DNA from: a virus | Reading direction: 5' to 3' (one strand) | Length of the DNA: 64,000 nt | IMG/VR virus record: IMGVR_UViG_3300043436_003510 | Coordinates: 5,937-69,936 of that record | Shown here: positions 1 through 64,000 of the stretch, one piece after another | Numbering within the stretch: position 1 is the stretch's first letter | Layout of the letters: each line of letters begins with the position of its first letter | Translations under genes and position numbers: made by a program | Notes under the pieces: model-generated | Told to the model about the DNA's origin: nothing | The model's database searches: none | What the model saw: only the letters and a program-made list of their open reading frames with translations

Positions 1-736
1 TGATACAAACGACTCCGCCTCCGAGACCACCAGTACCTCCTGCACCACCAATACCTCCTGCCCCACCAAGACCAGCAGTAAAGCCAGTCACGGTTCCACT
101 TGCGCCAGTATTTCCTTTACCTGCAGGAGCGCCTACTGATTCACGATGTGGGTTAGGTGCTCCATTGCTTCCAGTTGCGGCACCAGGAGTCCCTGCGGTT
201 CCAGACTTTCCAGGCCATGTATCAAGAATCGTAAGATTCGCTGGTGTTCCACTTGCGCCGTTAGCACCTGTAGTTCCTACTGTTCCTCCAGAGCCTCCAC
301 CGATAGGAATCATCCCCGATGTGTGCATGAACACTCCACCAGACATTGCGTTTATGTCTTTAACAAGAAAACTTGGCAAAACTGGAATGTTCGGATTCGT
401 AGAGCCACCACCCTGACCGCCAGCACGATATGAAATAGCGGACTGACCTTTGACTGTTCCATCACTGACAGCAGATGCTGTTTCACCAATAACACCACCA
501 GAAACAGAACCCATACCAACATGACCGTTGATGGTCAGTGTATTTTTAACGAAAATCCTGTATCCGTTTGTAAAAAGTATTCCACCGCTTTGAACATCAA
601 GGTTGTTGTAATGCATGTCTGAAGTAATAGTGACAGTAGTACCAGAAGGGATTACAACATTTCCATCTAAACCAGTTCCATAGATAGCATCATTGCCTTC
701 GCGCGCGACGCTTTTTTCAATTCTAGAAATAGCCAT
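1..736 (-). CDS. Glycine-rich virion/fibre protein, truncated by the window edge; paralog of 738..1502
   Basis: Hand-translated from ATG 736 (MAISRIEKSVAREGNDAIYGTGLDGNV...DMHYNNL...NGYRIFVKNTL), open to position 1; same motifs as 738..1502; absent from ORF track. Confidence 0.8.
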   Translation of the reverse strand, partial: MAISRIEKSVAREGNDAIYGTGLDGNVVIPSGTTVTITSDMHYNNLDVQSGGILFTNGYRIFVKNTLTINGHVGMGSVSGGVIGETASAVSDGTVKGQSAISYRAGGQGGGSTNPNIPVLPSFLVKDINAMSGGVFMHTSGMIPIGGGSGGTVGTTGANGASGTPANLTILDTWPGKSGTAGTPGAATGSNGAPNPHRESVGAPAGKGNTGASGTVTGFTAGLGGAGGIGGAGGTGGLGGGVVCI

Positions 737-737
737 A

Positions 738-1502
738 TCACACCTGCGACATATAGTGAACGGTGCCTGCGTTTTGACCAGTCACATCAGTAGTGATTCC
801 AGAAGCCAATGTTTCAGCAGAAGAAACAATAAGTATTACTCCTCCTCCTGCGGGCGCAGTTCCTGGGGCTTTGATGTAAGCAGTACCTGACGCAGGACCG
901 CTGATGTAACGAGCGGCAATAATTATTACTCCACCACCTGCTTGTGCAGTTCCTCCAGCGCCTCCACGAAGAAAAGTCGGTCCACCAGATGCTGTAATTG
1001 CGTAACCAGTTATTGCTTGATGAGGCACTTTAAAATAATTAGCGCCACCCATATTTGAGTGAGGCGCTGTTGCTGTGAATCCAGTTGCTGAACCGCCAAG
1101 TGAGTGAGTAACGGCGGTAGCGGCTGCTCCGCCTTGCATGATTGAGCCTTCGGTTGAGTATCCAGTCGTAAAACCAATTATGGAGTTGTTTCCCATGAAC
1201 TTCAGTGTGCCTTTTACGAAGATTCTGTATCCGTTTGGCGCAAGACGGACGCTCGCATTGATGGTCAAATCATTAAAGTACATATCTCGTGTCATTGAGT
1301 AAACACTTGAAGACGGAGCCATGCTTAAAACAGTAGTGGTTCCGTCTAGTACAGCATCACCGTCAGCACCTGTTCCGTAGATGGAGTCAACGCTTTCGTT
1401 GAAGTAGGCGTTCCAGACTGTTCCATCCCATTGCCAACTCTTAGGACCAACAGTATAAATCTGATTTACATACGGAGAAGCAGGAAAAGTAATCGCTGTC
1501 AT
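738..1502 (-). CDS. Glycine-rich virion structural protein
   Basis: FPASP...YTVGPKSWQWDGTVW N-terminal module, YGTGADGD, GGAGG/GGGVIII glycine-rich body; in fibre cluster. Confidence 0.7.
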   Translation of the reverse strand: MTAITFPASPYVNQIYTVGPKSWQWDGTVWNAYFNESVDSIYGTGADGDAVLDGTTTVLSMAPSSSVYSMTRDMYFNDLTINASVRLAPNGYRIFVKGTLKFMGNNSIIGFTTGYSTEGSIMQGGAAATAVTHSLGGSATGFTATAPHSNMGGANYFKVPHQAITGYAITASGGPTFLRGGAGGTAQAGGGVIIIAARYISGPASGTAYIKAPGTAPAGGGVILIVSSAETLASGITTDVTGQNAGTVHYMSQV

Positions 1503-1505
1503 CGT

Positions 1506-4290
<2,785 letters not shown>

Positions 4291-4333
4291 GACCTCAGTC
4301 GCTTCTCTTGTTAATGCCCCTCAGGGCTAAGCA

Positions 4334-4522
4334 TTAAGCCTTTTTGCCGAATGCTGTATCGTTTGGATTCAGGTAACGCATAATAACAGGAAGCGCTGCC
4401 GCCCAGAGAGCATTTGCTGCCATCTTGATGTCTCCTGTTGAAGCGTAAACCGCGACTGCTGCACCAAGGACGCTTCTTGCGTACGATGCTGCCATTGCTT
4501 TTTGTTCTGCTGTGATTTTCAT
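4334..4522 (-). CDS. Putative holin
   Basis: 62 aa, two hydrophobic segments, ASYARS...AAALPVIMRYLNPND.AFG pattern typical of small actinophage holin-like proteins. Confidence 0.6.
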   Translation of the reverse strand: MKITAEQKAMAASYARSVLGAAVAVYASTGDIKMAANALWAAALPVIMRYLNPNDTAFGKKA

Positions 4523-4530
4523 GTTTTTTC

Positions 4531-5808
4531 CTATCCAGTTACGACGATGTGGAAATCGTCGGCACCGATTGTTGAACCGTTAATTGTTACTACGACTGCG
4601 TCCACGCTTGAACGAACAACATCACAGTTGACCGTTTCTCCAGTAGATACTTGATAAACCTGAACGAGAACATTCTTTGTATTGAAGTTGTGCGTAACTG
4701 TTGTGGTTGAAGTGGTACCAGAAGAAGCGGCACATGCTTGGTCAGCAACACGAGCAAGCACTGAAGTACTTGTTGTTACGGCACCAGCGGTTGTCTTGAT
4801 ACCGAGGGCTGCACGAGCATCGGCGGCTGTTGAGGAACCAGTACCACCATCAGCGACTGCAACATCTGTACCGTTCCAAACACCAGTTGTGATTGTTCCC
4901 AAAGTAGTGATTGAAGACTGACCAACATAAGTAGAAGCAATATCAATACTGTCTGCATTGACCGTGATTCTGTCGGTTGTACCAACTGCGTCAATCGTAT
5001 TTCCGTCTTTTGTAAGACCAGCACCAGCAGTAATTTGACCTGCACCAGAGAACTGAACGAAGGTTAGCCCTGTTGTTCCGAGAGTAATCGCGTCGTTTGT
5101 TGTGAGAACCCAACCAGAGTCGGCGTTTACTGTACCTTCAGAAACGAAGGTAAACATTCCTGTTGTAACCTCTGCCGAAGAGTCGGCATCTTCGGCTCGT
5201 GCCCATGAACCGCTCGCAACAACATAAATACCGTTGTTGGCCGCAGTGTCTTGGTTCTTGACCAGAACGCGGTCACCAACGGCAAGTTCTACACCATCAA
5301 TTGTGAGGGCAGTTGCTGGGTTAATGTTTGCAGTTGTGGCGGCTCTTACGGATTGCTTGACATCAAGACCAGAACGGGCTGCGTCTACATAAGCCTTGGT
5401 TGCGGCATGGGCGTCAGCGGTTGGGGTGGCAACACTAATATTGCCGTTTCCGTCGCGCTTGGCTATCTTGCCGTAGTTGGCAGCATCGGTAGCGTCGTTG
5501 ATGGCATTCCAGAAGTCGGAAGACAAGAGACCTGCGTTTGAGGTGTCCGCAAGGTTGAGAGTGATGGTAACAGTGCCGTTTGATTCATCAAGGGTAATGG
5601 CGTTAGTATGAGAGCCACCCTTTGCAATGTTGTTGACAACCTTGCGCCATGCGCCATTGCCATAGACCACGATTGAATCTGTGGTGCTGTTGAAGACCAT
5701 CCGACCTTCAAAGTTGCCTTCAGTAGGGTTGGTTGGAACAACCTGAAAGGTTGCATTAATCAGTTCATTCTGATTGAGGTCAATATTTGTAAGAAATTTT
5801 TGCGCCAT
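4531..5808 (-). CDS. Virion structural/fibre protein
   Basis: AATKAYVD, LDVKQSVRAATTANI, GDRVLVKNQ...NGIYV fibre module, C-terminal VTHNFNT...VQVY domain. Confidence 0.75.
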   Translation of the reverse strand: MAQKFLTNIDLNQNELINATFQVVPTNPTEGNFEGRMVFNSTTDSIVVYGNGAWRKVVNNIAKGGSHTNAITLDESNGTVTITLNLADTSNAGLLSSDFWNAINDATDAANYGKIAKRDGNGNISVATPTADAHAATKAYVDAARSGLDVKQSVRAATTANINPATALTIDGVELAVGDRVLVKNQDTAANNGIYVVASGSWARAEDADSSAEVTTGMFTFVSEGTVNADSGWVLTTNDAITLGTTGLTFVQFSGAGQITAGAGLTKDGNTIDAVGTTDRITVNADSIDIASTYVGQSSITTLGTITTGVWNGTDVAVADGGTGSSTAADARAALGIKTTAGAVTTSTSVLARVADQACAASSGTTSTTTVTHNFNTKNVLVQVYQVSTGETVNCDVVRSSVDAVVVTINGSTIGADDFHIVVTG

Positions 5809-5819
5809 TTAATTCTCTC

Positions 5820-6170
5820 CTAAGTGAGATATGCCAATCCTGAAAACGGAACAGTGAATAAAACTGAGACCTGAGTGGTACTGTCATATTTTACCTCACC
5901 AACGACTGCTGTACCTGCAGAATCAACAACAGTTACCGACGGGTGACCTCCAAGGGGGTGTGTGATAACCCAAGTAGAGGAAGAAACAGACTGAGTATGA
6001 ATGTATCTTTCGTTGTTTGTTAACTCGTTGACATTTAACTGAGTGAGAGCGGTGAAGAATGGTTCATCAGGCCAGCCGTCAGTTGTTTTCGGACCGTAGA
6101 AATCGCCTGTTGCAACATCAATATAGAAGTCACCAATATTTCCGTAGTCGCTTGGAATAAATGTAGGCAC
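5820..6170 (-). CDS. Small virion protein
   Basis: GDFYID...FYGPK and YIHTQ...W.ITHPLG..PSVTVVD motifs seen in phage structural proteins. Confidence 0.6.
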   Translation of the reverse strand: MPTFIPSDYGNIGDFYIDVATGDFYGPKTTDGWPDEPFFTALTQLNVNELTNNERYIHTQSVSSSTWVITHPLGGHPSVTVVDSAGTAVVGEVKYDSTTQVSVLFTVPFSGLAYLT

Positions 6171-6172
6171 CT

Positions 6173-6358
6173 TTAAACCTCAATCACGATTGTCCACGGA
6201 GCACCACTGCCGTATGACCATCCAGCACCACTTCCAGCGCTGGTTAAAGATACGGTGACATTGTTTGGTGATTCTTCGTCAACATATACAACATTTCTTA
6301 GTTCTTCTACGGTGACCTTGGGGTAGAACCCGTTGAACTCTTCACGGGGGCTGCTCAT
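6173..6358 (-). CDS. Hypothetical protein (structural cluster)
   Basis: ATGA overlap with upstream gene; W.YGSGAP motif. Confidence 0.55.
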   Translation of the reverse strand: MSSPREEFNGFYPKVTVEELRNVVYVDEESPNNVTVSLTSAGSGAGWSYGSGAPWTIVIEV

Positions 6359-6711
6359 TTTGTCACTTCCTTGTCAAGTTTAAAAGCGCCTTTCACAACA
6401 CGATAAACATTGTTAGATGAAGTATGGACAAGTTCTAAGTCGTAGACACCACTACGGGTTAGCGACGCTGTTTGTGTTGGTGTCAGGTAAACATCAATTA
6501 TTCCAAGGGCATTAGAAAGAATAATGTTTTCTGTTGCACTTGTAATAGATAGTAAAACTGTTGACGAATCAATATCTCTTCTTACCTGCATGCGGGCAGA
6601 ATATCCATTTAAATAAAACGGCGTTCCGTCTGGCTGCGTAATAGTGAAACGACGATTGAATGTAGCGCCTTGCTCGCATGTGATGTTGTAAATTCCAGCA
6701 ATCATTGCCAC
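6355..6711 (-). CDS. Putative fibre adaptor/Ig-like virion protein
   Basis: I.QGATF...YSARMQVR...GVYDLEL...V.G.F pattern. Confidence 0.65.
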   Translation of the reverse strand: MAMIAGIYNITCEQGATFNRRFTITQPDGTPFYLNGYSARMQVRRDIDSSTVLLSITSATENIILSNALGIIDVYLTPTQTASLTRSGVYDLELVHTSSNNVYRVVKGAFKLDKEVTK

Positions 6712-6757
6712 TCCTCGTATTACTTAGATTTTAGACTACGAAAGCATCCCCACGGTG

Positions 6758-7000
6758 CTACTGGTCATCCTCGTCGTCACTAATTGTTGAATCAATACCG
6801 TCAGAAATCATGTCTTTGGCTGCCGACAACATTCCGTTAGCAAGCCATGGGGTCATACTGTTGCTGGTAACAACGCTCAACTCGTTGTTTTGTCCAGAAA
6901 CTACTTCTGCTACAAAAACAAAATTCGCAATCACCTTATCAGGCATTGCATCTTTCATCATGTCAAGGAATGTTGAAAGAAAAGGGTCTTCGTTATCCAT
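6758..7000 (-). CDS. Hypothetical acidic protein
   Basis: ORF coupled to upstream gene; MTPWLANGML motif. Confidence 0.6.
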   Translation of the reverse strand: MDNEDPFLSTFLDMMKDAMPDKVIANFVFVAEVVSGQNNELSVVTSNSMTPWLANGMLSAAKDMISDGIDSTISDDEDDQ

Positions 7001-7310
7001 CTTTCCTTCTCTCCAACTGGACTAGGCGATGCTTCAACTCTTCAACTTCATCAATCAAAGTGTTGTTTCGCTCTTCACAAGCGGCCTGTTCCTCTTGGAG
7101 AATGGCAATAGTAGTCATTAATCGCTCTACTTCTATGCGAAGTTCTTCAACGATTTGTCCGTACCCATCAAAAATTGTTTGAACCTGAGCGTTTGTGTGC
7201 GCCTTTGATTCGTTGTGTGACTGTTGGCGTTGTCCACGAATCATCACCAATGCAGAAATGATTGCTACCGCAACCGAAGACAAAGCAACATACAGTGATG
7301 GATTGTTCAT
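6993..7310 (-). CDS. Membrane-anchored coiled-coil protein (possible lysis accessory)
   Basis: N-terminal TM helix then heptad repeats; start moved to ATG 7310 because the upstream gene ends at 7313. Confidence 0.65.
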   Translation of the reverse strand: MNNPSLYVALSSVAVAIISALVMIRGQRQQSHNESKAHTNAQVQTIFDGYGQIVEELRIEVERLMTTIAILQEEQAACEERNNTLIDEVEELKHRLVQLERRKDG

Positions 7311-7312
7311 TG

Positions 7313-7474
7313 CTAGACCCCAATTAGTTCCTTGTCGCCAACAGAGACAATCCGCCACTCACCATGAGCAAAACAACGGATACTATTCATTGTAACAAAC
7401 CCAATACCTTCGTGGAAGATATAAGCCTGTTTAATATTCACCCAGTCGTCGCCGTCAAAATAAAAAGCACTCAT
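7313..7474 (-). CDS. Small 53-aa tail-associated protein (not in ORF track)
   Basis: MSAFYFDGDDWVNIKQAYIFHEGIGFVTMNSIRCFAHGEWRIVSVGDKELIGV; ATGA overlap with the stop at 7471; fills the gap. Confidence 0.65.
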   Translation of the reverse strand: MSAFYFDGDDWVNIKQAYIFHEGIGFVTMNSIRCFAHGEWRIVSVGDKELIGV

Positions 7475-8643
7475 ATTTGGAACCAAATATCTCCAGTAAC
7501 ACCAACATATCCCGTAGCAGCAGATGGGTCGTTGGACTGCACATAAATGCGAGGAGTTGTTCTCGTCCCAGAAGGTGGCAGGCTAGCCCCAGATGTGTCT
7601 GTTCCGCCAGAAGTGATGTTGCCATACTGATACAACTTGGCTCCATTGACATCTGACTTTGTGTAAACATCTGCAGCGTTTGCCTTTAGACCATCCGCAG
7701 TATCAACATAAGATTTGGTTGCGGGGTGGTCGTTGACCGTGGGTGCCCCAATCAGAAACTGACCGTCAGCATTACGAGCAACAACAGTGTTGGCGGTGTT
7801 TGCCGCTGTTGCATTGCTTGTAATAAGAGGATTTCCCGCGATTCCGTCAGCGTTTGATACAGCCAACCCAGTTCCAGACACAGCGATGCTTCTAGACGCA
7901 AATGTATTCAATGCTGTTCTAGCCATCAATCCAGTATCAGAGAAATCACGCAAAGACGCAATGTTTCCAGTGGGCAAAGAAATAGTAATAGCAATATTCC
8001 CAGTGCCGTCAATCCCAGAAACTGTTCCAGAAGCATCGCCAGAAATAGTTAATGAGCGTGATGTTTGCCAGGCTGTCGCTGTTGAAGCATTTCCTGCTAG
8101 TGCTGCTGTGACTGTTCCAGCACTAAAGTTTCCGCTTGAATCACGAAGAACAATAGTTGACACAGTGTTTGCAGAAACAGCATTAATTGAAATTGTTGTG
8201 TTCCCAGCAATTCCATCGCCGTTTGAAATCGTTACACCGTTTCCAGAAACAGCAATATGTCGTGTTGCGTATGTGTCGCTTGCTGTACGCACAAGAATGC
8301 CAGTAGTTGACAGGGCTGCAAGTGCGGTCAAGTCAGCGTCTAAAGGCTGAAGGTTTGCGTGAACATGCGCCGTTGGAACGACTGGGTGCACTTGTGTCCA
8401 CGATGCTGGAGAAGAACCGAAGTCATCCCCTCTGAAAAAGAGAACTCCATTTGTTTTGTCCCAATATAGAGCCTTTGTATTTTCCAATCCGACTGTTGGT
8501 GGGGTTGCAGATGTTCCTGTAAGAAAAAGTGCTGCGTTGTCCCCAATGATTTCATGGTCGGTTGTTAACTGCTCGCGAGTAAAGTCATCGTCTCCCGAAG
8601 ACCACTGTGTTAATCCGAATCTTGTTGTGTTTGTAATAGCCAT
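7471..8643 (-). CDS. Tail fibre/baseplate-proximal structural protein
   Basis: QPLDADLTALA, duplicated I.VSG.G...SN.DG.AGN repeat, ATKSYVD, C-terminal GDIWFQI. Confidence 0.75.
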   Translation of the reverse strand: MAITNTTRFGLTQWSSGDDDFTREQLTTDHEIIGDNAALFLTGTSATPPTVGLENTKALYWDKTNGVLFFRGDDFGSSPASWTQVHPVVPTAHVHANLQPLDADLTALAALSTTGILVRTASDTYATRHIAVSGNGVTISNGDGIAGNTTISINAVSANTVSTIVLRDSSGNFSAGTVTAALAGNASTATAWQTSRSLTISGDASGTVSGIDGTGNIAITISLPTGNIASLRDFSDTGLMARTALNTFASRSIAVSGTGLAVSNADGIAGNPLITSNATAANTANTVVARNADGQFLIGAPTVNDHPATKSYVDTADGLKANAADVYTKSDVNGAKLYQYGNITSGGTDTSGASLPPSGTRTTPRIYVQSNDPSAATGYVGVTGDIWFQI

Positions 8644-8684
8644 GTGAACCTCTTGTTTGTGAATAAATTATAACAATAAAACTT

Positions 8685-9923
8685 TTAAGCAAGTTCGTGG
8701 ATTACACGAAGACCAATAGGCCGTGCGGGCTCAATAAGGTCCAGTATTTCCAAAACTTCATCACCGATATCAAGAAGCGCCGAGTCTGGAGTTTCAGATT
8801 TTAAGGTGGTGATTTTTACCGTCCAGTTGAAAGGCTCTAAAACTTCATAATTGACTGTTTTTGTTCCTAAAAGCACCCTCTTTACAGAGTCAATAATTGC
8901 TTCTTTTGTTCCAGCCCTAACCCCATAGAAACCAGTAGAAACTTGCCATCTTAAAAACTCTTCTAGACCTGCTGGCTCAGTGTTGAATTCCTGAATCGCC
9001 TTCCATGATGCGGCGTCTTCTGTTGATTCTTCTTCGTCAATAAGGTCAATGCCTTGCCATGTATCTGGCAAGTTTACCCACGGAGTAAAGCCAGTTTTAG
9101 GGTTGATAATTTTTGTCCCTGAAAACTGCGACAACCAAAATAGGTATTCTCTTGGTGCTACGGTTGGGTCAACGAGGGTGCTTAATGTTGATGGGTCAGC
9201 AGGATTTTTTCCTTCAGAAATGTCTTGATAAATAAAGCCATTTGCAAGATTATAAAGTTCGCCAGAATGAAGTGTCGCCATCTCCATAAAGCGAATAAAT
9301 TGATACGGAAATAGTTCCGTATTAGCGTCTTGGTCTCTGATAAATTCTGGAAACCGAGACATAATGTCAATAATCACTGGATTGTCAATAAAATCAAGGG
9401 TTCCGTAAATCACGGGGTGCGATATATTTACAACAGCGGATGCTCCACCTTCAATGTCTTCTACTTCTATTTTGAAGCCAAGAGGGTAGTCGTAGGCATC
9501 GTCTGGAACAACTGGCGGCTGATAAAGGCGAAGTAGTGTCCACTCTCCTGATGTAACAGAAATAGATTGATTTGATGATGCTGCAGAAGTAGTGGCTGGA
9601 ATTCCTTCTGGATAAAGAATATGCACAGAAAAATCAACAATTATGGGCTTGTCTGATTTTATCCAAACAAAAGCAGAAATTGAGTCATCAACATCTTCAA
9701 GCGAGGTAGATGTAATATAACTTACACCGTTTTTGGCAAGTTCATTAGTGTTGTAAAAAAGGCTTTGTCCTTCTTGTATCGTTGCCTGCAATGAGCCTTC
9801 TTTGTTGTATTTCTCAATAGTAGAAGACTGAAGAAAACCGTCACTAAAACCCCAAAGATTAGGCACATCGGGGATAAAAACCCTCTGCGTTGCAGGGATT
9901 CTGTTAATTGAATACCCAGCCAT
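8685..9923 (-). CDS. Baseplate wedge protein (P2 gpI-like C-terminus)
   Basis: LVDP..AP.EYL.WLSQF.G, GTKEAI, RPIGL motifs; follows baseplate J. Confidence 0.7.
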   Translation of the reverse strand: MAGYSINRIPATQRVFIPDVPNLWGFSDGFLQSSTIEKYNKEGSLQATIQEGQSLFYNTNELAKNGVSYITSTSLEDVDDSISAFVWIKSDKPIIVDFSVHILYPEGIPATTSAASSNQSISVTSGEWTLLRLYQPPVVPDDAYDYPLGFKIEVEDIEGGASAVVNISHPVIYGTLDFIDNPVIIDIMSRFPEFIRDQDANTELFPYQFIRFMEMATLHSGELYNLANGFIYQDISEGKNPADPSTLSTLVDPTVAPREYLFWLSQFSGTKIINPKTGFTPWVNLPDTWQGIDLIDEEESTEDAASWKAIQEFNTEPAGLEEFLRWQVSTGFYGVRAGTKEAIIDSVKRVLLGTKTVNYEVLEPFNWTVKITTLKSETPDSALLDIGDEVLEILDLIEPARPIGLRVIHELA

Positions 9924-9925
9924 AA

Positions 9926-11095
9926 TTAGGAACTCGTAACTTCAACAACCCCGTTAGGGACGCCATTTTTTTTCACAAAATCAAGGTTTCCATCTCCGTC
10001 CGTCACCAAATCAAGACTGACGGAAGAGAGAGTAAGTGTTCTTACATAGCGCACACCAGTGATATTTGCAACTGCAGAAATAAGTTCGTTTTTAATGATT
10101 GTGCCAGAAAAATCGTAACCAAGTGTTGAAAGGCGACTTGAAAGATATGCCGATACTGCGTTTCTTGTTTCGGTTGAGTCATAACCATCCGCGATAACAA
10201 TATCAACAGTTACTTCAACGCTTACTGGAACAGGATTTGTCGCACCAACAATAAGACCAGCGACGGTCCTTGAAGAAATATCGTCAATAAGTGAAGTTGC
10301 TTGGGCACCGACTAATTCTCCACCAGTAATGTCACTCAAAACAATGGTTACATATCCAGGCTCTGGAACTTCATCCCAATCCAAACTTCCAGAGGGGTCA
10401 GTAAGGTCAAAAACAGCAATAGCGCCGATAGAAGGGTAGTTAGACTTAATAAAGTTGACTAAATGGTTCTTCGTAGCAAGAGCAGACGACAAAGATGTGA
10501 AATGTCTTGCAGCACGAGTAAAAAAGTCTGCATCTGTTTCTGCGTTTGTTCCAATAGAAAGTGCAGACTCAAGTTGAATCTCAACAACGCCAGGCGCTGG
10601 AGAAACAAGTTCAAGTTCTTGCGTTGCCAACAAAGCAGGATAAACACCAGCCTCTGTACCCCGAATAGGTACAGTACCAGTCGTAAAGCCTTCAGCAATA
10701 ACTAAGTCGCCAACCGTCTCAAACGGGAAAGATGTAACAATGTCATCATCAACTGTCTCATATGCAACAACTGTTCCTGTGGGGATTGTTACCCCATTGT
10801 CGTCAAATACTTCAAACACTGCTTGACCAGTAGCGAATGTTGCTTCAAGTCTTTCTAGTCCAGAAAGACGAGCCATTCCCTCCATGAGGCCATCAGGGAG
10901 TCTGTTTATTTGAGAGGAAATAAGGGCTGTATTGAAAGAAATAGCCTGCATGATGGCTTCTTCAAGGGTTCCAGTTCGTGGTTGAAACTCTGGGACAGCG
11001 TTACGAGCGTACGCTATTGCATCGTCATATACCTGATATGCATCAACATCGTAAATAGTCAGGTCAATGTATTCGCTAAAATTCGGGGATGTCAT
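9926..11095 (-). CDS. Baseplate J-like protein
   Basis: IPTGTVV, G..AETDADF..R, I..NELIS....GV.YV motifs; synteny. Confidence 0.85.
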   Translation of the reverse strand: MTSPNFSEYIDLTIYDVDAYQVYDDAIAYARNAVPEFQPRTGTLEEAIMQAISFNTALISSQINRLPDGLMEGMARLSGLERLEATFATGQAVFEVFDDNGVTIPTGTVVAYETVDDDIVTSFPFETVGDLVIAEGFTTGTVPIRGTEAGVYPALLATQELELVSPAPGVVEIQLESALSIGTNAETDADFFTRAARHFTSLSSALATKNHLVNFIKSNYPSIGAIAVFDLTDPSGSLDWDEVPEPGYVTIVLSDITGGELVGAQATSLIDDISSRTVAGLIVGATNPVPVSVEVTVDIVIADGYDSTETRNAVSAYLSSRLSTLGYDFSGTIIKNELISAVANITGVRYVRTLTLSSVSLDLVTDGDGNLDFVKKNGVPNGVVEVTSS

Positions 11096-11394
11096 GCTTG
11101 TGTCTCAATGCTGTACTGAAGAACGACGCGCTCAATTCCGTCATCGTCCAAAATCGTTGATATTTGTTGTATTACCAATTCTGGCACATATTTTGCTGCA
11201 AGTTCCATAACGGTTCCACGATTGATTTTTTCAAATACGGGGTCGTTTGTTCCGAAATTTGCGTCTAAAGGCATTTCCCCTGTATTTGTTTGTAGAACCA
11301 TAGACAATATATGAAGGAAGTATTCGTCAGAGCCTTCAGCGTGCTTTGATGCCAGCCCGCCAGAAAATCTAAAAGGGACGGAAAATGTATCCAT
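11092..11394 (-). CDS. gp25/gpW-like baseplate wedge subunit
   Basis: LQT..GEMP....FG motif, about 100 aa, upstream of J. Confidence 0.75.
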   Translation of the reverse strand: MDTFSVPFRFSGGLASKHAEGSDEYFLHILSMVLQTNTGEMPLDANFGTNDPVFEKINRGTVMELAAKYVPELVIQQISTILDDDGIERVVLQYSIETQA

Positions 11395-11415
11395 ATTAAA
11401 TATTCTCCCACACGG

Positions 11416-11709
11416 CTACAAGAAGCCTAAGACAATTGCGCTATTGATTGAACCATCAAGAAAAGCAACAACCACCTTGTCTCCTTTTACGGGCAACTTC
11501 TGCGTTAAACCCGTTCGTACGCCATAATTTTTCATTACCTTACATGGACCTATGGCGCTACCAGAGTTGACCGTTGGAACCAAAACCATTACAGAGTTGG
11601 TTGATGCAATGTAACTTCTAACGCTTCCCACATGTATTGAAGGGAAACTGGTATTTTCTTCTTTTTCTCCAGAAATACCAGAGAAGGGGTCAAAAACTCC
11701 ATTCAGCAT
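11416..11709 (-). CDS. Baseplate spike/gpV-like OB-fold protein
   Basis: P.KGDKVVVAFLDG...AIVLG motif. Confidence 0.7.
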   Translation of the reverse strand: MLNGVFDPFSGISGEKEENTSFPSIHVGSVRSYIASTNSVMVLVPTVNSGSAIGPCKVMKNYGVRTGLTQKLPVKGDKVVVAFLDGSINSAIVLGFL

Positions 11710-11719
11710 AAAACCATCC

Positions 11720-12685
11720 TTACGAACCAGAACCAGAAATTACAGTTACTTCTGATATTTTCTTGTCAATCTTCGCCTTATCTTCTGGTGAAAGGCTAGC
11801 AATGTTAGCAAAATTGATTTCTGTCGGCTCTGCCGTGTACTCGTCAAAATCAACAGATGTTATTAAATAAGCCAAATCAAAAGCACGGCCCAGGCCGTAA
11901 ACCATAACAGTCATCCCTGCTCTCAAATTGCGAGCAGAGGGTCCGACCAAAGACGCAGAACCTTCTGCTTCCTTTTTTGAGTCAAGCGCCCTTCTCATGT
12001 TCGGCAACCCAACAAGAAAAAAATCTTTTGTTTCTTCAGGGGTCGGATAGACCAAAGGAACAAATAAAAAAGGCTCTTCTTTTGCTTTTGCTGTGGGCTT
12101 ATAGGAGATTTCCTTGGTACCCCATCTACCAATCAGATACTTCGGAGAAGCAAAAAACAAAGTTTTATCAGCAATAAAACACAAATACTGGTTATCTGAT
12201 GCCGACCTTTGTAAAACAGACCAAACAGATTCTTTATTATTTTTTGATTTAATCTTAATTGTTTCTTGCTTTCCTTTAACTTTTTCGCCAACAAACTTTA
12301 ATTGATATTTTTTAGCAATTTTTTCAGCAAAAGAAAAACCATTCGCTGCACGAAAGTTTTGAGGCTGAAAGTTGTTTTTCATCAAATGAAACTTTCTCTC
12401 CAAAAGTTCCATGTTAACTAAAGCGCCATTTCCTTCACCTTGTTGAATGCTGACAGCATTAACAATCCAGTCTTCTCCACCCCATTTATATTCTGTGCCG
12501 TTTCTAAAATATCCAGCCTTCAGCATTTTGCATTCGTCGTCGTATATATTGATAGAAATCTGAGCACCAGCATCCATGGTGTAATTTCTCCGAATATCCA
12601 ACACCGCTTCAGTTGCATCGCGAAATGTTCTGTCACTTGCATAAAGTAAAAATGGTTTTCTATCGGTTGGGTGCAAAGCAGACAT
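11720..12685 (-). CDS. Baseplate hub (gpD/gp27-like)
   Basis: ESVWSVLQR.A...Y.CF.....LFF motif; position. Confidence 0.7.
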   Translation of the reverse strand: MSALHPTDRKPFLLYASDRTFRDATEAVLDIRRNYTMDAGAQISINIYDDECKMLKAGYFRNGTEYKWGGEDWIVNAVSIQQGEGNGALVNMELLERKFHLMKNNFQPQNFRAANGFSFAEKIAKKYQLKFVGEKVKGKQETIKIKSKNNKESVWSVLQRSASDNQYLCFIADKTLFFASPKYLIGRWGTKEISYKPTAKAKEEPFLFVPLVYPTPEETKDFFLVGLPNMRRALDSKKEAEGSASLVGPSARNLRAGMTVMVYGLGRAFDLAYLITSVDFDEYTAEPTEINFANIASLSPEDKAKIDKKISEVTVISGSGS

Positions 12686-13488
12686 TATGGATTCACAAAA
12701 GATATTGGTATGAGCGCAGCCGTTGCTGTGTACGGTTCAATTCTCGCAGGTCTTGGGGGGCGCACTGGTGCTGGAATTCTTTTTTTCGGCTTCTTTTTTC
12801 TAAAAGGAGGAACTCTTGTAACAACAATGTCAGGGTTTCTGTTCTCAACAAGACTTAAACGAATAATTGCCTGAGTGATTTTTCCATCTGCATTGCGCTG
12901 ACGAGCATTGATGCTCATTTCGGTGATATTAAATGCAGGCGGTCTTGCATACGGACCAAGTCTATAGTTGTATCCGCGAGTTAGGTTTCTATCAAGATGA
13001 TAAAAAACAACACTCCTGTTTGAGTATGTTGAAAAAATTCTAAGAATCTGAAGGCTTTCCTCAATGTCAAGAAAAATTCCGTCATAAGGTACTGCAACAA
13101 GAAACTCCATTGAAACTTTCATAAGCCTATGTCCACGAAAAGTAACTATTGGTGTTGTTCCTGCTCGTTGGATTTCTGCAATTTCGTCAGATAAATCACT
13201 GTAATCAATACCTTGAGGCAAAAAGGGAAAATAAAAATCGTAAACAGTATTATCTGAGTGTCCACCAGAAGGAGGCAGTAACCTCATATAAGGATTGGTT
13301 GAAGTAACCTTGTTCGGGTCTTGCGTTTTTCCTTCGGTAAATCTACCAATAGCATTCGTACTCAAGTCTCCTACTTGCAGCAAAGCAAGTCTAAACGCCT
13401 CTTTCTGTGCCTCTAGTAAAGATTCCGCAGGGTACAAAAGGCCCCTGTAGCGAAGAATGTCTTTGTTGTCTTGAAGAACTGTATACAT
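12685..13488 (-). CDS. Tail tube initiator-like protein
   Basis: Follows tape measure; I.R.G..P, ITEMSI....R...G.I.QA...LSL.E. Confidence 0.6.
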   Translation of the reverse strand: MYTVLQDNKDILRYRGLLYPAESLLEAQKEAFRLALLQVGDLSTNAIGRFTEGKTQDPNKVTSTNPYMRLLPPSGGHSDNTVYDFYFPFLPQGIDYSDLSDEIAEIQRAGTTPIVTFRGHRLMKVSMEFLVAVPYDGIFLDIEESLQILRIFSTYSNRSVVFYHLDRNLTRGYNYRLGPYARPPAFNITEMSINARQRNADGKITQAIIRLSLVENRNPDIVVTRVPPFRKKKPKKRIPAPVRPPRPARIEPYTATAALIPISFVNP

Positions 13489-13490
13489 TT

Positions 13491-16400
13491 TTAACTACCT
13501 GCCCTGCCTGTCCTGGCTCTTTGTCTAGCAACTTCCGCTTGAACCATCTGGGCAATTCTTTTAGCGGTTTTATCGTCAGTGATAAAACCAGCAACATTAA
13601 CAGTTACTCCACCAACATTGACTGGGTTGCTGTTTGGTGCAGCGACGCCACCTTCCCCGCCGTGCATATTTCCAGCGCGAGAGTGTGAATATGCTTCCCG
13701 CAGCCTTGCCTTCTCAAGCATTGACTCCATCATTACAGTATCGCCACTCATAGCCATCATAAGTTCGTCCCCATCTAAACGGCCAGCAGTTCCGTATTGG
13801 AGAAGTTTATTGATTCTGTCCGATTCTTCCGCTCCGCCTGCCTGCAAACGACGATTAATTTCCACTGTTGCAAGCGCTGAATCCTGGCCAGTCAAAGCAG
13901 CAAGAGCCCGACCCTGAACTTCTGTCTGTCCACTAGCAATTAACTGGTCAGCAAAAACCTGAGGGTCAAACAAATTCAACTTGTCAGCCTGCTCCATAAG
14001 TTTGTCAGCAACCTTATTCATTGAGCCACCAGGGCCACTAACTTTTTCAATAGTTTTCTGGAAATGAATTGTTCCTTTTGTTACATCACCTTGAGAGAGA
14101 TTCATTGAATACTCAAAAGCATCCTGAAGGAAGGAAATTATTGATTGTTCAGATGTATCCCCTTCCATAACCCTTTGTTGGGCAGCATTAACTTTTTCTT
14201 GCATTGCAATAGTTTGAAGAGGAAGTTGAAACATTGCAAGACGAGCAGTAAGAAGTTTTTGGTTAAACTCGCTCATAACTGAAGACCATGTTGCCGCAAC
14301 ATCATGCCCGCCATCGCGCATAATCTGGAAAATATCAATAATTCCATTTTTTACAAGGTCAGCACTTTTCCCTTGCTTTTCAAGTTCAGACATCAACTGG
14401 TCTGGGTCACCAAAAATTGATTCAAACGCGGAAAAGTTAGATGAAGCATTTTCCGCTTGCTTCATTGCTGCTTTAATTTCTGCTTCTCTTCTTTTAACCT
14501 CTTTTGAACCGTATTTATTTGAACCTGAAAGTTCAAGCAGTTCTTTATTCATTTTTGCGGCAGCATCAGCAATACCCTGAGTGTCCCCATCTTTGATGGC
14601 AGAATCTAACTCTGTACCAAAGTTTTTAAGAATGTCCTCAGCCGCTTTTCGTGCTGCTTTCTTTTCTTTACCAGCACTAACCCATCCACTGATACCACCA
14701 AAAACTGCTCCGACCACTGCACCAATCGCTGCACCAGGAGCCGCGCCGACTCCACCAAAAAGTGAACCGATACCAGCACCAACAAGGGCCCCCGTACCTG
14801 CGCCTGCGGCTGCTCCAGTAAGCGCACCGCCAGTTTTGCTCATTACACTGTCGTCGTTAAACAACTTGTCGCTTACAAATCCTCCAGCCTTTGAACCGCC
14901 GTATGCTGAACCGCCAACGATTGCCAAACCTCCAAGCGCGGTCGCTGCGGTAGCAGCACCACCTCCTGCAGCACCACCTGTTGCGCCAAATTTTGCTGCC
15001 AACTTTCCACCCATTGAAACAGCACCGCGACCAAGAGACATAATCCCCCTACCGCCCGCCTTCGCACCGCCTTTAGCAGTCCTTCCGAGGAACTTCCCAA
15101 ACTTGCCCTTTTTACCTCCTCCGCCCATATCCATAGCATCGTCAGCAGCACGAGAAAAAAATCCTTTTCCAGCGGCTCTAGCCTTACTAGACACAAGCAT
15201 TGCAGCAGCAAAAGCAAGAACAGCAGCAGTCAAACTCTGAACAACATCCCTAAAAGAAACAACACCAAAAGTTATTTTATCAACTACGGTCAAAATGGGG
15301 TTCAAGATTGCGTCAAGACCTTTAGCAAGCCACATAATTATTCCAACAATTTTATTTAAAGGCACAAGTAACTTTGCTAGAAAACTAAAAATGTCTCCCA
15401 TCAAAGTGAGCAACTTTGAGAGACCAGGCAACAAAGTGCCAATAATGCTGGTTACAGCATTACCAAACTCTCCGAAGCCAGTAAGAAGGTCTCCAAAGCC
15501 GCGAACAAAATCCTTTAACTTTTGCTCATTTTCAATTATGGCATCGCTGAATTTTTGGATTTTTCCATCAATGCTTCCGCCGAAAACACTAAGCAGTTCC
15601 TTGGCTATACGGCCCAAAGCATATGAAGCAGGGAGAAGAGGGCGAAGATAATCCTGAATCTTTTCAAAGAAAGACATCATGCTGCGCCAGCCGTTAACAA
15701 TCGTGTTTAGCGAATCACCAGCCTTACCGATATCCCTATTGACAATCTTGCCAATCCAGAGAGCAATCTTTTCAAAGCCGTTAACAAGACCATCTAAAGC
15801 ACTTCCCTTACCAATGGCTTCAACATTTCCACGGATAGTTAAAATCAAACCCTTGAGAATATTTACCACTCGTGGAATCTGTTTAGTCAGGGGACCGAGA
15901 AGTGGTTCACCTACCTCAACAAGGATGTTTTTAATAGAGGCAAAACCTTGCTTGAATTGACCAATAACCGTACTGTTGACGGCGTTTAATTGACCCGAGT
16001 ATTTTGCGAATGTTTCACCAAGTTCGCCTTCAAGAGCCGCTTTAGTAAACTTCTCATATGTGTTTAAACCTAATTTGTTTGCTTCATTAAGGATTTTTTT
16101 AAACCCTGGGCCCAGTTCTTTGCCAGCCTCTTTTACGGCTTCGGTCATTCTTTTGTCTTTTTGGAACTGAGCAAGGAATTTCGCCATTGCTTGCGAACCC
16201 TTCTCCATGTCCCCACCCATACCAGCGGTGTAGTTGCTCAACTGTCTAAAAACTGCTGTTGTTTCTCCAGTTATTTGCTGCTGGTCATTGAGGGTTTTGA
16301 ACGCAGCGGTAAGACCTTTTGTTCCGATAACAGCCATTGCTTGGTCATCAATAAACATCTTCATACTGGCGGAAGCGGCACGCATCGGGTCGTCCGTGTT

Positions 16401-16883
16401 GATTGTTCCTTCACTAAATGATGGAGCGAACTGGACTGCTTGAAACTGTCTCATTGCTGCCAGCGCGGCAGAACCTGCTGCGACGATTGCCGCAAAACCG
16501 TATGCGACACCGCTTAGCGACATTTCATATGCTTTTGCTAGTATTTGGCCTGATTTAAAAAGAATTCCAGCAGAAGCAATCACCAAAAGAGCAGCAGCGG
16601 CTTCAACCGCAAGGTACATGAACCCGAATTTTGCCAATTTGGCAAGAAATCCTGTTAGAGACTTGGAGGCTTTGCCTGCTTTGTTGAATGCATTGCCATT
16701 TTTACCGCTACCTCTGCCCGTTTTATCTTGAGCATCGCTTAGGTCTTTTAGAGACTTGGTGTGCTTATCAATCGTGCCCGTGCAGTCATCAACTTCTTTG
16801 CAAAGGGAGCGCAGTTTTGCCCGTACACGGTCTATGGCAGATGTGTCTGCATCAATATCAATTTTAATATTGACATCAGCCAT
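13491..16883 (-). CDS. Tape measure protein
   Basis: 1130 aa, helical Ala/Gly-rich with hydrophobic segments, downstream of the chaperone. Confidence 0.9.
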   Translation of the reverse strand: MADVNIKIDIDADTSAIDRVRAKLRSLCKEVDDCTGTIDKHTKSLKDLSDAQDKTGRGSGKNGNAFNKAGKASKSLTGFLAKLAKFGFMYLAVEAAAALLVIASAGILFKSGQILAKAYEMSLSGVAYGFAAIVAAGSAALAAMRQFQAVQFAPSFSEGTINTDDPMRAASASMKMFIDDQAMAVIGTKGLTAAFKTLNDQQQITGETTAVFRQLSNYTAGMGGDMEKGSQAMAKFLAQFQKDKRMTEAVKEAGKELGPGFKKILNEANKLGLNTYEKFTKAALEGELGETFAKYSGQLNAVNSTVIGQFKQGFASIKNILVEVGEPLLGPLTKQIPRVVNILKGLILTIRGNVEAIGKGSALDGLVNGFEKIALWIGKIVNRDIGKAGDSLNTIVNGWRSMMSFFEKIQDYLRPLLPASYALGRIAKELLSVFGGSIDGKIQKFSDAIIENEQKLKDFVRGFGDLLTGFGEFGNAVTSIIGTLLPGLSKLLTLMGDIFSFLAKLLVPLNKIVGIIMWLAKGLDAILNPILTVVDKITFGVVSFRDVVQSLTAAVLAFAAAMLVSSKARAAGKGFFSRAADDAMDMGGGGKKGKFGKFLGRTAKGGAKAGGRGIMSLGRGAVSMGGKLAAKFGATGGAAGGGAATAATALGGLAIVGGSAYGGSKAGGFVSDKLFNDDSVMSKTGGALTGAAAGAGTGALVGAGIGSLFGGVGAAPGAAIGAVVGAVFGGISGWVSAGKEKKAARKAAEDILKNFGTELDSAIKDGDTQGIADAAAKMNKELLELSGSNKYGSKEVKRREAEIKAAMKQAENASSNFSAFESIFGDPDQLMSELEKQGKSADLVKNGIIDIFQIMRDGGHDVAATWSSVMSEFNQKLLTARLAMFQLPLQTIAMQEKVNAAQQRVMEGDTSEQSIISFLQDAFEYSMNLSQGDVTKGTIHFQKTIEKVSGPGGSMNKVADKLMEQADKLNLFDPQVFADQLIASGQTEVQGRALAALTGQDSALATVEINRRLQAGGAEESDRINKLLQYGTAGRLDGDELMMAMSGDTVMMESMLEKARLREAYSHSRAGNMHGGEGGVAAPNSNPVNVGGVTVNVAGFITDDKTAKRIAQMVQAEVARQRARTGRAGS

Positions 16884-16921
16884 CTGCTACCTCAGTGCCA
16901 AGAAATGAAACCCTTTACTTT

Positions 16922-17107
16922 TTAAGTTTTTTGCTGCTCCGAATGGTCCTGCTCAATAACTTTAGCACATGCCATCCTAATGAGCCATTCCTCTTCGGAA
17001 CTGTTTAAGATTTGAATAGGGTCAGTACCAAACAACTCGCCCAAGCGAGCAGCAGTAATTACCCGCGGGTCATCTACTAGTCCGTAGTAGATTTCATCAT
17101 AGGGTCC
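16922..17107 (-). CDS. Tail assembly chaperone, candidate -1 frameshift extension (gpGT-like)
   Basis: -1 frame open from GGA CCC TAT to TAA 16922 (YDEIYYGLVDDPRVITAARLGELFGTDP...), no early ATG of its own. Confidence 0.7.
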   Translation of the reverse strand, partial: GPYDEIYYGLVDDPRVITAARLGELFGTDPIQILNSSEEEWLIRMACAKVIEQDHSEQQKT

Positions 17108-17607
17108 ACAGCATCAACGGTGTCACCGTACCCTGCGGCCTCCATAATCGCTACAGCAGCAGCCTCAATGTGTGGTTCAATCCCAAAGAAAGCCTTAACG
17201 CAATCAGGATACGGGCGAGTCGTTTCAGTCATCTTTAAGATTTCTGGAGATGCGAATGTAAGGTCATGGCCAGATTCGCCTTGGGCGACTTCGCCATTAA
17301 TCAATATTGCTGTCGTGGTGTGCGCAACAACTGCGCATGCAAACTTTACTGTGTCCATGCCGTTCTTTGTGTCTTCACCAGCATTCTTACGCCAAGCACG
17401 GATTTGGTTTTGCGTAATATTTGGCGCAATTTGAAGTGCAACACCTGGTCGCTCAGGAATGTTAATTTCCACTACTGGGCGTTGAATCTTTTTCTGAATT
17501 GCGCTCTTGAGTTTCTCAAGAACATTTTCAGAATCAAAAGATGTAGACAACAGTGAAGGGGTGTCAACATTTGTAACAACGGTGTATTCGTTTGAAGTAT
17601 CGCTCAT
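17077..17607 (-). CDS. Tail assembly chaperone
   Basis: Between tube and tape measure; ends VDPMMKSTTD. Confidence 0.75.
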   Translation of the reverse strand: MSDTSNEYTVVTNVDTPSLLSTSFDSENVLEKLKSAIQKKIQRPVVEINIPERPGVALQIAPNITQNQIRAWRKNAGEDTKNGMDTVKFACAVVAHTTTAILINGEVAQGESGHDLTFASPEILKMTETTRPYPDCVKAFFGIEPHIEAAAVAIMEAAGYGDTVDAVDPMMKSTTD

Positions 17608-17671
17608 GCTCTGAAAACTATCACAACAAAACCCGAATACGAGTAACTATCAAATGTTTTGTTTCGGCTAC

Positions 17672-18145
17672 TTAGGCGTCAGTAGGTACAGCAACCGAAG
17701 AGATGCTGAATGTCATTGCGTATGTTGCTGGCGCGCCAGAGGAAGAATCTCCATCTGACTCGGTCAAACCAACAAGAAGGGCCTTGCTATAAAAACGACC
17801 CGAGCCAGGCTCTGCGAGGTCGCAGTTATAAGTAGCGACAGTGATGTCGTAATACACGCGACCAACATATTGACGAAGCAGTGCGATATCAGCAGCAAAA
17901 TCAGAACTGTCAGTGTCAACGAAGTCAGTAAGGGTGATGTCACCGATTTCTGCTGGGGCACAAAGGGTCTCTGGGAACAACTGGCCACCACGGTAAACCT
18001 TTTCTACCGCTGCAGTAATTTCACCACCAGAAACCTGTGCAAAAGCATCAGCAAAACCACTGGTGGATAAACCGATTTTTTCCTGCCCATCTGTTATAGA
18101 GATGCTTGCGAGAACCTGACGCTGTGATGCGAATTTCTTAGCCAT
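17672..18145 (-). CDS. Tail tube protein
   Basis: 157 aa after sheath; F..VSGGEI, IGDITL, DSSSGAPA motifs. Confidence 0.8.
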   Translation of the reverse strand: MAKKFASQRQVLASISITDGQEKIGLSTSGFADAFAQVSGGEITAAVEKVYRGGQLFPETLCAPAEIGDITLTDFVDTDSSDFAADIALLRQYVGRVYYDITVATYNCDLAEPGSGRFYSKALLVGLTESDGDSSSGAPATYAMTFSISSVAVPTDA

Positions 18146-18157
18146 TAATGTCCTCCG

Positions 18158-19660
18158 TTAGACGAGCGTTGCTGTGAGATTTGACTTGATGAGGTTAACC
18201 TCAATCTTGTCACCGATACTTGAAACGCGAACACCGAGTTGTGCTTTAACTAAACCAGACTCAAGTTGAGACAATGGGTTAATCGTGTCATCAATCTTAA
18301 TCGTGTATCCGAAGTCAAGTTGTTTACCGTTGGCATCAAAGCCTTCAAAAAGGCCGCCAGCAGAGCGAATTGGCTCCATAACACCCTTGATGGCGCTAGA
18401 GATGCTCAAGTAAATTGTGCGGCGACCGTTAATCGTGGAGAACACGAGCGGTTCAAGCGCTACCTGACAGCGGTCAACGATATAGTTGATTGTATCGCGA
18501 TGAGTGATAAACCGCCACTGTGCCGTATTTGTTGAGCGTGAACGAGCACCATAAATGCGCACAGTGTTATTAATGATGCGAATTGCATTTACACGAGCAT
18601 TGTCAAGATTCTGTGCATCCGTTCTGCCCACGGCGCTTGCAAGTCCAGTGACGAATGAGCCTTCGCTTGAAATACCAGCGAACGGCTGCCATGTGCCGAC
18701 TCGGTTGTGAGCCAGTGAGCGCTTTGCTGCAACATAACCATCAGGCGGAATCGTAAGGGTCGTTCCGCTACCAGAAGGAACCTTTACCCACGGGTGATAC
18801 ATAGCGAGATACTCATGGTCTGAGTTGTCGCTTGCGCCATATGTATCCGCAGTAGCAATAACCGCACCAGTAGTTGCGCCAGAATGGAAAGACAAGATTC
18901 CAATTCTGTTATTTGCAACACAATGGTCTTTAATTGCATTCCAAAGAGTGCTGTCATCGGACCCGTCTGCAAGACCAGGAATTGATACCGCGCCAGGGCC
19001 AAAGTCTTCTATAAACAAGTCCAGAGCGTCAAGGAAGTCAGACTCCGTCTTCATTCCGTCATCACCAGAGATGAAAGCGGCGACAGCAAGGTCTGCAAGA
19101 AGGGCTGTTGGTGATGCGCCATCAGTCAATGCTGCTGTGCAGTACTTGCCGAAGGTGGAACTGTTGTTAATTGCCTCAATAGCGCTAGTCAGGCTTGTGT
19201 GGCCAGTGGTCTGAGCAACAAGATTGACAACTGGGTCTGTTCCGCCGTAGTAAAGGGTGATATCAAAGTTTTCATCGTCATTATTAACAACCGACACATG
19301 AAGACTGTCACCCCATTCGCCTCTACCGACGGCAGTGAGTGTAACGCCCGCAGCACTTGCTGGATTGGCTACAAGAACTTTAGAGGCTGCAACACCATCG
19401 TGTTCAGTAGAAGCAGAAACACGGGCAACAACAGCGCGAGCACCACCCTCTTCAAAGAAGGTGCGCATTTGTTGGTATGTGTACTTGTTTGCTTCGTAGC
19501 CACCAAAGTATGAAACATACTCTTCAAGGCTTGAAATTGCAACAGCAACACTGTCTGTTCCGCGCTCTGTCTCACCAACAATGAAGAAGGTGGATGCTGG
19601 TGCAATGCCAGCGTTTACTGGTCCAGTGCGGACTGCAGTTGAAATACTTACTCCTGGCAT
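18158..19660 (-). CDS. Contractile tail sheath protein
   Basis: MPGVSI, FF.EGG, YHPWV...PP.G, VNAIR...IYGAR, WRFI..R sheath signature. Confidence 0.95.
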   Translation of the reverse strand: MPGVSISTAVRTGPVNAGIAPASTFFIVGETERGTDSVAVAISSLEEYVSYFGGYEANKYTYQQMRTFFEEGGARAVVARVSASTEHDGVAASKVLVANPASAAGVTLTAVGRGEWGDSLHVSVVNNDDENFDITLYYGGTDPVVNLVAQTTGHTSLTSAIEAINNSSTFGKYCTAALTDGASPTALLADLAVAAFISGDDGMKTESDFLDALDLFIEDFGPGAVSIPGLADGSDDSTLWNAIKDHCVANNRIGILSFHSGATTGAVIATADTYGASDNSDHEYLAMYHPWVKVPSGSGTTLTIPPDGYVAAKRSLAHNRVGTWQPFAGISSEGSFVTGLASAVGRTDAQNLDNARVNAIRIINNTVRIYGARSRSTNTAQWRFITHRDTINYIVDRCQVALEPLVFSTINGRRTIYLSISSAIKGVMEPIRSAGGLFEGFDANGKQLDFGYTIKIDDTINPLSQLESGLVKAQLGVRVSSIGDKIEVNLIKSNLTATLV

Positions 19661-19722
19661 TCGCCATCCTCCGTTTTGGTGTTATTCAGTGGGAAACAAC
19701 ATCTACTGTGAGTATACCTAAA

Positions 19723-20028
19723 TCAATCAACTTCTTCGGGAAGTATTGAATCTTCGGCATCTTCAGTAGGGCTTACATCAACTACTGGCTCTTCTTGCAA
19801 AGTTTCAGTAGTTTCTTTTTTCTTTTTCTTAGGCTGCTCTTCAGTTTCTGCAACAACTTCAACAACATCTTGAATAATGATAAGTTTTCCGCTCTCCAAA
19901 AGAGCATCCATGTGTCCGTCTCGCTCAATAACTAAAGTGTGTCCAGGGCTAAGAAGCAGGCGGCTATGACCAACCTTGAGCACATGTTGCGCTGCATTCC
20001 ATACTGTTACTTTGTTTGACCGAGCCAT
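19723..20028 (-). CDS. Hypothetical protein with acidic tail
   Basis: ORF in neck-tail operon. Confidence 0.6.
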   Translation of the reverse strand: MARSNKVTVWNAAQHVLKVGHSRLLLSPGHTLVIERDGHMDALLESGKLIIIQDVVEVVAETEEQPKKKKKETTETLQEEPVVDVSPTEDAEDSILPEEVD

Positions 20029-20038
20029 TTGCCAACCC

Positions 20039-20623
20039 TTACCTTAAATTTTGAACTTCTATATCAACGCCAGACAAACTAGACAGCGGATTTCTATAGA
20101 CAACTTCGTTCAGACTTAAATCATAGCCTAAATATGCCCCAGCCAAGACACGGTCTCCCTTTATTAGCGTCAAATCTGAATATTCTTCTCTTAGCGTTGA
20201 CTCGTTCATCTCTGGATTTGCGTCACCAGAAGTATCGCAAGATTGAAGATTTGGGTAGTCCAGAAGGGCGGAACGCAAAACAGTTGTAAGCCTGTCACGC
20301 ATTATCGTCACTTCCTCAGAACCTTCTGTTTTAACCCAAACATATGTTCTCATTGAATAATTAACTCTATAAATAGGATTTCCGCCGTCAATAAATCCAG
20401 CCCTATCAAAGGAGTTCGTGGAAATAACTACGGTTATAACAGTGGGCCAATGGTCAAGGGCGATTGGTTCATAGGTCAAATACAGTTCAGGATTTGGAAG
20501 CGTGTAGTCGTCAACCCCCCATCCATTTCTGTATCTGGTAAGACGGTTGGGAATATCTCTTTGTAGATAATCAGTCACATATTTCTTTGCAAACTGTGGG
20601 CCTTGCATCAACATATCTGTCAT
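20039..20623 (-). CDS. Putative tail terminator/completion protein
   Basis: Position and size between neck and sheath; WPTVI motif. Confidence 0.55.
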   Translation of the reverse strand: MTDMLMQGPQFAKKYVTDYLQRDIPNRLTRYRNGWGVDDYTLPNPELYLTYEPIALDHWPTVITVVISTNSFDRAGFIDGGNPIYRVNYSMRTYVWVKTEGSEEVTIMRDRLTTVLRSALLDYPNLQSCDTSGDANPEMNESTLREEYSDLTLIKGDRVLAGAYLGYDLSLNEVVYRNPLSSLSGVDIEVQNLR

Positions 20624-21093
20624 GCTCGCCTCCTTCTTGCGCCATTGGCTGCGTCAACAATGTGCTGTTTTGCCTTTTCCGCAAGTTGTTTTGCGAATAA
20701 TGGTGGCTCAAAGACTATTTGACGCTTTGCCATTCTGGTTGTTCCGTACTGGTGGAATTTGGCATATTCAATAGATGTACCGAATTTTGCGCTAGTTCTA
20801 CGAATATCATTTGCTGGACCACGAAGTGTTGACAAATCCCTGCGTAACGCACCATTCTGAACCATTATGGGTGCCCCAGGGAAATTTCTAGACTTCCACG
20901 ATGAGTACTTTGGTTTGAGTGGCGACCATCCACCAACGGGCAGACCAGATGCGGAGAAGTTTGCAGCATTTGCTTTTGCTAGTTCTGTTCTAGCCCATTG
21001 AAAAACAACACGAAAATCCTTTGCCGCTTCTTCCATGTTGTCAAGTCGCGCCATCGCCCTTCTGGTGTCGCACCTCATCATGATTTTCATCAT
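20620..21093 (-). CDS. Virion morphogenesis protein (Mu gpG-like)
   Basis: W.PL...Y, GT...YAKFHQYGT..M..R signature. Confidence 0.8.
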   Translation of the reverse strand: MMKIMMRCDTRRAMARLDNMEEAAKDFRVVFQWARTELAKANAANFSASGLPVGGWSPLKPKYSSWKSRNFPGAPIMVQNGALRRDLSTLRGPANDIRRTSAKFGTSIEYAKFHQYGTTRMAKRQIVFEPPLFAKQLAEKAKQHIVDAANGARRRRA

Positions 21094-21720
21094 TTAGGAA
21101 ATCCTGACCCTGCGCCAGCGTTTAACGGAAAGAAGTTCTTTTTCGGTAAAACCAGTTTCAAGCGGAGCAACATTTCGTGTTTCAAGGTCTTTGATACCCA
21201 CAACATCATCATGCATATTTTGCATTTCTCTTGTCGCGGCTCGCAAAATCATCAACTTAAACATTTTGATTGCCGAACCTTCAAGACCAGCAGTGTATGT
21301 GATTGTTACTTCGTCGTTTGCGTAAGCACGGTAAACATCAATGCCGTAGCGACGAATAGTAAAATCCAGACCTTCCGTCAGGGTCGTGCCTACCGACTCT
21401 GTCTGTTGACGGACAACCACTGAATCAACACTGACGATTGGTGAATTTCTCGCATAAACCGTTGTCGGAGGCGTAAAATATGTAACAGTGTTAAATGTTG
21501 TGTCAAGACTTTCGTTATAAAAGAACGAAGATGTGGGTACGCCCACATAGTTTGAGTCCATGACATGTGTTTCGGTAAATTCAGTCGGCTCAATAGGACG
21601 ACGAAGATAGCCTTCAAGTTCACTTTGTAGACCCTCAAGAACGAATTCCGCTGCCTCCTCCTGACGGTTGGAGAAACGGATATCCATGTACTTGGTAAGG
21701 TCAGCGACAGAAACTAGCAT
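21094..21720 (-). CDS. Head-tail adaptor (gp6/gp15-like)
   Basis: LVSVADL..Y, E.YL.R, P.VSV, V.ITYTAG motifs. Confidence 0.75.
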   Translation of the reverse strand: MLVSVADLTKYMDIRFSNRQEEAAEFVLEGLQSELEGYLRRPIEPTEFTETHVMDSNYVGVPTSSFFYNESLDTTFNTVTYFTPPTTVYARNSPIVSVDSVVVRQQTESVGTTLTEGLDFTIRRYGIDVYRAYANDEVTITYTAGLEGSAIKMFKLMILRAATREMQNMHDDVVGIKDLETRNVAPLETGFTEKELLSVKRWRRVRIS

Positions 21721-21736
21721 CGCTAACTACCTCCAA

Positions 21737-22129
21737 TTATCGGCGGTTACGGCGATTCCTACGGTTTCGCTGACGGCTCTCAACATTACGCGCCGCAGTT
21801 CTCACTGCACGGCGGATTCTGCTGATAATTCCTCCACGACGCTGACCACCAGAAGGAGCGGCTGTTTGGCGACGAGCACGGCCTGCGCCTCCAGCAGCAC
21901 CACCAGCAGGGCGACGAGCGCCTCCTGCTGCGCCTCCTCCGCGTTGTGCAGCACGGCGACCAGCAAGAAGTTCAGCCTGACGACGGCGATAGTAACGAGC
22001 GTTACCAGGAACATTTCTTCCGCCGACACGACGGGGACGACGAATGAACTCGCCACGACGAACGACATTGCCGCTCGTGTCAACATCGGTTAAAAATTCA
22101 ATGTCTTCTGTAAGAAGTGAGGTGGGCAT
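21737..22129 (-). CDS. Arg-rich basic protein (protamine-like)
   Basis: Short acidic N-terminus then R/G/A-rich body ending RQRNRRNRRNRR; GAGGA RBS. Confidence 0.7.
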   Translation of the reverse strand: MPTSLLTEDIEFLTDVDTSGNVVRRGEFIRRPRRVGGRNVPGNARYYRRRQAELLAGRRAAQRGGGAAGGARRPAGGAAGGAGRARRQTAAPSGGQRRGGIISRIRRAVRTAARNVESRQRNRRNRRNRR

Positions 22130-22185
22130 CTGTGGTCCTCCGCAATAGACTTACGAAACTTTACCACATTGAGGCTATTCGCCTG

Positions 22186-22731
22186 TCATCTATCTGGATT
22201 CGGTGGTCTTTCAATGGCTGCAGAGTTAAGTTTTTCTGCAGATGGAGCCTCAACTGGCACCCATGCACGAGAATACTGATGATTAGGTATTTTGCGTTGT
22301 TTGAGAAGACCGCCAGCAAGCATAAGGTCAACCTCGTCTGGAGACATGACTAGCATTTCTTCTAAATCTTCTGAAGAATACTTGTCAGAGAGAACGATTT
22401 GCTTTAGCAACTTTGAAAAAGGTTTAGCAAAAATGTCACCCCTCGCCCTGTTTAGTCTGACATGCATGACCATTGCATCAATTTCATCAACATCAAAAAA
22501 CAGAACTGGAATCGTGTCCCCATGCTTGCGCTGAAAGGTTTTTTCTGCAGCAATAACCCAACGGTGCGTTCCGTCAATTATTGTCATATCTTCTGCTCTG
22601 ACAATAATGGGCTGCAACCAACCACACTCGTTCATGGAAAGTCGTAGTAACTCCATGTCTGGTTTGAGGACATAATTGACCCTCCAGTCGGCGGGCTTAA
22701 TAGAGTCAAAAGCCGTATATTCAATTTTCAT
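22186..22731 (-). CDS. ParB/Srx-like protein (IbrB-like)
   Basis: GWLQPIIV...IIDGTHRW, V..NRARG. Confidence 0.85.
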   Translation of the reverse strand: MKIEYTAFDSIKPADWRVNYVLKPDMELLRLSMNECGWLQPIIVRAEDMTIIDGTHRWVIAAEKTFQRKHGDTIPVLFFDVDEIDAMVMHVRLNRARGDIFAKPFSKLLKQIVLSDKYSSEDLEEMLVMSPDEVDLMLAGGLLKQRKIPNHQYSRAWVPVEAPSAEKLNSAAIERPPNPDR

Positions 22732-23894
22732 CGTGTGTCATCCAATCTGTCTAAATCGTTTAAATCTGCCTCTTCCTGCTGAGCAGCAGCGAGACGCATG
22801 GTGTGCGCTCTTGTTTTGGGACCAACAGGATTAGGGCTTGTCACTTGGAACTCGTTAAGAAGAAGAGTTCTAATCAAAGAGTCAAGAGGGTACGAGAACG
22901 GGTCTTTTGCCTGCTTCTTTCTAAACTCTCCAGCGAATTTATATGCAGAAGCCTGAAAGCCAGGAGTCAACATATTTTCCTCAATACAGTCTCTGACGCC
23001 ATCCCAACCCCTTGAAACATAATCAAGGACTAACCCCTCAATGTTGAACGAAGACCACCATCTGCGCTGAGCATCAACCTGCGGGTAACACTCATAGAGC
23101 CTGTCAAAAAAATCAGGCTCAGTTGCAACCACATCGCCAAGACGACGAGAAGCAACCGCATGCAAGGGGATGCCAACCCGAGTGTTGCTACCAGTGATAG
23201 AAGCAATGTCGTAATACTCGCAATACTCTGCGCCATGTTCTTCAGTAATAAACTTTAAAACATCATCTGTTGTCCAGTCGTAAATGACTTTTGCAAACCT
23301 CAAAGGAACAGATTTTTTCATCCTAAAAGGAATGTTGATGTAGTTCTCGTGGAGTTTTTGAACACATGACCTGTAGCGAATCATTGACTCGTTCGCCCGA
23401 ACACCAGTAAGGAAAGCCGTTCTGCCCGTCTTTCCCTGCATTGTATAAAAGTCAATAGTCTCAGGTACTGGGCGTGATGGGTCAATGCCAAAATGTTCTG
23501 CCTTGATAGCGAAATCTGGCATCTCCCTAACAAGCCTCCCTCGTTTTTCTCTTTCTGGAGACCAGAGAAGAGCATATTCACGGCGACCCAAAACCCACAC
23601 TTCTTGACCAACTGGAAGGCAATACCATTCCATGTCAACCCAGTCGTAATCCCTAACTTTCATAATAAAATCAATAACCAGCGGACTGACCATTTCTTCA
23701 TCACGAAAAATAACTTTTACTGGTCCAAGACCGCGTTCTTCATGGATTTCTTTTGCCAAATAAAGAATTGCTGTTGAGTCTTTGCCACCAGAAAACTGGA
23801 CACATACCGTGTCAAAAGTGTCGTAGATGTGCCTGATTCTTTGCCGAGCGGCATCAACACAGGAGATATCTAGAAACATTCTTTGACGAGTCAT
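22728..23894 (-). CDS. PAPS-reductase-family PP-loop protein (IbrA-like)
   Basis: FSGGKDS, F.DEE, WYCLP, GVRANES..R, IYDW...DV motifs. Confidence 0.85.
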   Translation of the reverse strand: MTRQRMFLDISCVDAARQRIRHIYDTFDTVCVQFSGGKDSTAILYLAKEIHEERGLGPVKVIFRDEEMVSPLVIDFIMKVRDYDWVDMEWYCLPVGQEVWVLGRREYALLWSPEREKRGRLVREMPDFAIKAEHFGIDPSRPVPETIDFYTMQGKTGRTAFLTGVRANESMIRYRSCVQKLHENYINIPFRMKKSVPLRFAKVIYDWTTDDVLKFITEEHGAEYCEYYDIASITGSNTRVGIPLHAVASRRLGDVVATEPDFFDRLYECYPQVDAQRRWWSSFNIEGLVLDYVSRGWDGVRDCIEENMLTPGFQASAYKFAGEFRKKQAKDPFSYPLDSLIRTLLLNEFQVTSPNPVGPKTRAHTMRLAAAQQEEADLNDLDRLDDTR

Positions 23895-23895
23895 G

Positions 23896-24417
23896 TCACT
23901 TATCCAGGTAGTCGGTCATTGTGTCTTCATTGATGTTTTCAAAATCCCAACGACCATCAAGAGAAGCCCAAAGCGCAGCGTCTATGGGGGTTGCCTCCAT
24001 CTCGTATTCACGCATCTTCTGTTTGTGTGATTCAATCGCCTTACGCAGGAATTCAACCGTCTTTAGTCGCTCCTCCACGGCATCAGTACCAAGAGCAATC
24101 ATGCGTGCTACTTCGTCTAGGCGGGAAGTTACATGAAACTTAAATCGTTCAATCTTCTTCCGCCTGTTATCAGATTCGGCTGTTGTTTCAGCAATGAGCC
24201 GAATGCCGTCTTCGCCAAGTTCTTGATACCTAGCAACTTCTTCTTGGTTTCTTTCATGAATCAATTTAAGTTGATTGTCAAGGTTGTTTGCAAGGGCTTG
24301 AACAGCCCTGTGCCAACGGCTCCAGTTCTCAGGCAGACATAAATAATCACGCTGCTCATCTGAGGCGTTGTTTTTAATTTCTTCGGCTACAAGCCGAGCA
24401 AAAGCATCATCGTTCAT
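23896..24417 (-). CDS. Hypothetical coiled-coil protein
   Basis: ORF coupled by ATGA overlap; D.ALW motif. Confidence 0.7.
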   Translation of the reverse strand: MNDDAFARLVAEEIKNNASDEQRDYLCLPENWSRWHRAVQALANNLDNQLKLIHERNQEEVARYQELGEDGIRLIAETTAESDNRRKKIERFKFHVTSRLDEVARMIALGTDAVEERLKTVEFLRKAIESHKQKMREYEMEATPIDAALWASLDGRWDFENINEDTMTDYLDK

Positions 24418-25190
24418 TTTCTATTACTCCATATTGGGCAGATTGTTTTAAAAGAGCACCAGTCGCATAACTTGTGCTTGATTGGTTCAAATACACCAGA
24501 TTCACATCGTTCGTCAATTCCTTTGCGGACTTCTACAACGGTTGACCTGACTTGTTCCCTGTCGGAATCTTCCATTTTTCTAGCAAGACGAACAGAGTCT
24601 TTGATAAACAACAATTCAACCGCAGATACGGTTTCTTTCAGTTGCTTTTCAATTACATATCCGTACAGGAAAAGTTGAAAGTATTTATCTTCTTGGAACC
24701 TTGGTGCTGGCGCTTTGCCAGTTTTGTAGTCACCGATGATGATTCCATCTTCAGTTCTACGCCACCTATCTATAAATCCCTTAATAGCGACACCATCAAT
24801 ATCGTTATTGAGTTCGGTCTCTAGGCCGTCAAAATTGATTTCTGAAGGTTTTTCCATAGAGAAAAGATTTTCAATGCACCACCAAGAGGTCCATCTAAAC
24901 ATTCTCCTGTCCTTTTCGCCACGGACATACGGAAGTGTTTTTTCTTCATATTCGTTTTCCCACCAGTCTTTAGCCAACTGGCGAGCACTCTCAATTGTTC
25001 TGTGTTCCGCAGGGAGTCCATACAAATCTTCCAAGACAGAGTGAACATAGTTACCACGAAGAGTTGCCTCTGTGGGTGGTTCCGTAAGCCCATCAATGCG
25101 TGAAAGTTTGTACTTTAAAGGACACTGTTGGAATGTTGAAATAGACGAAGGTGATAAATATTCGGGTGCTTTGAGTAGGGGATTACTCAT
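24414..25190 (-). CDS. RecB/Cas4-like PD-(D/E)XK exonuclease with Fe-S cysteines
   Basis: LSPSSI..FQQCPLKY, GFIDR, DYKTG, QL..Y, CDWC...CP; start at ATG 25190. Confidence 0.85.
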   Translation of the reverse strand: MSNPLLKAPEYLSPSSISTFQQCPLKYKLSRIDGLTEPPTEATLRGNYVHSVLEDLYGLPAEHRTIESARQLAKDWWENEYEEKTLPYVRGEKDRRMFRWTSWWCIENLFSMEKPSEINFDGLETELNNDIDGVAIKGFIDRWRRTEDGIIIGDYKTGKAPAPRFQEDKYFQLFLYGYVIEKQLKETVSAVELLFIKDSVRLARKMEDSDREQVRSTVVEVRKGIDERCESGVFEPIKHKLCDWCSFKTICPIWSNRK

Positions 25191-25974
25191 TGTCCTGCGT
25201 TTCGCCATTAAACGAAATGCGAACACACTCGCCAATCAAAGCCTCAAGGTCATCTGTTGTCGCAGTTGCCAGTGTTGGTTTTGGACGACCACCAGCGTGT
25301 TCTGTCCAGAACTTGTTCAGTTGCGCTTTTCCGTCAGCGCCAAACCCGCCAACAAGACTTGTGAAACTTGTCCACATTTCTTCAATCTGTGGGTCAACAA
25401 GTTTCTGTACTACTGGAGCAGGAGCCTCTGTCGCTTCCATTGCTTCTTCTGTACGAGCAAGATAAAGACCCACACCAATAGCCTGAGCAGCCTTTTTGAG
25501 CGCATCAGATACTGCGCCTTTAAATTCGTCTCCGAGGTCAACGATGTCGCCCTGCTTAGTGCGTTTGATTTTCTGACCGCCGAATCCGTCTTTCGTTACG
25601 CTGACAAACTTGTCTGTACCTGGATAGATACTCATTCGGACATGTGCGACGATGAAATCAGGGTCAAGAGAGTCGCGCTCACATTTGATGATTTCGTATG
25701 ACCAAGCGTCAAAGCCGAGAACTTTATTTAGTCGTGTAATTACTTCACTGACTGGAATGTAAGTTAAGTAAGTGCCGCCCTTTTTTAGTTGACGCTGAAC
25801 TTCTGGAGGGAATGGTTCCGAAAGTTCTCGTTGCACTCTGACAAGGTGCTCTTTCTCTTCCTTACGGATTTTATTCCAGTTGTTAATTTCGCTAGTGAAG
25901 TCACGAGTTGCAACTTGTTCACTAGCGATGATTTCTTCCTCAGGTGGTGTAATTGTCTTTTTTGTAGCAGCCAC
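25183..25974 (-). CDS. Rad52/Rad22-like single-strand annealing protein
   Basis: LTYI....V..RLN.VLG...WS, KGAVSDALKKAA..IGVGLYL. Confidence 0.85.
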   Translation of the reverse strand: MAATKKTITPPEEEIIASEQVATRDFTSEINNWNKIRKEEKEHLVRVQRELSEPFPPEVQRQLKKGGTYLTYIPVSEVITRLNKVLGFDAWSYEIIKCERDSLDPDFIVAHVRMSIYPGTDKFVSVTKDGFGGQKIKRTKQGDIVDLGDEFKGAVSDALKKAAQAIGVGLYLARTEEAMEATEAPAPVVQKLVDPQIEEMWTSFTSLVGGFGADGKAQLNKFWTEHAGGRPKPTLATATTDDLEALIGECVRISFNGETQDNE

Positions 25975-26477
25975 TATTTGGCCTTTCTAATAATGATATT
26001 TGTTTTGTAGTCACCGACTTCGCAGTAATTATCTGCGTTAATGCCAAACTTTGCAAGTTCCTTGACCCTCCAATAGGAAGGCTGAATAAAGTCCAACATC
26101 TTGACGGCGATTTCCTGAGGGGACAGTACCACTTCCCCTGTGTCTAAGTCAATAGCAGATTCCATGATTTTGCGAGACACCGTTGTCGCCAGTGTTTCGT
26201 GGTCCCATTTCTTTCTGTCTGCAGCACCGCGTACTTCAATTGTTACTGGACCAACAGACATGTCTTCAACTTTTGCATTTTGAAAAACGGTCATGACCTT
26301 TGTGGAGTAAAAAGAGTAAAGGTCGCCCATTGTGCTTTTTACTTCATGCAACTTAACCAAAGATTCACCAACTTCTTCAAGTGATGGTTCTGATTCCAGG
26401 AATTCGTTGAGTTGGTCTTCAACATCCATAAGTTGTCTAATAAGTTTTGTTAGTACATCATTGGCATTGGTAGCCAT
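25974..26477 (-). CDS. Hypothetical protein in recombination module
   Basis: Start reassigned to ATG 26477 (GAAGGA RBS); RKKWDH, D.DTGE, YWRV..L...GI.AD.YC. Confidence 0.65.
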   Translation of the reverse strand: MATNANDVLTKLIRQLMDVEDQLNEFLESEPSLEEVGESLVKLHEVKSTMGDLYSFYSTKVMTVFQNAKVEDMSVGPVTIEVRGAADRKKWDHETLATTVSRKIMESAIDLDTGEVVLSPQEIAVKMLDFIQPSYWRVKELAKFGINADNYCEVGDYKTNIIIRKAK

Positions 26478-26511
26478 AATTTTCCTTCGTAGATAGTTAT
26501 TACAATATTTA

Positions 26512-27816
26512 CTAAATGATGATAGCGGCTCTTCTGCGCTGAGGCAAGCCCAAACCTGCCAAATATGTAAATGCACCTACAGCAGAGTCAACTTGGTCAT
26601 CGTGATTGACTGCCTCAGGGAACGAAGCAAATTCATCTAGCCAGTCAGTAAGCCACGAACTTCGTACAAGGCGCACATTCCCGTTAGCCACAGCGGCAGC
26701 GAATGGGCGAGCACGGGTGACTTTGTCTCCAGAGGAGCGCAGACCAATCAAGTCGTACCCAGGGACGACATAGCGGGCGTACTGGTCAATAAGGGCTTTT
26801 CCGCTAGAGCCTGGTTCTTGTTCAATTCTGATTGACACCATGTGTCCATCTTCGGCGGCAGTTTGAGCGATTAGTTGTTCCACCTTTTCGCCTCTTGCCC
26901 TTATCTTACGGACATCCATAATATAGGCAATACCTTGGTCAAAGAGCATTAGTGTACCAACGGTCCAGTCAGGGTCTGGGTTTCCAGAGTGTGGCTCAGT
27001 AGCCGCCAAGTCCCAAAATCTCACAGCACGAGCAGCGGATGTGACCTGCGGCACATCTGTTGGGTCAATAATGACAAAGTCTTCACGATTGAACAAAGTA
27101 CCAAGACTTGTAGACCACCAATCACCGTGCTCAAGACGGCGACGCTCAACAGGGTCAAGGGCTGAAAGTGCCTGACGATACGAATCAGCGTCAATTCCAG
27201 GGTTGTCCGTCAAAAGGCTCGGGACAAAGATTCTCCCCGTATTGTGACCCTCCACGATAAATCTCTGCCTAACCCAATTAGGGGCAGGGTTTGAAGCGGC
27301 CCTCATCCGAAGAGGTACCTGAGACAGCGGACCGCTAGCAGGGCGACGAAGACGAGAGAAAAGGTACCTATAGTCAGATTCACGGATTTCGGTGACTTCG
27401 TCCATGCCGATGAACTGGAATTCGGAACCCTTGTATCTGAGATAGTCGTTTGTGTTGTTTAGATATCCGAACGAAATTCTTGCCCCAGACGGAAATGTGG
27501 CTACATAGGAGTTGGCGTTCCAGTGAATGTCATCATAATTAGCCATCCACGACTTGAATCTGTCCATGAGCGCACCAGGAAGGGACAAGTCAGCAAATGT
27601 ACGACGGAAAAGAATTGCCGAATAACCAGGAACATCCACATACTGAAGTGCCGACATCAGCAAAGCGGAAGACTTTCCACCACCAGCAGCGCCACCGAAG
27701 AGACCTTCTAGCGCATAGGTGCGCAAAAATACTTTTTGTGTGATTGAGGGTGTCTCTGGGCAAAAAGATGGTTCTTTAGGCTGCAGATAATCGTAAACGG
27801 CATTCCAGTCAGGCAT
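26512..27816 (-). CDS. terL: Terminase large subunit
   Basis: Walker A GGAAGGGKS, Walker B IGMDE, ASNP, RFWDLAAT and HDDQVDS nuclease motifs. Confidence 0.92.
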   Translation of the reverse strand: MPDWNAVYDYLQPKEPSFCPETPSITQKVFLRTYALEGLFGGAAGGGKSSALLMSALQYVDVPGYSAILFRRTFADLSLPGALMDRFKSWMANYDDIHWNANSYVATFPSGARISFGYLNNTNDYLRYKGSEFQFIGMDEVTEIRESDYRYLFSRLRRPASGPLSQVPLRMRAASNPAPNWVRQRFIVEGHNTGRIFVPSLLTDNPGIDADSYRQALSALDPVERRRLEHGDWWSTSLGTLFNREDFVIIDPTDVPQVTSAARAVRFWDLAATEPHSGNPDPDWTVGTLMLFDQGIAYIMDVRKIRARGEKVEQLIAQTAAEDGHMVSIRIEQEPGSSGKALIDQYARYVVPGYDLIGLRSSGDKVTRARPFAAAVANGNVRLVRSSWLTDWLDEFASFPEAVNHDDQVDSAVGAFTYLAGLGLPQRRRAAIII

Positions 27817-27920
27817 TGTTATCTCCTAGGTGAAAACTCTACTATTTTCAACAGGTAAAAACGGGATAAAGTCGTTCTTGTAATGACAAAACACAAAGAA
27901 TAGGCTAATGTGCTTTCACC

Positions 27921-28151
27921 ATGGTGACTGAAAAACGAAAGCGTCCTCGCTTTAATAAACTTCGTGTGCAACTCGCCCAACTTAGGGTAAAATCAATAAA
28001 AGCGATGAATAGAGGCAATGCTGCCCACTTGTTCATGATTTTTTTTGTATTATTTAATTCAATGGGTGCGTGGATGATTGCGCCCCAATACGGATTAATA
28101 ACGGCTGGAGTTTGTTCTGGCCTCTACGGGTACTTGTTAGGAAACGAATAA
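27921..28151 (+). CDS. Small membrane protein upstream of portal
   Basis: Basic N-terminus plus two hydrophobic segments. Confidence 0.65.
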   Translation: MVTEKRKRPRFNKLRVQLAQLRVKSIKAMNRGNAAHLFMIFFVLFNSMGAWMIAPQYGLITAGVCSGLYGYLLGNE

Positions 28152-28154
28152 CAC

Positions 28155-30347
28155 ATGGCATGGAATTCCAATAAGTCGCTCAGCGGATACGACCAAAAAG
28201 CAATGCTTAATGCAGGCGCTCCTGTTGCATTTAACCCTTCATTTGCAGGGAAACCCTATAGCGACTCTTGGGATATTGAGCGCGCATATCGTGAAGGAAT
28301 GCAGAAGGTAACTTGGGTTTTTAGATGTATTGATGCCATTGCTGGTAATCAGGCACGCCTCCCCATGGTTCTCAAGAAAGACAACTCTCCGCAAGGTGCA
28401 GTGATTTCTAAAAAAGACTCAATTCTTGACATCTTGAATTCAAAGTCAAACCAAGGTGAAAACTCATTCATCTTCCGATACAGACTTTCAGCGCAACTCT
28501 TGATGAGTAGCCGAGGCGCTTTTATTGAAAAAGTCCTTGGTCGCGATGGTCGCGTAATTGCCCTCCATCTTCTACCACCGCAACACACCCGCCCCATTCC
28601 AGACCCCAAAAAGTTTGTTTCTGGTTTTGAAGTTGACATGCGAAATGGCACCAAGGTGTATCTCAAACCAGAGCAAGTGATTTGGGTTCGTCGTCCCCAT
28701 CCGCTTGACCCATACCTCTCCATCACTCCCATGGAATCTGCAGGCGTAGCAATTGAGATTGAAAACCTTGCAAAACTGTATAACCGTAACTATCTTCTAA
28801 ACGATGGCCGACCAGGAGGTCTTCTTGTTGTTCGTGGAGAAATTGATGACGACGACAAAGATGAATTGCGCAATAGGTTCCGCGGGAACTTAGGCAAGAC
28901 TGGCGCAACAACGGTTATCTCCTCCGATGATGGTGTTGACTTCGTTGATACATCGGCAAGCCCACGAGATGCCGCCTATATGCAAATGCGTCAAATTACA
29001 AAAGAAGAAATTCTTTCAGCCTTTGGTGTTCCAGAGTCAGCAATTGGAAACGCTGCTGGTCGTACATTCTCTAATGCTGGAGAAGAGTTGCGTGTCTTTT
29101 GGATGGAAACAATGCTTCCTCATCTTGACTCACTTGCTCGCGCACTTGACGACCTTGACGAGCGTTACTATGTTGATTTTGACACAAGCAGTGTTCCTAT
29201 TCTGATTGTTGCCAAGCAGGAGCGGGCTCGCTATCTGATGGATGAATTCCAACAAGGTTTGATTTCAGCAAACGAATATCGTGACGGAACAGGCAAGAAG
29301 AAGGTTGACTCCGAATTGGCTGACAGTCTTCTGCAGAACCCCAACCAAACGCCTATTGCTAACACGGAGAAGCCGTTTAAGCCAGAAGAGCAACAGCCAG
29401 TTGATATGGCTGCAGGCGCTGCTGCTGGTCCCCCAGGGCTTCCTATGACTTCCCCAGAGGTACCACCAGAAGATTTGGCAGCCGCTGGAATAGCGCCAAC
29501 ACCAGAAGGAACACCAACCAGTCTTGAAACGACGGTTGCACCAACTCCTGAAGGGGCTTTGAGTGCCGAGTTTGGCGGCATGGAATACAAGTCTGCTGAA
29601 ATGTCCTTTGATGACGATTGGGGAATCAAAGCCGAACAAGACTCAGACAGATGGACAGAAATTCTTGACCGTACCCTTGAGCGATACTACGAGCGCCAGC
29701 AAAGAGTTATCTCAGAAAAAGCAAGTGGTGCGAAGTCTCGCAAAGCACTCTCGGCAAAGACCCTAGAAATTGAAACAATCTTTGATTCAGAAGTATGGGC
29801 AAAGCAACTCAATGAAGATGTAAGACCAATGCTCAAGGCGATTGCCATAGATGCTGTAGCGCTTGCTGCGCAAAGAACTGGGATGCCTGAAGAAGCAGAA
29901 GAGTCAGAGGTTGACAAAATCGTGGATGAACAAATCCAACGCATGGAGAAAGCCAACAGCACAACCAAGGAAGAGATTGCCGCCGCCCTGATTATTGCTA
30001 TGGCTATGGGTGACGATGAAGACAGAATCGGCTTACTTAAAGCGGCTCTTGCTGCAATCTTTGCCAACCTGCTTGGCAAGAGAAAGCGAGCAATCGCAGA
30101 ACAAGAGGCTCAGACTTCCTACAACGCTGGAACATTTCTCAGTGGAATCCAGATGGGTGGCGGAACAAAAACATGGGTTACGCGCCGCGACTCACGAGTA
30201 CGAGGAGAGCACATGCTTCTCCACGGCAACACGGTCAACATGAAGGATGCTTTTAGTGTTGATGGTTCTTCTTTGAGATTTCCTGGCGACCCTCTTGCTC
30301 CCATAGGACTAACCATTAACTGCAGATGCAGATTGAGGTTTGACTAA
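28155..30347 (+). CDS. HK97-type portal protein fused to a MuF/gpF-like minor head domain
   Basis: WVFRCIDAIA, NDGRPGG, I..AFGVP portal motifs; Pro-rich linker; C-terminal KTW....D.RVR..H....G...FPGDP......NCRC. Confidence 0.9.
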   Translation: MAWNSNKSLSGYDQKAMLNAGAPVAFNPSFAGKPYSDSWDIERAYREGMQKVTWVFRCIDAIAGNQARLPMVLKKDNSPQGAVISKKDSILDILNSKSNQGENSFIFRYRLSAQLLMSSRGAFIEKVLGRDGRVIALHLLPPQHTRPIPDPKKFVSGFEVDMRNGTKVYLKPEQVIWVRRPHPLDPYLSITPMESAGVAIEIENLAKLYNRNYLLNDGRPGGLLVVRGEIDDDDKDELRNRFRGNLGKTGATTVISSDDGVDFVDTSASPRDAAYMQMRQITKEEILSAFGVPESAIGNAAGRTFSNAGEELRVFWMETMLPHLDSLARALDDLDERYYVDFDTSSVPILIVAKQERARYLMDEFQQGLISANEYRDGTGKKKVDSELADSLLQNPNQTPIANTEKPFKPEEQQPVDMAAGAAAGPPGLPMTSPEVPPEDLAAAGIAPTPEGTPTSLETTVAPTPEGALSAEFGGMEYKSAEMSFDDDWGIKAEQDSDRWTEILDRTLERYYERQQRVISEKASGAKSRKALSAKTLEIETIFDSEVWAKQLNEDVRPMLKAIAIDAVALAAQRTGMPEEAEESEVDKIVDEQIQRMEKANSTTKEEIAAALIIAMAMGDDEDRIGLLKAALAAIFANLLGKRKRAIAEQEAQTSYNAGTFLSGIQMGGGTKTWVTRRDSRVRGEHMLLHGNTVNMKDAFSVDGSSLRFPGDPLAPIGLTINCRCRLRFD

Positions 30348-30664
30348 TGCCAGTGGTGCAACTGTCCGAATCTTCCTTTAAGGACTTTGTTAAATTAAAC
30401 AGAATTACTGTCGTTGACTTTTGGGCTGAATGGTGCGGTCCTTGCAAAGTGATGGAACCGATTATTAGGTCTTTGAGCAATGAATTGTCTGGCTCTGTTG
30501 CGTTTGGCGCTGTAAATGTTGATGAGCATGAAAAATTGGCTCTTGGGCAGGCGATTATGAGCATCCCTACGATGATTATTTACTCTCGCGGTATTGAGGT
30601 TGACAGGATTATCGGCTCTCGCAGTGCCGAGAAACTCAAAGAAGAAATCTCCAAATACATCTAG
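30347..30664 (+). CDS. trxA: Thioredoxin
   Basis: VVDFWAEWCGPCK and SIPT. Confidence 0.95.
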   Translation: MPVVQLSESSFKDFVKLNRITVVDFWAEWCGPCKVMEPIIRSLSNELSGSVAFGAVNVDEHEKLALGQAIMSIPTMIIYSRGIEVDRIIGSRSAEKLKEEISKYI

Positions 30665-30694
30665 TTTACTGAAACCTGACCGAGTTTACTGAAA
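30663..30694. promoter_or_regulatory. 12-bp direct repeat upstream of protease gene
   Basis: agtttactgaaa at 30663 and 30683. Confidence 0.4.
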
Positions 30695-30780
30695 GTATTT
30701 ACAAAATATACTGATTGTTGCCGAAACCAACGACAGTTATGGTTTATTGTGTATCAAGACCCGTTGATTTTGGAGTTTCT

Positions 30781-32856
30781 ATGCCGCATGTAAACGAGCA
30801 TGACATTATTGGTGCTGAATACAAGGCGATGCAAGGCCAAGTTAATGTTGACGAAGCCCAAGGTATTGTTGAATGCTTCGCTGCAGGGCTTGGAAACAAA
30901 GACTCTGTTGGCGATATCTGCCTGCCAGGATGCTTTAATGAAAGTCTCAAGCGTCGCAAGCCTCGCGTTGTTTGGGGACACAACTGGAACGAACCAATCG
31001 GCAAGGTTATTGAAATCTACGAGGTTGGACCAAACGACCCGCGTCTCCCTATGAAAATGAAGCGTGCTGGAATCGGTGGACTCTACGCCAGAGTTCAGTT
31101 TAATTTGAAATCAGAGCGTGGTCGCCAAGCCTTTGCTGATGTCTCTTTCTTTGGAGAAGAGCAGGAGTGGTCAATCGGCTACAAGACGCTTAATGCCGAC
31201 TATGACAGCCAGCGTCAGGCAAACCTTCTTCGTGAGGTTGAACTTTATGAGGTTTCCCCTGTTCTTCATGGCGCTAACCAATTGACTGGAACAATCTCTA
31301 TTAAGTCCGAAGAGCAAGAAGAAGATGCAGAAAAGGGCAAATACCCAACATCTATCTATCGTGCTGAACGAGAAGAAGACGACGATTCTGACTACACAGG
31401 ACCACGAGGGCCTGACGGTGGTGTCCCAGCAGGCAACCCAGCAATGGGTCGTGCAGGGAACTTGGCTCGTGCTTTAGCAATGCGTTTCGGTGGAGCGGTT
31501 CGTCTTCGCAACGCAGACCCTAACATGGCTATTTTTGACCACATGGACAAGCAAAACAAAAAGCAGACGCTTAGAGTTACTTACCATTTTGACGGCGATG
31601 AATTCATGTTTGGCAACCCAGTAAAGGTTCGTCAAGAAACTGTCTATCTTCCAGTTGAAAAGCCCGATGTTGATATTGACGACAGGGAAGAAACGCCTTC
31701 CAGCCCAAGCCCAATCACTCAGCAATACCAGCGAGAGATGGAAGAATACCCAGCACTGCCTGGTGGCGTTAAGCCAAAAATGTGCAAGTGTGGATGCATG
31801 GGCAAAACAGGAGACGAAGAAGTCGCTGAAGATGACCTTGATATGAAGGCTCCTCAAGATGCGATTTTGGATGTCCCTCAAGAGCAAATCACTGGCGACA
31901 TCATGCGTGGTTACGGTCCTCGCCGTGGCAACCTTGAAAAACTTCTGCGTTACTGGCGTCCAATCATGAAAAAGCCTGGTGGCTTCCGTCGTTGCAAGGT
32001 AATTCTTGCTGACCACCCAGAACTGTACCCATTGAACAATATCTGTGCATGGTTGCATCATGAAACTACTGGTCTGTGGCCAAACGAGGGGTGTCATCAC
32101 CCAGGAATGAAAAACTGCAAAAAGAAGATTCGTGGAGTCCGTGATGGCTCAATCTTTAGCGACAGTGAGTTTAACGAAAGACTTCAGTCTGCCTTCAAAA
32201 AGGGCGACGACATGGAAGACCTTGATGGAATGTCCCCCGAAGAATGGGAAAAGAAAGCAATGATGGAACTCAAGACTTTCTTTGACTCAGACCCAGAAAT
32301 GAAGAAGTACATCAACGATGACTCAAACTGGGAACATGAAGGCGAAGAAGAAAAAGGCGGCTGGGTAGTTCATGGTCGTATGGACACCGAGCCTGGCAAG
32401 AAGCCAGGAGGCTGCGGATGCGGCTGTGACGGTCCTGCAAGCAGTGGACCAAAGCCTGCCAGACCCGTAATGCGTCTGATTAATGTCATGTCTGAACTGG
32501 AAAAATCAATCAATGAAGAGATGCAGACAAAGGCTGGGCGCGTCATCAGTAACCGCAACATGCAGAAACTTCAGCAGGCTATGGAATTACTACAAGAAGT
32601 AGTTGCGGTCTCCAAGCCTTCAGATGAGCCTGTAGTTCAGGTTAAGTCAAATGGCATGATGAGAATTACGGCACCAGTTGACGACCTTTTTGATATCAAG
32701 TCACTGATTGACCCAATTATTGACTTCCACGGAATTGATGCCGAAGTTGGCGAGACGGGAATCTATTTTGGTAGTAGTGTCTCAACTGAAGCAAAAAGTG
32801 CGATGATTAATGCTCTTTCGGCATATAAAGATTCACACAAACAGGACAATCACTAA
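30781..32856 (+). CDS. HK97-family prohead protease with long C-terminal extension
   Basis: DSVGD....G.F, W.H....PIG, WSIGY, L.EV.LYEVSPV..GAN; GGAG RBS before ATG 30781. Confidence 0.9.
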   Translation: MPHVNEHDIIGAEYKAMQGQVNVDEAQGIVECFAAGLGNKDSVGDICLPGCFNESLKRRKPRVVWGHNWNEPIGKVIEIYEVGPNDPRLPMKMKRAGIGGLYARVQFNLKSERGRQAFADVSFFGEEQEWSIGYKTLNADYDSQRQANLLREVELYEVSPVLHGANQLTGTISIKSEEQEEDAEKGKYPTSIYRAEREEDDDSDYTGPRGPDGGVPAGNPAMGRAGNLARALAMRFGGAVRLRNADPNMAIFDHMDKQNKKQTLRVTYHFDGDEFMFGNPVKVRQETVYLPVEKPDVDIDDREETPSSPSPITQQYQREMEEYPALPGGVKPKMCKCGCMGKTGDEEVAEDDLDMKAPQDAILDVPQEQITGDIMRGYGPRRGNLEKLLRYWRPIMKKPGGFRRCKVILADHPELYPLNNICAWLHHETTGLWPNEGCHHPGMKNCKKKIRGVRDGSIFSDSEFNERLQSAFKKGDDMEDLDGMSPEEWEKKAMMELKTFFDSDPEMKKYINDDSNWEHEGEEEKGGWVVHGRMDTEPGKKPGGCGCGCDGPASSGPKPARPVMRLINVMSELEKSINEEMQTKAGRVISNRNMQKLQQAMELLQEVVAVSKPSDEPVVQVKSNGMMRITAPVDDLFDIKSLIDPIIDFHGIDAEVGETGIYFGSSVSTEAKSAMINALSAYKDSHKQDNH

Positions 32857-32871
32857 GAGCGGAATACTCAA

Positions 32872-34269
32872 ATGGGTTATACTTCTCAGAACGGTTTACC
32901 AAAATCAACAGCAAAATTTCATTGCATGGTTTCAGGCGATAAGCGCATGGCTCCATGTTCTGGATGTTCAAATCCTAAAGGTTGTCTTTCGTCAACCATG
33001 CAATACAAGGAGACAGAAGAAATGGCAGATAAGCCTACAGTCAAACTCGGCGCTGATGGCAGCGTTACATGCGCCAAGGGTCTTGAACTCTCGGAATGCG
33101 GATACAAAGTCGGAGACAAGGTATGCGGCAAGTGTGGCGCAACTGCGGTAACCATGAAGTCTCTTGATGATGAATGGGTGACCGTTGAGGGCCTTGACAT
33201 CAAGGGTGGCTCACCTATGTCCAACATGGTTGAAGATGTTGAAGACGAGATGATGGATGAGACTCCTGTTGCTAAGCGCAAGAAGGCTCGTGCTAAGCGC
33301 ATGGAAACAATGGGTGTCAAGTCTCTTGATTGGGATGACGATTCATTCGTTTGTGCTTTTGAGCGCAAGATGCTTTCAGGTGCTTCACAGGTTTGTGCGC
33401 AGTGCCCAGGTGGATGCGCTCCAGAACAAGATATGCCAAGCCTTCTTGAAGTTGAAGGAATCGCTGAAGACATGTTCTCGGGCAAGGTTCTTGACTCAGG
33501 CTACTCGGACGAAACAGACATCTATGTTGTTGATGTTCAGCGCAAAGATGGAAAGCCCATTGAGGCGTTCTTTGATGGGTCAACAGGCGAATGCATGGGT
33601 TGGCACTTGCTTAACGACAGCGTAATTGGTGAAGTTGCAGAAATTGGTGGAACAAAAGTTATTTCGTTCAACGAAGCAGCCACTATCGCAACAAAGTCAA
33701 TTGAGGGTGATGTAATCGCCGTTGATGCAGACATGTTTGAAGGCTACGACGCTTTCGCTGTTGAGGTTGAAGGAATTGACGGAAAGTCCTACGATGTGTT
33801 CGTTGGTCTTGACGGTGAAGTTCTGGGCTGGGATGAATACGATGCTGACGAAGCAGAAGACATTGATGCCGAAGTTGCTGAACTTGCTTTGAAGCGTATG
33901 TACGACGAGGAGACTCGCGACAAGATGTCAGAATCTGGTGAAGCACTTCCTGACGGTTCGTACCCAATTGCTGACGAGGATGACCTCAAGAATGCAATTC
34001 AGGCATACGGTCGTGCAAAGGACAAAGAAGCAGCAAAGGCCCACATTATGAAGCGTGCTGCTGCTCTTGAACTTGAAGAGTTGATTCCTGAAGAATGGTC
34101 AAAGAAGGAAGATGACGAGGACATGGACGAAGAGGACATGGATGAGTCGGAAGAGACAGAAGAGACCATGACTGACGGCGAGAAAAGTGCAGACACTGAG
34201 GCTGCAAAGTTCCTTGCCGACCTTATGGAATTTGAAATGTTGAAAATTGACACAGGTCTGGAGGACTAA
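32872..34269 (+). CDS. Cys-rich, acidic head-region protein with PepSY-like repeats and ALPDGSYPI domain
   Basis: Three Cys clusters; ISFNEA..IA...I.G.V...D......F.VEV...DG....V.V...GEVL; ALPDGSYPI...DLKNAIQAYGRAKD. Confidence 0.7.
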   Translation: MGYTSQNGLPKSTAKFHCMVSGDKRMAPCSGCSNPKGCLSSTMQYKETEEMADKPTVKLGADGSVTCAKGLELSECGYKVGDKVCGKCGATAVTMKSLDDEWVTVEGLDIKGGSPMSNMVEDVEDEMMDETPVAKRKKARAKRMETMGVKSLDWDDDSFVCAFERKMLSGASQVCAQCPGGCAPEQDMPSLLEVEGIAEDMFSGKVLDSGYSDETDIYVVDVQRKDGKPIEAFFDGSTGECMGWHLLNDSVIGEVAEIGGTKVISFNEAATIATKSIEGDVIAVDADMFEGYDAFAVEVEGIDGKSYDVFVGLDGEVLGWDEYDADEAEDIDAEVAELALKRMYDEETRDKMSESGEALPDGSYPIADEDDLKNAIQAYGRAKDKEAAKAHIMKRAAALELEELIPEEWSKKEDDEDMDEEDMDESEETEETMTDGEKSADTEAAKFLADLMEFEMLKIDTGLED

Positions 34270-34272
34270 AAA

Positions 34273-34497
34273 ATGGCAAAGAAAACTGCACAACCAAACC
34301 CCGCTGGATTCTCAGAGATTCAGAACAAGGCTATTCAGCCAGAGCAATCAAAGGCTCCTAAGAAGAAGGCCGACAAGAAGGTAGAAGAAGTTGCTATCGT
34401 CGTTGAAGAGCCTGCTGTTCAAGAACCTGCAGTTCAAGAGCCTGTCGCTGAAGAGTCTGTTGTCGCCAGCGAGCCCGTTTCCGACACTGCCGAATAG
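34273..34497 (+). CDS. Small Lys-rich/acidic low-complexity protein
   Basis: GGAGGA RBS; EPAVQ repeats. Confidence 0.6.
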   Translation: MAKKTAQPNPAGFSEIQNKAIQPEQSKAPKKKADKKVEEVAIVVEEPAVQEPAVQEPVAEESVVASEPVSDTAE

Positions 34498-34515
34498 TTC
34501 GCCAGAGGTTTTCTG

Positions 34516-36078
34516 GTGAAGAACCGTCGCGGATTTAATCCTGACGCACGAGTTAAGGACGCTGATTTTGCTTTCCGCATTTTAAGCGACTCTGTATTCA
34601 CTAAAGGATTTCTTGGTCCGAGTCTTCGCGAAAACAATGGACTTCCGTCTGTTGGTGTTTCTGCTGCGCGCCGTGCTGGCGTAATCGTTGATGAAAACGG
34701 AAAGATGCGTTGCCCCCCAGGCACCCCAAATGCTAACCAGTTCACCGATATCAACATGTCCAACTGTATGGTACCAAGTGCGGAAACAGCAGCCAGAAAT
34801 GTTGCCGAAGCAGCAGAAAAACTTGCTTCTCGCTCTGCTGATGGTTTTAAAAGGTCAAGCATTAAAAAGAAAAACAAAGATAGGGATTTGATTCCTGATG
34901 CAAAAGTTGGTTTTGCTGACACTAATGGCCTTCTTGAACAGAGAAGAGTTCCAGTAGGAAATCAAGTGATTTCACCAATTGATGGCTCAAGCATTGTTCT
35001 TCAATCACCTAGCGATTCAATTAAACATATAGCCGACGGTGGCGCACTTTCAGACATCCCCGACGAGCATCTAGTTGACGCGATTTTGAATAACGCCGTC
35101 GGAAAAGACGATAACTACATTGGCCCTCCTGTTCGTTTTGAAGTAGTCGGACGAGGTGGCGGAATCAACGGTATGACCCGTGTGATTGACGGGAAAACAG
35201 GAGCAATGATTGGTGTCAAGTACCCAGGGGGGACAGACACTTCTACTAAGCCATTTGCTGGAGATGAAGCCGTAAACGAAGCAGTCGCAGAGGTATTTCA
35301 GGAAATGATGGGTTACGAACCTACGCCAATGAGGCTTGCTATGGGTAAGGATGGATTTGGATTGGCTCTTGTGAGCGAACTAGTTCACAATAGAAACAGC
35401 GGGTCAATTGAGGGCATGCGCATGCACGAGCGTTCAGGTTCTTCGTATGAATACAATTTGCCACCCGAAGAAATAGTGCGTATGCGGGTTCTTGATGCAA
35501 TCATACAAAACCCTGATAGACATGAAGGTAATTCTTTAATTGCAGATGATGACGGAGTCAGGTCGCTTTTACCAATTGACAACTCAAGAGCGTTTTCTTT
35601 TTCAGACTTTACGGATGGCGTTCCAAAATCAAGATTAGAATCGGGTGAAGTCGTCGGATATTTCCAGCCATGGATTACCCCTGGAGGAGATGCCGAAATG
35701 GAAAAATTTGCTACAGACGAAGGTTTTGCTGAGTTAACTTCCACTATTGCAGGAATTCAACAACAGTTGAGAACAATTGACACAGACCTGATGGAAAGCA
35801 AAATTGACGAGGTTATTTCCCATGTTCGCTCTCTTGGTACATCGGCATCACAAGCCAGAAGAGATAACCTTGCGGCAGCAATTGCAAGAATAAAAGGAAT
35901 GCAAAACGGCAACCCAGAAGATATTGCGGAGGCGTTAATGCCTGCTTACAAAAGAAAGCAAGTTTTAGAAATTCTTGAACAAAGAGAAAAATATCGGCAG
36001 GCAGAGGAAGCAATGAACTTACGAGAACTTGCTGGCATTCCTGATACACCTAAAGAAAAGGTTCCGTCAGTAGCATGA
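34516..36078 (+). CDS. RCPPGT-tagged effector with HipA/PI4K-like kinase domain
   Basis: MRCPPGTPNANQFTD...NC; GVK, NEAVA, NPDRHEGN, LLPIDNSRAF. Confidence 0.75.
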   Translation: MKNRRGFNPDARVKDADFAFRILSDSVFTKGFLGPSLRENNGLPSVGVSAARRAGVIVDENGKMRCPPGTPNANQFTDINMSNCMVPSAETAARNVAEAAEKLASRSADGFKRSSIKKKNKDRDLIPDAKVGFADTNGLLEQRRVPVGNQVISPIDGSSIVLQSPSDSIKHIADGGALSDIPDEHLVDAILNNAVGKDDNYIGPPVRFEVVGRGGGINGMTRVIDGKTGAMIGVKYPGGTDTSTKPFAGDEAVNEAVAEVFQEMMGYEPTPMRLAMGKDGFGLALVSELVHNRNSGSIEGMRMHERSGSSYEYNLPPEEIVRMRVLDAIIQNPDRHEGNSLIADDDGVRSLLPIDNSRAFSFSDFTDGVPKSRLESGEVVGYFQPWITPGGDAEMEKFATDEGFAELTSTIAGIQQQLRTIDTDLMESKIDEVISHVRSLGTSASQARRDNLAAAIARIKGMQNGNPEDIAEALMPAYKRKQVLEILEQREKYRQAEEAMNLRELAGIPDTPKEKVPSVA

Positions 36079-36449
36079 AATACGCATTTATTGGTGGGGA
36101 TTCAAAAACTAAATTTGAGCCTTTGGTTTTTGTTCTTGACAACGGAAAATTTGAAATTATATGCGAATCTTTTGAGCGTCAAAAGTCTTACTATGAATAT
36201 CTGGCGTCAAGAAAATATAACAACTTTGATGATTTGCTTGCTACATTTTCTTACATGAATGTTGAGACTGGTGAAGTCACCCCTGAGGTAGAATCAATGT
36301 TGAACAAACTTCGCGCAAGGTTTGCTATATCTCAAGTTGCTGATGAAGAACTAAATACTGAAAACCAGCAAAACCCAGAAGAAGATAGACAACAAAATGC
36401 CTTATTGCGCATAAGTAAGAGGATGCGAACAGGTGCCAATGAACGCTGA
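36075..36449 (+). CDS. Small partner protein downstream of kinase (candidate immunity)
   Basis: ATGA overlap with kinase stop; acidic, beta-rich N-terminus. Confidence 0.55.
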   Translation: MKYAFIGGDSKTKFEPLVFVLDNGKFEIICESFERQKSYYEYLASRKYNNFDDLLATFSYMNVETGEVTPEVESMLNKLRARFAISQVADEELNTENQQNPEEDRQQNALLRISKRMRTGANER

Positions 36450-38619
36450 CAAGCACACATCAATAAAGAGCCTATTGCGTCATCAGCGACCACTAATGCT
36501 TGCCGACACCACTGTCAAAAGAACAATCATTGACGGGTATAAAACGCTAGAAGTGTCGCCAACTATCGCTAAATCTAAAGCAAAAAGATTCCTATTGGAC
36601 GGAAGCCAAAGCCAAAAGCGCCACTTAGAGCCACTCATTCGTTCTAAGTCATCCACGCTAAGAGGACAGTCTCCCCTCTCAGATAGAAACATTCTGAACT
36701 ACAAAGCCGCAATGTTCGCACGAACCACAAAGGCTCGCATCGGCTCCACCATGAACATCACAGAAGTCAAGGTTGGAATAATCGGTTCACAAGGAAGACT
36801 CGGACAAACGGTACAAGGTGCAGCAAGCGTTGTGATACCAGGCGACATGTCCGAAATCCGTAGCCCTATCCGCTCACGCATTTACTCTGCTCTTACACCT
36901 GGTGGCGGAGGAAATAGAAGAATTCCTGGAAGAAACGAACGCGGATACAGATGTCCTTTTGGTTTCCAGTATGGCGGTCGCTTCACGGATAGAAACTATT
37001 CAACTTGCGGCGCACAGTTGTTTGCATTGCCTACCTCTGGTGGCGTCGGTGGGTTAGGTGGTCGTAAGCCAAGCATTACGCCAGCAAATGCAGACAATCT
37101 TTCTCAGGTAATTGAAGGAAACACCGCTCAAGATAGAGCAATCCAGATTACAAGAATGGCTCAAGTTCCTAGAAGCGGTGCAGAGAATCCAAAGGTTCGC
37201 TCTGCCACTCTTTCCAGAATAATCACAAGCCTCACTGGTTCGCCATCTGGGGAATCTCGTTTAATTCGCAAAGATGGCGTTATTTTGCGTCCAGTGGTTC
37301 CATCTTCGGTCTTGCGAAACTTCGGTGGCAACCCCGACATGGAGAACGGCGTTTTTGTTCGCTCCATTGATAAACCTTCAGACATTATTGGCGACGACCT
37401 TGCTCTTCTTTCTGGTCCAGCCATTATGAATGTTTCCTATGTAGCACCTAACGGTTCGGTTATTTCTATTGAGCGTCAGCGTCCGTTGACGGTTGGAGAA
37501 CGGAGAAAATTTGGGCGTCAACTCAATGCAGTGGCTGGAACAAGCGACCAATATGATGTTGGTGGCAATATTCGGGATTTCGCTAATAACTCAGGCGGTG
37601 CTTTCAAATATTCAGAAAAGTTCCCTAATGTTGATAAACCTCTTGACCTCATTGAGGTAGAGAACGATAAGGGTAAGAAGATTCAAGTACGCCGATGGGT
37701 CTATGAAACCTTTATGAAGGATGGTTCTCGTTCAAATAATAAGACGAAGCCAGTAAGGGAAACAGAAACACTCAGAGAAGACGGCGCTACCGCCAACGAA
37801 ACAGTTGGAAACATTGCCGATGCGGTCAAAATGCTTGACGATGGTGGCGACCCGCTTGACCTTCCTCCTGATTTAATTGCTGACGCATTGCGCAGAAGTA
37901 AGAAATACGACGCCAAAAAACTTGGAACAGGCATAATTGAGTACTCCGACGGACAGGGCAAGATTTACTACCAAGTGCCAGAGTCTCTAAAGAATGGTGC
38001 AATCGCAGAACGCTTTTATACAGATGTTGCTTCTCAGGTTGGAATCAACACCCCTGGTGCTCGTCTTGTTGGCAAAGATGGCTCTCGTGAATCAATTCTT
38101 GCTGATGCAACAAATGGCTCGGTTCGTTCAGATTCCGACCTCACGCTTGACAAGGTTGACCCCAAAGAACTCATGAAGGTATTTGTTTCAGATTTCTTGA
38201 CAGATGCTCGTGACAGGTCACCAGCAACATTGAGACCAGTAAGAACACAGTCTGGAACCGCTGTAGTTCCGTCTTCAAATGAACTTTCTGCTCTTGCTGG
38301 CTTAGACGCTGCAGACATCAAAAAGAGATTTAATATTGATTTGCCAGACTATTTGGAAGGCCGCAACGGAATGATTTATCGCAACTCGTTCGGCAATATG
38401 ACAGCGAAACAACGGACGGACGCAACCAGCGTCTATGATACGCTTATTGAGCGAGCAAGAAAATTCAAATGGTCGGAATATGCTTCCAGAATTTCAGCAG
38501 ATGGCGACTTGTCAATAGCCGAGCAAAAACATCTTGACATTCTTAAAAGACTTTACGAAACTCGCCTAGAAAAACTAACTTCGCGCAAAAAAGAAGCACT
38601 ACGCCTACTTGGGATTTAA
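36433..38619 (+). CDS. RCP-tagged protein with degenerate HipA-like kinase domain
   Basis: YRCPFGFQYGGRFTDRNYSTCG; AERF...A..VG..TP, SDFL....DRSPAT lacking catalytic H/N and the IDxG motif. Confidence 0.65.
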   Translation: MPMNADKHTSIKSLLRHQRPLMLADTTVKRTIIDGYKTLEVSPTIAKSKAKRFLLDGSQSQKRHLEPLIRSKSSTLRGQSPLSDRNILNYKAAMFARTTKARIGSTMNITEVKVGIIGSQGRLGQTVQGAASVVIPGDMSEIRSPIRSRIYSALTPGGGGNRRIPGRNERGYRCPFGFQYGGRFTDRNYSTCGAQLFALPTSGGVGGLGGRKPSITPANADNLSQVIEGNTAQDRAIQITRMAQVPRSGAENPKVRSATLSRIITSLTGSPSGESRLIRKDGVILRPVVPSSVLRNFGGNPDMENGVFVRSIDKPSDIIGDDLALLSGPAIMNVSYVAPNGSVISIERQRPLTVGERRKFGRQLNAVAGTSDQYDVGGNIRDFANNSGGAFKYSEKFPNVDKPLDLIEVENDKGKKIQVRRWVYETFMKDGSRSNNKTKPVRETETLREDGATANETVGNIADAVKMLDDGGDPLDLPPDLIADALRRSKKYDAKKLGTGIIEYSDGQGKIYYQVPESLKNGAIAERFYTDVASQVGINTPGARLVGKDGSRESILADATNGSVRSDSDLTLDKVDPKELMKVFVSDFLTDARDRSPATLRPVRTQSGTAVVPSSNELSALAGLDAADIKKRFNIDLPDYLEGRNGMIYRNSFGNMTAKQRTDATSVYDTLIERARKFKWSEYASRISADGDLSIAEQKHLDILKRLYETRLEKLTSRKKEALRLLGI

Positions 38620-38621
38620 TT

Positions 38622-41600
38622 ATGCAGTCAGCCTACATTATCAACGACAGAACTGGAAAGCCATACGCAGTTGTTGGCATCCTCGCTGGGGGAACAGAGT
38701 TCTATCCGATTGCTGAATCCGCAACCTCGTGGGCTTCGTGGATGACCCAAGATTTCGCTGCTAAGAAAATCACTAAAGAGCAACTCTCTGTCACTCTTGA
38801 TAACTCAATGTCTGTTGAAGGACCGATGCTCGCCAACCGTGCAAACAAAACAAAAATTGATGAACTCATCAAAAAAGCCAAGAAAGTACCTAAAGGCGAA
38901 TCAGACAAAGAAGAAACGGAACAGACAGAAGAAAAGTCTCTCGTCCCCGTTTTGTCACTTATGGATGTTCGTCTTGATGCACTTGAAAATTCAGACTGGC
39001 GCAACGCAGTAAACTTCAAAGCGAAGTCGCTTATCACTGATTCAAATAAATCAACATTTGCTTACGAAGTTAAGCGTACTCGCGCAGCATGGGACCCAGG
39101 TCTTGCCATCCCAGGAACTGAGCGCCGCGGCGGGTGGCGTTGTCCTCCAGGCACACGGTACGGCGGTCAAATTACAGACCGTTTTGGAAGAAACTGTGGT
39201 TGGGGTGTTGCCCGCCGTTTAGCAAATGAAATCTCTGACCTTGGTGAGCGGCTAGAGAATGTTGGCGACCAGCGTCGTGAGCGTCGTGTGAATCGTCGTA
39301 ACGAACGAGTTGCCCGCCGTCTTGTTGAAGGCGGTCGTGTTGAGCGTGCAGCCCGTGCAGTTGGTAACGCATTAGAGACGGGTCCAGAGCGTGAGCGTCG
39401 TCCTGGAGTAGTGGAGCGTGCAGCAGGTCGTCTTGGTGACCTTCTTGAGACAACCGCTCCAGAAAAGCCAAAGAAGCCAGGCCGTCAACGCCGTGGAGAA
39501 AACAACCGAGGTGGGTTGTTGGAGCGTGCAGCAGGTCGTCTTGCGGAGGCTCTTGAAACAGATGACTCACCAGCAAAGCCAGCCCCACGCCGTCCTCGTC
39601 CGAAGGCTCCACAGGCTCGTCCTGCTCGTCCACGCCAACCTCGCGCGCCTCGCGAAGACAGAGACATGCCAGAGTTGCCCAAGTTGCCCAACTTTAATCC
39701 AAATGACCCCGTTGGAAACAGGCAGAGATATCTTGCTCAAAAAAAACGAGAACTTGAGCAACAAAAACGAGAAGCAAAAAGAAACCGACCAGACGGCGTA
39801 TCAAACAAAGACTGGAACGACTACAAAGCGCATGTTGACTCGTTACAGCATCAATTTGGCTATGGAGGAGCAGACAGATTTGTGTCTGTTGATTCATACG
39901 AAGATTGGGCACGCAAAAACAATAGAAAAGTTCCAGATGCTGGTCCTAAACCCCAAGCACCCCGCCGCCCTCGTCCTGCTCCCGACAACACAAGCAAGAC
40001 GCCAGTTCCTGCGGGCGCACCTAAAGCAAACGAAACACTAGAGCAATACAAGACTCGTAAATACAACGAGCACCAGGCTCGCGTTCGTAAAATCCGTGAA
40101 GAAGGCGGTAACGCTGGATTCTTGAGAAGAGAAGAGTGGGAACAATTCCACGGTTCAGCAGTTGAAGAAAACTGGAATCGCGCTCAACAAAGAAACGGTG
40201 GTCGTGGTGCTCGCCGTGCAGCGACAGATGCTGGCGCAGCGAGAACAGCAACTCGCCGTCCAAAACCAGCAGATGAACCTGATGCGGTTCAGCCTGCCCG
40301 TCGTCAACGCCTTCCTTTTAAGCCATGGGGTCATCAGCGTGGGCTCGCAAATCAAGAGGCCGCATTTAAGAAACTTGACCGAATCCAAGATGAAGCAATG
40401 AACGCAAATGACTTTCAAGTTCGTGAGCCAGCAGTTGTGAAACTTAACGGCAAGTTTTATGTTGTAGAAAACGCCGAAGACCTACAGAAAGCACTTGATG
40501 CTGGCGGAGAAAAAATGAGAAGAGGCGCAAACGGCTTACCGAATCCTGCACCGAATCCTGCGAGACCAAGACCAGCAGCACCTCGCCGTCCTCGCCCACA
40601 GGCTCCACAACCCGCCCGTCCCCGCCCGCAGGCCCCACAGGCTCCACAGCCCGCCCGTCCCCGTGGTGGAAATGTTCGCCCAATGAACAACAGCAAAGAC
40701 CGCCACCAAAAGAGCCTTCCATTATTGGCTGGGCCAGATGGAAAAATTGTGCGAGTCCCTATTGGGAATAAAGGAATCAATACAAAAGAGGATGCAGTTG
40801 CCTATCGCGGTTCGCTAAATGACATTCCTGATGATTTCCTCTTTGACGCTATGGATGCTAGGTCTGACAATCTAAGAGGAAACCCTAATCTTCTTTCAGA
40901 TGTTGCAGTGGCGAGGACTAACCCAGCAGCGTTAACGGCCCAGGATAAAGCAGAACTTTTGAGAATTAAACAATCTGGCAAAGACTTTATTGCTTTGCGA
41001 GGTCAGAGTATTACTGCTCCAACATTTTATTTACATATTGCTGATGATGGAAGCATTGATGGGCGCGGATATCTCAGCAAGCCTCAAGACCCACACTCAG
41101 AAGGAAGAGGACAGCACGGAGAACTTGTCGGCATTGAAATATCACGGCGTGTAGGTTTTGCACAAGGAATGCCAAGAGTTGTGAATAGAAACAATACAGC
41201 GGCATTTCTTCTTGAATTGGGACCCAACTTTGCTGAAGGACATGCTGCGGATTATAGCGGTAGAAACATTGCGGATGAGCGTTCCAGAATGGCACACTTT
41301 GCTGTCAATATGCTTCTTGCGTCTGGGGACAGACATGGAAGAAACGGAATGTACTTCCCAGGTAACGGCGCTCTTCCAATTGACTTTGGTCGCGCATTTG
41401 AACAGGATAGTGGAGTGCCCACCGCAGCAAGAATGGCCTCATATGTCAGCAGATTACATATGGACAGTAGTCCATTAGATGGATACAAGGCATTAGTCAG
41501 TAACGGTTCCTTAACCAAAGAACAAGCAAAGAGGCGACTCAAGGAAGACCTGATGGAAATGGCAATAGCCATCCAGGGAATGGTTGACGACGGAACATAT

Positions 41601-41738
41601 GATTCATTTGAGTCATTGATTCCGAATGTGGCTTCTGGCAACGGACACTGGCTGCCCGTAGCGCAGCGTAAAACAAAACTGGAAGCACGAATTGCATTAC
41701 TTGACTCTGATGCCTTTATCAATGCTCTTTGGCCGTAA
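38622..41738 (+). CDS. RCPPGT-tagged effector with C-terminal HipA/PI4K-like kinase
   Basis: WRCPPGTRYGGQITDRFGRNCG; R/P-rich linkers; YLSK, GELVG, GDRHGRN, LPIDFGRAF. Confidence 0.75.
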   Translation: MQSAYIINDRTGKPYAVVGILAGGTEFYPIAESATSWASWMTQDFAAKKITKEQLSVTLDNSMSVEGPMLANRANKTKIDELIKKAKKVPKGESDKEETEQTEEKSLVPVLSLMDVRLDALENSDWRNAVNFKAKSLITDSNKSTFAYEVKRTRAAWDPGLAIPGTERRGGWRCPPGTRYGGQITDRFGRNCGWGVARRLANEISDLGERLENVGDQRRERRVNRRNERVARRLVEGGRVERAARAVGNALETGPERERRPGVVERAAGRLGDLLETTAPEKPKKPGRQRRGENNRGGLLERAAGRLAEALETDDSPAKPAPRRPRPKAPQARPARPRQPRAPREDRDMPELPKLPNFNPNDPVGNRQRYLAQKKRELEQQKREAKRNRPDGVSNKDWNDYKAHVDSLQHQFGYGGADRFVSVDSYEDWARKNNRKVPDAGPKPQAPRRPRPAPDNTSKTPVPAGAPKANETLEQYKTRKYNEHQARVRKIREEGGNAGFLRREEWEQFHGSAVEENWNRAQQRNGGRGARRAATDAGAARTATRRPKPADEPDAVQPARRQRLPFKPWGHQRGLANQEAAFKKLDRIQDEAMNANDFQVREPAVVKLNGKFYVVENAEDLQKALDAGGEKMRRGANGLPNPAPNPARPRPAAPRRPRPQAPQPARPRPQAPQAPQPARPRGGNVRPMNNSKDRHQKSLPLLAGPDGKIVRVPIGNKGINTKEDAVAYRGSLNDIPDDFLFDAMDARSDNLRGNPNLLSDVAVARTNPAALTAQDKAELLRIKQSGKDFIALRGQSITAPTFYLHIADDGSIDGRGYLSKPQDPHSEGRGQHGELVGIEISRRVGFAQGMPRVVNRNNTAAFLLELGPNFAEGHAADYSGRNIADERSRMAHFAVNMLLASGDRHGRNGMYFPGNGALPIDFGRAFEQDSGVPTAARMASYVSRLHMDSSPLDGYKALVSNGSLTKEQAKRRLKEDLMEMAIAIQGMVDDGTYDSFESLIPNVASGNGHWLPVAQRKTKLEARIALLDSDAFINALWP

Positions 41739-41764
41739 TGACAGAAAAAAGGTAGGATTACAGC

Positions 41765-42031
41765 ATGATTAAGAAAATTGCAATTTTAAATGACCCAAAG
41801 TTTATTTTGTCATGTGATGGAGATTCTTTGGAAGTTATCGGAAACGATGAAATAGTTGAACAACTGCGTGCAATAGTTGCAAGCAAAAAATCAACTTACA
41901 ACGGATTTAGACAGAGTATGGGTGATTCTTTTGACCCTGTTGATTATTTGGCTACTTCATCAATGACTTTTATGCCCACATATCACGAGTATTCAAAAGA
42001 AAAACTTGAAGAACTCAAAAAGATAATCTAA
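41765..42031 (+). CDS. Small partner protein downstream of kinase (candidate immunity)
   Basis: 88 aa; TAGGAT 6 nt before ATG suggests its own leaderless promoter. Confidence 0.55.
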   Translation: MIKKIAILNDPKFILSCDGDSLEVIGNDEIVEQLRAIVASKKSTYNGFRQSMGDSFDPVDYLATSSMTFMPTYHEYSKEKLEELKKII

Positions 42032-42032
42032 T

Positions 42033-45000
42033 ATGCAAAACGAACTCGCTACATATAGGGCAAAATCTTTTACGGCTGAAGCAAACAAATCCTCAATTGC
42101 TTACGAGGTGAAGCGCACCCGTGCCGTCTTTGACAACAGTCTTTCAATCCCTGGGACAAACCGCCGCGGCGGTTGGCGTTGCCCACCAGGAACTCGTTAC
42201 GGTGGACAAATTACCGACCGATTCGGAAGAAACTGCGGCTGGGGTGTATCACGCAGAATCGCTAACGAAATTTCTGACATTGGCGAAAGATTAGAGTCTG
42301 TTTCTGAAAGAAGACAAAGACGGCGCGAGGCGAGAGTTTCTGCACGCAGGGGTCGCCCTGGTGTCGTTGAGCGTGCAGCAGGTCGTATCGCAGATGCTTT
42401 AGAAACTGATTCCCCCGCAGGGGAAACTCCTCGTAGGGGTCGTGAACGAAGAGGACCTTCTCGTCGCCGTCCAAACTTGCGCGATTCGGAACAGCGCAGA
42501 ATGGACAGAGAAATTGACGAACCTGGCGCTTTAAGAACAGGTCAAAGCCGACGCCGCCGTGCAACTACTGAAGTTGTTGACCGTCCACGCCCTCCTGCTC
42601 CAGTTGCTGAACCTGCAAAGAAAGTACCTGCAAAGAAGAAAGCAGCAAAGAAGAAGGCCGTAGCGAAAAAGGCTCCCGCCAAAAAGGTACCCGCAAAGAA
42701 GGCTCCTGCCAAGAAGAACCCGTATGAGGCTTCTTTCCAGAGACTTGGTTGGAGACAAGACGGAGACAAATGGGTTAAAGGAAACTGGGAGATAAGCGTC
42801 AACGAGGATGGCGATTTAGTAGCGAAACACCGAAAAACAGGTGAAATCATTGAACAAGGCAGGGCTGATGGAGTATCAACCGCAGACCATATGTATGTGT
42901 TTGAGGGGATATTAAGCAGTCTTGATTCAGATTTCCCTTCCACGCCGCCTAGACCTGACGAACCAGCAAAGAAACCTGCCAAAAAGAAGCCAGCAAAGAA
43001 GGCGGCCCGTTCTAAAGTCCCTGCAAAACTACGACTTGACAGCGACGATGCTGCCAACTCGGAAAGAATGCGTCAGGCCCGCGCCGATAGAGAACGAGGC
43101 GCTGGCGAAAAAGTTGACTTAGGGCAAGTAATGGACGACGACAGAATAAACGAATATCTGTTGGATGTCATAAACAATGGGCGTTTAGAGATAATCAACG
43201 ACCGCAACAACTTTGGTCAGACAGAGCCCGAGAGATTCAGGGCGGCTACTAGGGCAGAAGCAAAAATATCACAGGCACAAGCGCGACTTGAAAGAATTCA
43301 GCGATTAATAAATAGAGGCGATTTGGCCGATAATGATTACTTGCAATTTGAAGTTGACGGCGAGCGATTCAATATAGCAAATGTAAAAACTCGTCTGAGA
43401 GACAACATAGACGCATGGGAAGAAGTTTTAAAGTTAAATAAAGAAAAGACGCCCAAAAACAAAAAACCAATCGCCCCAGATGCAGGTCGCGAAGGCTCAA
43501 CTGCACTTAACGGAATTCGTCAGAGAATCGCTGATGGGAAGCGTCATCGGAGCGCCGACTTCGCAAAAAATACGCCTATGACTCCAGAGGAGTTAAAAAA
43601 AGTTGCTGGTTTAACAGCCGAACAAGCACGGCAATACGATGCAACGGTAGCAAGGTCCCTTGCAGAAGACAAAGAATGGATTAAGAGATACAGCATCCAA
43701 GAGATTGAAGGGAACTTGCGGCGGATAAATATTGATGCCTACCGCAGAGCACTCAATGACCGCATTAAAGAACTGAGAGATAATAGTCCGACGGCAACAA
43801 TGGACGAAATTGTTGAATTGCAAAGAAGGGTTTCTCTCAGCAATGCCTCACTAAGAGAAGCAATTGGAAAGCAAGAAAATTTCAATCAACGACTGAAGGA
43901 ACTTCGGGCAAAAGCAAAAAACCCCGATAGTGCATTGCGCGATAAGATTCGGGCTGCTGGAGTGATTGTCGTTGGCGACACTCCATTAAACGCTGACCAA
44001 CTATTACGGTTTGGTGGTGTTTTGGAAGCAGACTTTAACGGAATGCAAGAACGCATACAACTCGGCAAAAACCTACTTGCGCGCGATATGAAATCGTGGA
44101 CCAAAGAAAACATTGCGGAACTTCGTGCAGTCGTTGCTGGCACAGACCGTGAAGTGAAGGGGGCAAAACGGGATTTGAAATTCAGCCTTGAACGAATGAG
44201 AACATTGGGACCCAACGCTAGTGATAGCGACTTCCAGAGACTTAAAGCCGATGTAATAGCAGCCAATATTAATTATGCGCAAATGATAAACAGGCGTCAA
44301 GCGCTTACTGACCGCCTAGAAAAACTTGGAGCGCCTAAAGAAGAATCAGCACCCGAACCAATAGATGGTCTTCGGGTTGTGTTTGCAGGAAGACGACCAG
44401 GATTTGAAAGAGATTGGGATGCTGAACGCCGACGGGTCAGTGATATGGCTGGAACTTTTGTCAATCTTGACGAAGATGCAGTTACGGCTAAAATTCGTGA
44501 CATTAATCAAAACCTTGATTACAACCGAGAGTATCTTAACAATCTCACAGCAATGAATCCTGAGCAAAGAATACAACTTCCAAACAGGGTTGTTAAGGCT
44601 GGCGACTTAAAGGACGAAGTCCAAGGTGTTGTAGATGCATGGCAAGGCGCGAAAGATGCAGCAAATGACAGGCTGATAAGAATCAACTCAAACCGTTTGC
44701 CTGGTTTGGCGGGCCAAAGAATTTTCCGAGGTCAAAATATTGATGGTTTTGGAACTGTTGAAATAGCGGAAAGGCAGTTCAATGAATTGCTGACGAACAA
44801 CCCTGATACTCGTTTTAATCTCATTAATCATAACGGCAGATTTTATGCTGTTTCACAAAGCCAACTTGACAATGCGCGACTTAACGGTCTGAACAATCCG
44901 ACAATCTTAAAAACCAAAGGTGGGCTACCGCTCGCTAATGAACTTCCACCAGTTGACGCGGAAGTTGCTAGGCAAGCAAAAGAGCGTGTAGATAAGGCAA

Positions 45001-45839
45001 TCAAACAGCGGCAAGATGTTCTGGCTGGGTACCTTGATAAACGCTACGGGTCTGGGAATGCTCCGTGGAAAGAAATGACGGCAGAGCGAAGAATTGAACT
45101 TGCTCAACGGGCTGCACAAGGTGATTCTACAGCGAAGCGGGAACTTCGTGAATGGGCGAAAGCAATGTATAGCCATGATGAAATTGAAGGAAAAAATGGC
45201 AAAACATACAGAATTGTTGCAACACCAACAGTGGGCTCTCAATCTATTAAAATCGTTTCCCAAATACAAAGAAAACAGGCAGACGGAACCTGGCTTGATG
45301 TGGGTGGCAGTGAACGAACGATTTATCATAACGCAGTCCCAGCACATGTATATAACAACAGCATGTTTATCAATGTTGCCGAAGACAAAAATGCGGGAAT
45401 TCAAACAATCTACAATCAACACGCTTGGATGTATGCCCAAGCCTCTGGGTTTGAATACATCAGTGTGAGCGCCGTACAAGATGGACCGTATGTTTGGGGA
45501 AGAGTTGGATTTACTGAGGAAATTAGACCCACTCAAATTTCGGCAATGAATGCCCAAGTTGCCAACTTCCGCGATGGTCAAGGAAATTCAATTGTTAAAA
45601 ACGAAACAGATGCTCGTATTCTGGAGCATTTAATTGGAGAATATATTAGAAACCCCCGCAGCGTCAGACACGCTGATTTTATTCTTGCCCTAACAATTGA
45701 AGGCTCTCCAGCAGAAAAGAAAGAACGCGAAAAAGAACTGAGAGACTGGTTTGTTGTAAACATGCAATTCGGTAGCGGAAAGTTAAACTTGAACGATAAT
45801 AAAATCTCTGCTGACCCACGAGAAAGAGTAAGGACATAA
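42033..45839 (+). CDS. RCPPGT-tagged effector with PAKK repeats and C-terminal GNAT-like acetyltransferase
   Basis: Same N-terminal tag as 38622; KNAGIQT, GFEYISVSAVQDGPYVWGRVGF. Confidence 0.7.
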   Translation: MQNELATYRAKSFTAEANKSSIAYEVKRTRAVFDNSLSIPGTNRRGGWRCPPGTRYGGQITDRFGRNCGWGVSRRIANEISDIGERLESVSERRQRRREARVSARRGRPGVVERAAGRIADALETDSPAGETPRRGRERRGPSRRRPNLRDSEQRRMDREIDEPGALRTGQSRRRRATTEVVDRPRPPAPVAEPAKKVPAKKKAAKKKAVAKKAPAKKVPAKKAPAKKNPYEASFQRLGWRQDGDKWVKGNWEISVNEDGDLVAKHRKTGEIIEQGRADGVSTADHMYVFEGILSSLDSDFPSTPPRPDEPAKKPAKKKPAKKAARSKVPAKLRLDSDDAANSERMRQARADRERGAGEKVDLGQVMDDDRINEYLLDVINNGRLEIINDRNNFGQTEPERFRAATRAEAKISQAQARLERIQRLINRGDLADNDYLQFEVDGERFNIANVKTRLRDNIDAWEEVLKLNKEKTPKNKKPIAPDAGREGSTALNGIRQRIADGKRHRSADFAKNTPMTPEELKKVAGLTAEQARQYDATVARSLAEDKEWIKRYSIQEIEGNLRRINIDAYRRALNDRIKELRDNSPTATMDEIVELQRRVSLSNASLREAIGKQENFNQRLKELRAKAKNPDSALRDKIRAAGVIVVGDTPLNADQLLRFGGVLEADFNGMQERIQLGKNLLARDMKSWTKENIAELRAVVAGTDREVKGAKRDLKFSLERMRTLGPNASDSDFQRLKADVIAANINYAQMINRRQALTDRLEKLGAPKEESAPEPIDGLRVVFAGRRPGFERDWDAERRRVSDMAGTFVNLDEDAVTAKIRDINQNLDYNREYLNNLTAMNPEQRIQLPNRVVKAGDLKDEVQGVVDAWQGAKDAANDRLIRINSNRLPGLAGQRIFRGQNIDGFGTVEIAERQFNELLTNNPDTRFNLINHNGRFYAVSQSQLDNARLNGLNNPTILKTKGGLPLANELPPVDAEVARQAKERVDKAIKQRQDVLAGYLDKRYGSGNAPWKEMTAERRIELAQRAAQGDSTAKRELREWAKAMYSHDEIEGKNGKTYRIVATPTVGSQSIKIVSQIQRKQADGTWLDVGGSERTIYHNAVPAHVYNNSMFINVAEDKNAGIQTIYNQHAWMYAQASGFEYISVSAVQDGPYVWGRVGFTEEIRPTQISAMNAQVANFRDGQGNSIVKNETDARILEHLIGEYIRNPRSVRHADFILALTIEGSPAEKKEREKELRDWFVVNMQFGSGKLNLNDNKISADPRERVRT

Positions 45840-45841
45840 AA

Positions 45842-46105
45842 ATGGCTCTCTTTACAGAAGAACAAAAAAGAGATATTCGCGAATATGTCTTTAAACTTGA
45901 ATCAAAAAAGCGTTCTAAAATACTTCAGTGCGTTGGAATACTTCAAGCAGACGGAGAAGATGAAGACACGCTGGTAGCAACAATGTACCAGATGGCATCA
46001 AACCCAAAAGACCTTGACAGAATACATAAGGCTCTTGTCAATTCAGCCCTCGCTGCAGGTCCTGCTTTTGAAGTAGAAAAAAAACCTGACCCTAAAGAAG
46101 GGTGA
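45842..46105 (+). CDS. Small helical partner downstream of GNAT effector (candidate immunity)
   Basis: Starts 2 nt after effector stop; helix-EDED-helix. Confidence 0.55.
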   Translation: MALFTEEQKRDIREYVFKLESKKRSKILQCVGILQADGEDEDTLVATMYQMASNPKDLDRIHKALVNSALAAGPAFEVEKKPDPKEG

Positions 46106-46108
46106 GTT

Positions 46109-47350
46109 ATGAAATCTACACGGAAACAGGCGTTACGCATAGCCCAAAGACTGGGTTGCTATGGAGCGCACCAAAATGAAGACGGTGCATGGATGCCTTG
46201 TGCCGACCATGAAACATTCACCTCTGTGAGCAGGGGAGAGAAGCCTGCATCAAAGAAGTGGTTCATACCAGAACTTCAGCGCAAAGCAGCATCTGTGGCT
46301 GGTCGCGGACAGTTGTTTACTTCACGAGAAGAAGCGGTTGCTGAATCCAAAAAGAACGGCTGCTCTGGAGTCCGCGTAGTTATCGTCAATGGCGGAAAAA
46401 TGTATGCCGCCTGCATGCCAAAGAACAATGGGGCACCTGAAAACACTGGAATGATTTCTCCACGAAAAAGAGATTTTGAGCCGCTTGGCGAAAGAGGTGT
46501 TGTTTCTATTGAAACACTTCCAGACGGCGGTCTTGTTTCGGGCAAAGAGTATGACATTGAAGAGATTGATGCCAAGGGTTTTGTTAACTATGTAAGTCGT
46601 TCCACGGACCCAGATGTGTATACAAACCCAGACTCGGCTCGTGTTCGCTCACGCCAACTTGGTTGTATTGGTATTCGCTCATATACCGCCCGTGACGGCA
46701 AGAGGGTTTACCTTCCATGCACTAATGGTTCTGACTACAACCGCACCATGAATTTAAGACCAGATGGAAATAGAAAAAAGAAATCAGACTGCGGTTGCGG
46801 CTGCAGTGAAAAATCTTTAGCAAAAACTCCAGCACCTAAGAAAGACAAGGTTTTCGGCTCTAGAAAGAATCGTGTCGGTTCTGCGGGGTCACTTCGGTCT
46901 GCTGGTGACATTTCTATGACCCCAGAGATTGTTGCTTCTCTCACTAAAAAAGTAAGAGAACACAACGCCGAAGTTAAAAAAAACAAAAAGGAAAACTGGT
47001 CAAAGACTAATCTTCGTGCTCTTAAAGCAGTCTACCGTCGTGGTGCAGGGGCGTTCAGCGTAAGCCATCGCCCTGGAATGAATAGAAACCAGTGGGCCAT
47101 GGGGAGAGTCAATGCCTTCTTGAGACTGTTGTCAAGCGGTAGTGCCAAGAGTTCATACACAACAGACAATGACCTACTCCCCAAAGGGCACCCGTGGAAA
47201 AAGAAGGGGTTGTCTGGAAAATCATTTACTATTGACGGCGCTGAGCACTTTGCCGAGGAACTGACCGTTGGGATTAAGTCCATCGGAGATACAAAGTTTG
47301 TTGCTCAGAGGTTTATTGCGTTTCCGCTCCCCAAAGAGTGTGAAGAATAA
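46109..47350 (+). CDS. Multi-domain Cys-repeat head-region protein
   Basis: Three A...GC.G......G..(W/Y).(P/A)C repeats (DUF3721-like); LKAVYRRG.GAF..SHRP......WA.GRVNAFL domain. Confidence 0.65.
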   Translation: MKSTRKQALRIAQRLGCYGAHQNEDGAWMPCADHETFTSVSRGEKPASKKWFIPELQRKAASVAGRGQLFTSREEAVAESKKNGCSGVRVVIVNGGKMYAACMPKNNGAPENTGMISPRKRDFEPLGERGVVSIETLPDGGLVSGKEYDIEEIDAKGFVNYVSRSTDPDVYTNPDSARVRSRQLGCIGIRSYTARDGKRVYLPCTNGSDYNRTMNLRPDGNRKKKSDCGCGCSEKSLAKTPAPKKDKVFGSRKNRVGSAGSLRSAGDISMTPEIVASLTKKVREHNAEVKKNKKENWSKTNLRALKAVYRRGAGAFSVSHRPGMNRNQWAMGRVNAFLRLLSSGSAKSSYTTDNDLLPKGHPWKKKGLSGKSFTIDGAEHFAEELTVGIKSIGDTKFVAQRFIAFPLPKECEE

Positions 47351-47485
47351 AAACAATAAAATACAAATAGTTGCATGAAAGTGCTGTGATGAGATGTTAC
47401 TCTCATTTATAAGACCTTATGGTTGGGTGCTTACCTAGGCCGTTAGTCGGAAGACACATACAGATATATTCCATAGGAGTGAATA

Positions 47486-48793
47486 ATGTCATTTGACGAA
47501 TCCCGTCTCCGCGAACTTCAAGGTGCCTTGCGCACCAAGATGGCGGACAACAAGACCATTGCCGACTCGTTCCAAATTGAGGACGGCACCGTAGTAGTTA
47601 ACGCTGAACAGAAGTCTGCGTTTGATTCCAACATGCGTGACATCCGCGAAATCAAGAGCCTCATTGAGGGCCTTGAAGGTATGCGCGATGTTGAGCAGTG
47701 GGGCGACCGTCCTGCTAGCGAATCAGTAGCACAGAAAACAGCAGCCGAAGGCAACTGGACACCACAGGCACAATCAAAGAGCCTCGGTGGAATGTTCCTT
47801 GACTCACCAGAATTCAAGTCACTTCAGGGTGGCAAGAACGGTGCAAACATGCCTTCACCTTTCCAATTGAACCGTGGCGATGTCACAGGTCTTTGGGGAA
47901 CTAAGGATGTTTTCTCCGCAATGCCATCAGGTACACCTGGTTCATTCGGTACAATCCAGCGCGACCCAATCGTTATCCCACCAATGCGTACCCGTCGTGT
48001 TCGTGACTTGTTCCCAAGCCGCACCACGACAGCCGCTGTTGTTGAGTACTTCCGCATGACTGGTTTCACCAACAATGCTGCTGCAGTGTCAGAGCGTTCG
48101 GGAACCCCTTCGGTGTTCACTGCAAAGCCACAGTCTGGTTTCACCTTTGTTGGTGAGCAGGCTCCAGTGCGTACACTCGCACACTGGGAAGCAGCACACC
48201 GCAATGTTCTCGCAGACGAGCCACAGTTGCGTTCAATCATTGACAACGAACTCCTTTACGGTTTGCGTTTGCAAGAAGATGAGCAAATCCTCAACGGTGA
48301 CGGTGCAGGCGAAAACTTGACAGGTATCTTGGAGACATCAGGTATTCAGTCATACGACTGGTCCGATGGACTCGTTGGTGACAACAAGGCAGACGCAATC
48401 CGTCGTGCAGCAACACTTTCCTTCTTGGCTTACTACGAGCCAACAGGTGTTGTTCTTCACCCGAACGATTGGGAAGACATTGAATTGTCAAAGGATGACA
48501 ATGGCCAGTACTTGGTCGCTGTTTCCGTGGCACTCGGTGGCGAACCACGCTTGTGGAGAATTCCTGTTGTTGACACTCCAGCAATGCCAGAGGGCAAGGC
48601 CCTTGTTGGTGCATTCGGCACAGGAGCACAGTTGTACGACCGTGAGCAGGCAAGCATCCGTATCAGCGAACAGCATGCAGACTTCTTCGTCCGCAACGCA
48701 ATCGTTGTACTCGCGGAACAGCGTCTCGCTCTTGCAGTCAAGCGTCCAGAGGCTTTCGTTGCAGTCAACTTTGACGGTGCACCAGAAGCCTAA
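47486..48793 (+). CDS. Major capsid protein (HK97 fold, with delta domain)
   Basis: Coiled-coil N-terminus, KSLG, VRDLF, EQILNGDG, V.HPNDW, F.RN....LAE.R..LAV.RPEAF. Confidence 0.95.
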   Translation: MSFDESRLRELQGALRTKMADNKTIADSFQIEDGTVVVNAEQKSAFDSNMRDIREIKSLIEGLEGMRDVEQWGDRPASESVAQKTAAEGNWTPQAQSKSLGGMFLDSPEFKSLQGGKNGANMPSPFQLNRGDVTGLWGTKDVFSAMPSGTPGSFGTIQRDPIVIPPMRTRRVRDLFPSRTTTAAVVEYFRMTGFTNNAAAVSERSGTPSVFTAKPQSGFTFVGEQAPVRTLAHWEAAHRNVLADEPQLRSIIDNELLYGLRLQEDEQILNGDGAGENLTGILETSGIQSYDWSDGLVGDNKADAIRRAATLSFLAYYEPTGVVLHPNDWEDIELSKDDNGQYLVAVSVALGGEPRLWRIPVVDTPAMPEGKALVGAFGTGAQLYDREQASIRISEQHADFFVRNAIVVLAEQRLALAVKRPEAFVAVNFDGAPEA

Positions 48794-48820
48794 TCAAAAA
48801 ATCCGCCTACCTTAGGCAAG

Positions 48821-48858
48821 AGGAGAGCCCCCGTCTTAATTGGCGGGGGTTCTTCTTT
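48821..48858 (+). terminator. Rho-independent terminator after capsid gene
   Basis: gagcccccgtc-ttaatt-ggcgggggttc followed by ttcttt. Confidence 0.75.
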
Positions 48859-48875
48859 GTCCAGAATTGAATGAA

Positions 48876-49394
48876 ATGAAAGAAAATCAACCGTTTCTAT
48901 ATTGCGGAAAACTTCCTAACTTTCAAGCGCTTCTCAATAAAGTTTTGTTACTGGATGATTCTCAATGGTTTTCTTTTAGGGAGCGCAAGTCTGGGGTTGC
49001 CGCAGAAAAAACAGACACAATTCCGCTTGTTTATGATAAGAAGATAAAACTGAGTTCATTTATTACTCATGAACTTTATGCAAATTTTGAATCCGACATA
49101 CAGGCCGCTGTTAAATTATGTAGCGTCGGCACAAGAATAGAGCAAGCAATGCTTGCAAGACTTGCTAACGGCGTGTCAATACCTAGACATAAAGACAAAG
49201 GGACTATAACTGCTTCTACTCACCGAATTCATGTTCCAGTCATCACAAACGAAAAATGTATTTTTACTGTTGACGATGAAAGCATGTCTTTGTCTGCTGG
49301 TGAAGTATGGATTATAGACAATGTTGACAGATACCACTCTGTTTCCAACATGGGCGAACAAAGCAGGATACATCTGATAATAGATGTCCGCTAA
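48876..49394 (+). CDS. Aspartyl/asparaginyl beta-hydroxylase-like 2OG-Fe(II) dioxygenase
   Basis: IPRHKD, RIHVPVITN, GEVW..DN...HSV.N.G...RIHLIID. Confidence 0.85.
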   Translation: MKENQPFLYCGKLPNFQALLNKVLLLDDSQWFSFRERKSGVAAEKTDTIPLVYDKKIKLSSFITHELYANFESDIQAAVKLCSVGTRIEQAMLARLANGVSIPRHKDKGTITASTHRIHVPVITNEKCIFTVDDESMSLSAGEVWIIDNVDRYHSVSNMGEQSRIHLIIDVR

Positions 49395-49436
49395 AGATAA
49401 ATAGCGTAAAATGTCTATATCAAAGAGAGATTAGAT

Positions 49437-49808
49437 ATGACCGAAAAAAGCATCGTTCCATTTGCGCTGTTTGTTGAAACAAAAGCAGACAAGCCACTCA
49501 AAGACCCAAAAGGTGGGTTAACCGCTGCAGGTCGTGCTTTCTTCAACAGAACAGAAGGCTCAAACCTGAAGCCTGGAGTTCGTGGAGCAGCAGACACACC
49601 TGACAAGATGCGTCGTAAAGGTTCCTTCTTGACAAGATTCTTCACTAACCCCAGCGGTCCCCTAAAAGATGAAAAAGGAAGACCGACCCGCTTGGCTCTC
49701 TCGGCGGCAGCATGGGGTGAGCCAGTACCCGAAACAGTAGAAGACGCTAAGAAACTTGCTGCTAAAGGCCGTTCACTTCTTGAAAAATACAAAAAGACAC
49801 AGGATTAA
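49437..49808 (+). CDS. Basic phage protein (KDPKGGL...GSNLK...SF family)
   Basis: KDPKGGLTAAGR, GSNLKPGV, RKGSFLTRF, PTRLAL...AW; preceded by ETK|A. Confidence 0.65.
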   Translation: MTEKSIVPFALFVETKADKPLKDPKGGLTAAGRAFFNRTEGSNLKPGVRGAADTPDKMRRKGSFLTRFFTNPSGPLKDEKGRPTRLALSAAAWGEPVPETVEDAKKLAAKGRSLLEKYKKTQD

Positions 49809-49810
49809 AA

Positions 49811-50122
49811 ATGTACGACAGTGTAATTCCACAAAACATTCAAATTCAAGATGATGAAGATGCAGAACTTGAACCACGCCAACGCATCATGTATGAGTTC
49901 TACGAACTTATTGCAAAAAAAATGGGCAAGTGGGACCAGACAACTGGACCAGATGGTGCCCACTACGCAGAAGAAAACCCTTTTGCTAGCAAAGGAATGA
50001 AATGCATCAACTGTTCATTCTTCCAAGGCGGCGGTCGTTGTGAAGTTGTGACTGGAGAAATTAAACCAGAAGCAATTTGTAAGTTGTGGGTTATCCGCAA
50101 AGACCTTTTGAAAGAAGGATGA
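49811..50122 (+). CDS. HiPIP-like four-Cys protein
   Basis: Y........KCINCSFF....C.VV.GEI.P...C.LW. Confidence 0.65.
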   Translation: MYDSVIPQNIQIQDDEDAELEPRQRIMYEFYELIAKKMGKWDQTTGPDGAHYAEENPFASKGMKCINCSFFQGGGRCEVVTGEIKPEAICKLWVIRKDLLKEG

Positions 50123-50123
50123 C

Positions 50124-50348
50124 ATGGCAAGCAAAAAACCAGCAAAACCAATGGCAGGACAAAGCAAGCAAGTAACTCTTGACCCAAATGTGTACGGTCA
50201 ATTAACTCGCTTTATAGGAACCAAGACAACACCATGTGTTTGTGAAAGATGCAAGCGTTTCGTTGTTCGCGGAATGGTTCGTGTTCTTAACGACAAGTTC
50301 TACTGCTCTGTAGGTTGCGTTAAGCCAATCCAAAACTCAGACGACTGA
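50124..50348 (+). CDS. Small zinc-finger protein
   Basis: CERC...YCS..C. Confidence 0.65.
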   Translation: MASKKPAKPMAGQSKQVTLDPNVYGQLTRFIGTKTTPCVCERCKRFVVRGMVRVLNDKFYCSVGCVKPIQNSDD

Positions 50349-50714
50349 TATCTCTATACGGCGCACAGCCTTATCAAGAAGTTCAATAGCCTCTTCTTTT
50401 GTTGAGTCCAGACACCAAAAGTCAATATCGTTTGAAGCAATGCCTTCTATAAAAGAAACAAGTTCCAAGAAGAGCGCATACTTCTTTGGGTCTGTAATTG
50501 GCGCATCGGAAAGAGAACCGTCCCAAGATTTCATGTCTTTGACTTTTGCACCCATTGCGTGAGCCAACGCCCCCACTAAACCAAATTTTTGGTCGTAAGG
50601 GTCGTAAGCCACGACAGATGTATAAGTATTTTTTTCAAGAACGCTTATTGCGCTATTTAGTGACTGCAGTGCACCCAGTTCACCAAGCAAAATAAAACTC
50701 ATAGAAAAATACAT
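50337..50714 (-). CDS. Hypothetical protein
   Basis: TAATG coupling to the RNR stop. Confidence 0.6.
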   Translation of the reverse strand: MYFSMSFILLGELGALQSLNSAISVLEKNTYTSVVAYDPYDQKFGLVGALAHAMGAKVKDMKSWDGSLSDAPITDPKKYALFLELVSFIEGIASNDIDFWCLDSTKEEAIELLDKAVRRIEISVV

Positions 50715-52642
50715 TACTTGACTGGGCACGCTCCTGTGGCGCAGTTATCAAGGTCAAGTTCCAAGTTGCTTGAATTCTGTTGCATAGGAATAGTCAGGTC
50801 AATCTTTGCGACTGTTTTTCTGTATTCCTCTTCAGTGATTTCCTCGTAAGGAGGAAGAGGGAAGTTGTGGTCGGAATGAAGCAAGAAAGAAACAGACTTA
50901 ATGCTGGTGTTGTAGTGCTTTTCAAGCCATGACTTGATTTCTTCAAGTTCTTCTTTGCGGTAATACACCGTCACAGAAACAGCGTTATCTGCCCAGTCTT
51001 TTTGCATTGATGCAACCCATTCAAGTTGTTCAACTGCTGTCATGTCTTTTGCAAGAACTGAACCCTCTGGGGATTCGCAAGGGAATTCAACAACATACTT
51101 TGTTCTGTCTTCACGACCGTCAAGACCGACTTCCCATTGAACCTTGTATCCACGCTTGCGACACGCATCAACAAGTGGGTCTGCGGAGTTAAAACGAACA
51201 CGACGAGTATAGAAGCGAGCAAAAGCAGGATGAATACCAGGAGTGACTCCAGGAAGAAGTGAAAGAGTGCCTGAAGGCTGAACAGTTGTTAAACGAACAG
51301 AGCGTGGCATGTCGTTCTCTTTTGAGTATTCAATATCAAAAGCGTCAAGGTGTTCATAACCCTTGCGAAGCCATGAAAGTTGCTCAGGTGAACACTGAAG
51401 AATTCCAGTGATTGACTGCCCAAGACGAGAGTTCTTGCGAACCACATCTGTTGTTTTTTGGTATGGGTAATCCATGCGTGTGATTTGCTTCTGAGTGATA
51501 TACAGAAGTTCAGATACTTCAAGAAACTGCTCGTATGAATCAATGTTGGGAAGGAATATTGTTGCAAGGTTGCATGACTCTCCATCGCCCAATGCAATTT
51601 CTGCACATGGGTTAAAGCCTTCAATAGTCGGGTCAGGGCGAACTTCGCCTATGCGTCCAAACTTGCGGGCAAGACGACGATTCAACAAACCATAAGGTTC
51701 TCCTGAGCCGTTATAGCCCTTCCAGAGTTCAGGAAGGATATGGTCGTAGTAATCGGCATAAATGCTGTTGTTTGAGTTTGCACGCCATGCTGGGATATTT
51801 CCTGTCCCCCAGTTCTTTGCACGAAGAAACAGAACATCGTCTGGGTCACCGATTGCGATTTGAGCAGAACGACGAGAAGAACCAGAAACAACGATGCGTC
51901 CAATGATGTTGCAGATATCCAAAACATCAATTGAACGAAGTTTTTTTCCAGCGCGAGCATCAAGGACTTTACAAATATCGTCAATTCCATCAATGAGAGC
52001 ACCAGGCCCAGATGCGGTTCCACCGAATGTTTTTAAGCGAGCACCAAACTCACGAATCAAAATTGTTGAATAAGTAAATGATTTTCCTGTCTCAAAGTAT
52101 GACTTGAGAACAGCATGGAGGAGACGACGCCAGCCTTGGCGTGAATCGGGAACAATAATGTCCGCATCGTTGGTCCGCTCATGTGTGACAATAACTCCCG
52201 ACTTAACTTTTGGAAGGTCGTGAATTTTTGAACGCTCAACCGAGAATCCAACTCCACCACCAAGCATGAGGTAGTCAAACAAAAGTTCAAAGTCTTCAAC
52301 GGATTCAATGTTTGTGAAGTAACAGTTGTTGAGAGATGTTCCATTGAATTGCTTTACAAGAGGAGTTCCAAGTTGCCACAAAGCACGACCAGACATTGAA
52401 CAACGCAAGTTGAACATGTGGTCAAACAGTTTTTCTGCTTGGTCTTGCGTATACGGCACACCAATTTGTACGGCACCTTCAATTACTCGCTGAATTGTTT
52501 CAGCCCAGGTTTCGTTTCTTTCAGTTCCTTCAACAGGACGACTGTATGTACGGAGAAAAACTATTTCTCCAAGCCCCCCGAAACCCCAAGGTGGTGTTTG
52601 GGTTTTGTATGAATCAATAAATTCCTGATTAAGTACAGGCAT
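50714..52642 (-). CDS. nrdJ: Class II (B12-dependent) ribonucleoside-triphosphate reductase
   Basis: FLRTYSR, GRALW, NNC, GGGVGFS, RRSAQI, NPCAE, CNL, QPSGT, DNAVSVT, C-terminal C..GACP. Confidence 0.93.
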   Translation of the reverse strand: MPVLNQEFIDSYKTQTPPWGFGGLGEIVFLRTYSRPVEGTERNETWAETIQRVIEGAVQIGVPYTQDQAEKLFDHMFNLRCSMSGRALWQLGTPLVKQFNGTSLNNCYFTNIESVEDFELLFDYLMLGGGVGFSVERSKIHDLPKVKSGVIVTHERTNDADIIVPDSRQGWRRLLHAVLKSYFETGKSFTYSTILIREFGARLKTFGGTASGPGALIDGIDDICKVLDARAGKKLRSIDVLDICNIIGRIVVSGSSRRSAQIAIGDPDDVLFLRAKNWGTGNIPAWRANSNNSIYADYYDHILPELWKGYNGSGEPYGLLNRRLARKFGRIGEVRPDPTIEGFNPCAEIALGDGESCNLATIFLPNIDSYEQFLEVSELLYITQKQITRMDYPYQKTTDVVRKNSRLGQSITGILQCSPEQLSWLRKGYEHLDAFDIEYSKENDMPRSVRLTTVQPSGTLSLLPGVTPGIHPAFARFYTRRVRFNSADPLVDACRKRGYKVQWEVGLDGREDRTKYVVEFPCESPEGSVLAKDMTAVEQLEWVASMQKDWADNAVSVTVYYRKEELEEIKSWLEKHYNTSIKSVSFLLHSDHNFPLPPYEEITEEEYRKTVAKIDLTIPMQQNSSNLELDLDNCATGACPVK

Positions 52643-52715
52643 CGTGTTCCCCTCTAATAGGTTGTTGTAGTTGTAAGGAATACCACGATACACGAAAACT
52701 AAATACAGAAAGTGT

Positions 52716-53024
52716 TCAGAGAAGACCTAATTCGTTTGCTTTATCCACAGATATTTTTTGACCCTTGCGAACGACAAGCGTCCTCGCCTTATAGAACGGG
52801 TTAATCTGTCTTTCTTCAAAAATGTCTTCTTCAACAGTAAAAATCAAATTTCTATCTATTGATTTGAATATTCCGATACCTATAACATGATGAGGTTCAG
52901 ACGCTTCAGCAGAGCAATCGCCAGTTGGGTGTCCACAGACAACACACGCCATTCTGTCTGCCCGAACAACACTAATACCATCAAATAGGTATTCAGGGTA
53001 CATTCCCTCAATGTTCTGATTCAT
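52716..53024 (-). CDS. Hypothetical protein with C..CGHP.GDC motif
   Basis: TACAAT 7 nt before ATG 53024; terminal A.ELGL. Confidence 0.6.
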   Translation of the reverse strand: MNQNIEGMYPEYLFDGISVVRADRMACVVCGHPTGDCSAEASEPHHVIGIGIFKSIDRNLIFTVEEDIFEERQINPFYKARTLVVRKGQKISVDKANELGLL

Positions 53025-53085
53025 ACATAAAATTGTAGTCTCATCACAATCTTCACCTTGCAACTAGTCAAGATAAGTGCAGAAC

Positions 53086-53114
53086 TTGACAACCGCTGTT
53101 GGTCCAGATACTAT
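53086..53114 (+). promoter_or_regulatory. Sigma70/SigA-type leaderless promoter
   Basis: TTGACA-17-TACTAT, GTG start 7 nt downstream. Confidence 0.7.
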
Positions 53115-53121
53115 TTGTCTT

Positions 53122-53364
53122 GTGGAAAAACGAGAAGTAACAGAAGAAGAAGTCAAGTATCTAAATGCCGTGGATACAGCCATCAAAAGGGCAGCGGTAG
53201 TGATGGAACTTGCGGATATTGATGAGGATGAGTCATCCGAGGATTTTGACTCAATCTATGAGGATAGGTTTCATTGCGGAACCTGCATAGTGAGAACGGT
53301 TCTTGACGAGATTTGGCCAGAACTCAATAACCTCATGGATTACTACGAGCGCAAAACCCCATAA
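53122..53364 (+). CDS. Hypothetical acidic protein with HCGTC
   Basis: Start moved to GTG 53122 to fit the promoter. Confidence 0.6.
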   Translation: MEKREVTEEEVKYLNAVDTAIKRAAVVMELADIDEDESSEDFDSIYEDRFHCGTCIVRTVLDEIWPELNNLMDYYERKTP

Positions 53365-53395
53365 ATTACCCTTTTTGATGGTTTTTTAACAAAAC

Positions 53396-53424
53396 TTGCG
53401 AAACCTTGACACACCCTGTATAAT
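53396..53424 (+). promoter_or_regulatory. SigA-type promoter for phosphatase-deacetylase operon
   Basis: TTGCGA-17-TATAAT with TG extension; ACACCC in spacer. Confidence 0.7.
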
Positions 53425-53459
53425 GAGTGTGTCACATCTACTAGACATGAAAGGCACTT

Positions 53460-53933
53460 GTGGATAACAAATTAATTACACTTCCAGTCGTCTCCAATAT
53501 TGAGGAGGCAAAAAACTGGAACAAGAAATTCAAGTCCGTACTAACCGTCGGACCTAAAAAATTAGAGGTTGATTGGGGTCACCCAAATCACCGAATCTTT
53601 GAATTTGGCGATACCACGGGAGGACTCAACGCTCCCAAGATTGAAGAAATCAAGGAAGCGGTATTTTGGGGGGCAGAACAGGACGACCTTTTGGTTCACT
53701 GTCATGCTGGAATGTCTCGCTCAACATCTACGGCATGGGGAATCTCCATTGCTCGTGGGGCTGACCCGCTTGATTCATTTCTTGCTCTCAAAGAGGCTCA
53801 CCCAATGGATAGTCGCTCTCGCAAGAGGGACTTCATTCCCAATAGGCTTATTGTCAAGCATTTAATGGAAATATTTGACAACCAAGACTTAGAACTTATT
53901 AGAAAAGAACACTCACATGATGGATGGTACTAA
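53460..53933 (+). CDS. Cys-based protein tyrosine/dual-specificity phosphatase
   Basis: F.D, LLVHCHAGMSRS (HCX5R), PN. Confidence 0.88.
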   Translation: MDNKLITLPVVSNIEEAKNWNKKFKSVLTVGPKKLEVDWGHPNHRIFEFGDTTGGLNAPKIEEIKEAVFWGAEQDDLLVHCHAGMSRSTSTAWGISIARGADPLDSFLALKEAHPMDSRSRKRDFIPNRLIVKHLMEIFDNQDLELIRKEHSHDGWY

Positions 53934-53934
53934 A

Positions 53935-54855
53935 ATGAAAATTTACTACAACGAAAACTACACCGCTTCAAAGTATGCATTTGACACGACACGCAAGTCT
54001 CGTGCTATTGCTCAACGACTAGAAGTCAACCCAATCGCGAACCTAGAACTCACAGACCCCGAAACAGAAGCATTTACTGATGTTGACGGTCAGGTGACGG
54101 AGAGCAATTTCTCTCAGGTTGCTATTCAGCACCTTCAGAAACTCCACGACAATACATATTTTGAGGCTGTACTCAAAGGTAACCCTAGGGACTTGGCTGA
54201 ATCTCAAGGATTTGACTGGGACGAAGGAATCTACAAGATGGCTGTCTCTCATGCGTCGGGTCTCATTGCTGCTACACACGAAGCGTTAAGCAACAAGACA
54301 ACTTCAGGGAGTCTTTCATCAGGACTGCATCACGCTCACCTTTCATACGGCGCAGGGTTTTGCACATTCAATGGTCTCGCTGCTTCTGCTGATTACGCTA
54401 TTGAAGCATTCGGCGCAGAGCGTGTATTGATTCTTGACTTTGACGCTCACGCAGGTGGTGGAACATGGGAAATTGTCAACACTTACCACCCTGACAATGT
54501 TGTACAAGTTGATGTAACTTGCGCTGCTTTTGACACCTGGACACCAGAGGGCGAAAGTTCCATCTGGTACACAGGGCATCAGGATTACCGCAAGGATATT
54601 GACCGTGCTCTTGTGTACGCTTCCAAAAAGTTAGACAAGTTTGACCTAATTATTTACAACGCAGGCATGGACCCCCTCAACAGTGGCGTTTCCCTGGACG
54701 ACATTGTTTATCGTGAAGATGCTGTTCGTAACTTCATTGGAGATACTCCAGCAATCTACGCTCTTGCAGGTGGATACACATGGGGCAACAAGACAATGGA
54801 TGATGTCGTGGATTGGCACAGCATCACCCTGAAGACTTGGGCTGAGGCTAAGTAA
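53935..54855 (+). CDS. Zn-dependent histone-deacetylase-family enzyme
   Basis: GLHHA, GFCTFNG, ILDFDAH.G.GT, YNAGMDP, LAGGY. Confidence 0.9.
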   Translation: MKIYYNENYTASKYAFDTTRKSRAIAQRLEVNPIANLELTDPETEAFTDVDGQVTESNFSQVAIQHLQKLHDNTYFEAVLKGNPRDLAESQGFDWDEGIYKMAVSHASGLIAATHEALSNKTTSGSLSSGLHHAHLSYGAGFCTFNGLAASADYAIEAFGAERVLILDFDAHAGGGTWEIVNTYHPDNVVQVDVTCAAFDTWTPEGESSIWYTGHQDYRKDIDRALVYASKKLDKFDLIIYNAGMDPLNSGVSLDDIVYREDAVRNFIGDTPAIYALAGGYTWGNKTMDDVVDWHSITLKTWAEAK

Positions 54856-54874
54856 TACGAACTACAATATTGGG

Positions 54875-56647
54875 ATGTTCTCATTCCGTTTAAAGACTGG
54901 TAGAAATGCTGCTTCCGAATTAGGGGGCAGCATTTCTGTTGGTGCCAAGGCACTCGGACGCACTATCGGTCAAGCCCCACCCTCTGTCAAGCCTTCAGAA
55001 GAAGACGGAGATGGAGATGGGTTTAGAACTGGACCCGACGGCAGGGACAATATTCCAGTCACAAAACTACCTGAAATATTGACTACCGAAGCCTTAAAAA
55101 AAATGCGTTCCGACATTAACCCCGATTTTTTAAATCGTGAAAAAAGCCCGCAAAAAGACGACGGCGACGAGATGTTAAGTGCCGAAGAATTAATGAAACT
55201 CCCTGCGGAGAATTCACATAATCTTTCACTACTAGACGAAGAGTCATCAGACTACCTAGATAACCAACGCAAAATAAATTCTGGTTATATGAATCAGCGT
55301 GTGCGCAAAGATGGCGTCTTTATGCCAATCATCTTGCGAGAATGGGCTGATGGGACAAGAAGTATTTTTGATGGACATCATCGTCTTATAGCCGCATATG
55401 ATAATCACCCCAATTTTCAAGTTCCCGTATTCGTTTGGAAAGAAGAAGGAAATATGGAGGATGAGTTTAAGTCACTTGTAAGACAACTCACTGGTTTGGA
55501 AGTAAAGATTCTGGGGGCTCCTATCGGCGGTCTTGGTGACCCTTCAGACTTTGACGGCGATGGCGACGGATTTCTAACTGGACCCGACGGCAGGGACAAT
55601 ATTCCCGCACCAACACAAGTCGTTGACAATCTAAAAGGTGCGTGGAACAAACTGCGCGAAAAGAAAATGGCTGGCGACGAAGCCCGTGCCATCAAGGCCG
55701 CAAACCTTGTTAAAGGCAAGAAGCCAAAGACCCCTCAGGAAATAAACCAACTTCTAAGAGGCGCACGAACAAGGGAAGATGTGGTTGAGGCGAGAAAAAA
55801 TGTTCGTGAATGGGCCGAGTCAATTTTTGCTTTTGACGGATTAGGTGATGACGGCAGTAACAAAGTCGTAATATTTAAGGGTAAAACTGGCGTAAATATT
55901 GTTGGCAGAAAAAGAGAAGTTCCGTCGGTAAACGACCAAGACCCTGACGAGCCTTATCTACACATCAGAATCTCAGGCAAGATTGTTGACAAAGACGGTA
56001 AGGAAGTTGGCCTCTTTGAAAGAAGAGTTTTTCTTGACGACTACAACGCCGCTAAAAAACCGCACATATACAACGAAATTTTAAGAATGCAGCCAGAAGC
56101 AAGGGGTAAGGGAATCGGAGCGGATTTTACTCTTGCCTCAGAAGCACAATATGCGGCGATGGGACTAGATGAAATGCGCCTCAATGCTGGACTTGCGGAC
56201 GGCGTTTACACATGGCTTCGTGCTGGATACAGGTTTAAAAACGACAAAGAGCGTATTGACTTTGCCGAGACAATAGAAAAAAGATATCAGGCAATGCTGA
56301 AGGATGCTGGCAGTAAAGAAAACCTCATTAAGGGCGGATTTATGACGAGCGTTGGTGGCCGTGCATTTGACGACGACAAGACCGTAAAAATGCCAGAACC
56401 ACTGTTTGAGAGCATGGAACAACTGGAACTTTTCCTTAAATTTTTAGGAAGAGCAAAAGGTTCTCCGCAGGGGTCAGACAGGGAAATTCCGCCTGCGGCT
56501 TTTACGCTTTTTGGTGATTTTTCAAAAAGATTAATGCGTGGCATGAATAACGACCTCGTCAAGGATATTAACCCTAGTTTTTCCGTAAAAGAGAAAACGC
56601 TTGTTATTACAGGGCTTGACATTCTCACTACAAGGGTGTATGATTAG
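54875..56647 (+). CDS. DGDGDG-tagged effector: ParB-like domain + GNAT-like acetyltransferase
   Basis: Two DGDGDGF.TGPDGRDNIP tags; PII...IFDGHHRL.A; RGKGIG, L.AGL.DGVYTWLRAGY. Confidence 0.75.
   Translation: MFSFRLKTGRNAASELGGSISVGAKALGRTIGQAPPSVKPSEEDGDGDGFRTGPDGRDNIPVTKLPEILTTEALKKMRSDINPDFLNREKSPQKDDGDEMLSAEELMKLPAENSHNLSLLDEESSDYLDNQRKINSGYMNQRVRKDGVFMPIILREWADGTRSIFDGHHRLIAAYDNHPNFQVPVFVWKEEGNMEDEFKSLVRQLTGLEVKILGAPIGGLGDPSDFDGDGDGFLTGPDGRDNIPAPTQVVDNLKGAWNKLREKKMAGDEARAIKAANLVKGKKPKTPQEINQLLRGARTREDVVEARKNVREWAESIFAFDGLGDDGSNKVVIFKGKTGVNIVGRKREVPSVNDQDPDEPYLHIRISGKIVDKDGKEVGLFERRVFLDDYNAAKKPHIYNEILRMQPEARGKGIGADFTLASEAQYAAMGLDEMRLNAGLADGVYTWLRAGYRFKNDKERIDFAETIEKRYQAMLKDAGSKENLIKGGFMTSVGGRAFDDDKTVKMPEPLFESMEQLELFLKFLGRAKGSPQGSDREIPPAAFTLFGDFSKRLMRGMNNDLVKDINPSFSVKEKTLVITGLDILTTRVYD
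55027..55605 (+). repeat. Identical 30-bp direct repeat (55027-55056 and 55576-55605)
   Basis: aactggacccgacggcagggacaatattcc x2, encoding TGPDGRDNIP. Confidence 0.85.
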
Positions 56648-56650
56648 GCC

Positions 56651-56833
56651 ATGAATTACGAAGTAGAAATAATCAAAATTCTTATGGATAATAATGAAGT
56701 TCGCAAAGATTATCCACGCATTTGTGCTGTTGCAAAAGCGGTCGCACGAGAAGATGAAGACTATATGGAATATCTATGGGCTTACACCTCTGGCAAGCGA
56801 GACTGGAAAAAAGTAGAAAAAGAACTCGGCTGA
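56651..56833 (+). CDS. Small helical partner downstream of GNAT effector (candidate immunity)
   Basis: 60 aa, helix-EDED-helix; TATGAT 6 nt before ATG. Confidence 0.55.
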   Translation: MNYEVEIIKILMDNNEVRKDYPRICAVAKAVAREDEDYMEYLWAYTSGKRDWKKVEKELG

Positions 56834-56835
56834 AG

Positions 56836-56864
56836 TTGCAAAACATAATACAATGTGTTATACT
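56836..56864 (+). promoter_or_regulatory. SigA-type promoter
   Basis: TTGCAA-17-TATACT. Confidence 0.7.
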
Positions 56865-56917
56865 TCAAAACGAACATACTGAACCGTCAGCACTGCTGAT
56901 ACTAGAACAAGGAAAAC

Positions 56918-57163
56918 ATGGACAACGAAAAAATCAAGCACGGAACATACGCTGCTTACACAAATAGAAAATGTCGTTGCGAGGAATGCAAAACCGCTGC
57001 TCGTGAATACATGCGCGAATACCGTAAAACAGACTCAGGTCGTGAACGCTCCCGTCTCTACACCCATATTGCGACCAAGCGAAGTAGCAAGGCTGCTGCA
57101 TGGGTAAAAGAAAACCACCCAGATGTTTGGGAAAAAATCTGTTCAGAAATAACATCACGATAA
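56918..57163 (+). CDS. Small zinc-binding protein (HGT..Y...CRC..C)
   Basis: KHGTYAAYTNRKCRCEEC motif common in actinophages. Confidence 0.75.
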   Translation: MDNEKIKHGTYAAYTNRKCRCEECKTAAREYMREYRKTDSGRERSRLYTHIATKRSSKAAAWVKENHPDVWEKICSEITSR

Positions 57164-57172
57164 GGAACAAAA

Positions 57173-57403
57173 ATGTGTGACTTCCTTACTGGTCCTAACC
57201 ATCGGGATAAAAGAAGAATTACGGAACTTGAAGAACAACTCAAGGCAGAGCGTCACGCTTGCGATGCGCTCTTCGCTTCCCTGAGAAGCGGAAATTCATC
57301 AGAAGTAATGAGTCTATATTCAATGGTGCTTCACGCACGCAGTACAAGCAACTACGAAAACATTATTGAATTGTCGCACAAGATTATTGGTGATTCACGA
57401 TGA
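57173..57403 (+). CDS. Hypothetical protein
   Basis: AGGA RBS, in operon. Confidence 0.6.
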   Translation: MCDFLTGPNHRDKRRITELEEQLKAERHACDALFASLRSGNSSEVMSLYSMVLHARSTSNYENIIELSHKIIGDSR

Positions 57404-57600
57404 CAGACCATGCTCAAATGAGAAAAACAATGCTGGACGCAATAGACGCAGAACAACTTCTTCTAGAGATTGATAATATAATTTTTAAACCATCTCATTT
57501 TACATTGATTGACAGCACTTACCTATTTAAAAGATGCAGAACAGCAATTGAACTATTGAGTCGTTTAGCAGAAGAAAATGCGTCCACAATTAAAGGTTGA
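57400..57600 (+). CDS. Hypothetical protein
   Basis: ATGA overlap. Confidence 0.6.
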   Translation: MTDHAQMRKTMLDAIDAEQLLLEIDNIIFKPSHFTLIDSTYLFKRCRTAIELLSRLAEENASTIKG

Positions 57601-57859
57601 GTCCTTTCTCAACACAAGACAAATAGGCATCTATGTTTTTAAAGATGGATGCGAAAGAATGGTAGCCATATCATTATGGCAAATAGCGATAGGAATTGAA
57701 TGGAAGACCCAAAAAAAGAAACCGAGATTCTCAGAAAAGAAATTTCTGAACTCCGTCAAAGACTGCTCGGAAGCAATACGCCGATTGAACCAGAGTCGCT
57801 ACCCCCATCGTCATTGGGGAGAAAACTCGGAACACTCGGAAGCAGATTTAAATCCTTGA
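57578..57859 (+). CDS. Hypothetical protein
   Basis: Fills gap; overlaps 57700..57882. Confidence 0.45.
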   Translation: MRPQLKVESFLNTRQIGIYVFKDGCERMVAISLWQIAIGIEWKTQKKKPRFSEKKFLNSVKDCSEAIRRLNQSRYPHRHWGENSEHSEADLNP

Positions 57860-57882
57860 CACGCTTCAAGGATTTAGGTTAA
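57700..57882 (+). CDS. Hypothetical coiled-coil protein
   Basis: AGGA RBS; heptad N-terminus. Confidence 0.45.
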   Translation: MEDPKKETEILRKEISELRQRLLGSNTPIEPESLPPSSLGRKLGTLGSRFKSLTRFKDLG

Positions 57883-57916
57883 ACTAAACGACAAATAACT
57901 ACTAGAAAAGGAAATC

Positions 57917-58216
57917 ATGTTTTTTGACCCACCCGAAGATAGCCCTTTGGCAACTTCTGTACCGTGCATTGTTGAACTCTCAATCGGTGCTGGTTCAGAA
58001 ATTCGTCACTACGGACCATTCAACTCACTTAACGACGCTCGCGCATGGTGCGCACAACAAACACATTCAAACTTCACTATCACCCCGCTTCGGCGTATAG
58101 ACATAGAGCGAACACATAACGACTGGTATGGACCACAACTCATTGATGGCGACATCAGCAAACTAATTGATGACCTCTGTGGTCTTGAAAAGTTTAAAGA
58201 ATGGGAACAGTCATGA
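57917..58216 (+). CDS. Hypothetical protein
   Basis: AAGGA RBS; YGPF....A..W motif. Confidence 0.65.
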   Translation: MFFDPPEDSPLATSVPCIVELSIGAGSEIRHYGPFNSLNDARAWCAQQTHSNFTITPLRRIDIERTHNDWYGPQLIDGDISKLIDDLCGLEKFKEWEQS

Positions 58217-59187
58217 GCATCCGCACAGCATTCAGTGTCCTAGATGCTTACGACTACCACACAGAACTCATCAAAGCGGTGCGAAGCGTAAAAAATGGCG
58301 ACGCTGACGACAGGATTCGTTGCGTTATGTCCGACTCCGAAACAGCAAATCTTCCCTACAAAGAACAAATCAAATTTGCTGAAAAAATTTTCCAAGTTGA
58401 AAACATAATGCTTTCAGAGGCTCAAACCATTTTTGTTTCAAAAGAAATAGTTGACGAAATCAACGAGGCAAAACAAACACTTATTGACACAGTGATTATT
58501 GAACAAGATGTCTTTACCCCTTATGGTCTTATTGTTCTTGAAAAACCTTTTATCTACGACCTCGTTGTGGAAGAAGGACGATATACGGAACAATGGTCCA
58601 TTACATCAATCTGTTACTCAATGGTTGATTCTCAAATAAACATCAACCTGTACGGCAGGATGTCCAAAATTACAGACAAATCTGGTGAAGTTTACGCAGA
58701 CCTTTCAAAACCAGGATATGGGCGAAACCATATGCTTACGAACGACACAAGTCGTAGCAGCATTTGTCTTGCAGACATCACCGTTTTTGCGTTCGGAGAC
58801 GCTGGCGTACAATACGATGATGCGCTTATTAGTATTAAAAAATTTCTTATTTCTTTCTTCAGGCTCACTTACGAGTATCTTGAGCGTGACACCGAAAAAC
58901 CATCACGACCATCTAGGCGTAGAGCGGAACGAGAAAACCGTCCAAAAGACGGATACATCGTTAATCTAAAACTGCGCAGGACCGTCTATGAAACAAACGG
59001 TGATGGAGAACACTCTTCCCCGTCGTATGCTTTCCGTGTTCGGGGGCACTGGAAGCGGGCGTATATGCGTTCGCGCAAATTCCCAGTTGGAGACCCTCGT
59101 GGCTACCGTCATGTTTATGTGAAAGACTACATAAAGGGTCGCGGTGACTTTATTGAATCAAAGCGTCTAGTAAGGGTTGAAAAATGA
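58213..59187 (+). CDS. Hypothetical protein with C-terminal VRGHW motif
   Basis: ATGA overlap; R..RRR...V.LRR...VRGHW.......Y.KG pattern. Confidence 0.7.
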   Translation: MSIRTAFSVLDAYDYHTELIKAVRSVKNGDADDRIRCVMSDSETANLPYKEQIKFAEKIFQVENIMLSEAQTIFVSKEIVDEINEAKQTLIDTVIIEQDVFTPYGLIVLEKPFIYDLVVEEGRYTEQWSITSICYSMVDSQININLYGRMSKITDKSGEVYADLSKPGYGRNHMLTNDTSRSSICLADITVFAFGDAGVQYDDALISIKKFLISFFRLTYEYLERDTEKPSRPSRRRAERENRPKDGYIVNLKLRRTVYETNGDGEHSSPSYAFRVRGHWKRAYMRSRKFPVGDPRGYRHVYVKDYIKGRGDFIESKRLVRVEK

Positions 59188-59327
59188 TAGAACACGAAAC
59201 AGAAATCCTCGTCTTGATTGATGCGTTTATCCACGATATTTCTTCGCGGACTGTCATTGAAACATCGGTTGTCGTAGACCGACTACTGGACATTCGGCTT
59301 TTGACCATCACGGCAGCCCCTGTCTAA
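59184..59327 (+). CDS. Small 47-aa protein (not in ORF track)
   Basis: MIEHETEILVLIDAFIHDISSRTVIETSVVVDRLLDIRLLTITAAPV; ATGA overlap. Confidence 0.6.
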   Translation: MIEHETEILVLIDAFIHDISSRTVIETSVVVDRLLDIRLLTITAAPV

Positions 59328-59363
59328 ATAAATTTAACCGACTCTAGAGAGGCTTTTATATAT

Positions 59364-60026
59364 ATGAGATGGGTAGCCCTATACACCCAAAAAGTAATAG
59401 CCCTCCACTCCCTAGCAAAGACGGCTGGCACCACCACAGACGAACTGTGCGCCACCTACAACGGCTTAAAACTAGAAAACGGGCTGGACAAAGGTGAGAT
59501 GTTTAGACACGCTCTCAGCGCCTCCTATGACGCCAAAGAAGTCGTCTACCTTTATACCGTTTGTAGCCTCCCCCATCAGCGAGACAACCGAACCCCAGTC
59601 CAATACGCAACCGACCTTATTATCGGCTGGCTATCAGAGGACGCAATCCTTATAGCCCTCAACAACAACGGCACATTCGCGACACCAATCGGTTCAGACA
59701 AAGACCGAACATTCCTAGAAAAAGACGACATCACCCACCTGGCAGATATTCAAACCCCCACCAAAATCGTGGAACTCGTATTTGACTACACAAACCACTG
59801 GGTCAAACACGACAAACTAGATTTGCGGGATAACAAAAAAACCCACCTAGAAAAGAACGGCATCACCCTCCTCGGGGTCGCCCCACGAGCCAACAAAGCG
59901 TTCGTCATCACCGACTACACAGACTTCACACACGGCGCAATCCCCGCCTACGGAAAAACAGGCTGGACCCTCCAAGGAATCAAACAGCACTTAAAGCCGA
60001 TAAGTGAAGCAATCGCTCTTATCTAG
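59364..60026 (+). CDS. Putative PD-(D/E)XK restriction-endonuclease-like protein
   Basis: W..ED helix, ADI...VEL spacing of acidic residues; no firm family match. Confidence 0.4.
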   Translation: MRWVALYTQKVIALHSLAKTAGTTTDELCATYNGLKLENGLDKGEMFRHALSASYDAKEVVYLYTVCSLPHQRDNRTPVQYATDLIIGWLSEDAILIALNNNGTFATPIGSDKDRTFLEKDDITHLADIQTPTKIVELVFDYTNHWVKHDKLDLRDNKKTHLEKNGITLLGVAPRANKAFVITDYTDFTHGAIPAYGKTGWTLQGIKQHLKPISEAIALI

Positions 60027-60055
60027 CGCGTAGCGCCAAGCGCAAAATTTTAAAA

Positions 60056-61531
60056 TTATGCTTTTCTGTTTTTGGGAAGCAAAACAACTTTTTTGATTGA
60101 GTCATCATCTTTGTCTGGTTTTGCTCCAGCAAAGCCGTCACATAATGCTGTAACTTTCCCAGTTACATCAGGATATATATCTTTGACAGACTTGCGTATA
60201 AGACCGTCTTTCACTTTGGCTGATTTCGCTTTCAACCAGTCCGCCATCTTGCCCCAATGAGTAGGCGTGTGGCCCTCTTCGTACCCCATCAACCCTTGAG
60301 AAATTGTTTCAGCAACAAACTCTAAACCGTTAACCGAGGCGTACCCACTTACCTTTTGCCATTCCTCTCGTTGTGCAATATCCGCCCGCTCACTATCTGA
60401 CAAATCGTCCCATAGAGCATCTCTGTCGTTGAAGCGCGTGAAGTAAAACTTTTCAGCCTCTTCCATTAAATACATGAGCGCTAAACGCCGTCGCTCAGCA
60501 TCGGACTTGTCTTTATATCTAGCCTTGTCGCCTCTTATAAGAAGTTCACCACGAATGGCTACCTCTAATTCCTCATCCGTATCAAAACGCTGCCAATACC
60601 TTTCGGTAGACATTGCTTTTAAGTTTGCTACCAATTCCTTTTCAGACCTAGCATTAAAATTGATGCCATCCTTTTCAACAGCACGAAGAATATGTTTAGC
60701 GTGACCAAACTCATGAGAAGCAAGATATGCACCATAAAAAGAATCAATATCTTCCTTTGAATAACCAGCATCCCTCATGTCGGTAATAATCTTCAGCCCC
60801 CACCCATGGTCTCTCGCAAAAATAGGTTCCTTGTCTGGGCTAAAATCCAACCCAGCAAAAAATGGCTTGTCAGCGTTATCACTAGCGCCATACACAAAAA
60901 CGCCAGGAAGATTGCCACCAAACAAGCCCCCCGTCATCTTGCCGTCAACAGAAATAACATCAAGACGCTTAGCAGTTTCAGGGTCACGCTCGGCACCCTC
61001 CAAAAGCATCACAACACGAGAAACATCAATATTGCGAACAGAACCATCTTCATTGCGCGAAGGATACAAAGCAGTTAAATCTAAATCTTTATACAAATTA
61101 GGGAAAGCAGAACGAACAGCCTTACTCATATTTTTAGGGTCACGAATATCGCCGTGCTTTTTAGAAAACTTCTTCTCCAAGTTATCCAAGTTATCCAAAA
61201 TACTTTCAGCAGATTTAAACGGTTTGCGCTCCTTCCATTCAACAGAATTCTTAAAAGCCCACATTTGTTTAACAACATCGCCCCTATCATTCAAAACATT
61301 AATCTGCTCAATATCATTCTCATGCGAATGAGGTAAACGGAAAAACCTCAAAACACTGCCATTACGCTGAACCAAAGACTCAATATTCTTAGGAGCAGGA
61401 ACATTATCTCTGCCGTCAGGGCCCGTTAAAAAGCCATCACCATCACCATCAAAATCAGAAGGCTTCACAGGCTTAGCCGCACCAATAGCACGACCCAAAA
61501 CCTTCACACCAGAAATATCAGACAAACGCAT
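60056..61531 (-). CDS. DGDGDG-tagged effector with zincin metallopeptidase domain
   Basis: VKVLGRAIG..KPSDFDGDGDGFLTGPDGRDNVPAP; HEFGH and VSGYA..N..EFVAE. Confidence 0.8.
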   Translation of the reverse strand: MRLSDISGVKVLGRAIGAAKPVKPSDFDGDGDGFLTGPDGRDNVPAPKNIESLVQRNGSVLRFFRLPHSHENDIEQINVLNDRGDVVKQMWAFKNSVEWKERKPFKSAESILDNLDNLEKKFSKKHGDIRDPKNMSKAVRSAFPNLYKDLDLTALYPSRNEDGSVRNIDVSRVVMLLEGAERDPETAKRLDVISVDGKMTGGLFGGNLPGVFVYGASDNADKPFFAGLDFSPDKEPIFARDHGWGLKIITDMRDAGYSKEDIDSFYGAYLASHEFGHAKHILRAVEKDGINFNARSEKELVANLKAMSTERYWQRFDTDEELEVAIRGELLIRGDKARYKDKSDAERRRLALMYLMEEAEKFYFTRFNDRDALWDDLSDSERADIAQREEWQKVSGYASVNGLEFVAETISQGLMGYEEGHTPTHWGKMADWLKAKSAKVKDGLIRKSVKDIYPDVTGKVTALCDGFAGAKPDKDDDSIKKVVLLPKNRKA

Positions 61532-61773
61532 AACACACAATTATCACACAAAAAAGCCACAACTTTTCATCCACGACCAACCGCTCCCCTCGCAGACAAA
61601 ACCCCAAAACAACCAGCCACCAGCCGCAACACCACACACCACCCAAAACCAACAAGCCACTCGGCAGTACCCATTCAGTTTAATTTAAAAGAAACAACTG
61701 GGGATATAAAAATTTGGCACAGGCACGCCCGCGCTACCCAGCCCACGCACTTAGAAAGGAGTCCCGCCTTTTG

Positions 61774-61961
61774 CGAACAGGTGTTCGCTTTGTGCGTTGT
61801 GTTATGCAACCGAACAGGTGTTCGTATGTGCCAGTTGCGTTTTGCTACCGAACATGTGTTCGTATGGTTTCGTTTTGCTACTTGTGTTCGTTTTGTTTTG
61901 CTACTTGCTTAGTTGTTTGTTGCTACTTGTGTGCTTGCTTTTGTTTGCGAACGCTTGTTCG
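61774..61961. promoter_or_regulatory. Cluster of four LexA/SOS-box-like palindromes
   Basis: CGAAC-N4-GTTCG at 61774, 61811, 61849, 61948. Confidence 0.8.
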
Positions 61962-61997
61962 TATGTCAATCGTCACACAGAAAGTTTGTCGTATGAC

Positions 61998-62026
61998 TTG
62001 ACTATGTAACACCCTTGTTGTATAGT
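61998..62026 (+). promoter_or_regulatory. Near-consensus early-type promoter (copy 1)
   Basis: TTGACT-17-TATAGT with TG extension. Confidence 0.8.
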
Positions 62027-62077
62027 TATCTGTGTTGAGGGGAACCCCAAGACATACCTACTAGAAAGAAGAAAGAC

Positions 62078-62233
62078 ATGACACAGACAAAAGCCTTACC
62101 GCATTTCTGTTCTGAAATGTGCGCCACAGAAGCACACGAGGCAGGCGCACACGAGGGGCGTTGGATAGACACAGAGAGCGAGTCATACCTGAACGCTCAC
62201 CCTGACGCAGAGGAGCGTTGCGACTGGTGCTAA
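62078..62233 (+). CDS. Small Cys-containing early protein (51 aa, not in ORF track)
   Basis: MTQTKALPHFCSEMCATEAHEAG...EERCDWC after promoter and AGAAAG. Confidence 0.6.
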   Translation: MTQTKALPHFCSEMCATEAHEAGAHEGRWIDTESESYLNAHPDAEERCDWC

Positions 62234-62252
62234 TGCGCCAAGAGCAAGACAA

Positions 62253-62269
62253 GGGGGGCGCAAGCCCCC
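62253..62269 (+). terminator. GC hairpin with GCAA loop after small gene
   Basis: ggggc-gcaa-gcccc; no U tract. Confidence 0.4.
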
Positions 62270-62325
62270 AAGCCCCACGGGTGCCCTTACGGGTGAACTA
62301 CTAGACACACACAGAAAGACACACA

Positions 62326-62442
62326 ATGACCATCGCAGAACTCATCGCAGAACTCGCACAGTATGACCCCGATGACAGAGTGGCATACGCTTATGTCACC
62401 TACAAGGGGCGCAAGGCTAAGAGGCGCAAGCGTCACGGGTGA
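62326..62442 (+). CDS. Small early protein (38 aa)
   Basis: MTIAELIAELAQYDPDDRV... typical small phage protein start. Confidence 0.6.
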   Translation: MTIAELIAELAQYDPDDRVAYAYVTYKGRKAKRRKRHG

Positions 62443-62451
62443 CCTCACGGG

Positions 62452-62480
62452 TTGCAATATATAACAAGACCTGTTATACT
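62452..62480 (+). promoter_or_regulatory. Leaderless promoter
   Basis: TTGCAA-17-TATACT, ATG 6 nt downstream. Confidence 0.7.
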
Positions 62481-62486
62481 GAACTC

Positions 62487-62729
62487 ATGCAAGCAAGACA
62501 ACTACACAGCGACATGAACCTCAGAGAGACAATCGCTCACCTAGTAGCCACAGAGAGAGAGGCACGCAGTCGCTTTCGTTGGGGCTCACCATGTAGGTTC
62601 ATACGCACCGTGGACATCCTCACACACATCGTGTTACCCGAACTATTGGAGCGCACAGCCCCACGGGTGACTAGATACCTGAGAAGCACAAGCCCACGAT
62701 GGGGCAGGTCATGGAGAGAGTGGGAGTAA
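62487..62729 (+). CDS. Hypothetical early protein
   Basis: Start moved to ATG 62487 to fit the promoter. Confidence 0.55.
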   Translation: MQARQLHSDMNLRETIAHLVATEREARSRFRWGSPCRFIRTVDILTHIVLPELLERTAPRVTRYLRSTSPRWGRSWREWE

Positions 62730-62731
62730 TC

Positions 62732-62956
62732 CTACTCTCTACCCGCCCGCCACTTGCGAGCATTGTGAGCGTGTACAGAGATGTACGCCACAGCACCGAA
62801 GATGAACCCATACTGACGGGTCACCAATGCATACCCAATCCATAGCACCTCATTGAGCGCAGTGATACCCCAAGCCCACCAATGACGACGACCCACGAGC
62901 AGAAGCCCCGTTACGCCGATTATGGACAGCACCCATGACCACAGTTGGTCAGTCAT
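62732..62956 (-). CDS. Short PnuC-like membrane protein
   Basis: WSWVLS.IG..G..L.GR..WW.W...NE.LW..YA....QYGF. Confidence 0.65.
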   Translation of the reverse strand: MTDQLWSWVLSIIGVTGLLLVGRRHWWAWGITALNEVLWIGYALVTRQYGFIFGAVAYISVHAHNARKWRAGRE

Positions 62957-63032
62957 TACGAAGCATGGACAGCAGTAGGATGATGACAGTCAAGAGCGGG
63001 ACTGCAAAGAAAAAACGCACGAACCATATCAT
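62949..63032 (-). CDS. 27-aa single-TM peptide
   Basis: MIWFVRFFFAVPLLTVIILLLSMLRND; overlaps both neighbours and fills the gap. Confidence 0.4.
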   Translation of the reverse strand: MIWFVRFFFAVPLLTVIILLLSMLRND

Positions 63033-63355
63033 CGCGTATCGCCGTCACCGCTAATGACCCCACGGGTATCACGGTCACCAAGTTTGTCCAAGTTCATGAC
63101 AGCGACATCGGAGAGTGGTGTGTTCAGTTCCATAGCAACCATAGCCACATACCAAAGGACATCGCCCAACTCAGCCAGTAGCACAGCCTTGCGTTCGGGG
63201 GTAATCTCGCCACCCTCGTCACGGATAGCCTTCTTCAATTTGCCAGCCACCTCGCCAGCCTCGGAAGCCATACCAAGGACGGTATAGACCAGTCCTGACT
63301 CTTTCGGGTACATAGCGGTCGTGGATGCAAACATCTGATAGTCGTCAATATTCAT
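63029..63355 (-). CDS. mazG: MazG-like nucleotide pyrophosphohydrolase
   Basis: DYQ..A..TA.YP, LG..SEAGEVA.K.KK..RD, ELGDVLWYVA; start ATG 63355. Confidence 0.88.
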   Translation of the reverse strand: MNIDDYQMFASTTAMYPKESGLVYTVLGMASEAGEVAGKLKKAIRDEGGEITPERKAVLLAELGDVLWYVAMVAMELNTPLSDVAVMNLDKLGDRDTRGVISGDGDTR

Positions 63356-63377
63356 GAGGGGTACATTACCATCACTA

Positions 63378-63626
63378 TTACCGCTCCTCGTACCATGTGC
63401 CGTCCTGATTGAGAACCATCCAATAGTACGGTGCGACACATTCGGAGACATTGACGGGTGCGTCTTTTGCCTCCCAACGACCAGGGTAGATACTAATCTG
63501 ACAGACGGGTGTGTCGTCATCTGTTGCCTCAGCAACGACTAGCAGTGTGGAGAGAGCCAACCCTCCCCATACAAGGGTGCGGACGGCGGTTCTAATGGTG
63601 TAGTAGATAGGTGCGTGTTTCTTCAT
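63378..63626 (-). CDS. Small membrane-anchored protein
   Basis: TM segment; leaderless promoter upstream. Confidence 0.6.
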   Translation of the reverse strand: MKKHAPIYYTIRTAVRTLVWGGLALSTLLVVAEATDDDTPVCQISIYPGRWEAKDAPVNVSECVAPYYWMVLNQDGTWYEER

Positions 63627-63632
63627 GTACCA

Positions 63633-63661
63633 AGTATGACACGGGTGTAATTACATGTCAA
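63633..63661 (-). promoter_or_regulatory. Leaderless promoter (divergent)
   Basis: TTGACA-17-CATACT, ATG 6 nt downstream. Confidence 0.7.
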
Positions 63662-63685
63662 GCATTATCCACAGAATGAAACGAC

Positions 63686-63714
63686 TTGACTATGTAACAC
63701 CCATAGTGTATAGT
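63686..63714 (+). promoter_or_regulatory. Near-consensus early-type promoter (copy 2)
   Basis: TTGACT-17-TATAGT; 20-bp identity with 61995-62014. Confidence 0.8.
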
Positions 63715-63763
63715 TACATGTATTGAGAGGAAACCCCTCACAGTAACTACTAGAAAGAAAAAT

Positions 63764-63922
63764 ATGTTTATCCCAAACAGTGAAATAGAATGGCACGAGA
63801 AGCCCACAGAATGTCAGTGGTTCGCAGGTTGTCACAAAGAAGTGGCAGGCTTACAGAAGCACATAGCACTAGGAATGGTTCCAGTGTGTGAGCGTCACCA
63901 CGAATTCGCAGAAAGCAAATAG
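63764..63922 (+). CDS. Small Cys/His early protein (52 aa, not in ORF track)
   Basis: CQWFAGC...H...G.VPVCERH. Confidence 0.65.
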   Translation: MFIPNSEIEWHEKPTECQWFAGCHKEVAGLQKHIALGMVPVCERHHEFAESK

Positions 63923-63931
63923 TCGTAAGAC

Positions 63932-63957
63932 GGGGGGGGCGAAAGCCCCCCTTTTTC
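63932..63957 (+). terminator. Rho-independent terminator
   Basis: ggggggc-gaaa-gcccccc-ttttt. Confidence 0.85.
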
Positions 63958-64000
63958 TCGTTAGCGGTAGTTCACCTCAAAGCCCAACTCAGTCAGCCCG

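Follow-up and report, generated by a model that had tools for sequence, protein, structure and literature searches.

The virus analysed here encodes a family of large enzymes among its head-assembly genes; this position and the peptide modules that the enzymes share make it probable that the capsid takes them up and carries them to the host. This would be a known strategy, realized here with new parts. The DNA under study (the window) comprises 64,000 nt, positions 5,937-69,936 of IMG/VR record IMGVR_UViG_3300043436_003510, whose completeness is 47% (CheckV), and belongs to an uncultured myovirus whose head-morphogenesis operon was enlarged by a paralogous family of modular proteins. In these proteins one of two modules, tag 1 (the RCP module) and tag 2 (the DGDGDGF module), is joined to various enzymatic domains. 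The relevant genes, named in the text by their lower coordinate, are the following:

28155..30347, + strand, portal protein with a C-terminal MuF domain and no effector tail (Pfam Phage_portal, E 9e-51; Phage_Mu_F, E 3e-9)
30715..32856, + strand, prohead serine protease (S78), 713 aa (Pfam Peptidase_S78, E 2e-11)
32872..34269, + strand, acidic 465-aa head-module protein, scaffold-like by position, also preceding the tagged genes in related loci, where it is conserved
34516..36078, + strand, type A tagged protein, tag 1 at nt 34651-34830, predicted PI3/4K/HipA-like kinase domain at nt 35005-35943
36075..36449, + strand, small ORF of 124 aa, family s1, overlapping the genes on both sides
36433..38619, + strand, type B tagged protein, tag 1 at nt 36865-37047, C-terminal pseudokinase
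38622..41738, + strand, type C tagged protein, tag 1 at nt 39054-39260, basic linker, predicted kinase domain at nt 40764-41732
41765..42031, + strand, small ORF of 88 aa, family s3
42033..45839, + strand, type C tagged protein, tag 1 at nt 42093-42299, GNAT-fold domain at nt 44868-45830
45842..46105, + strand, small ORF of 87 aa, family s2, modelled partner of the upstream GNAT domain
46109..47350, + strand, DUF3721/DUF5824 head-module protein (Pfam)
47486..48793, + strand, HK97-fold major capsid protein (Pfam Phage_capsid, E 7e-47)
53460..53933, + strand, phosphatase-like protein with an HCX5R motif (DSPc, E 0.0023, 18.2 bits, under the cut-off of 33.5)
53917..54855, + strand, HDAC-family deacetylase (Pfam Hist_deacetyl, E 8e-22, 78.3 bits against a cut-off of 27.9)
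54875..56647, + strand, tag 2, ParB-like module, tag 2, and GNAT domain, tag-2 copies at nt 54944-55066 and nt 55502-55621
56651..56833, + strand, small ORF of 60 aa after the GNAT domain
60056..61540, - strand, tag 2 and a conserved HExxHxxH domain, putative metallopeptidase, tag 2 at nt 61385-61510, alternative start ATG at 61531

All six large ORFs on which a preliminary description of this DNA was based (34516, 36433, 38622, 42033, 54875, and 60056) are present, four of them lying between the protease and the capsid gene as described, and HMM scans of all six frames detected no further tagged ORFs in the window. Pfam locates MuF solely at the C-terminus of the portal protein and in none of the six tagged ORFs, in agreement with the proposal that the portal MuF domain lacks a toxin tail and that the effectors are stand-alone proteins. 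The capsid protein is ~48-50% identical to those of Bendigovirus and Cantarevirus, in Gordonia phage DalanDe the protease is joined in one protein with a segment of the 32872 product, and the counterparts of 46109 in relatives bear tag 2 followed by variable C-termini. The net charges of 36433, 38622, and 42033 are +28, +44, and +48, respectively, and such strong positive charge would be expected if the proteins lie with the DNA. Regarding the phosphatase and the deacetylase also attributed to the phage, the latter is clearly recognized by Pfam and its synteny with the tag 2-GNAT gene is retained in the related locus L075, while the former is suggested by a sub-threshold DSPc match and the HCX5R motif.

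Tag 1, of ~70-100 aa, follows the pattern R-C-P-x-G...T-D...C and is common to 34516, 36433, 38622, and 42033, all of which are encoded after the prohead protease and before the major capsid protein. In the alignment of these four proteins the residues R, C, P, G, T, D, and C are invariant, the motif starting at residue 65 in 34516, 173 in both 36433 and 38622, and 49 in 42033. BLASTP relates 42033 to 38622 (E 8e-50), 36433 (E 1e-5), and 34516 (E 5e-4), and 34516 to 38622 (E 4e-4). In the tags of 38622 and 42033, 58 of 70 residues are identical with the same codon in only 27, as expected if the peptide is under selection rather than recently homogenized by gene conversion; moreover, over 69 profile positions the tags are much better conserved than their flanks across types with differing payloads. 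As judged from these alignments, the tags are shown to be under strong purifying selection. The tag-1 motif itself is modelled poorly (pLDDT 41-69) and no known fold was recognized in it. Downstream of the tag, a long predicted helix and basic Arg/Lys-rich linkers are found, the linker of 42033 being basic and rich in Lys, Ala, and Pro, and the N-terminus of 38622 (aa 1-90) is confidently modelled as a small domain.

Tag 2 consists of ~40 aa around DGDGDGF-TGPDGRDN-P and is common to 54875 and 60056 (BLASTP E 9e-14). It is located at aa 20-58 in 11 of 13 proteins and precedes at least four C-terminal classes. Two copies, at aa 44 and aa 227, are present in 54875, a duplication absent from the preliminary description, and the module brackets inserted domains both in this protein and in the L072 homologue of 60056. 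An independent tag-2 HMM also matches head-module proteins adjoining the capsid gene in relatives and their prohead proteases (2e-18 in L073/L074, ~1e-15 in L076-L078, 5e-13 in L079/L080, and 3e-4 in L054). The same HMM did not find tag 2 in the protease of the window, where BLAST indicates a degenerate tag-2-like stretch at ~aa 198-244 (E 0.024). Therefore, of the "short N-terminal tags" first reported, the sharing of both holds and the strictly N-terminal position does not, tag 1 being 49-173 residues in, within the N-terminal part, and tag 2 often internal and repeated.

Among the kinase payloads, Pfam PI3_PI4_kinase matches 34516 with E 4e-4 and 20.8 bits, under the cut-off of 27.1, and no Pfam kinase family matches 38622; among the relatives, P0106 clears the kinase cut-off (31.9 bits) and HipA_2 scores 24.2 bits on P0043 against a cut-off of 27. 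A kinase profile compared with the PDB matches the catalytic loops of PI3K/PI4K (E 1.6e-4). The catalytic K and E, the D-R-H-x-x-N loop, and the metal-binding D are invariant in 32/32 aligned type A/C kinase domains, whose identity ranges from 10 to 38%. The payloads of 34516 and 38622 are predicted PI3/4K/HipA-like kinases with intact catalytic residues, which bears out the two HipA/PI4K-like kinases originally noticed; the pseudokinase assigned to 36433 is equally borne out, the catalytic H and N being missing in this protein and in all type-B domains (15/15).

The C-terminal domain of 42033 was modelled by AlphaFold2 with a pLDDT of 86.5, and every one of the 50 rows listed by VIA-align for this model is a GNAT-type acyltransferase (Z 6.8-8.8, rmsd 2.5-4.8 Å, 94-138 residues aligned), including TacT and AtaT (Z 7.3-7.6); Foldseek retrieved HAT1 and NatD with a probability of 0.95-1.0 but with E 1.8e-3 or weaker. 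The C-terminus of 54875 is related to this domain (E 3.8e-5), so that the two GNAT-like domains formerly recognized are found again, one by its modelled fold and the other by similarity. The fold is kept among homologues, with conserved core residues. The acetyl-CoA pyrophosphate-binding motif of GNATs is R/Q-x-x-G-x-G/A: in this region 54875 has R-G-K-G-I-G, and 42033 deviates at the matching place with K-N-A-G-I-Q. Besides the GNAT domain, 54875 contains a region (aa 126-197) with weak matches to PHROG ParB-like families (E 0.003 and 0.005), a DGHHR motif, and no Pfam match to the ParB-like region, whereas the other five tagged ORFs of the window carry one payload each. In 60056, which has neither Pfam nor PHROG matches and a poor Atlas model (pLDDT 0.51), HExxHxxH is invariant in 8/8 homologues, as is E-L-V-A-E downstream of it; the motif of the "HEXXH zincin" is thus conserved, and its identity as a metallopeptidase is putative. 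Both 54875 and 60056 are located outside the head operon, the latter on the opposite strand beside non-structural genes; a homologue of 60056 occurs in the head module of L024.

Four tagged ORFs are directly trailed by small ORFs of 124, 88, 87, and 60 aa, as initially observed, and none of these small proteins matched a Pfam family. In related loci, some small ORF is located downstream of 55/64 kinase-bearing ORFs, and an s2-family ORF follows 18 of the 19 distinct complete ORFs ending in a GNAT domain. The s1 family (36075) has 26 distinct homologues in these loci, with 26 cases after kinase-bearing ORFs, and the s3 family (41765) has nine, between type C genes. The two mini-proteins after the GNATs (45842 and 56651) have no significant similarity to each other; a homologue of 56651, 60% identical, follows the GNAT gene in L075. 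The predicted complex between 45842 and the upstream GNAT domain, modelled with alignments built here, scores 0.74 (best of three controls, 0.00), a mark reached by 58/80 solved complexes and 2/110 mismatched pairs, and may reflect memory of solved GNAT toxin-antitoxin complexes; the runs share at least 55% of contacts and the partner has a pLDDT of at least 74. The modelled interface involves residues 182-195 of the GNAT domain, presumably the strand-4 to helix-3 region in which acetyl-CoA usually binds. The model supports 45842 as a binding partner of the GNAT domain. The idea of cognate partners is sustained in this form for at least one small ORF; the kinase-linked ones belong to many families, of which s1 is also found without an upstream kinase.

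Related loci with tag 1 number 68 in IMG/VR, or 69 counting one locus from the tag-2 search, and the tag-1 profile retrieves 544 metagenome protein cluster representatives at E<=1e-3, of which 281 also pass E<=1e-10, and none from cultured phages; neither tag was detected by tblastn in 50,697 phage records, nor in the nearest isolates. In 56/56 of the loci with head markers (out of 69 tag-1 loci), the tagged genes come after protease/scaffold and before capsid, which confirms that the genes are tied to the head module. Among the best 120 of 152 matches to the 34516-type (type A), tag 1 is always present and is followed by at least eight C-terminal classes, with 63 kinases, 6 DUF3626 proteins, and further classes of 35, 7, 4, 3, 1, and 1 members. 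The 150 tag-1 representatives listed comprise 57 with a kinase, 47 with a GNAT, 19 with both, and 27 with neither; more than one copy of tag 1 is present in 37 of them. In some relatives several tag-payload units are fused into proteins of 2-4.6 thousand residues, with arrangements such as tag-tag-GNAT-kinase and, in one case, seven GNAT-like domains plus a kinase. The tag HMM search and tabulation of C-terminal domains suggested in the preliminary description show that in many phages either tag occurs with a range of C-terminal domains and not with one fixed C-terminus, so that variable C-termini behind shared tags are substantiated. As far as the predicted domains indicate, hypervariability is mainly a property of type A, with the payloads of type C, the largest class, mostly fixed as kinase or GNAT (kinase and/or GNAT in 123 of the 150 listed).

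The delivery of cargo is not a new concept, being already covered by polyvalent proteins, T4 capsid-targeting sequences, and the ejection paralogues of giant phages. According to the part of Iyer et al. (2017, PMC5512222) considered here, the polyvalent proteins encoded by phages and conjugative elements have several domains each and are believed to enter the cell together with the incoming DNA; protein kinases, GNATs, ParB-like domains, and zincin peptidases are found in them in various combinations, and their cassette variation is likened to that of polymorphic toxins. The giant relatives match that picture, and at least two effector domains per polypeptide are found in 54875 (ParB-like and GNAT) and in the 19 of 150 listed representatives with GNAT and kinase. 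However, the payloads of the window are mostly on separate genes, each with its own tag, and they are not linked through MuF; the kinases are of the PI3/4K/HipA-like kind and have a complete catalytic loop, whereas those described in that part of the paper are of a truncated Ser/Thr-kinase family, and neither the RCP nor the DGDGDGF module is mentioned in that part.

In the excerpted text of PMC5694885, the internal proteins and Alt of T4 are reported to have a capsid-targeting sequence and the paralogous ejection proteins of SPN3US and phiKZ propeptides of more than 100 aa; an addressing segment at the N-terminus is common to these paralogues, which enter the prohead, are cut there by the protease, and are later ejected, and Alt modifies host proteins. 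The likeness is a paralogous head-module family with a shared segment, for which packaging and cleavage are indirectly suggested by the head-module position and by tag 2 inside the proteases of relatives. In contrast, there is no sequence relation, the tags of this family are 20-300 residues in and can be internal or repeated, the protease is of the HK97 type (S78), and the phage is uncultured. In the MuF polymorphic toxins of temperate phages, as outlined in the corresponding portion of Jamet et al. (2017, PMC5576092), a head-associated constant domain precedes a variable toxic C-terminus and a small immunity gene. The plan of constant part, variable C-terminus, and small downstream gene is similar, and a constant module with differing C-termini is found here in type A (best 120 of 152 matches) and with tag 2 (at least four classes); however, MuF is on the portal without a payload, the constant modules are unrelated to MuF, and no lysogeny module was seen in the annotated parts of the window.

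HipA-HipB and TacT/AtaT with TacA/AtaR are type II toxin-antitoxin pairs. In the window a HipA-like kinase or a GNAT is likewise followed by a small gene, whose product is modelled, in the case of 45842, as covering the cofactor-side face of the enzyme; in contrast, the toxin comes first in the gene order and the enzymes are C-terminal parts of 500-1,300-aa head-module proteins. Finally, the Dar proteins of phage P1 (DarA, DarB, and DdrB) are, in the passages of PMC5512222 that concern them, large enzymes including a ParB-like protein that are built into the head and injected, and that protect or establish the DNA. In the cargo reading, large enzymes including a ParB-like protein would likewise be head-borne and injected; no homology to the Dar proteins was detected.

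The explanation judged best, held with moderate confidence, is that of a tagged enzyme cargo, loaded and ejected, which is encoded by an expanded head operon. The unit is a conserved peptide module followed by a linker (basic in the 36433, 38622, and 42033 types) and by an enzymatic payload, and it occurs on separate genes or concatenated in giant polyproteins. The tags may attach the payloads to the inside of the procapsid or indicate where the prohead protease cuts, so that the enzymes would enter the head along with the DNA and be ejected with the next infection, to act early on proteins or nucleic acids of the host. In the producing cell, the small ORFs may silence the enzyme or serve as its chaperone, the corresponding binding being modelled only for 45842 and its GNAT. 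In favour of this explanation are the conserved tags, the constant place of the tagged genes in the head module, the modularity of the proteins, tag 2 inside prohead proteases of relatives, the payload folds and motifs, the positive charge, the partner model, and the precedents named above. Against it are the absence of the tags from cultured phages, the poorly modelled tag-1 motif, the location of 54875 and 60056 outside the head operon, the merely degenerate tag-2-like stretch in the protease of the window, the largely fixed type C payloads, and the diversity of the kinase-linked small ORFs, with s1 found also where no kinase precedes it. Capsid loading, injection, toxicity, and a pairing with the phosphatase and deacetylase as "erasers" are inferences; the observations of the preliminary description are confirmed in part and its interpretation is partly supported.

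The same facts of position and tag could also be explained by a role in assembly without injection: the tags would dock the kinases and acetyltransferases to the procapsid or scaffold, and the enzymes would modify phage structural proteins or assembly factors in the producing cell before being degraded or left behind. The deacetylase and the phosphatase-like protein could undo modifications on the phage's own proteins, and a pseudokinase kept in 15/15 type B proteins fits a scaffold-like or regulatory role. This explanation is unlikely: several very large, strongly basic paralogues and giant multi-payload fusions are more cargo-like, and inhibitory-looking partners, such as the modelled one, would be superfluous for enzymes acting in the producing cell.

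It is quite unlikely that the family consists of structural inner-core or DNA-organising proteins (inner body, ejectosome) whose modules oligomerise or bind the portal and whose enzymatic domains are secondary or inactive. The basic Arg/Lys-rich linkers, the long predicted helix after tag 1, the size and copy number of the paralogues, which resemble inner-head families of giant phages, and the catalytically dead type B are in line with such a role; the catalytic residues invariant in all the aligned type A/C kinases in spite of their low identity, the GNAT fold kept with its conserved core, and the exchange of type A payloads between unrelated domains argue against it.

A true polymorphic-toxin system for bacterial or phage competition, released at lysis or particle-borne and with small ORFs as immunity for lysogens or kin, shares the gene plan described above, and HipA-like kinases and GNATs are classic toxin folds, TacT and AtaT being among the structural matches; the passing partner model also speaks for it. 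It is decidedly improbable, given that the annotated parts of the window show neither an integrase nor a lysogeny module, the N-terminus is linked neither to secretion nor to MuF, the immunity-like ORFs are co-transcribed in a late module and are not stand-alone cassettes, and type C payloads are conserved. Equally improbable are tags that serve as mere linkers or processing sites (protease cleavage sites or Ca-binding spacers), inherited by duplication through common descent of one gene family and without addressing, as tag 2 between domains and inside the protease, tag 1 repeated within giant polyproteins, and DxDxDG, a common Ca-binding loop pattern, might suggest, since conservation over 69 positions across payload types exceeds the need of a spacer and processing and addressing are compatible with each other.

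In the preferred reading of a tagged, ejected cargo, a wider and more tentative possibility is that the two portable modules are general encapsidation or processing addresses in a large clade of uncultured phages, in which toxin-type enzymes (HipA/PI4K-like kinases, GNAT acetyltransferases, ParB-like and metallopeptidase domains) would be loaded into the capsid, each silenced by a small cognate partner up to packaging, and the tag-payload units shuffled between separate genes and polyproteins of 2-4.6 thousand residues. If so, the tags could direct arbitrary proteins into HK97-type heads, and the payloads would represent a novel repertoire of injected enzymes for host takeover, with toxin-antitoxin folds as their origin.

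Six large ORFs of the window, named here by start coordinate, carry one of two constant modules: tag 1 (R-C-P-x-G...T-D...C) is present in 34516, 36433, 38622 and 42033, and tag 2 (DGDGDGF-TGPDGRDN-P plus ~15 preceding residues) joins 54875 and 60056 (E 9e-14). HMM scans of all six frames detected no additional tagged ORF in the window. The ORFs 38622 and 42033 are 48% identical over ~220 residues (BLASTP E 8e-50), and their similarity to 36433 and 34516 centres on a single motif (E 1e-5 to 5e-4), whose residues are invariant in the aligned tag-1 proteins. In 54875, tag 2 occurs twice, at aa 44 and 227, flanking a ParB-like insert. The tags had been described as N-terminal; the shared module is real, but the tag-1 motif starts at residue 65, 173, 173 and 49 in 34516, 36433, 38622 and 42033, respectively, and is therefore only roughly N-terminal.

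An AlphaFold2 model of aa 1–235 of 38622 contains a confident small domain (aa 1–90, pLDDT ~95), the tag motif at pLDDT 41–69 and a long basic helix after it. The small alpha/beta domain ahead of tag 1 (window 38622–38891, plus strand, in a 1038-aa protein) is common to the 38622-type proteins. Fold searches with the tag-1 model identified neither the tag nor this domain, the matches being dominated by the long helix, and a BFVD search gave only weak matches (E 0.05–0.3) to phage proteins of ~70–125 aa.

The 69.9-kb IMG/VR record of which the window represents bases 5937–69936 has a CheckV completeness of 47%. The minus strand from 1 to 27,816 encodes the large terminase, a baseplate J protein, a collagen-like fibre protein and two large ORFs of 1,130 and 500 aa, which are probably part of the tail module. 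The head module is located on the plus strand from 28,155 and comprises, in order, a portal whose C-terminus is a MuF domain, a thioredoxin, the 713-aa prohead protease of family S78, an acidic protein of 465 aa, an ORF of 74 aa, the four large tag-1 ORFs alternating with small ORFs, a DUF3721/DUF5824 protein and the HK97-fold major capsid protein. The accompanying features are:

22728–23894, minus strand, PAPS-reductase-domain protein, between the tail genes and the terminase gene
30347–30664, plus strand, thioredoxin (Pfam E 3e-26), between the portal and prohead protease genes
32872–34269, plus strand, acidic 465-aa protein
46109–47350, plus strand, protein with an N-terminal DUF3721 motif and a C-terminal DUF5824
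47486–48793, plus strand, capsid protein
48840–49394, plus strand, Asp/Asn beta-hydroxylase-like protein (Pfam E 1e-16), one of two genes that immediately follow the capsid gene
49437–49808, plus strand, DUF6321 protein, the other of these two genes
50714–52693, minus strand, B12-dependent (class II) ribonucleotide reductase, breaking the plus-strand block

A redox role of the thioredoxin in head assembly is conceivable, because tag 1 has two invariant Cys residues, 17 residues apart, and both the protease and the 465-aa protein are Cys-rich; related loci, L073 and L074 among them, lack a thioredoxin at this position. The DUF3721/DUF5824 protein shows, by eye, two more Cys-containing stretches resembling the DUF3721 motif, and in its slot adjoining the capsid gene the counterparts of relatives insert tag 2 and other C-termini. 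In the capsid protein ~159 residues precede the Pfam capsid domain and include, at ~aa 93–100, the stretch Q-S-K-S-L-G-G, which we take to resemble the Lys/Ser-Leu-Gly maturation site of HK97. If this is an HK97-like maturation site, the prohead protease would by analogy cleave after Lys, which would be a guide for seeking processing sites in the tagged proteins.

The capsid protein is 46–50% identical to those of Gordonia Bendigovirus phages and Brevibacterium phage Cantare, myoviruses in which large unannotated ORFs likewise lie between the portal and capsid genes. Nucleotide-level relatives were not found among 50,697 phage records (megablast, 20.6 kb), nor did the tag-1 and tag-2 regions match these records by tblastn, whose low-complexity filter may mask tag 2. 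Among the nearest isolates, the head regions of DalanDe (Gordonia) and Cantare contain no tag, kinase, GNAT or s2 family (that of the small ORF 45842) by motif and HMM scans, and Pfam gives only protease and a LysM domain in their large ORFs. A stretch of the acidic 465-aa protein (residues 341–409) shares 51% identity with the C-terminal end of the DalanDe 1,633-aa 'capsid maturation protease' (L002, 12940–17841), whose protease domain lies ~1,130 residues in. In cultured relatives, therefore, this segment and large uncharacterised regions are fused to the protease.

Beyond the window, pattern scans of IMG/VR retrieved 68 loci with tag 1 and 11 with tag 2, and a motif scan of these loci gave 162 tag-1 ORFs and 100 distinct complete proteins, of which 15 are of type A (34516-like), 30 of type B (36433-like) and 55 of type C (38622- and 42033-like). 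The usual gene order is scaffold-like gene, small ORF, type A, small ORF, type B, type C with kinase, small ORF, type C with GNAT, s2, DUF3721 protein and capsid. Tag-1 ORFs are present in 69 loci, 13 of which show no head marker within their ~12 kb; in all 56 loci with at least one such marker, the order protease/scaffold, tagged genes, capsid is kept. Among 1.84 billion cluster representatives, a tag-1 profile recovered 544 proteins at E<=1e-3, of which 281 reach E<=1e-10. Those listed (150 of the 544) range from 87 to 4,629 aa, with tag 1 starting at a median of 8% of the length (95th percentile 26%) and at least two copies in 37; as for their payloads, the enzymatic domains after the tag, local HMMs show a kinase alone in 57, a GNAT alone in 47, the two together in 19 and neither in 27. 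The 4,528-aa relative P0239 has a single tag 1, seven GNAT-like domains in tandem and a kinase at its C-terminus, and in loci L067–L071 giant proteins with two tags come straight after the protease and a ~610-aa protein. Other relatives of 1.8–3 thousand residues are arranged as tag-tag-GNAT-kinase. The evolutionary unit is the tag plus its payload, as separate genes or concatenated, because it is found both in single genes and in giant fusions with multiple tags and payloads.

Pfam and PHROGs searches of the six tagged ORFs and the small ORFs were almost empty. The kinase carries catalytic Lys, Glu, D-R-H-x-x-N and Asp residues that are invariant in 32 type A and C C-terminal domains, 10–38% identical to 38622, and its profile matches, in the PDB, the catalytic and activation loops of PI3K, PI4K, mTOR and Tel1 (E 1.6e-4 and weaker). 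The window's own kinase proteins are sub-threshold in Pfam; the relative P0106 scores 31.9 bits with PI3_PI4_kinase, over the cut-off, and P0043 24.2 bits with HipA_2, under it. In the 36433 domain, as in all 15 type-B domains, the motif reads D-R-S and the catalytic His and Asn are missing, as expected of a pseudokinase. The last 330 residues of 42033 were modelled by AlphaFold2 at pLDDT 86.5; with VIA-align, the matches listed (n=50) are all GNAT-type acyltransferase domains (Z 6.8–8.8), including Elp3, NatD and the toxins AtaT and TacT, and Foldseek returned HAT1, NatD and p300 at probability 0.95–1.0 (E 1.8e-3 or weaker). By sequence, the GNAT-type domain profile found nothing in the PDB. 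The C-terminus of 54875 is related to this domain (E 3.8e-5) and has the canonical R-G-K-G-I-G; its middle part matches ParB-like PHROGs (E 0.003–0.005) and contains DGHHR, and the whole protein gave only a chance-level PDB match (E 2). In the 60056 family HExxHxxH and a downstream ELVAE are invariant in 8/8 members (27–75% identity). The invariant residues support the kinase and the fold model the GNAT; the zincin of 60056 stays putative, by its conserved motif. The Peptidase_M90 lead for 60056 in the ESM Atlas (0.84; best scores 0.84–0.88, under the 0.9 mark, with a poor Atlas model) was set aside, and so was the Atlas result for the commonest uncharacterised type A C-terminus (P0040), whose score of 0.76 is at noise level. 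As for the proposed erasers, the HDAC domain at 53917 is solid in Pfam and the phosphatase call at 53460 is based on a sub-threshold DSPc match and an HCX5R motif; a possible pairing of the tagged enzymes with these two genes is suggested only by adjacency, which is kept in L075, and an HDAC homologue is nearby in L081 and L082.

The small ORFs are genuine genes: the families of 36075 (s1), 45842 (s2) and 41765 (s3) count 26, 17 and 9 distinct homologues, respectively. They had been proposed as cognate downstream partners, and this is best sustained for the GNAT: an s2 ORF follows 18 of 19 distinct complete GNAT-ending ORFs, the 19th being 54875 with a 60-aa ORF. Small ORFs also follow 55/64 kinase-bearing ORFs, but these come from at least eight families, and s1 is also present where no kinase lies upstream. 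Complex prediction of 45842 with the 42033 GNAT domain scored 0.74 (best of three controls 0.00), a mark that 58 of 80 complexes with solved structures attain, as do 2 of 110 mismatched pairs; the analyst's own alignments were used, and the predictor may remember solved GNAT toxin–antitoxin complexes. The runs agree in at least 55% of contacts with a partner pLDDT of at least 74, and the model supports binding of 45842 to the domain. The modelled interface includes domain residues 182–195, which presumably fall in the strand-4/helix-3 region, the usual acetyl-CoA site of GNATs. The two post-GNAT mini-proteins, 56651 and family s2, have no detectable similarity (probability 3%), and comparison of the small ORFs with one another and with the 38622 N-terminal domain gave nothing by BLAST and E 0.01–0.05 with probability <=8% by hhalign. 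Weak profile matches (E 0.03–0.05) link that domain to s1 and s3; the idea that small ORFs are N-terminal pieces detached from the gene that follows was dropped, because type C proteins keeping the domain also follow small ORFs.

Tag 2 gives the strongest indirect hint of capsid association or of protease processing. An independent tag-2 HMM, built from 11 database segments with proteases and window sequences left out, matches the prohead proteases of relatives in L073/L074 (residues 508–535 of 778, 2e-18), L076–L078 (~1e-15), L079/L080 (5e-13) and L054 (3e-4), as well as many head-module proteins after family s2 or flanking the capsid gene. The window's own protease has a degenerate version only (BLAST E 0.024), which this HMM does not match. 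In L024 a 60056 homologue with DUF3721 repeats, tag 2 and HExxH domain occupies this head-module slot, after s2 or beside the capsid gene, and L075 encodes a 54875 homologue without ParB insert or second tag. Since the prohead protease sits inside the procapsid by definition, a motif common to protease, neighbouring head proteins and enzymes would point to the capsid interior.

The most likely reading, to which we give about an even chance, is that the tagged proteins are capsid cargo: the tags would dock or mark payloads in the procapsid, the enzymes would exit together with the DNA and modify targets in the host at an early stage of infection, and the small partners would restrain or chaperone them in the producing cell. 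The strongly basic character of 36433 (net charge +28), 38622 (+44) and 42033 (+48), with Arg- or Lys/Ala/Pro-rich linkers following the tag, would fit proteins lying with DNA. Alternatively, they may be enzymes that act at assembly and are not injected, a reading with which the head-module position and tag-2 motif agree equally. They may also be mainly structural inner-core proteins, to which the basic linkers would be suited as well; the invariant kinase residues speak against this.

A polymorphic toxin system serving competition, a third alternative, draws on the variety of C-termini. Among 120 listed of 152 database matches to the type A tag region, all carry the motif (near residue 60–70 in 114) and the C-termini form eight classes (kinase 63, uncharacterised 35, a class of 7, DUF3626 6, short form 4, and classes of 3, 1 and 1), so that type A is truly polymorphic. 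DUF3626 replaces the kinase (Pfam E 1e-9 to 2e-10) in L007 (2189–3877), P0082, P0086, P0094, P0096, P0107 and P0109. Tag 2 is N-terminal (aa 20–58) in 11 of 13 database proteins, including the HExxH family, the GNAT family and at least two classes with only the tag in common. The preliminary description, which likened the system to polymorphic toxins, had called for tabulating C-terminal domains by tag HMMs: both tags do join differing C-termini, but type C carries mostly kinase and/or GNAT, and the toxin picture therefore fits only part of the family. A fourth alternative is that the tags are mere linkers, against which stands their conservation: 38622 and 42033 have 58/70 identical tag-1 residues with the same codon in only 27 of those 58, and tag 2 shows a similar pattern. 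Because residues are identical while codons mostly differ, the tag peptides are under strong purifying selection with no recent copying.

The concept of capsid cargo and injected enzymes is already established. PMC5512222 describes polyvalent proteins combining kinase, GNAT, ParB and zincin domains, delivered with phage DNA and showing cassette-like variation; PMC5694885 describes a short targeting propeptide on T4 internal proteins and Alt and, in giant phages, paralogous ejection proteins whose propeptides of >100 aa are removed by the prohead protease; and the MuF polymorphic toxins (PMC5576092) have downstream immunity genes. In the literature searched, no prior description of the tagged family was found, although supplementary tables may list its genes, nor were phage ejection proteins with protein kinase and acetyltransferase in virions, nor, among the matches listed, anything related on HipA-like kinase domains with phage capsids. 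Titles and abstract openings on freshwater metagenomic actinophages and kinase held nothing on the family, and the word 'kinase' is absent from the freshwater phage survey PMC6802176. New are the two constant modules, the PI3/4K/HipA-like kinase and the 42033-type GNAT family as payloads, the conserved pseudokinase paralogue, the tag-plus-payload unit, split or fused, and the modelled partner for the GNAT.

To our knowledge, how proteins are chosen for packing beside tailed-phage DNA is understood in few models only, namely the T4 capsid-targeting sequence, the P1 Dar proteins, N4 and phiKZ. The tags represent a sequence-defined candidate address, found in hundreds of protein clusters and in HK97-type head modules and joined to enzyme folds best known as bacterial toxins. 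If they direct loading, they would help to predict which effectors of metagenomic phages are injected, could be used to package foreign proteins into capsids and would offer a view of kinase, acetyltransferase and partner modules moving between toxin–antitoxin-like functions and service as virion cargo; otherwise, the family is still an unusual expansion of enzymatic paralogues within a head operon.

Follow-up and report, generated by a model that had tools for sequence, protein, structure and literature searches.

A near-overlapping phosphatase–HDAC-family gene pair recurs in freshwater phages, mostly apart from the GNAT-fold gene that follows it in one of them

Introduction

A phage that encodes a phosphatase and an HDAC-family enzyme side by side, directly ahead of a GNAT-fold protein, raises the question of whose marks the two enzymes would remove, those written by the phage or those written by its host. 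The locus comes from an uncultured freshwater phage whose full record (labelled G000) is about 70 kb long and about 47% complete; the window is the whole stretch of that record analysed here, 64,000 nt. A preliminary description of this DNA had proposed a writer/eraser symmetry, in which injected kinase and acetyltransferase effectors modify host targets and the phosphatase and deacetylase, expressed early, later reverse or limit this. Phage writers that act on host proteins (kinases, ADP-ribosyltransferases, acetyltransferases) are known; phage erasers have hardly been studied. A conserved, coupled pair in abundant lake phages could give a defined entry point to phage resetting of bacterial post-translational marks, and would supply compact, naturally occurring deacylases of the class IV-like type. 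The kinds of enzyme are familiar, and a full-text literature search found no description of a phage phosphatase–HDAC pair, so that the pairing appears to be new, with a function predicted from sequence.

Results

Gene layout and promoter

Three ORFs lie in a row on the (+) strand (Table 1); 1 nt separates the phosphatase stop from the HDAC start, and 19 nt separate the HDAC stop from the start of the GNAT-fold gene. Two starts, 53917 and 53935, are available to the HDAC-family ORF, and 53935 (MKIYYN) is backed by the N-termini of homologues, with the consensus MKxFYN. The preliminary description was correct in its account of this arrangement: the classes it assigned (Cys phosphatase, HDAC family) the intact motifs and the 1-nt distance between the genes are confirmed from the ORFs and from invariant motifs, the operon-like layout is borne out by the two short gaps on one strand, and the gene directly downstream does encode a tagged protein, with two tags and a GNAT fold by AF2 and Foldseek. 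For the 60-aa ORF that ends the reported interval, Pfam and PHROG searches returned 0 matches.

The promoter described earlier, TTGCGA-17-TATAAT, is present ahead of the pair. Promoter-like matches across 52600-61700 number 12, against 14.4 +/- 3.6 in shuffles, which is not above chance, so that by itself the match is no proof of a promoter. At the corresponding place upstream of the phosphatase gene, relatives have matches as good as this one or better, 12/12 in L036 and 11/12 in L038, L042 and L045, counted with no shuffle control.

Table 1. Features of the phosphatase–HDAC–GNAT locus and of the second tagged gene (nt positions in the window)
Feature	Position	Strand	Description
Sigma-70-like promoter candidate TTGCGA-17-TATAAT	53396..53424	+	Within the 95-nt spacer that precedes the phosphatase gene; 10/12 consensus positions
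TTGCGA	53396-53401	+	Followed by 17-nt spacer
TATAAT	53419-53424	+	
Dual-specificity-type Cys phosphatase (predicted)	53460..53933	+	157 aa, GTG start; P-loop, DUSP/VH1-fold model, family alignment
Phosphatase D51	53610-53612	+	Candidate general acid
Phosphatase P-loop HCHAGMSRS	53697-53723	+	aa 80-88
HDAC-family (arginase/deacetylase fold) Zn hydrolase	53935..54855	+	306 aa, putatively class IV/cluster-5-like; Pfam PF00850, invariant catalytic columns
HDAC-family HH	54328-54333	+	
HDAC-family DFDAH	54436-54450	+	
HDAC-family D246	54670-54672	+	
HDAC-family GGY	54769-54777	+	
590-aa GNAT-fold protein	54875..56647	+	N-terminal module with tag 1, weak ParB-like segment, tag 2, GNAT-fold C-terminal domain
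Cassette between tag repeats	54992..55540	+	549 nt, 183 codons; tag copy 1 and ParB-like segment
Tag copies 1 and 2	55004-55057; 55553-55606	+	
DGHHR	55370-55384	+	In the weak ParB-like segment
Candidate GNAT motif A	56102-56119	+	R410-G-K-G-I-G415
60-aa ORF	56651..56833	+	Last ORF of the reported interval; conserved among relatives; tblastn matches in L002, L006, L009
Second protein with N-terminal tag module	60056..61540	-	Tag 61397-61450; HEFGH motif 60701-60715

The phosphatase

The first gene product is, as modelled, a dual-specificity-type Cys phosphatase with a DUSP/VH1 fold. Its P-loop fits HCX5R(S/T), and H80, C81, H82, A83, G84, S86, R87, S88 and T89 are invariant in 38/38 sequences, as is D51, 30 residues ahead of C81, to which we assign the role of general acid from the DUSP literature. 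The Pfam family DSPc (PF00782) matches at E 0.0023 and 18.2 bits, below its gathering cut-off of 33.5; the phosphatase family comprises 136 proteins, and 11 of the 120 relatives listed carry a precomputed PF00782 match. With the AF2 model (pLDDT 92.9, pTM 0.89), Foldseek returned 104 PDB matches at E<=0.001, the best of which are DUSP/PTP structures (Tk-PTP, DUSP14, DUSP5 and VH1) at prob 1.00 and TM 0.5-0.6. Viral DSPs are found among the matches (2q05, 3cm3, 2p4d, 8gz4, 7ncy); poxvirus VH1/H1 and the DSP of Sulfolobales Beppu filamentous virus 3 share with the phage protein the fold, the HCxAGxxR(S/T) loop and the upstream Asp, but identity is 15-21% and the phage enzyme comes from a bacterial virus.

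A search of 50,697 deposited phage records gave 0 matches to the phosphatase. Full-length relatives, 25 in number and 34-54% identical, were found in high-GC Actinomycetota MAG contigs; a phosphatase-cluster gene is present in 16 of these 25 loci, many of the loci share runs of neighbouring gene clusters, and the neighbours in one locus scanned with Pfam are ROK, GT4, QueG-like, PrsW and TrpD-like genes. An HDAC gene lies beside the phosphatase in 0/25. By sequence, the phosphatase appears to be host-like in origin, its nearest cellular relatives being chromosomal genes of freshwater Actinomycetota MAGs.

The HDAC-family enzyme

Pfam PF00850 matches the second gene product at E 7.1e-22 and 78.5 bits, over the gathering cut-off of 27.9, and a sequence search recovered 2998 relatives. 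The motifs SSGLHHA (aa 128-134), DFDAHAGGG (168-176), YNAGMDP (241-247) and AGGY (278-281) are invariant in 29/29 aligned members, including H132, H133, D170, H172, D246 and G279-G280-Y281. Mapping from HDAC8, we take these residues to be the His pair, the Asp/His/Asp Zn ligands and the catalytic Tyr; the position of the second charge-relay Asp of HDAC8 presumably corresponds to a Gly in the phage family.

The best solved relative is VcHdaH of Vibrio cholerae (9gkv; 9e-21 with the single sequence, 1.2e-27 with a profile), followed among single-domain chains by the short class IV-type chains 9rje, 9gz5 and 5zmp. This ranking and the short single domain point to a class IV/cluster 5-like enzyme (HDAC11, VcHdaH), a group marked by G-G-x-H-H where others have RPP. 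VcHdaH (PDB 9GKV/9GKY) belongs to sub-cluster 5b of the bacterial classical deacylases, in the cluster of class IV HDAC11; its alignment with the phage enzyme reaches the GGY motif, both have the catalytic His pair, Zn ligands and Tyr, and both are short single-domain proteins (318 aa and 306 aa). The phage enzyme differs in that it is only about 30-35% identical to VcHdaH, has Leu/Met at the foot-pocket gatekeeper where VcHdaH has Tyr and DAHAGGG after the Zn-binding Asp where VcHdaH has DVHHGDG, and is phage-encoded and paired with a phosphatase.

In the phage enzyme S-S-G-L precedes HH, and the RPP motif is absent. The sections of Graf et al. 2024 (PMC11532494) used here place the robust lysine deacetylases in clusters 1, 2 and 4, state that the RPP and XGGY motifs are kept in all of them, and describe VcHdaH as a weak lysine de-decanoylase. 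By its lack of RPP the phage enzyme stands outside the robust lysine deacetylases, and the caution voiced at the outset, that enzymes of the HDAC family may have targets other than proteins, was apt. Among deposited phages this HDAC subfamily occurs only in Rhodococcus phage E3, where the gene merely bears an annotation. A distant parallel is LphD of Legionella, presented in excerpts of PMC10104843 and PMC11532494 as an HDAC-like effector that an invader directs at host marks together with the methyltransferase RomA; LphD belongs to cluster 3 and targets eukaryotic histones, whereas the phage enzyme belongs with a bacterial host and has a phosphatase as its partner.

Distribution of the pair across phages

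The HDAC sample consists of 59 clusters at 95% identity, drawn from 80 viral loci, of which 56 are scorable upstream. The phosphatase lies directly upstream of the HDAC gene in 21/56; 19 of these pair clusters show the RNR/orf115 context of the source phage and 2 lie in other contexts (DUF932-phosphatase-HDAC in L036/L038/L039; L070). Across 20 related loci, the distance from the phosphatase stop to the HDAC ATG lies between -1 and +15 nt at 18 and is 59 nt at one; no ATG was found at the remaining one. The pair is thus a conserved, near-overlapping module that travels as a unit in at least three genomic contexts. HDAC alone is found in the other 35 of the 56 clusters, in other phage groups, and phosphatase alone in L003-5/13, L014/15 and L177; since each is common by itself, the two enzymes need not share a target. 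An unbiased, RNR-anchored sample of 30 deduplicated relatives includes 25 with neither gene, and the association of the two is weak (2/2/1/25, Fisher p = 0.039, relatedness uncorrected). In the other phage groups the neighbours of the HDAC gene are DNA-metabolism genes (ParB_N, PAPS-reductase-like, ThyX, methylases, SNF2), with which a non-protein substrate would fit too.

The GNAT-fold neighbour and the missing kinase

The AF2 model of the 590-aa protein (pLDDT 79.4) has as its listed PDB matches in Foldseek only GNATs (NatD, NatC, SpeG, GmvT), at prob 0.96-1.00, with E only about 1e-3 and TM by query 0.16-0.25. RGKGIG, whose three Gly are invariant in 21/21, we take to be GNAT motif A (R/Q-x-x-G-x-G/A), as that motif is generally defined. 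The C-terminal part matched 0 Pfam families, even at E<=10, and the L009 homologue reached 17.1 bits with Acetyltransf_1, under the cut-off of 20.7. Relatives of the GNAT core stand C-terminally in Phage_min_cap2 (4.7e-54) and, weakly, Phage_Mu_F proteins, and also occur in giant multidomain proteins; the fusions to minor-capsid/MuF domains would fit a virion-delivered effector. In this the locus recalls the MuF/minor-capsid-fused polymorphic effectors of phages, whereas the 590-aa protein itself is without a MuF or minor-capsid domain, begins instead with a module bearing the tag DGDGDGFxTGPDGRDN, and is encoded in an early-type operon and not among the head genes.

Checked across phages, the co-occurrence of the erasers with this gene is one-sided. 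No GNAT-family gene lies downstream in 20/21 pair clusters, and the DTR-bounded, 100% complete genome of the relative G002 has the pair and gave 0 matches to the GNAT-family (A2) profile, Pfam Acetyltransf_1 or Pkinase. With L002 counted as GNAT-positive, 4 of the 56 HDAC clusters scorable downstream have the GNAT gene and 52 do not. In the other direction the association holds throughout: GNAT-family genes in viral contigs directly follow the HDAC gene on the same strand at 5/5 distinct loci (L002/L235, L023/L233, L024/L025/L234, L029/L112, L033), L029/L112 and L033 keep HDAC and GNAT where the phosphatase is absent, and in 1.03 Mb of RNR-anchored loci the family occurs at 3 loci only, each beside HDAC.

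The kinase that would complete the symmetry was found neither in G000 nor in its relatives: Pkinase and HipA_C profiles gave 0 matches in the 70-kb, ~47% complete record, and Pkinase gave 0 in the records of 5 relatives. The second tagged protein was rejected as a kinase; it has an HEFGH motif, and no test found a kinase motif or similarity. Of the proposed writer/eraser symmetry, then, the constant position of the GNAT gene behind HDAC lends partial support, while the kinase half and a general linkage of the pair to the GNAT gene are not supported. The proposed sequence of events, effector injected first and erased later, does not fit either, since the GNAT gene shares strand and promoter with the erasers, with no terminator-like site in between.

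Discussion

The GNAT gene is best read as an optional add-on to the phosphatase–HDAC cassette and not as the reason for it. Because the pair usually occurs without this gene, removal of marks made by the host is more likely its task than reversal of what the phage's enzymes do. We therefore favour, tentatively, a conserved two-gene cassette, expressed early and co-translated, that acts on host-written rather than phage-written marks. Starting from the folds, invariant catalytic residues, gene coupling and distribution observed across these phages, we infer the cassette's substrates, timing and benefit as follows. Host RNA polymerase would transcribe it from the sigma-70-like promoter, and translation of the two genes would be coupled. 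In the phosphatase, Cys81 would serve as nucleophile, Arg87 would hold the phosphate and Asp51 would act as general acid, removing phosphate from Ser/Thr/Tyr of host proteins; in the HDAC-family enzyme, Zn bound by D170/H172/D246 would work with H132/H133 and Y281 to hydrolyse an N-acyl amide, roles that we presume from the DUSP and HDAC8 literature. The acyl group may be longer than acetyl, because the enzyme resembles class IV. Acting together early in infection, the two enzymes would reset marks of the host, whether regulatory or triggered by defence.

Three other readings merit comparison with action on host-written marks. A role in small-molecule or nucleic-acid metabolism is somewhat unlikely in our view; here the HDAC-family enzyme would deacylate an acetylpolyamine, a sugar or cell-wall precursor or a DNA base-modification intermediate, and the phosphatase would take a phosphate off that intermediate or a neighbouring one. 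Beside HDAC homologues in other phage groups lie HAD, sugar epimerase/dehydratase and DNA methylase genes as well as ParB_N, PAPS-reductase-like and ThyX genes. The family includes acetylpolyamine amidohydrolases, viral ones acting on acetylspermidine (in the cited part of PMC9992855), class IV clade A enzymes without peptide deacylase activity have been proposed to use non-protein substrates (passages of PMC13325672), and small-molecule substrates are raised as possible for VcHdaH (in the sections used of PMC11532494). However, the solved APAH 3q9b matches weakly and partially (E 5.9e-5, aa 91-181), the window holds no polyamine or base-modification pathway gene beside the pair, and the phosphatase has the DUSP fold of the protein-phosphatase type, in which the general-acid Asp is conserved. 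An enzymatic antidote in cis, with HDAC reversing or limiting acylation by the downstream GNAT-fold protein and the phosphatase unrelated, is unlikely. It would shield the producing cell or bound the effector's action, as AcuC does against AcuA or DarG against DarT, and it draws on the GNAT gene's constant place behind HDAC, also where the phosphatase is missing; a bacterial 628-aa HDAC-family cluster from an Atlas structure search, whose non-HDAC part resembles the GNAT-fold domain of the phage protein, is a lead only. Against it, HDAC mostly occurs without this GNAT, a complete genome included, the five GNAT loci all come from a single phage lineage, where one ancestral insertion may account for them, which leaves them no statistical weight, 0/20 profile matches scanned with Pfam were HDAC fusions, VcHdaH, the nearest relative that has been characterised, does not count among the robust deacetylases, and the phage enzyme lacks RPP. 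The nearest known writer/eraser pair is in Bacillus acuABC, where the GNAT AcuA acetylates AcsA and the HDAC-family AcuC deacetylates it (as stated in the cited part of PMC13121692); both loci place GNAT-fold and HDAC-family genes in one operon, but AcuC is a cluster 2 (class I-like) enzyme and the phage one class IV-like, the phage pairing is one-sided, and the phage GNAT is a tagged protein of 400-590 aa with relatives fused to capsid-associated domains.

Dedicated counter-defence, the alternative offered in the preliminary description, is a special case of action on host marks that differs only in its specific targets, and we consider it quite improbable: the pair would neutralise host Abi/toxin modules that kill through phosphorylation (HipA/Stk2-type) or acylation (GNAT toxin-type) of essential targets. 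In its favour, the genes are accessory and patchily distributed within an early region that varies, as anti-defence genes would be, and two eraser chemistries are tightly paired. Against it, 0 of the 4 proteins compared with PADLOC defence components gave a match, none was recognised as a member of a known anti-defence family, and nothing links the pair to a host defence locus; moreover, GNAT toxins acetylate aminoacyl-tRNA, to our knowledge not an HDAC-family substrate. Use of phosphorylation by a phage against defences is itself documented for the T7 kinase (in the cited portion of PMC13645617). As a long shot, the cassette might be a general mark-eraser weapon of freshwater actinophages, erasing the phospho- and acyl-lysine signals of the host as infection begins, those set off by defence among them; one sub-lineage would have co-opted HDAC as the enzymatic antidote of a capsid-delivered GNAT toxin never found without it. 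If true, phages would have their first counter-defence based on erasers, and an enzyme-antidote pair that works through acylation.

Repeats within the GNAT-fold protein

The two tag copies of the 590-aa protein belong to repeats that align at a 549-nt offset. The protein additionally contains the weak ParB-like segment, which the preliminary description did not mention; the GNAT-fold family has 21 proteins, and the other 20 are 387-411 aa long and without the ParB part. One contig from lake metagenome run X6 is missing the 549-nt cassette, with the joint at 54991>55541 and 8 shared letters.

The phage and its gene neighbourhood

The phage sampled by the window is contractile-tailed, with genes for a tail sheath, tape measure, large terminase, portal, prohead protease and HK97-type capsid protein, together with a ribonucleotide reductase (RNR)-like gene and MazG. 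Its record is a single sequence of 69,936 bp, of which the window spans bases 5937-69936, with a CheckV completeness of ~47%. Lake-water metagenome runs contain DNA near-identical to the window, and none of 50,697 deposited phage records gave a nucleotide match to the region in a blastn search.

Coordinates of the gene pair and of neighbouring features, in window positions
Feature	Position	Strand	Remarks
DUF3721 and DUF5824 protein	46109-47350	+	immediately 5' of capsid gene
Asp/Asn beta-hydroxylase-like 2OG oxygenase	48840-49394	+	immediately 3' of capsid gene
95-aa ORF	53077-53364	+	adjoins phosphatase gene upstream
Promoter-like TTGACA-17-TACTAT	53086-53114		inside annotated start of 95-aa ORF
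Promoter-like TTGCGA-17-TATAAT	53396-53424	+	within 95-nt spacer 5' of phosphatase gene
Phosphatase ORF	53460-53933	+	157 aa, GTG start
HDAC-family ORF	53917 or 53935 to 54855	+	312 or 306 aa
GNAT-fold neighbour ORF	54875-56647	+	590 aa
In-frame cassette	54992-55540		549 nt
Small ORF closing the reported interval	56651-56833	+	60 aa
Second tagged protein	60056-61540	-	494 aa
HEFGH (HExxH) motif	60701-60715	-	in second tagged protein
MazG pyrophosphohydrolase	63029-63535	-	

Two enzymes with intact motifs

The preliminary description had reported a phosphatase and an HDAC-family enzyme with intact motifs, encoded 1 nt apart, and the ORFs, the invariant residues and the N-termini of homologues bear this out: the HDAC start at 53935 (MKIYYN) agrees with the homologue consensus MKxFYN, and this start gives the 1-nt gap after the phosphatase ORF. 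We are confident that both are real enzymes, predicted to be catalytically intact.

For the phosphatase, the Pfam DSPc match lies below threshold (E 0.0023; 18.2 bits against a cut-off of 33.5) and a PDB sequence search returned weak PTP matches (best 7ezn, E 0.013). The family comprises 136 proteins at E ≤ 0.001, and D51, H80, C81, H82, A83, G84, S86, R87, S88 and T89 are invariant across 38 aligned members; we presume that these residues have the catalytic roles described in the DUSP literature. The AlphaFold model has a pLDDT of 92.9, and its best structural matches (probability 1.00, TM 0.5-0.6) are all dual-specificity or small PTPs, namely Tk-PTP, DUSP14, DUSP5, vaccinia VH1 and an archaeal-virus DSP. 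Given the invariant motif residues, the confident model and these matches, the protein is a predicted DUSP-type Cys phosphatase whose catalytic apparatus appears intact.

A tblastn search of the 50,697 deposited phage records found no match to the phosphatase. Actinomycetota MAGs (Ilumatobacteraceae, Acidimicrobiia) contribute 25 full-length relatives at 34-54% identity, on high-GC contigs with runs of neighbour clusters that recur across many of the 25 loci. The phage gene thus looks like a cellular one from this phylum, a hint as to which phylum the host belongs to or where the gene came from; GC content is 45% in the phage versus 58-70% in these contigs. The one MAG locus scanned with Pfam has ROK, GT4, QueG-like, PrsW, GHMP kinase and TrpD-like neighbours, and an adjacent HDAC gene is found at none of the 25. 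The cellular homologue, of ~180 aa, occurs in many freshwater Ilumatobacteraceae and Acidimicrobiia MAGs (L184-L208) with recurring chromosomal neighbours.

The HDAC ORF matches Pfam Hist_deacetyl (7.1e-22) and has 2998 relatives of ~290-330 aa, mostly from metagenomic contigs. Residues H132, H133, D168, D170, H172, D246 and G279-G280-Y281 are invariant in 29/29 members, with roles that we assign, by assumption, after the HDAC8 literature. The nearest solved structure is VcHdaH (9gkv; 9e-21 with the single sequence, 1.2e-27 with the profile), and the next-ranked single-domain PDB matches are short class IV-type chains; the putative class IV assignment rests on this ranking and on motifs, not on a tree. 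VcHdaH is grouped with HDAC11 in cluster 5, has SGGYHH where robust deacetylases have an RPP motif, and acts only as a weak, selective de-decanoylase (PMC11532494); the phage enzyme reads SSGLHH at the position of SGGYHH. A preference for medium or long acyl chains is reported for class IV enzymes of clade B, whereas those of clade A showed no peptide activity at all (PMC13325672). Because of these precedents, 'deacetylase' would be an assumption for the phage protein, and 'deacylase', with no substrate named, seems the safer label.

Among deposited phages only gp202 of Rhodococcus phage E3 matches the HDAC (38.6%), and the annotation around gp202 includes no phosphatase or GNAT neighbour. Membership of the acetylpolyamine amidohydrolases was dropped because the match was weak and partial. 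In five Actinomycetota MAG genomes that bear the phosphatase homologue, all HDAC-family genes are distant (E 4e-9 to 6.5e-8), so a nearby cellular origin of this HDAC subfamily was likewise rejected.

A conserved pair, joined only occasionally by the GNAT gene

Loci anchored on the HDAC (the best 80 of 99 relatives, forming 59 clusters at 95% HDAC identity) were scored by HMM scans and gene-order tables built on simple ORF calls; they are non-independent, most coming from one lineage. Among these 59 clusters, 21 have the phosphatase directly 5' of the HDAC, 35 lack it there and 3 were not scorable. The setting of the window's phage, the RNR-orf115 context, is shared by 19 of the 21 pair clusters from these best 80 loci, and the pair recurs outside it in two, as DUF932-phosphatase-HDAC (L036/38/39) and at locus L070. 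The distance from phosphatase stop to HDAC ATG is -1 to +15 nt in 18/20 loci, with one of 59 nt and one that could not be resolved. We conclude firmly that the two genes are a conserved, translationally coupled pair that moves as a unit. From the phosphatase side, the HDAC is the next gene in 7 of 13 full-length loci; 4 are syntenic and lack the HDAC, and 2 have other contexts.

An unbiased sample anchored on RNR (best 80 of 371 relatives; 48 with at least 5 kb upstream, deduplicated to 30 clusters) has none of the three genes in 25 clusters, the phosphatase only in 2, and phosphatase plus HDAC, all three genes, and HDAC plus GNAT (L112) in 1 each. The GNAT family was not found elsewhere in the 1.03 Mb of these loci. 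In the HDAC-anchored sample a GNAT-family gene lies directly 3' of the HDAC in 3 clusters, all of this lineage, or 4 when L002, with its 6-nt ORF overlap, is included; scanning viral contigs with a GNAT profile gave 3 loci, each of them among those found by the other scans. It is firm that the GNAT gene accompanies the pair only now and then and that, at every locus found, it stands behind an HDAC. The co-occurrence of erasers and GNAT genes envisaged across phages is one-sided in these loci. The pair mostly occurs without the GNAT, as in G002, a DTR-bounded, 100%-complete relative that carries the pair and in which neither the GNAT family nor a Pfam GNAT or kinase was matched.

HDAC homologues without the phosphatase occur in other phage groups (L034, L041, L043, L044, L076 and L061, L065, L077, L078, L091, among others). 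In some groups the flanking genes encode ParB_N and PAPS-reductase-like proteins, in others ThyX, a HAD phosphatase, a sugar epimerase/dehydratase, a PhyH dioxygenase and an SNF2 helicase; DNA methylase and primase/helicase genes are further neighbours.

What the pair may act on

The writer/eraser symmetry first proposed, in which the two enzymes reverse a phage kinase and a phage acetyltransferase, fails on the kinase side and holds one-sidedly for the GNAT. Pkinase and HipA_C models have no match in the record, which is about half complete, and Pkinase has none in the records of five relatives, of which two reach 98% completeness or more; nothing examined, the window's half-complete record included, encodes a phage kinase for the phosphatase to oppose. 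For these reasons we tentatively favour marks written by the host as what the pair acts on, and all substrate assignments here are ones that we infer. A non-protein substrate is unlikely by our estimate, and the nucleotide- and DNA-metabolism neighbourhoods of the HDAC in other phage groups could point to it.

Within the GNAT-bearing sub-lineage, the HDAC might instead be an antidote to the GNAT protein, as the constant position of that gene behind an HDAC would allow; the predominance of pairs without a GNAT weighs on the other side, and we consider this quite doubtful. A narrow anti-toxin or anti-Abi role, akin to the countering of host HipA/GNAT toxins once suggested as an alternative, strikes us as improbable. 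Four proteins, namely the phosphatase, the HDAC, the GNAT protein and the tagged protein with HEFGH, were compared with PADLOC and NCBIfam, and none gave a match in either.

The GNAT-fold neighbour and the tag module

Neither Pfam nor a sequence search of the PDB gave a match for the 590-aa protein. Its family numbers 21, the other 20 being 387-411 aa and lacking residues ~60-240. The C-terminal 360 residues were modelled at pLDDT 79.4, and every listed PDB structural match of this model is a GNAT (E ~1e-3, low TM by query). R410-G-K-G-I-G415 fits motif A, its glycines being invariant in the family, and the homologue in the L009 record has a sub-threshold Acetyltransf_1 match. The family profile retrieves 1738 representative proteins at E ≤ 0.001, many giant and multidomain. 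In 20 matches scanned with Pfam, several have GNAT matches, one has the core behind Phage_min_cap2 (4.7e-54) and another behind a weak Phage_Mu_F. Since the core sits behind minor-capsid/MuF domains in some of these relatives, a context with which BFVD and Atlas structure searches agree, the protein is plausibly a virion-associated effector. An HDAC-GNAT fusion suggested by Atlas was absent from the 20 matches of this non-exhaustive scan. Across the profile matches P0262-P0409 the core lies mostly within proteins of 1000-7600 aa, and behind phage minor-capsid/MuF domains.

The record holds three copies of the tag, DGDGDGFxTGPDGRDNxP: two belong to the 590-aa protein and one to the 494-aa protein. 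The two proteins share an N-terminal module of ~50 aa (..LGRxIG..KPS-DGDGDGFxTGPDGRDNxP), found also inside other multidomain phage proteins among the profile matches. One of these, P0386, begins with DUF3721 and ends with a DRAT ADP-ribosyltransferase domain, and P0368 carries DUF6321. Packaging signal, cleavage site and linker are candidate roles. The in-frame cassette comprises the first tag copy and a ParB-like segment and is flanked by two copies of the module. In run X6, a lake metagenome, one contig passes directly from 54991 to 55541 and so lacks the cassette; the resulting protein would have 407 aa, resembling the 387-411-aa relatives, and long and cassette-free forms seem to coexist in nature.

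A kinase reading of the 494-aa protein was rejected, there being no Pfam or PHROG match and a HEFGH motif, which suggests a Zn metallopeptidase; Atlas gave only a weak Peptidase_M90 lead (0.88).

Promoter-like sites

The TTGCGA-17-TATAAT site described earlier is present, and as a regional count such sites are no commoner than in shuffled sequence (12 observed in 52600-61700 versus 14.4 ± 3.6). No terminator-like site was found on the + strand from this site through 56833. By eye, with the chance level not set by shuffles, same-position promoter-like sites score 12/12 in L036 and 11/12 in L038, L042 and L045, and a GGTTGC...CTACACTTACGGTAT block recurs 5' of the phosphatase gene in ~10 further relatives, again judged by eye and without shuffle control. 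A conserved GGTTGC(N)AAACC...GGCTACACTTACGGTAT block 5' of the phosphatase gene in L047, L051, L052, L072-L074, L079, L085 and L097 overlaps a promoter-like TTGCnA-18-TACACT, which suggests an early promoter or an operator specific to the lineage. The true start of the 95-aa ORF is probably later than annotated, because relatives match residues 29-95 only, and TTGACA-17-TACTAT may be a real divergent-region promoter.
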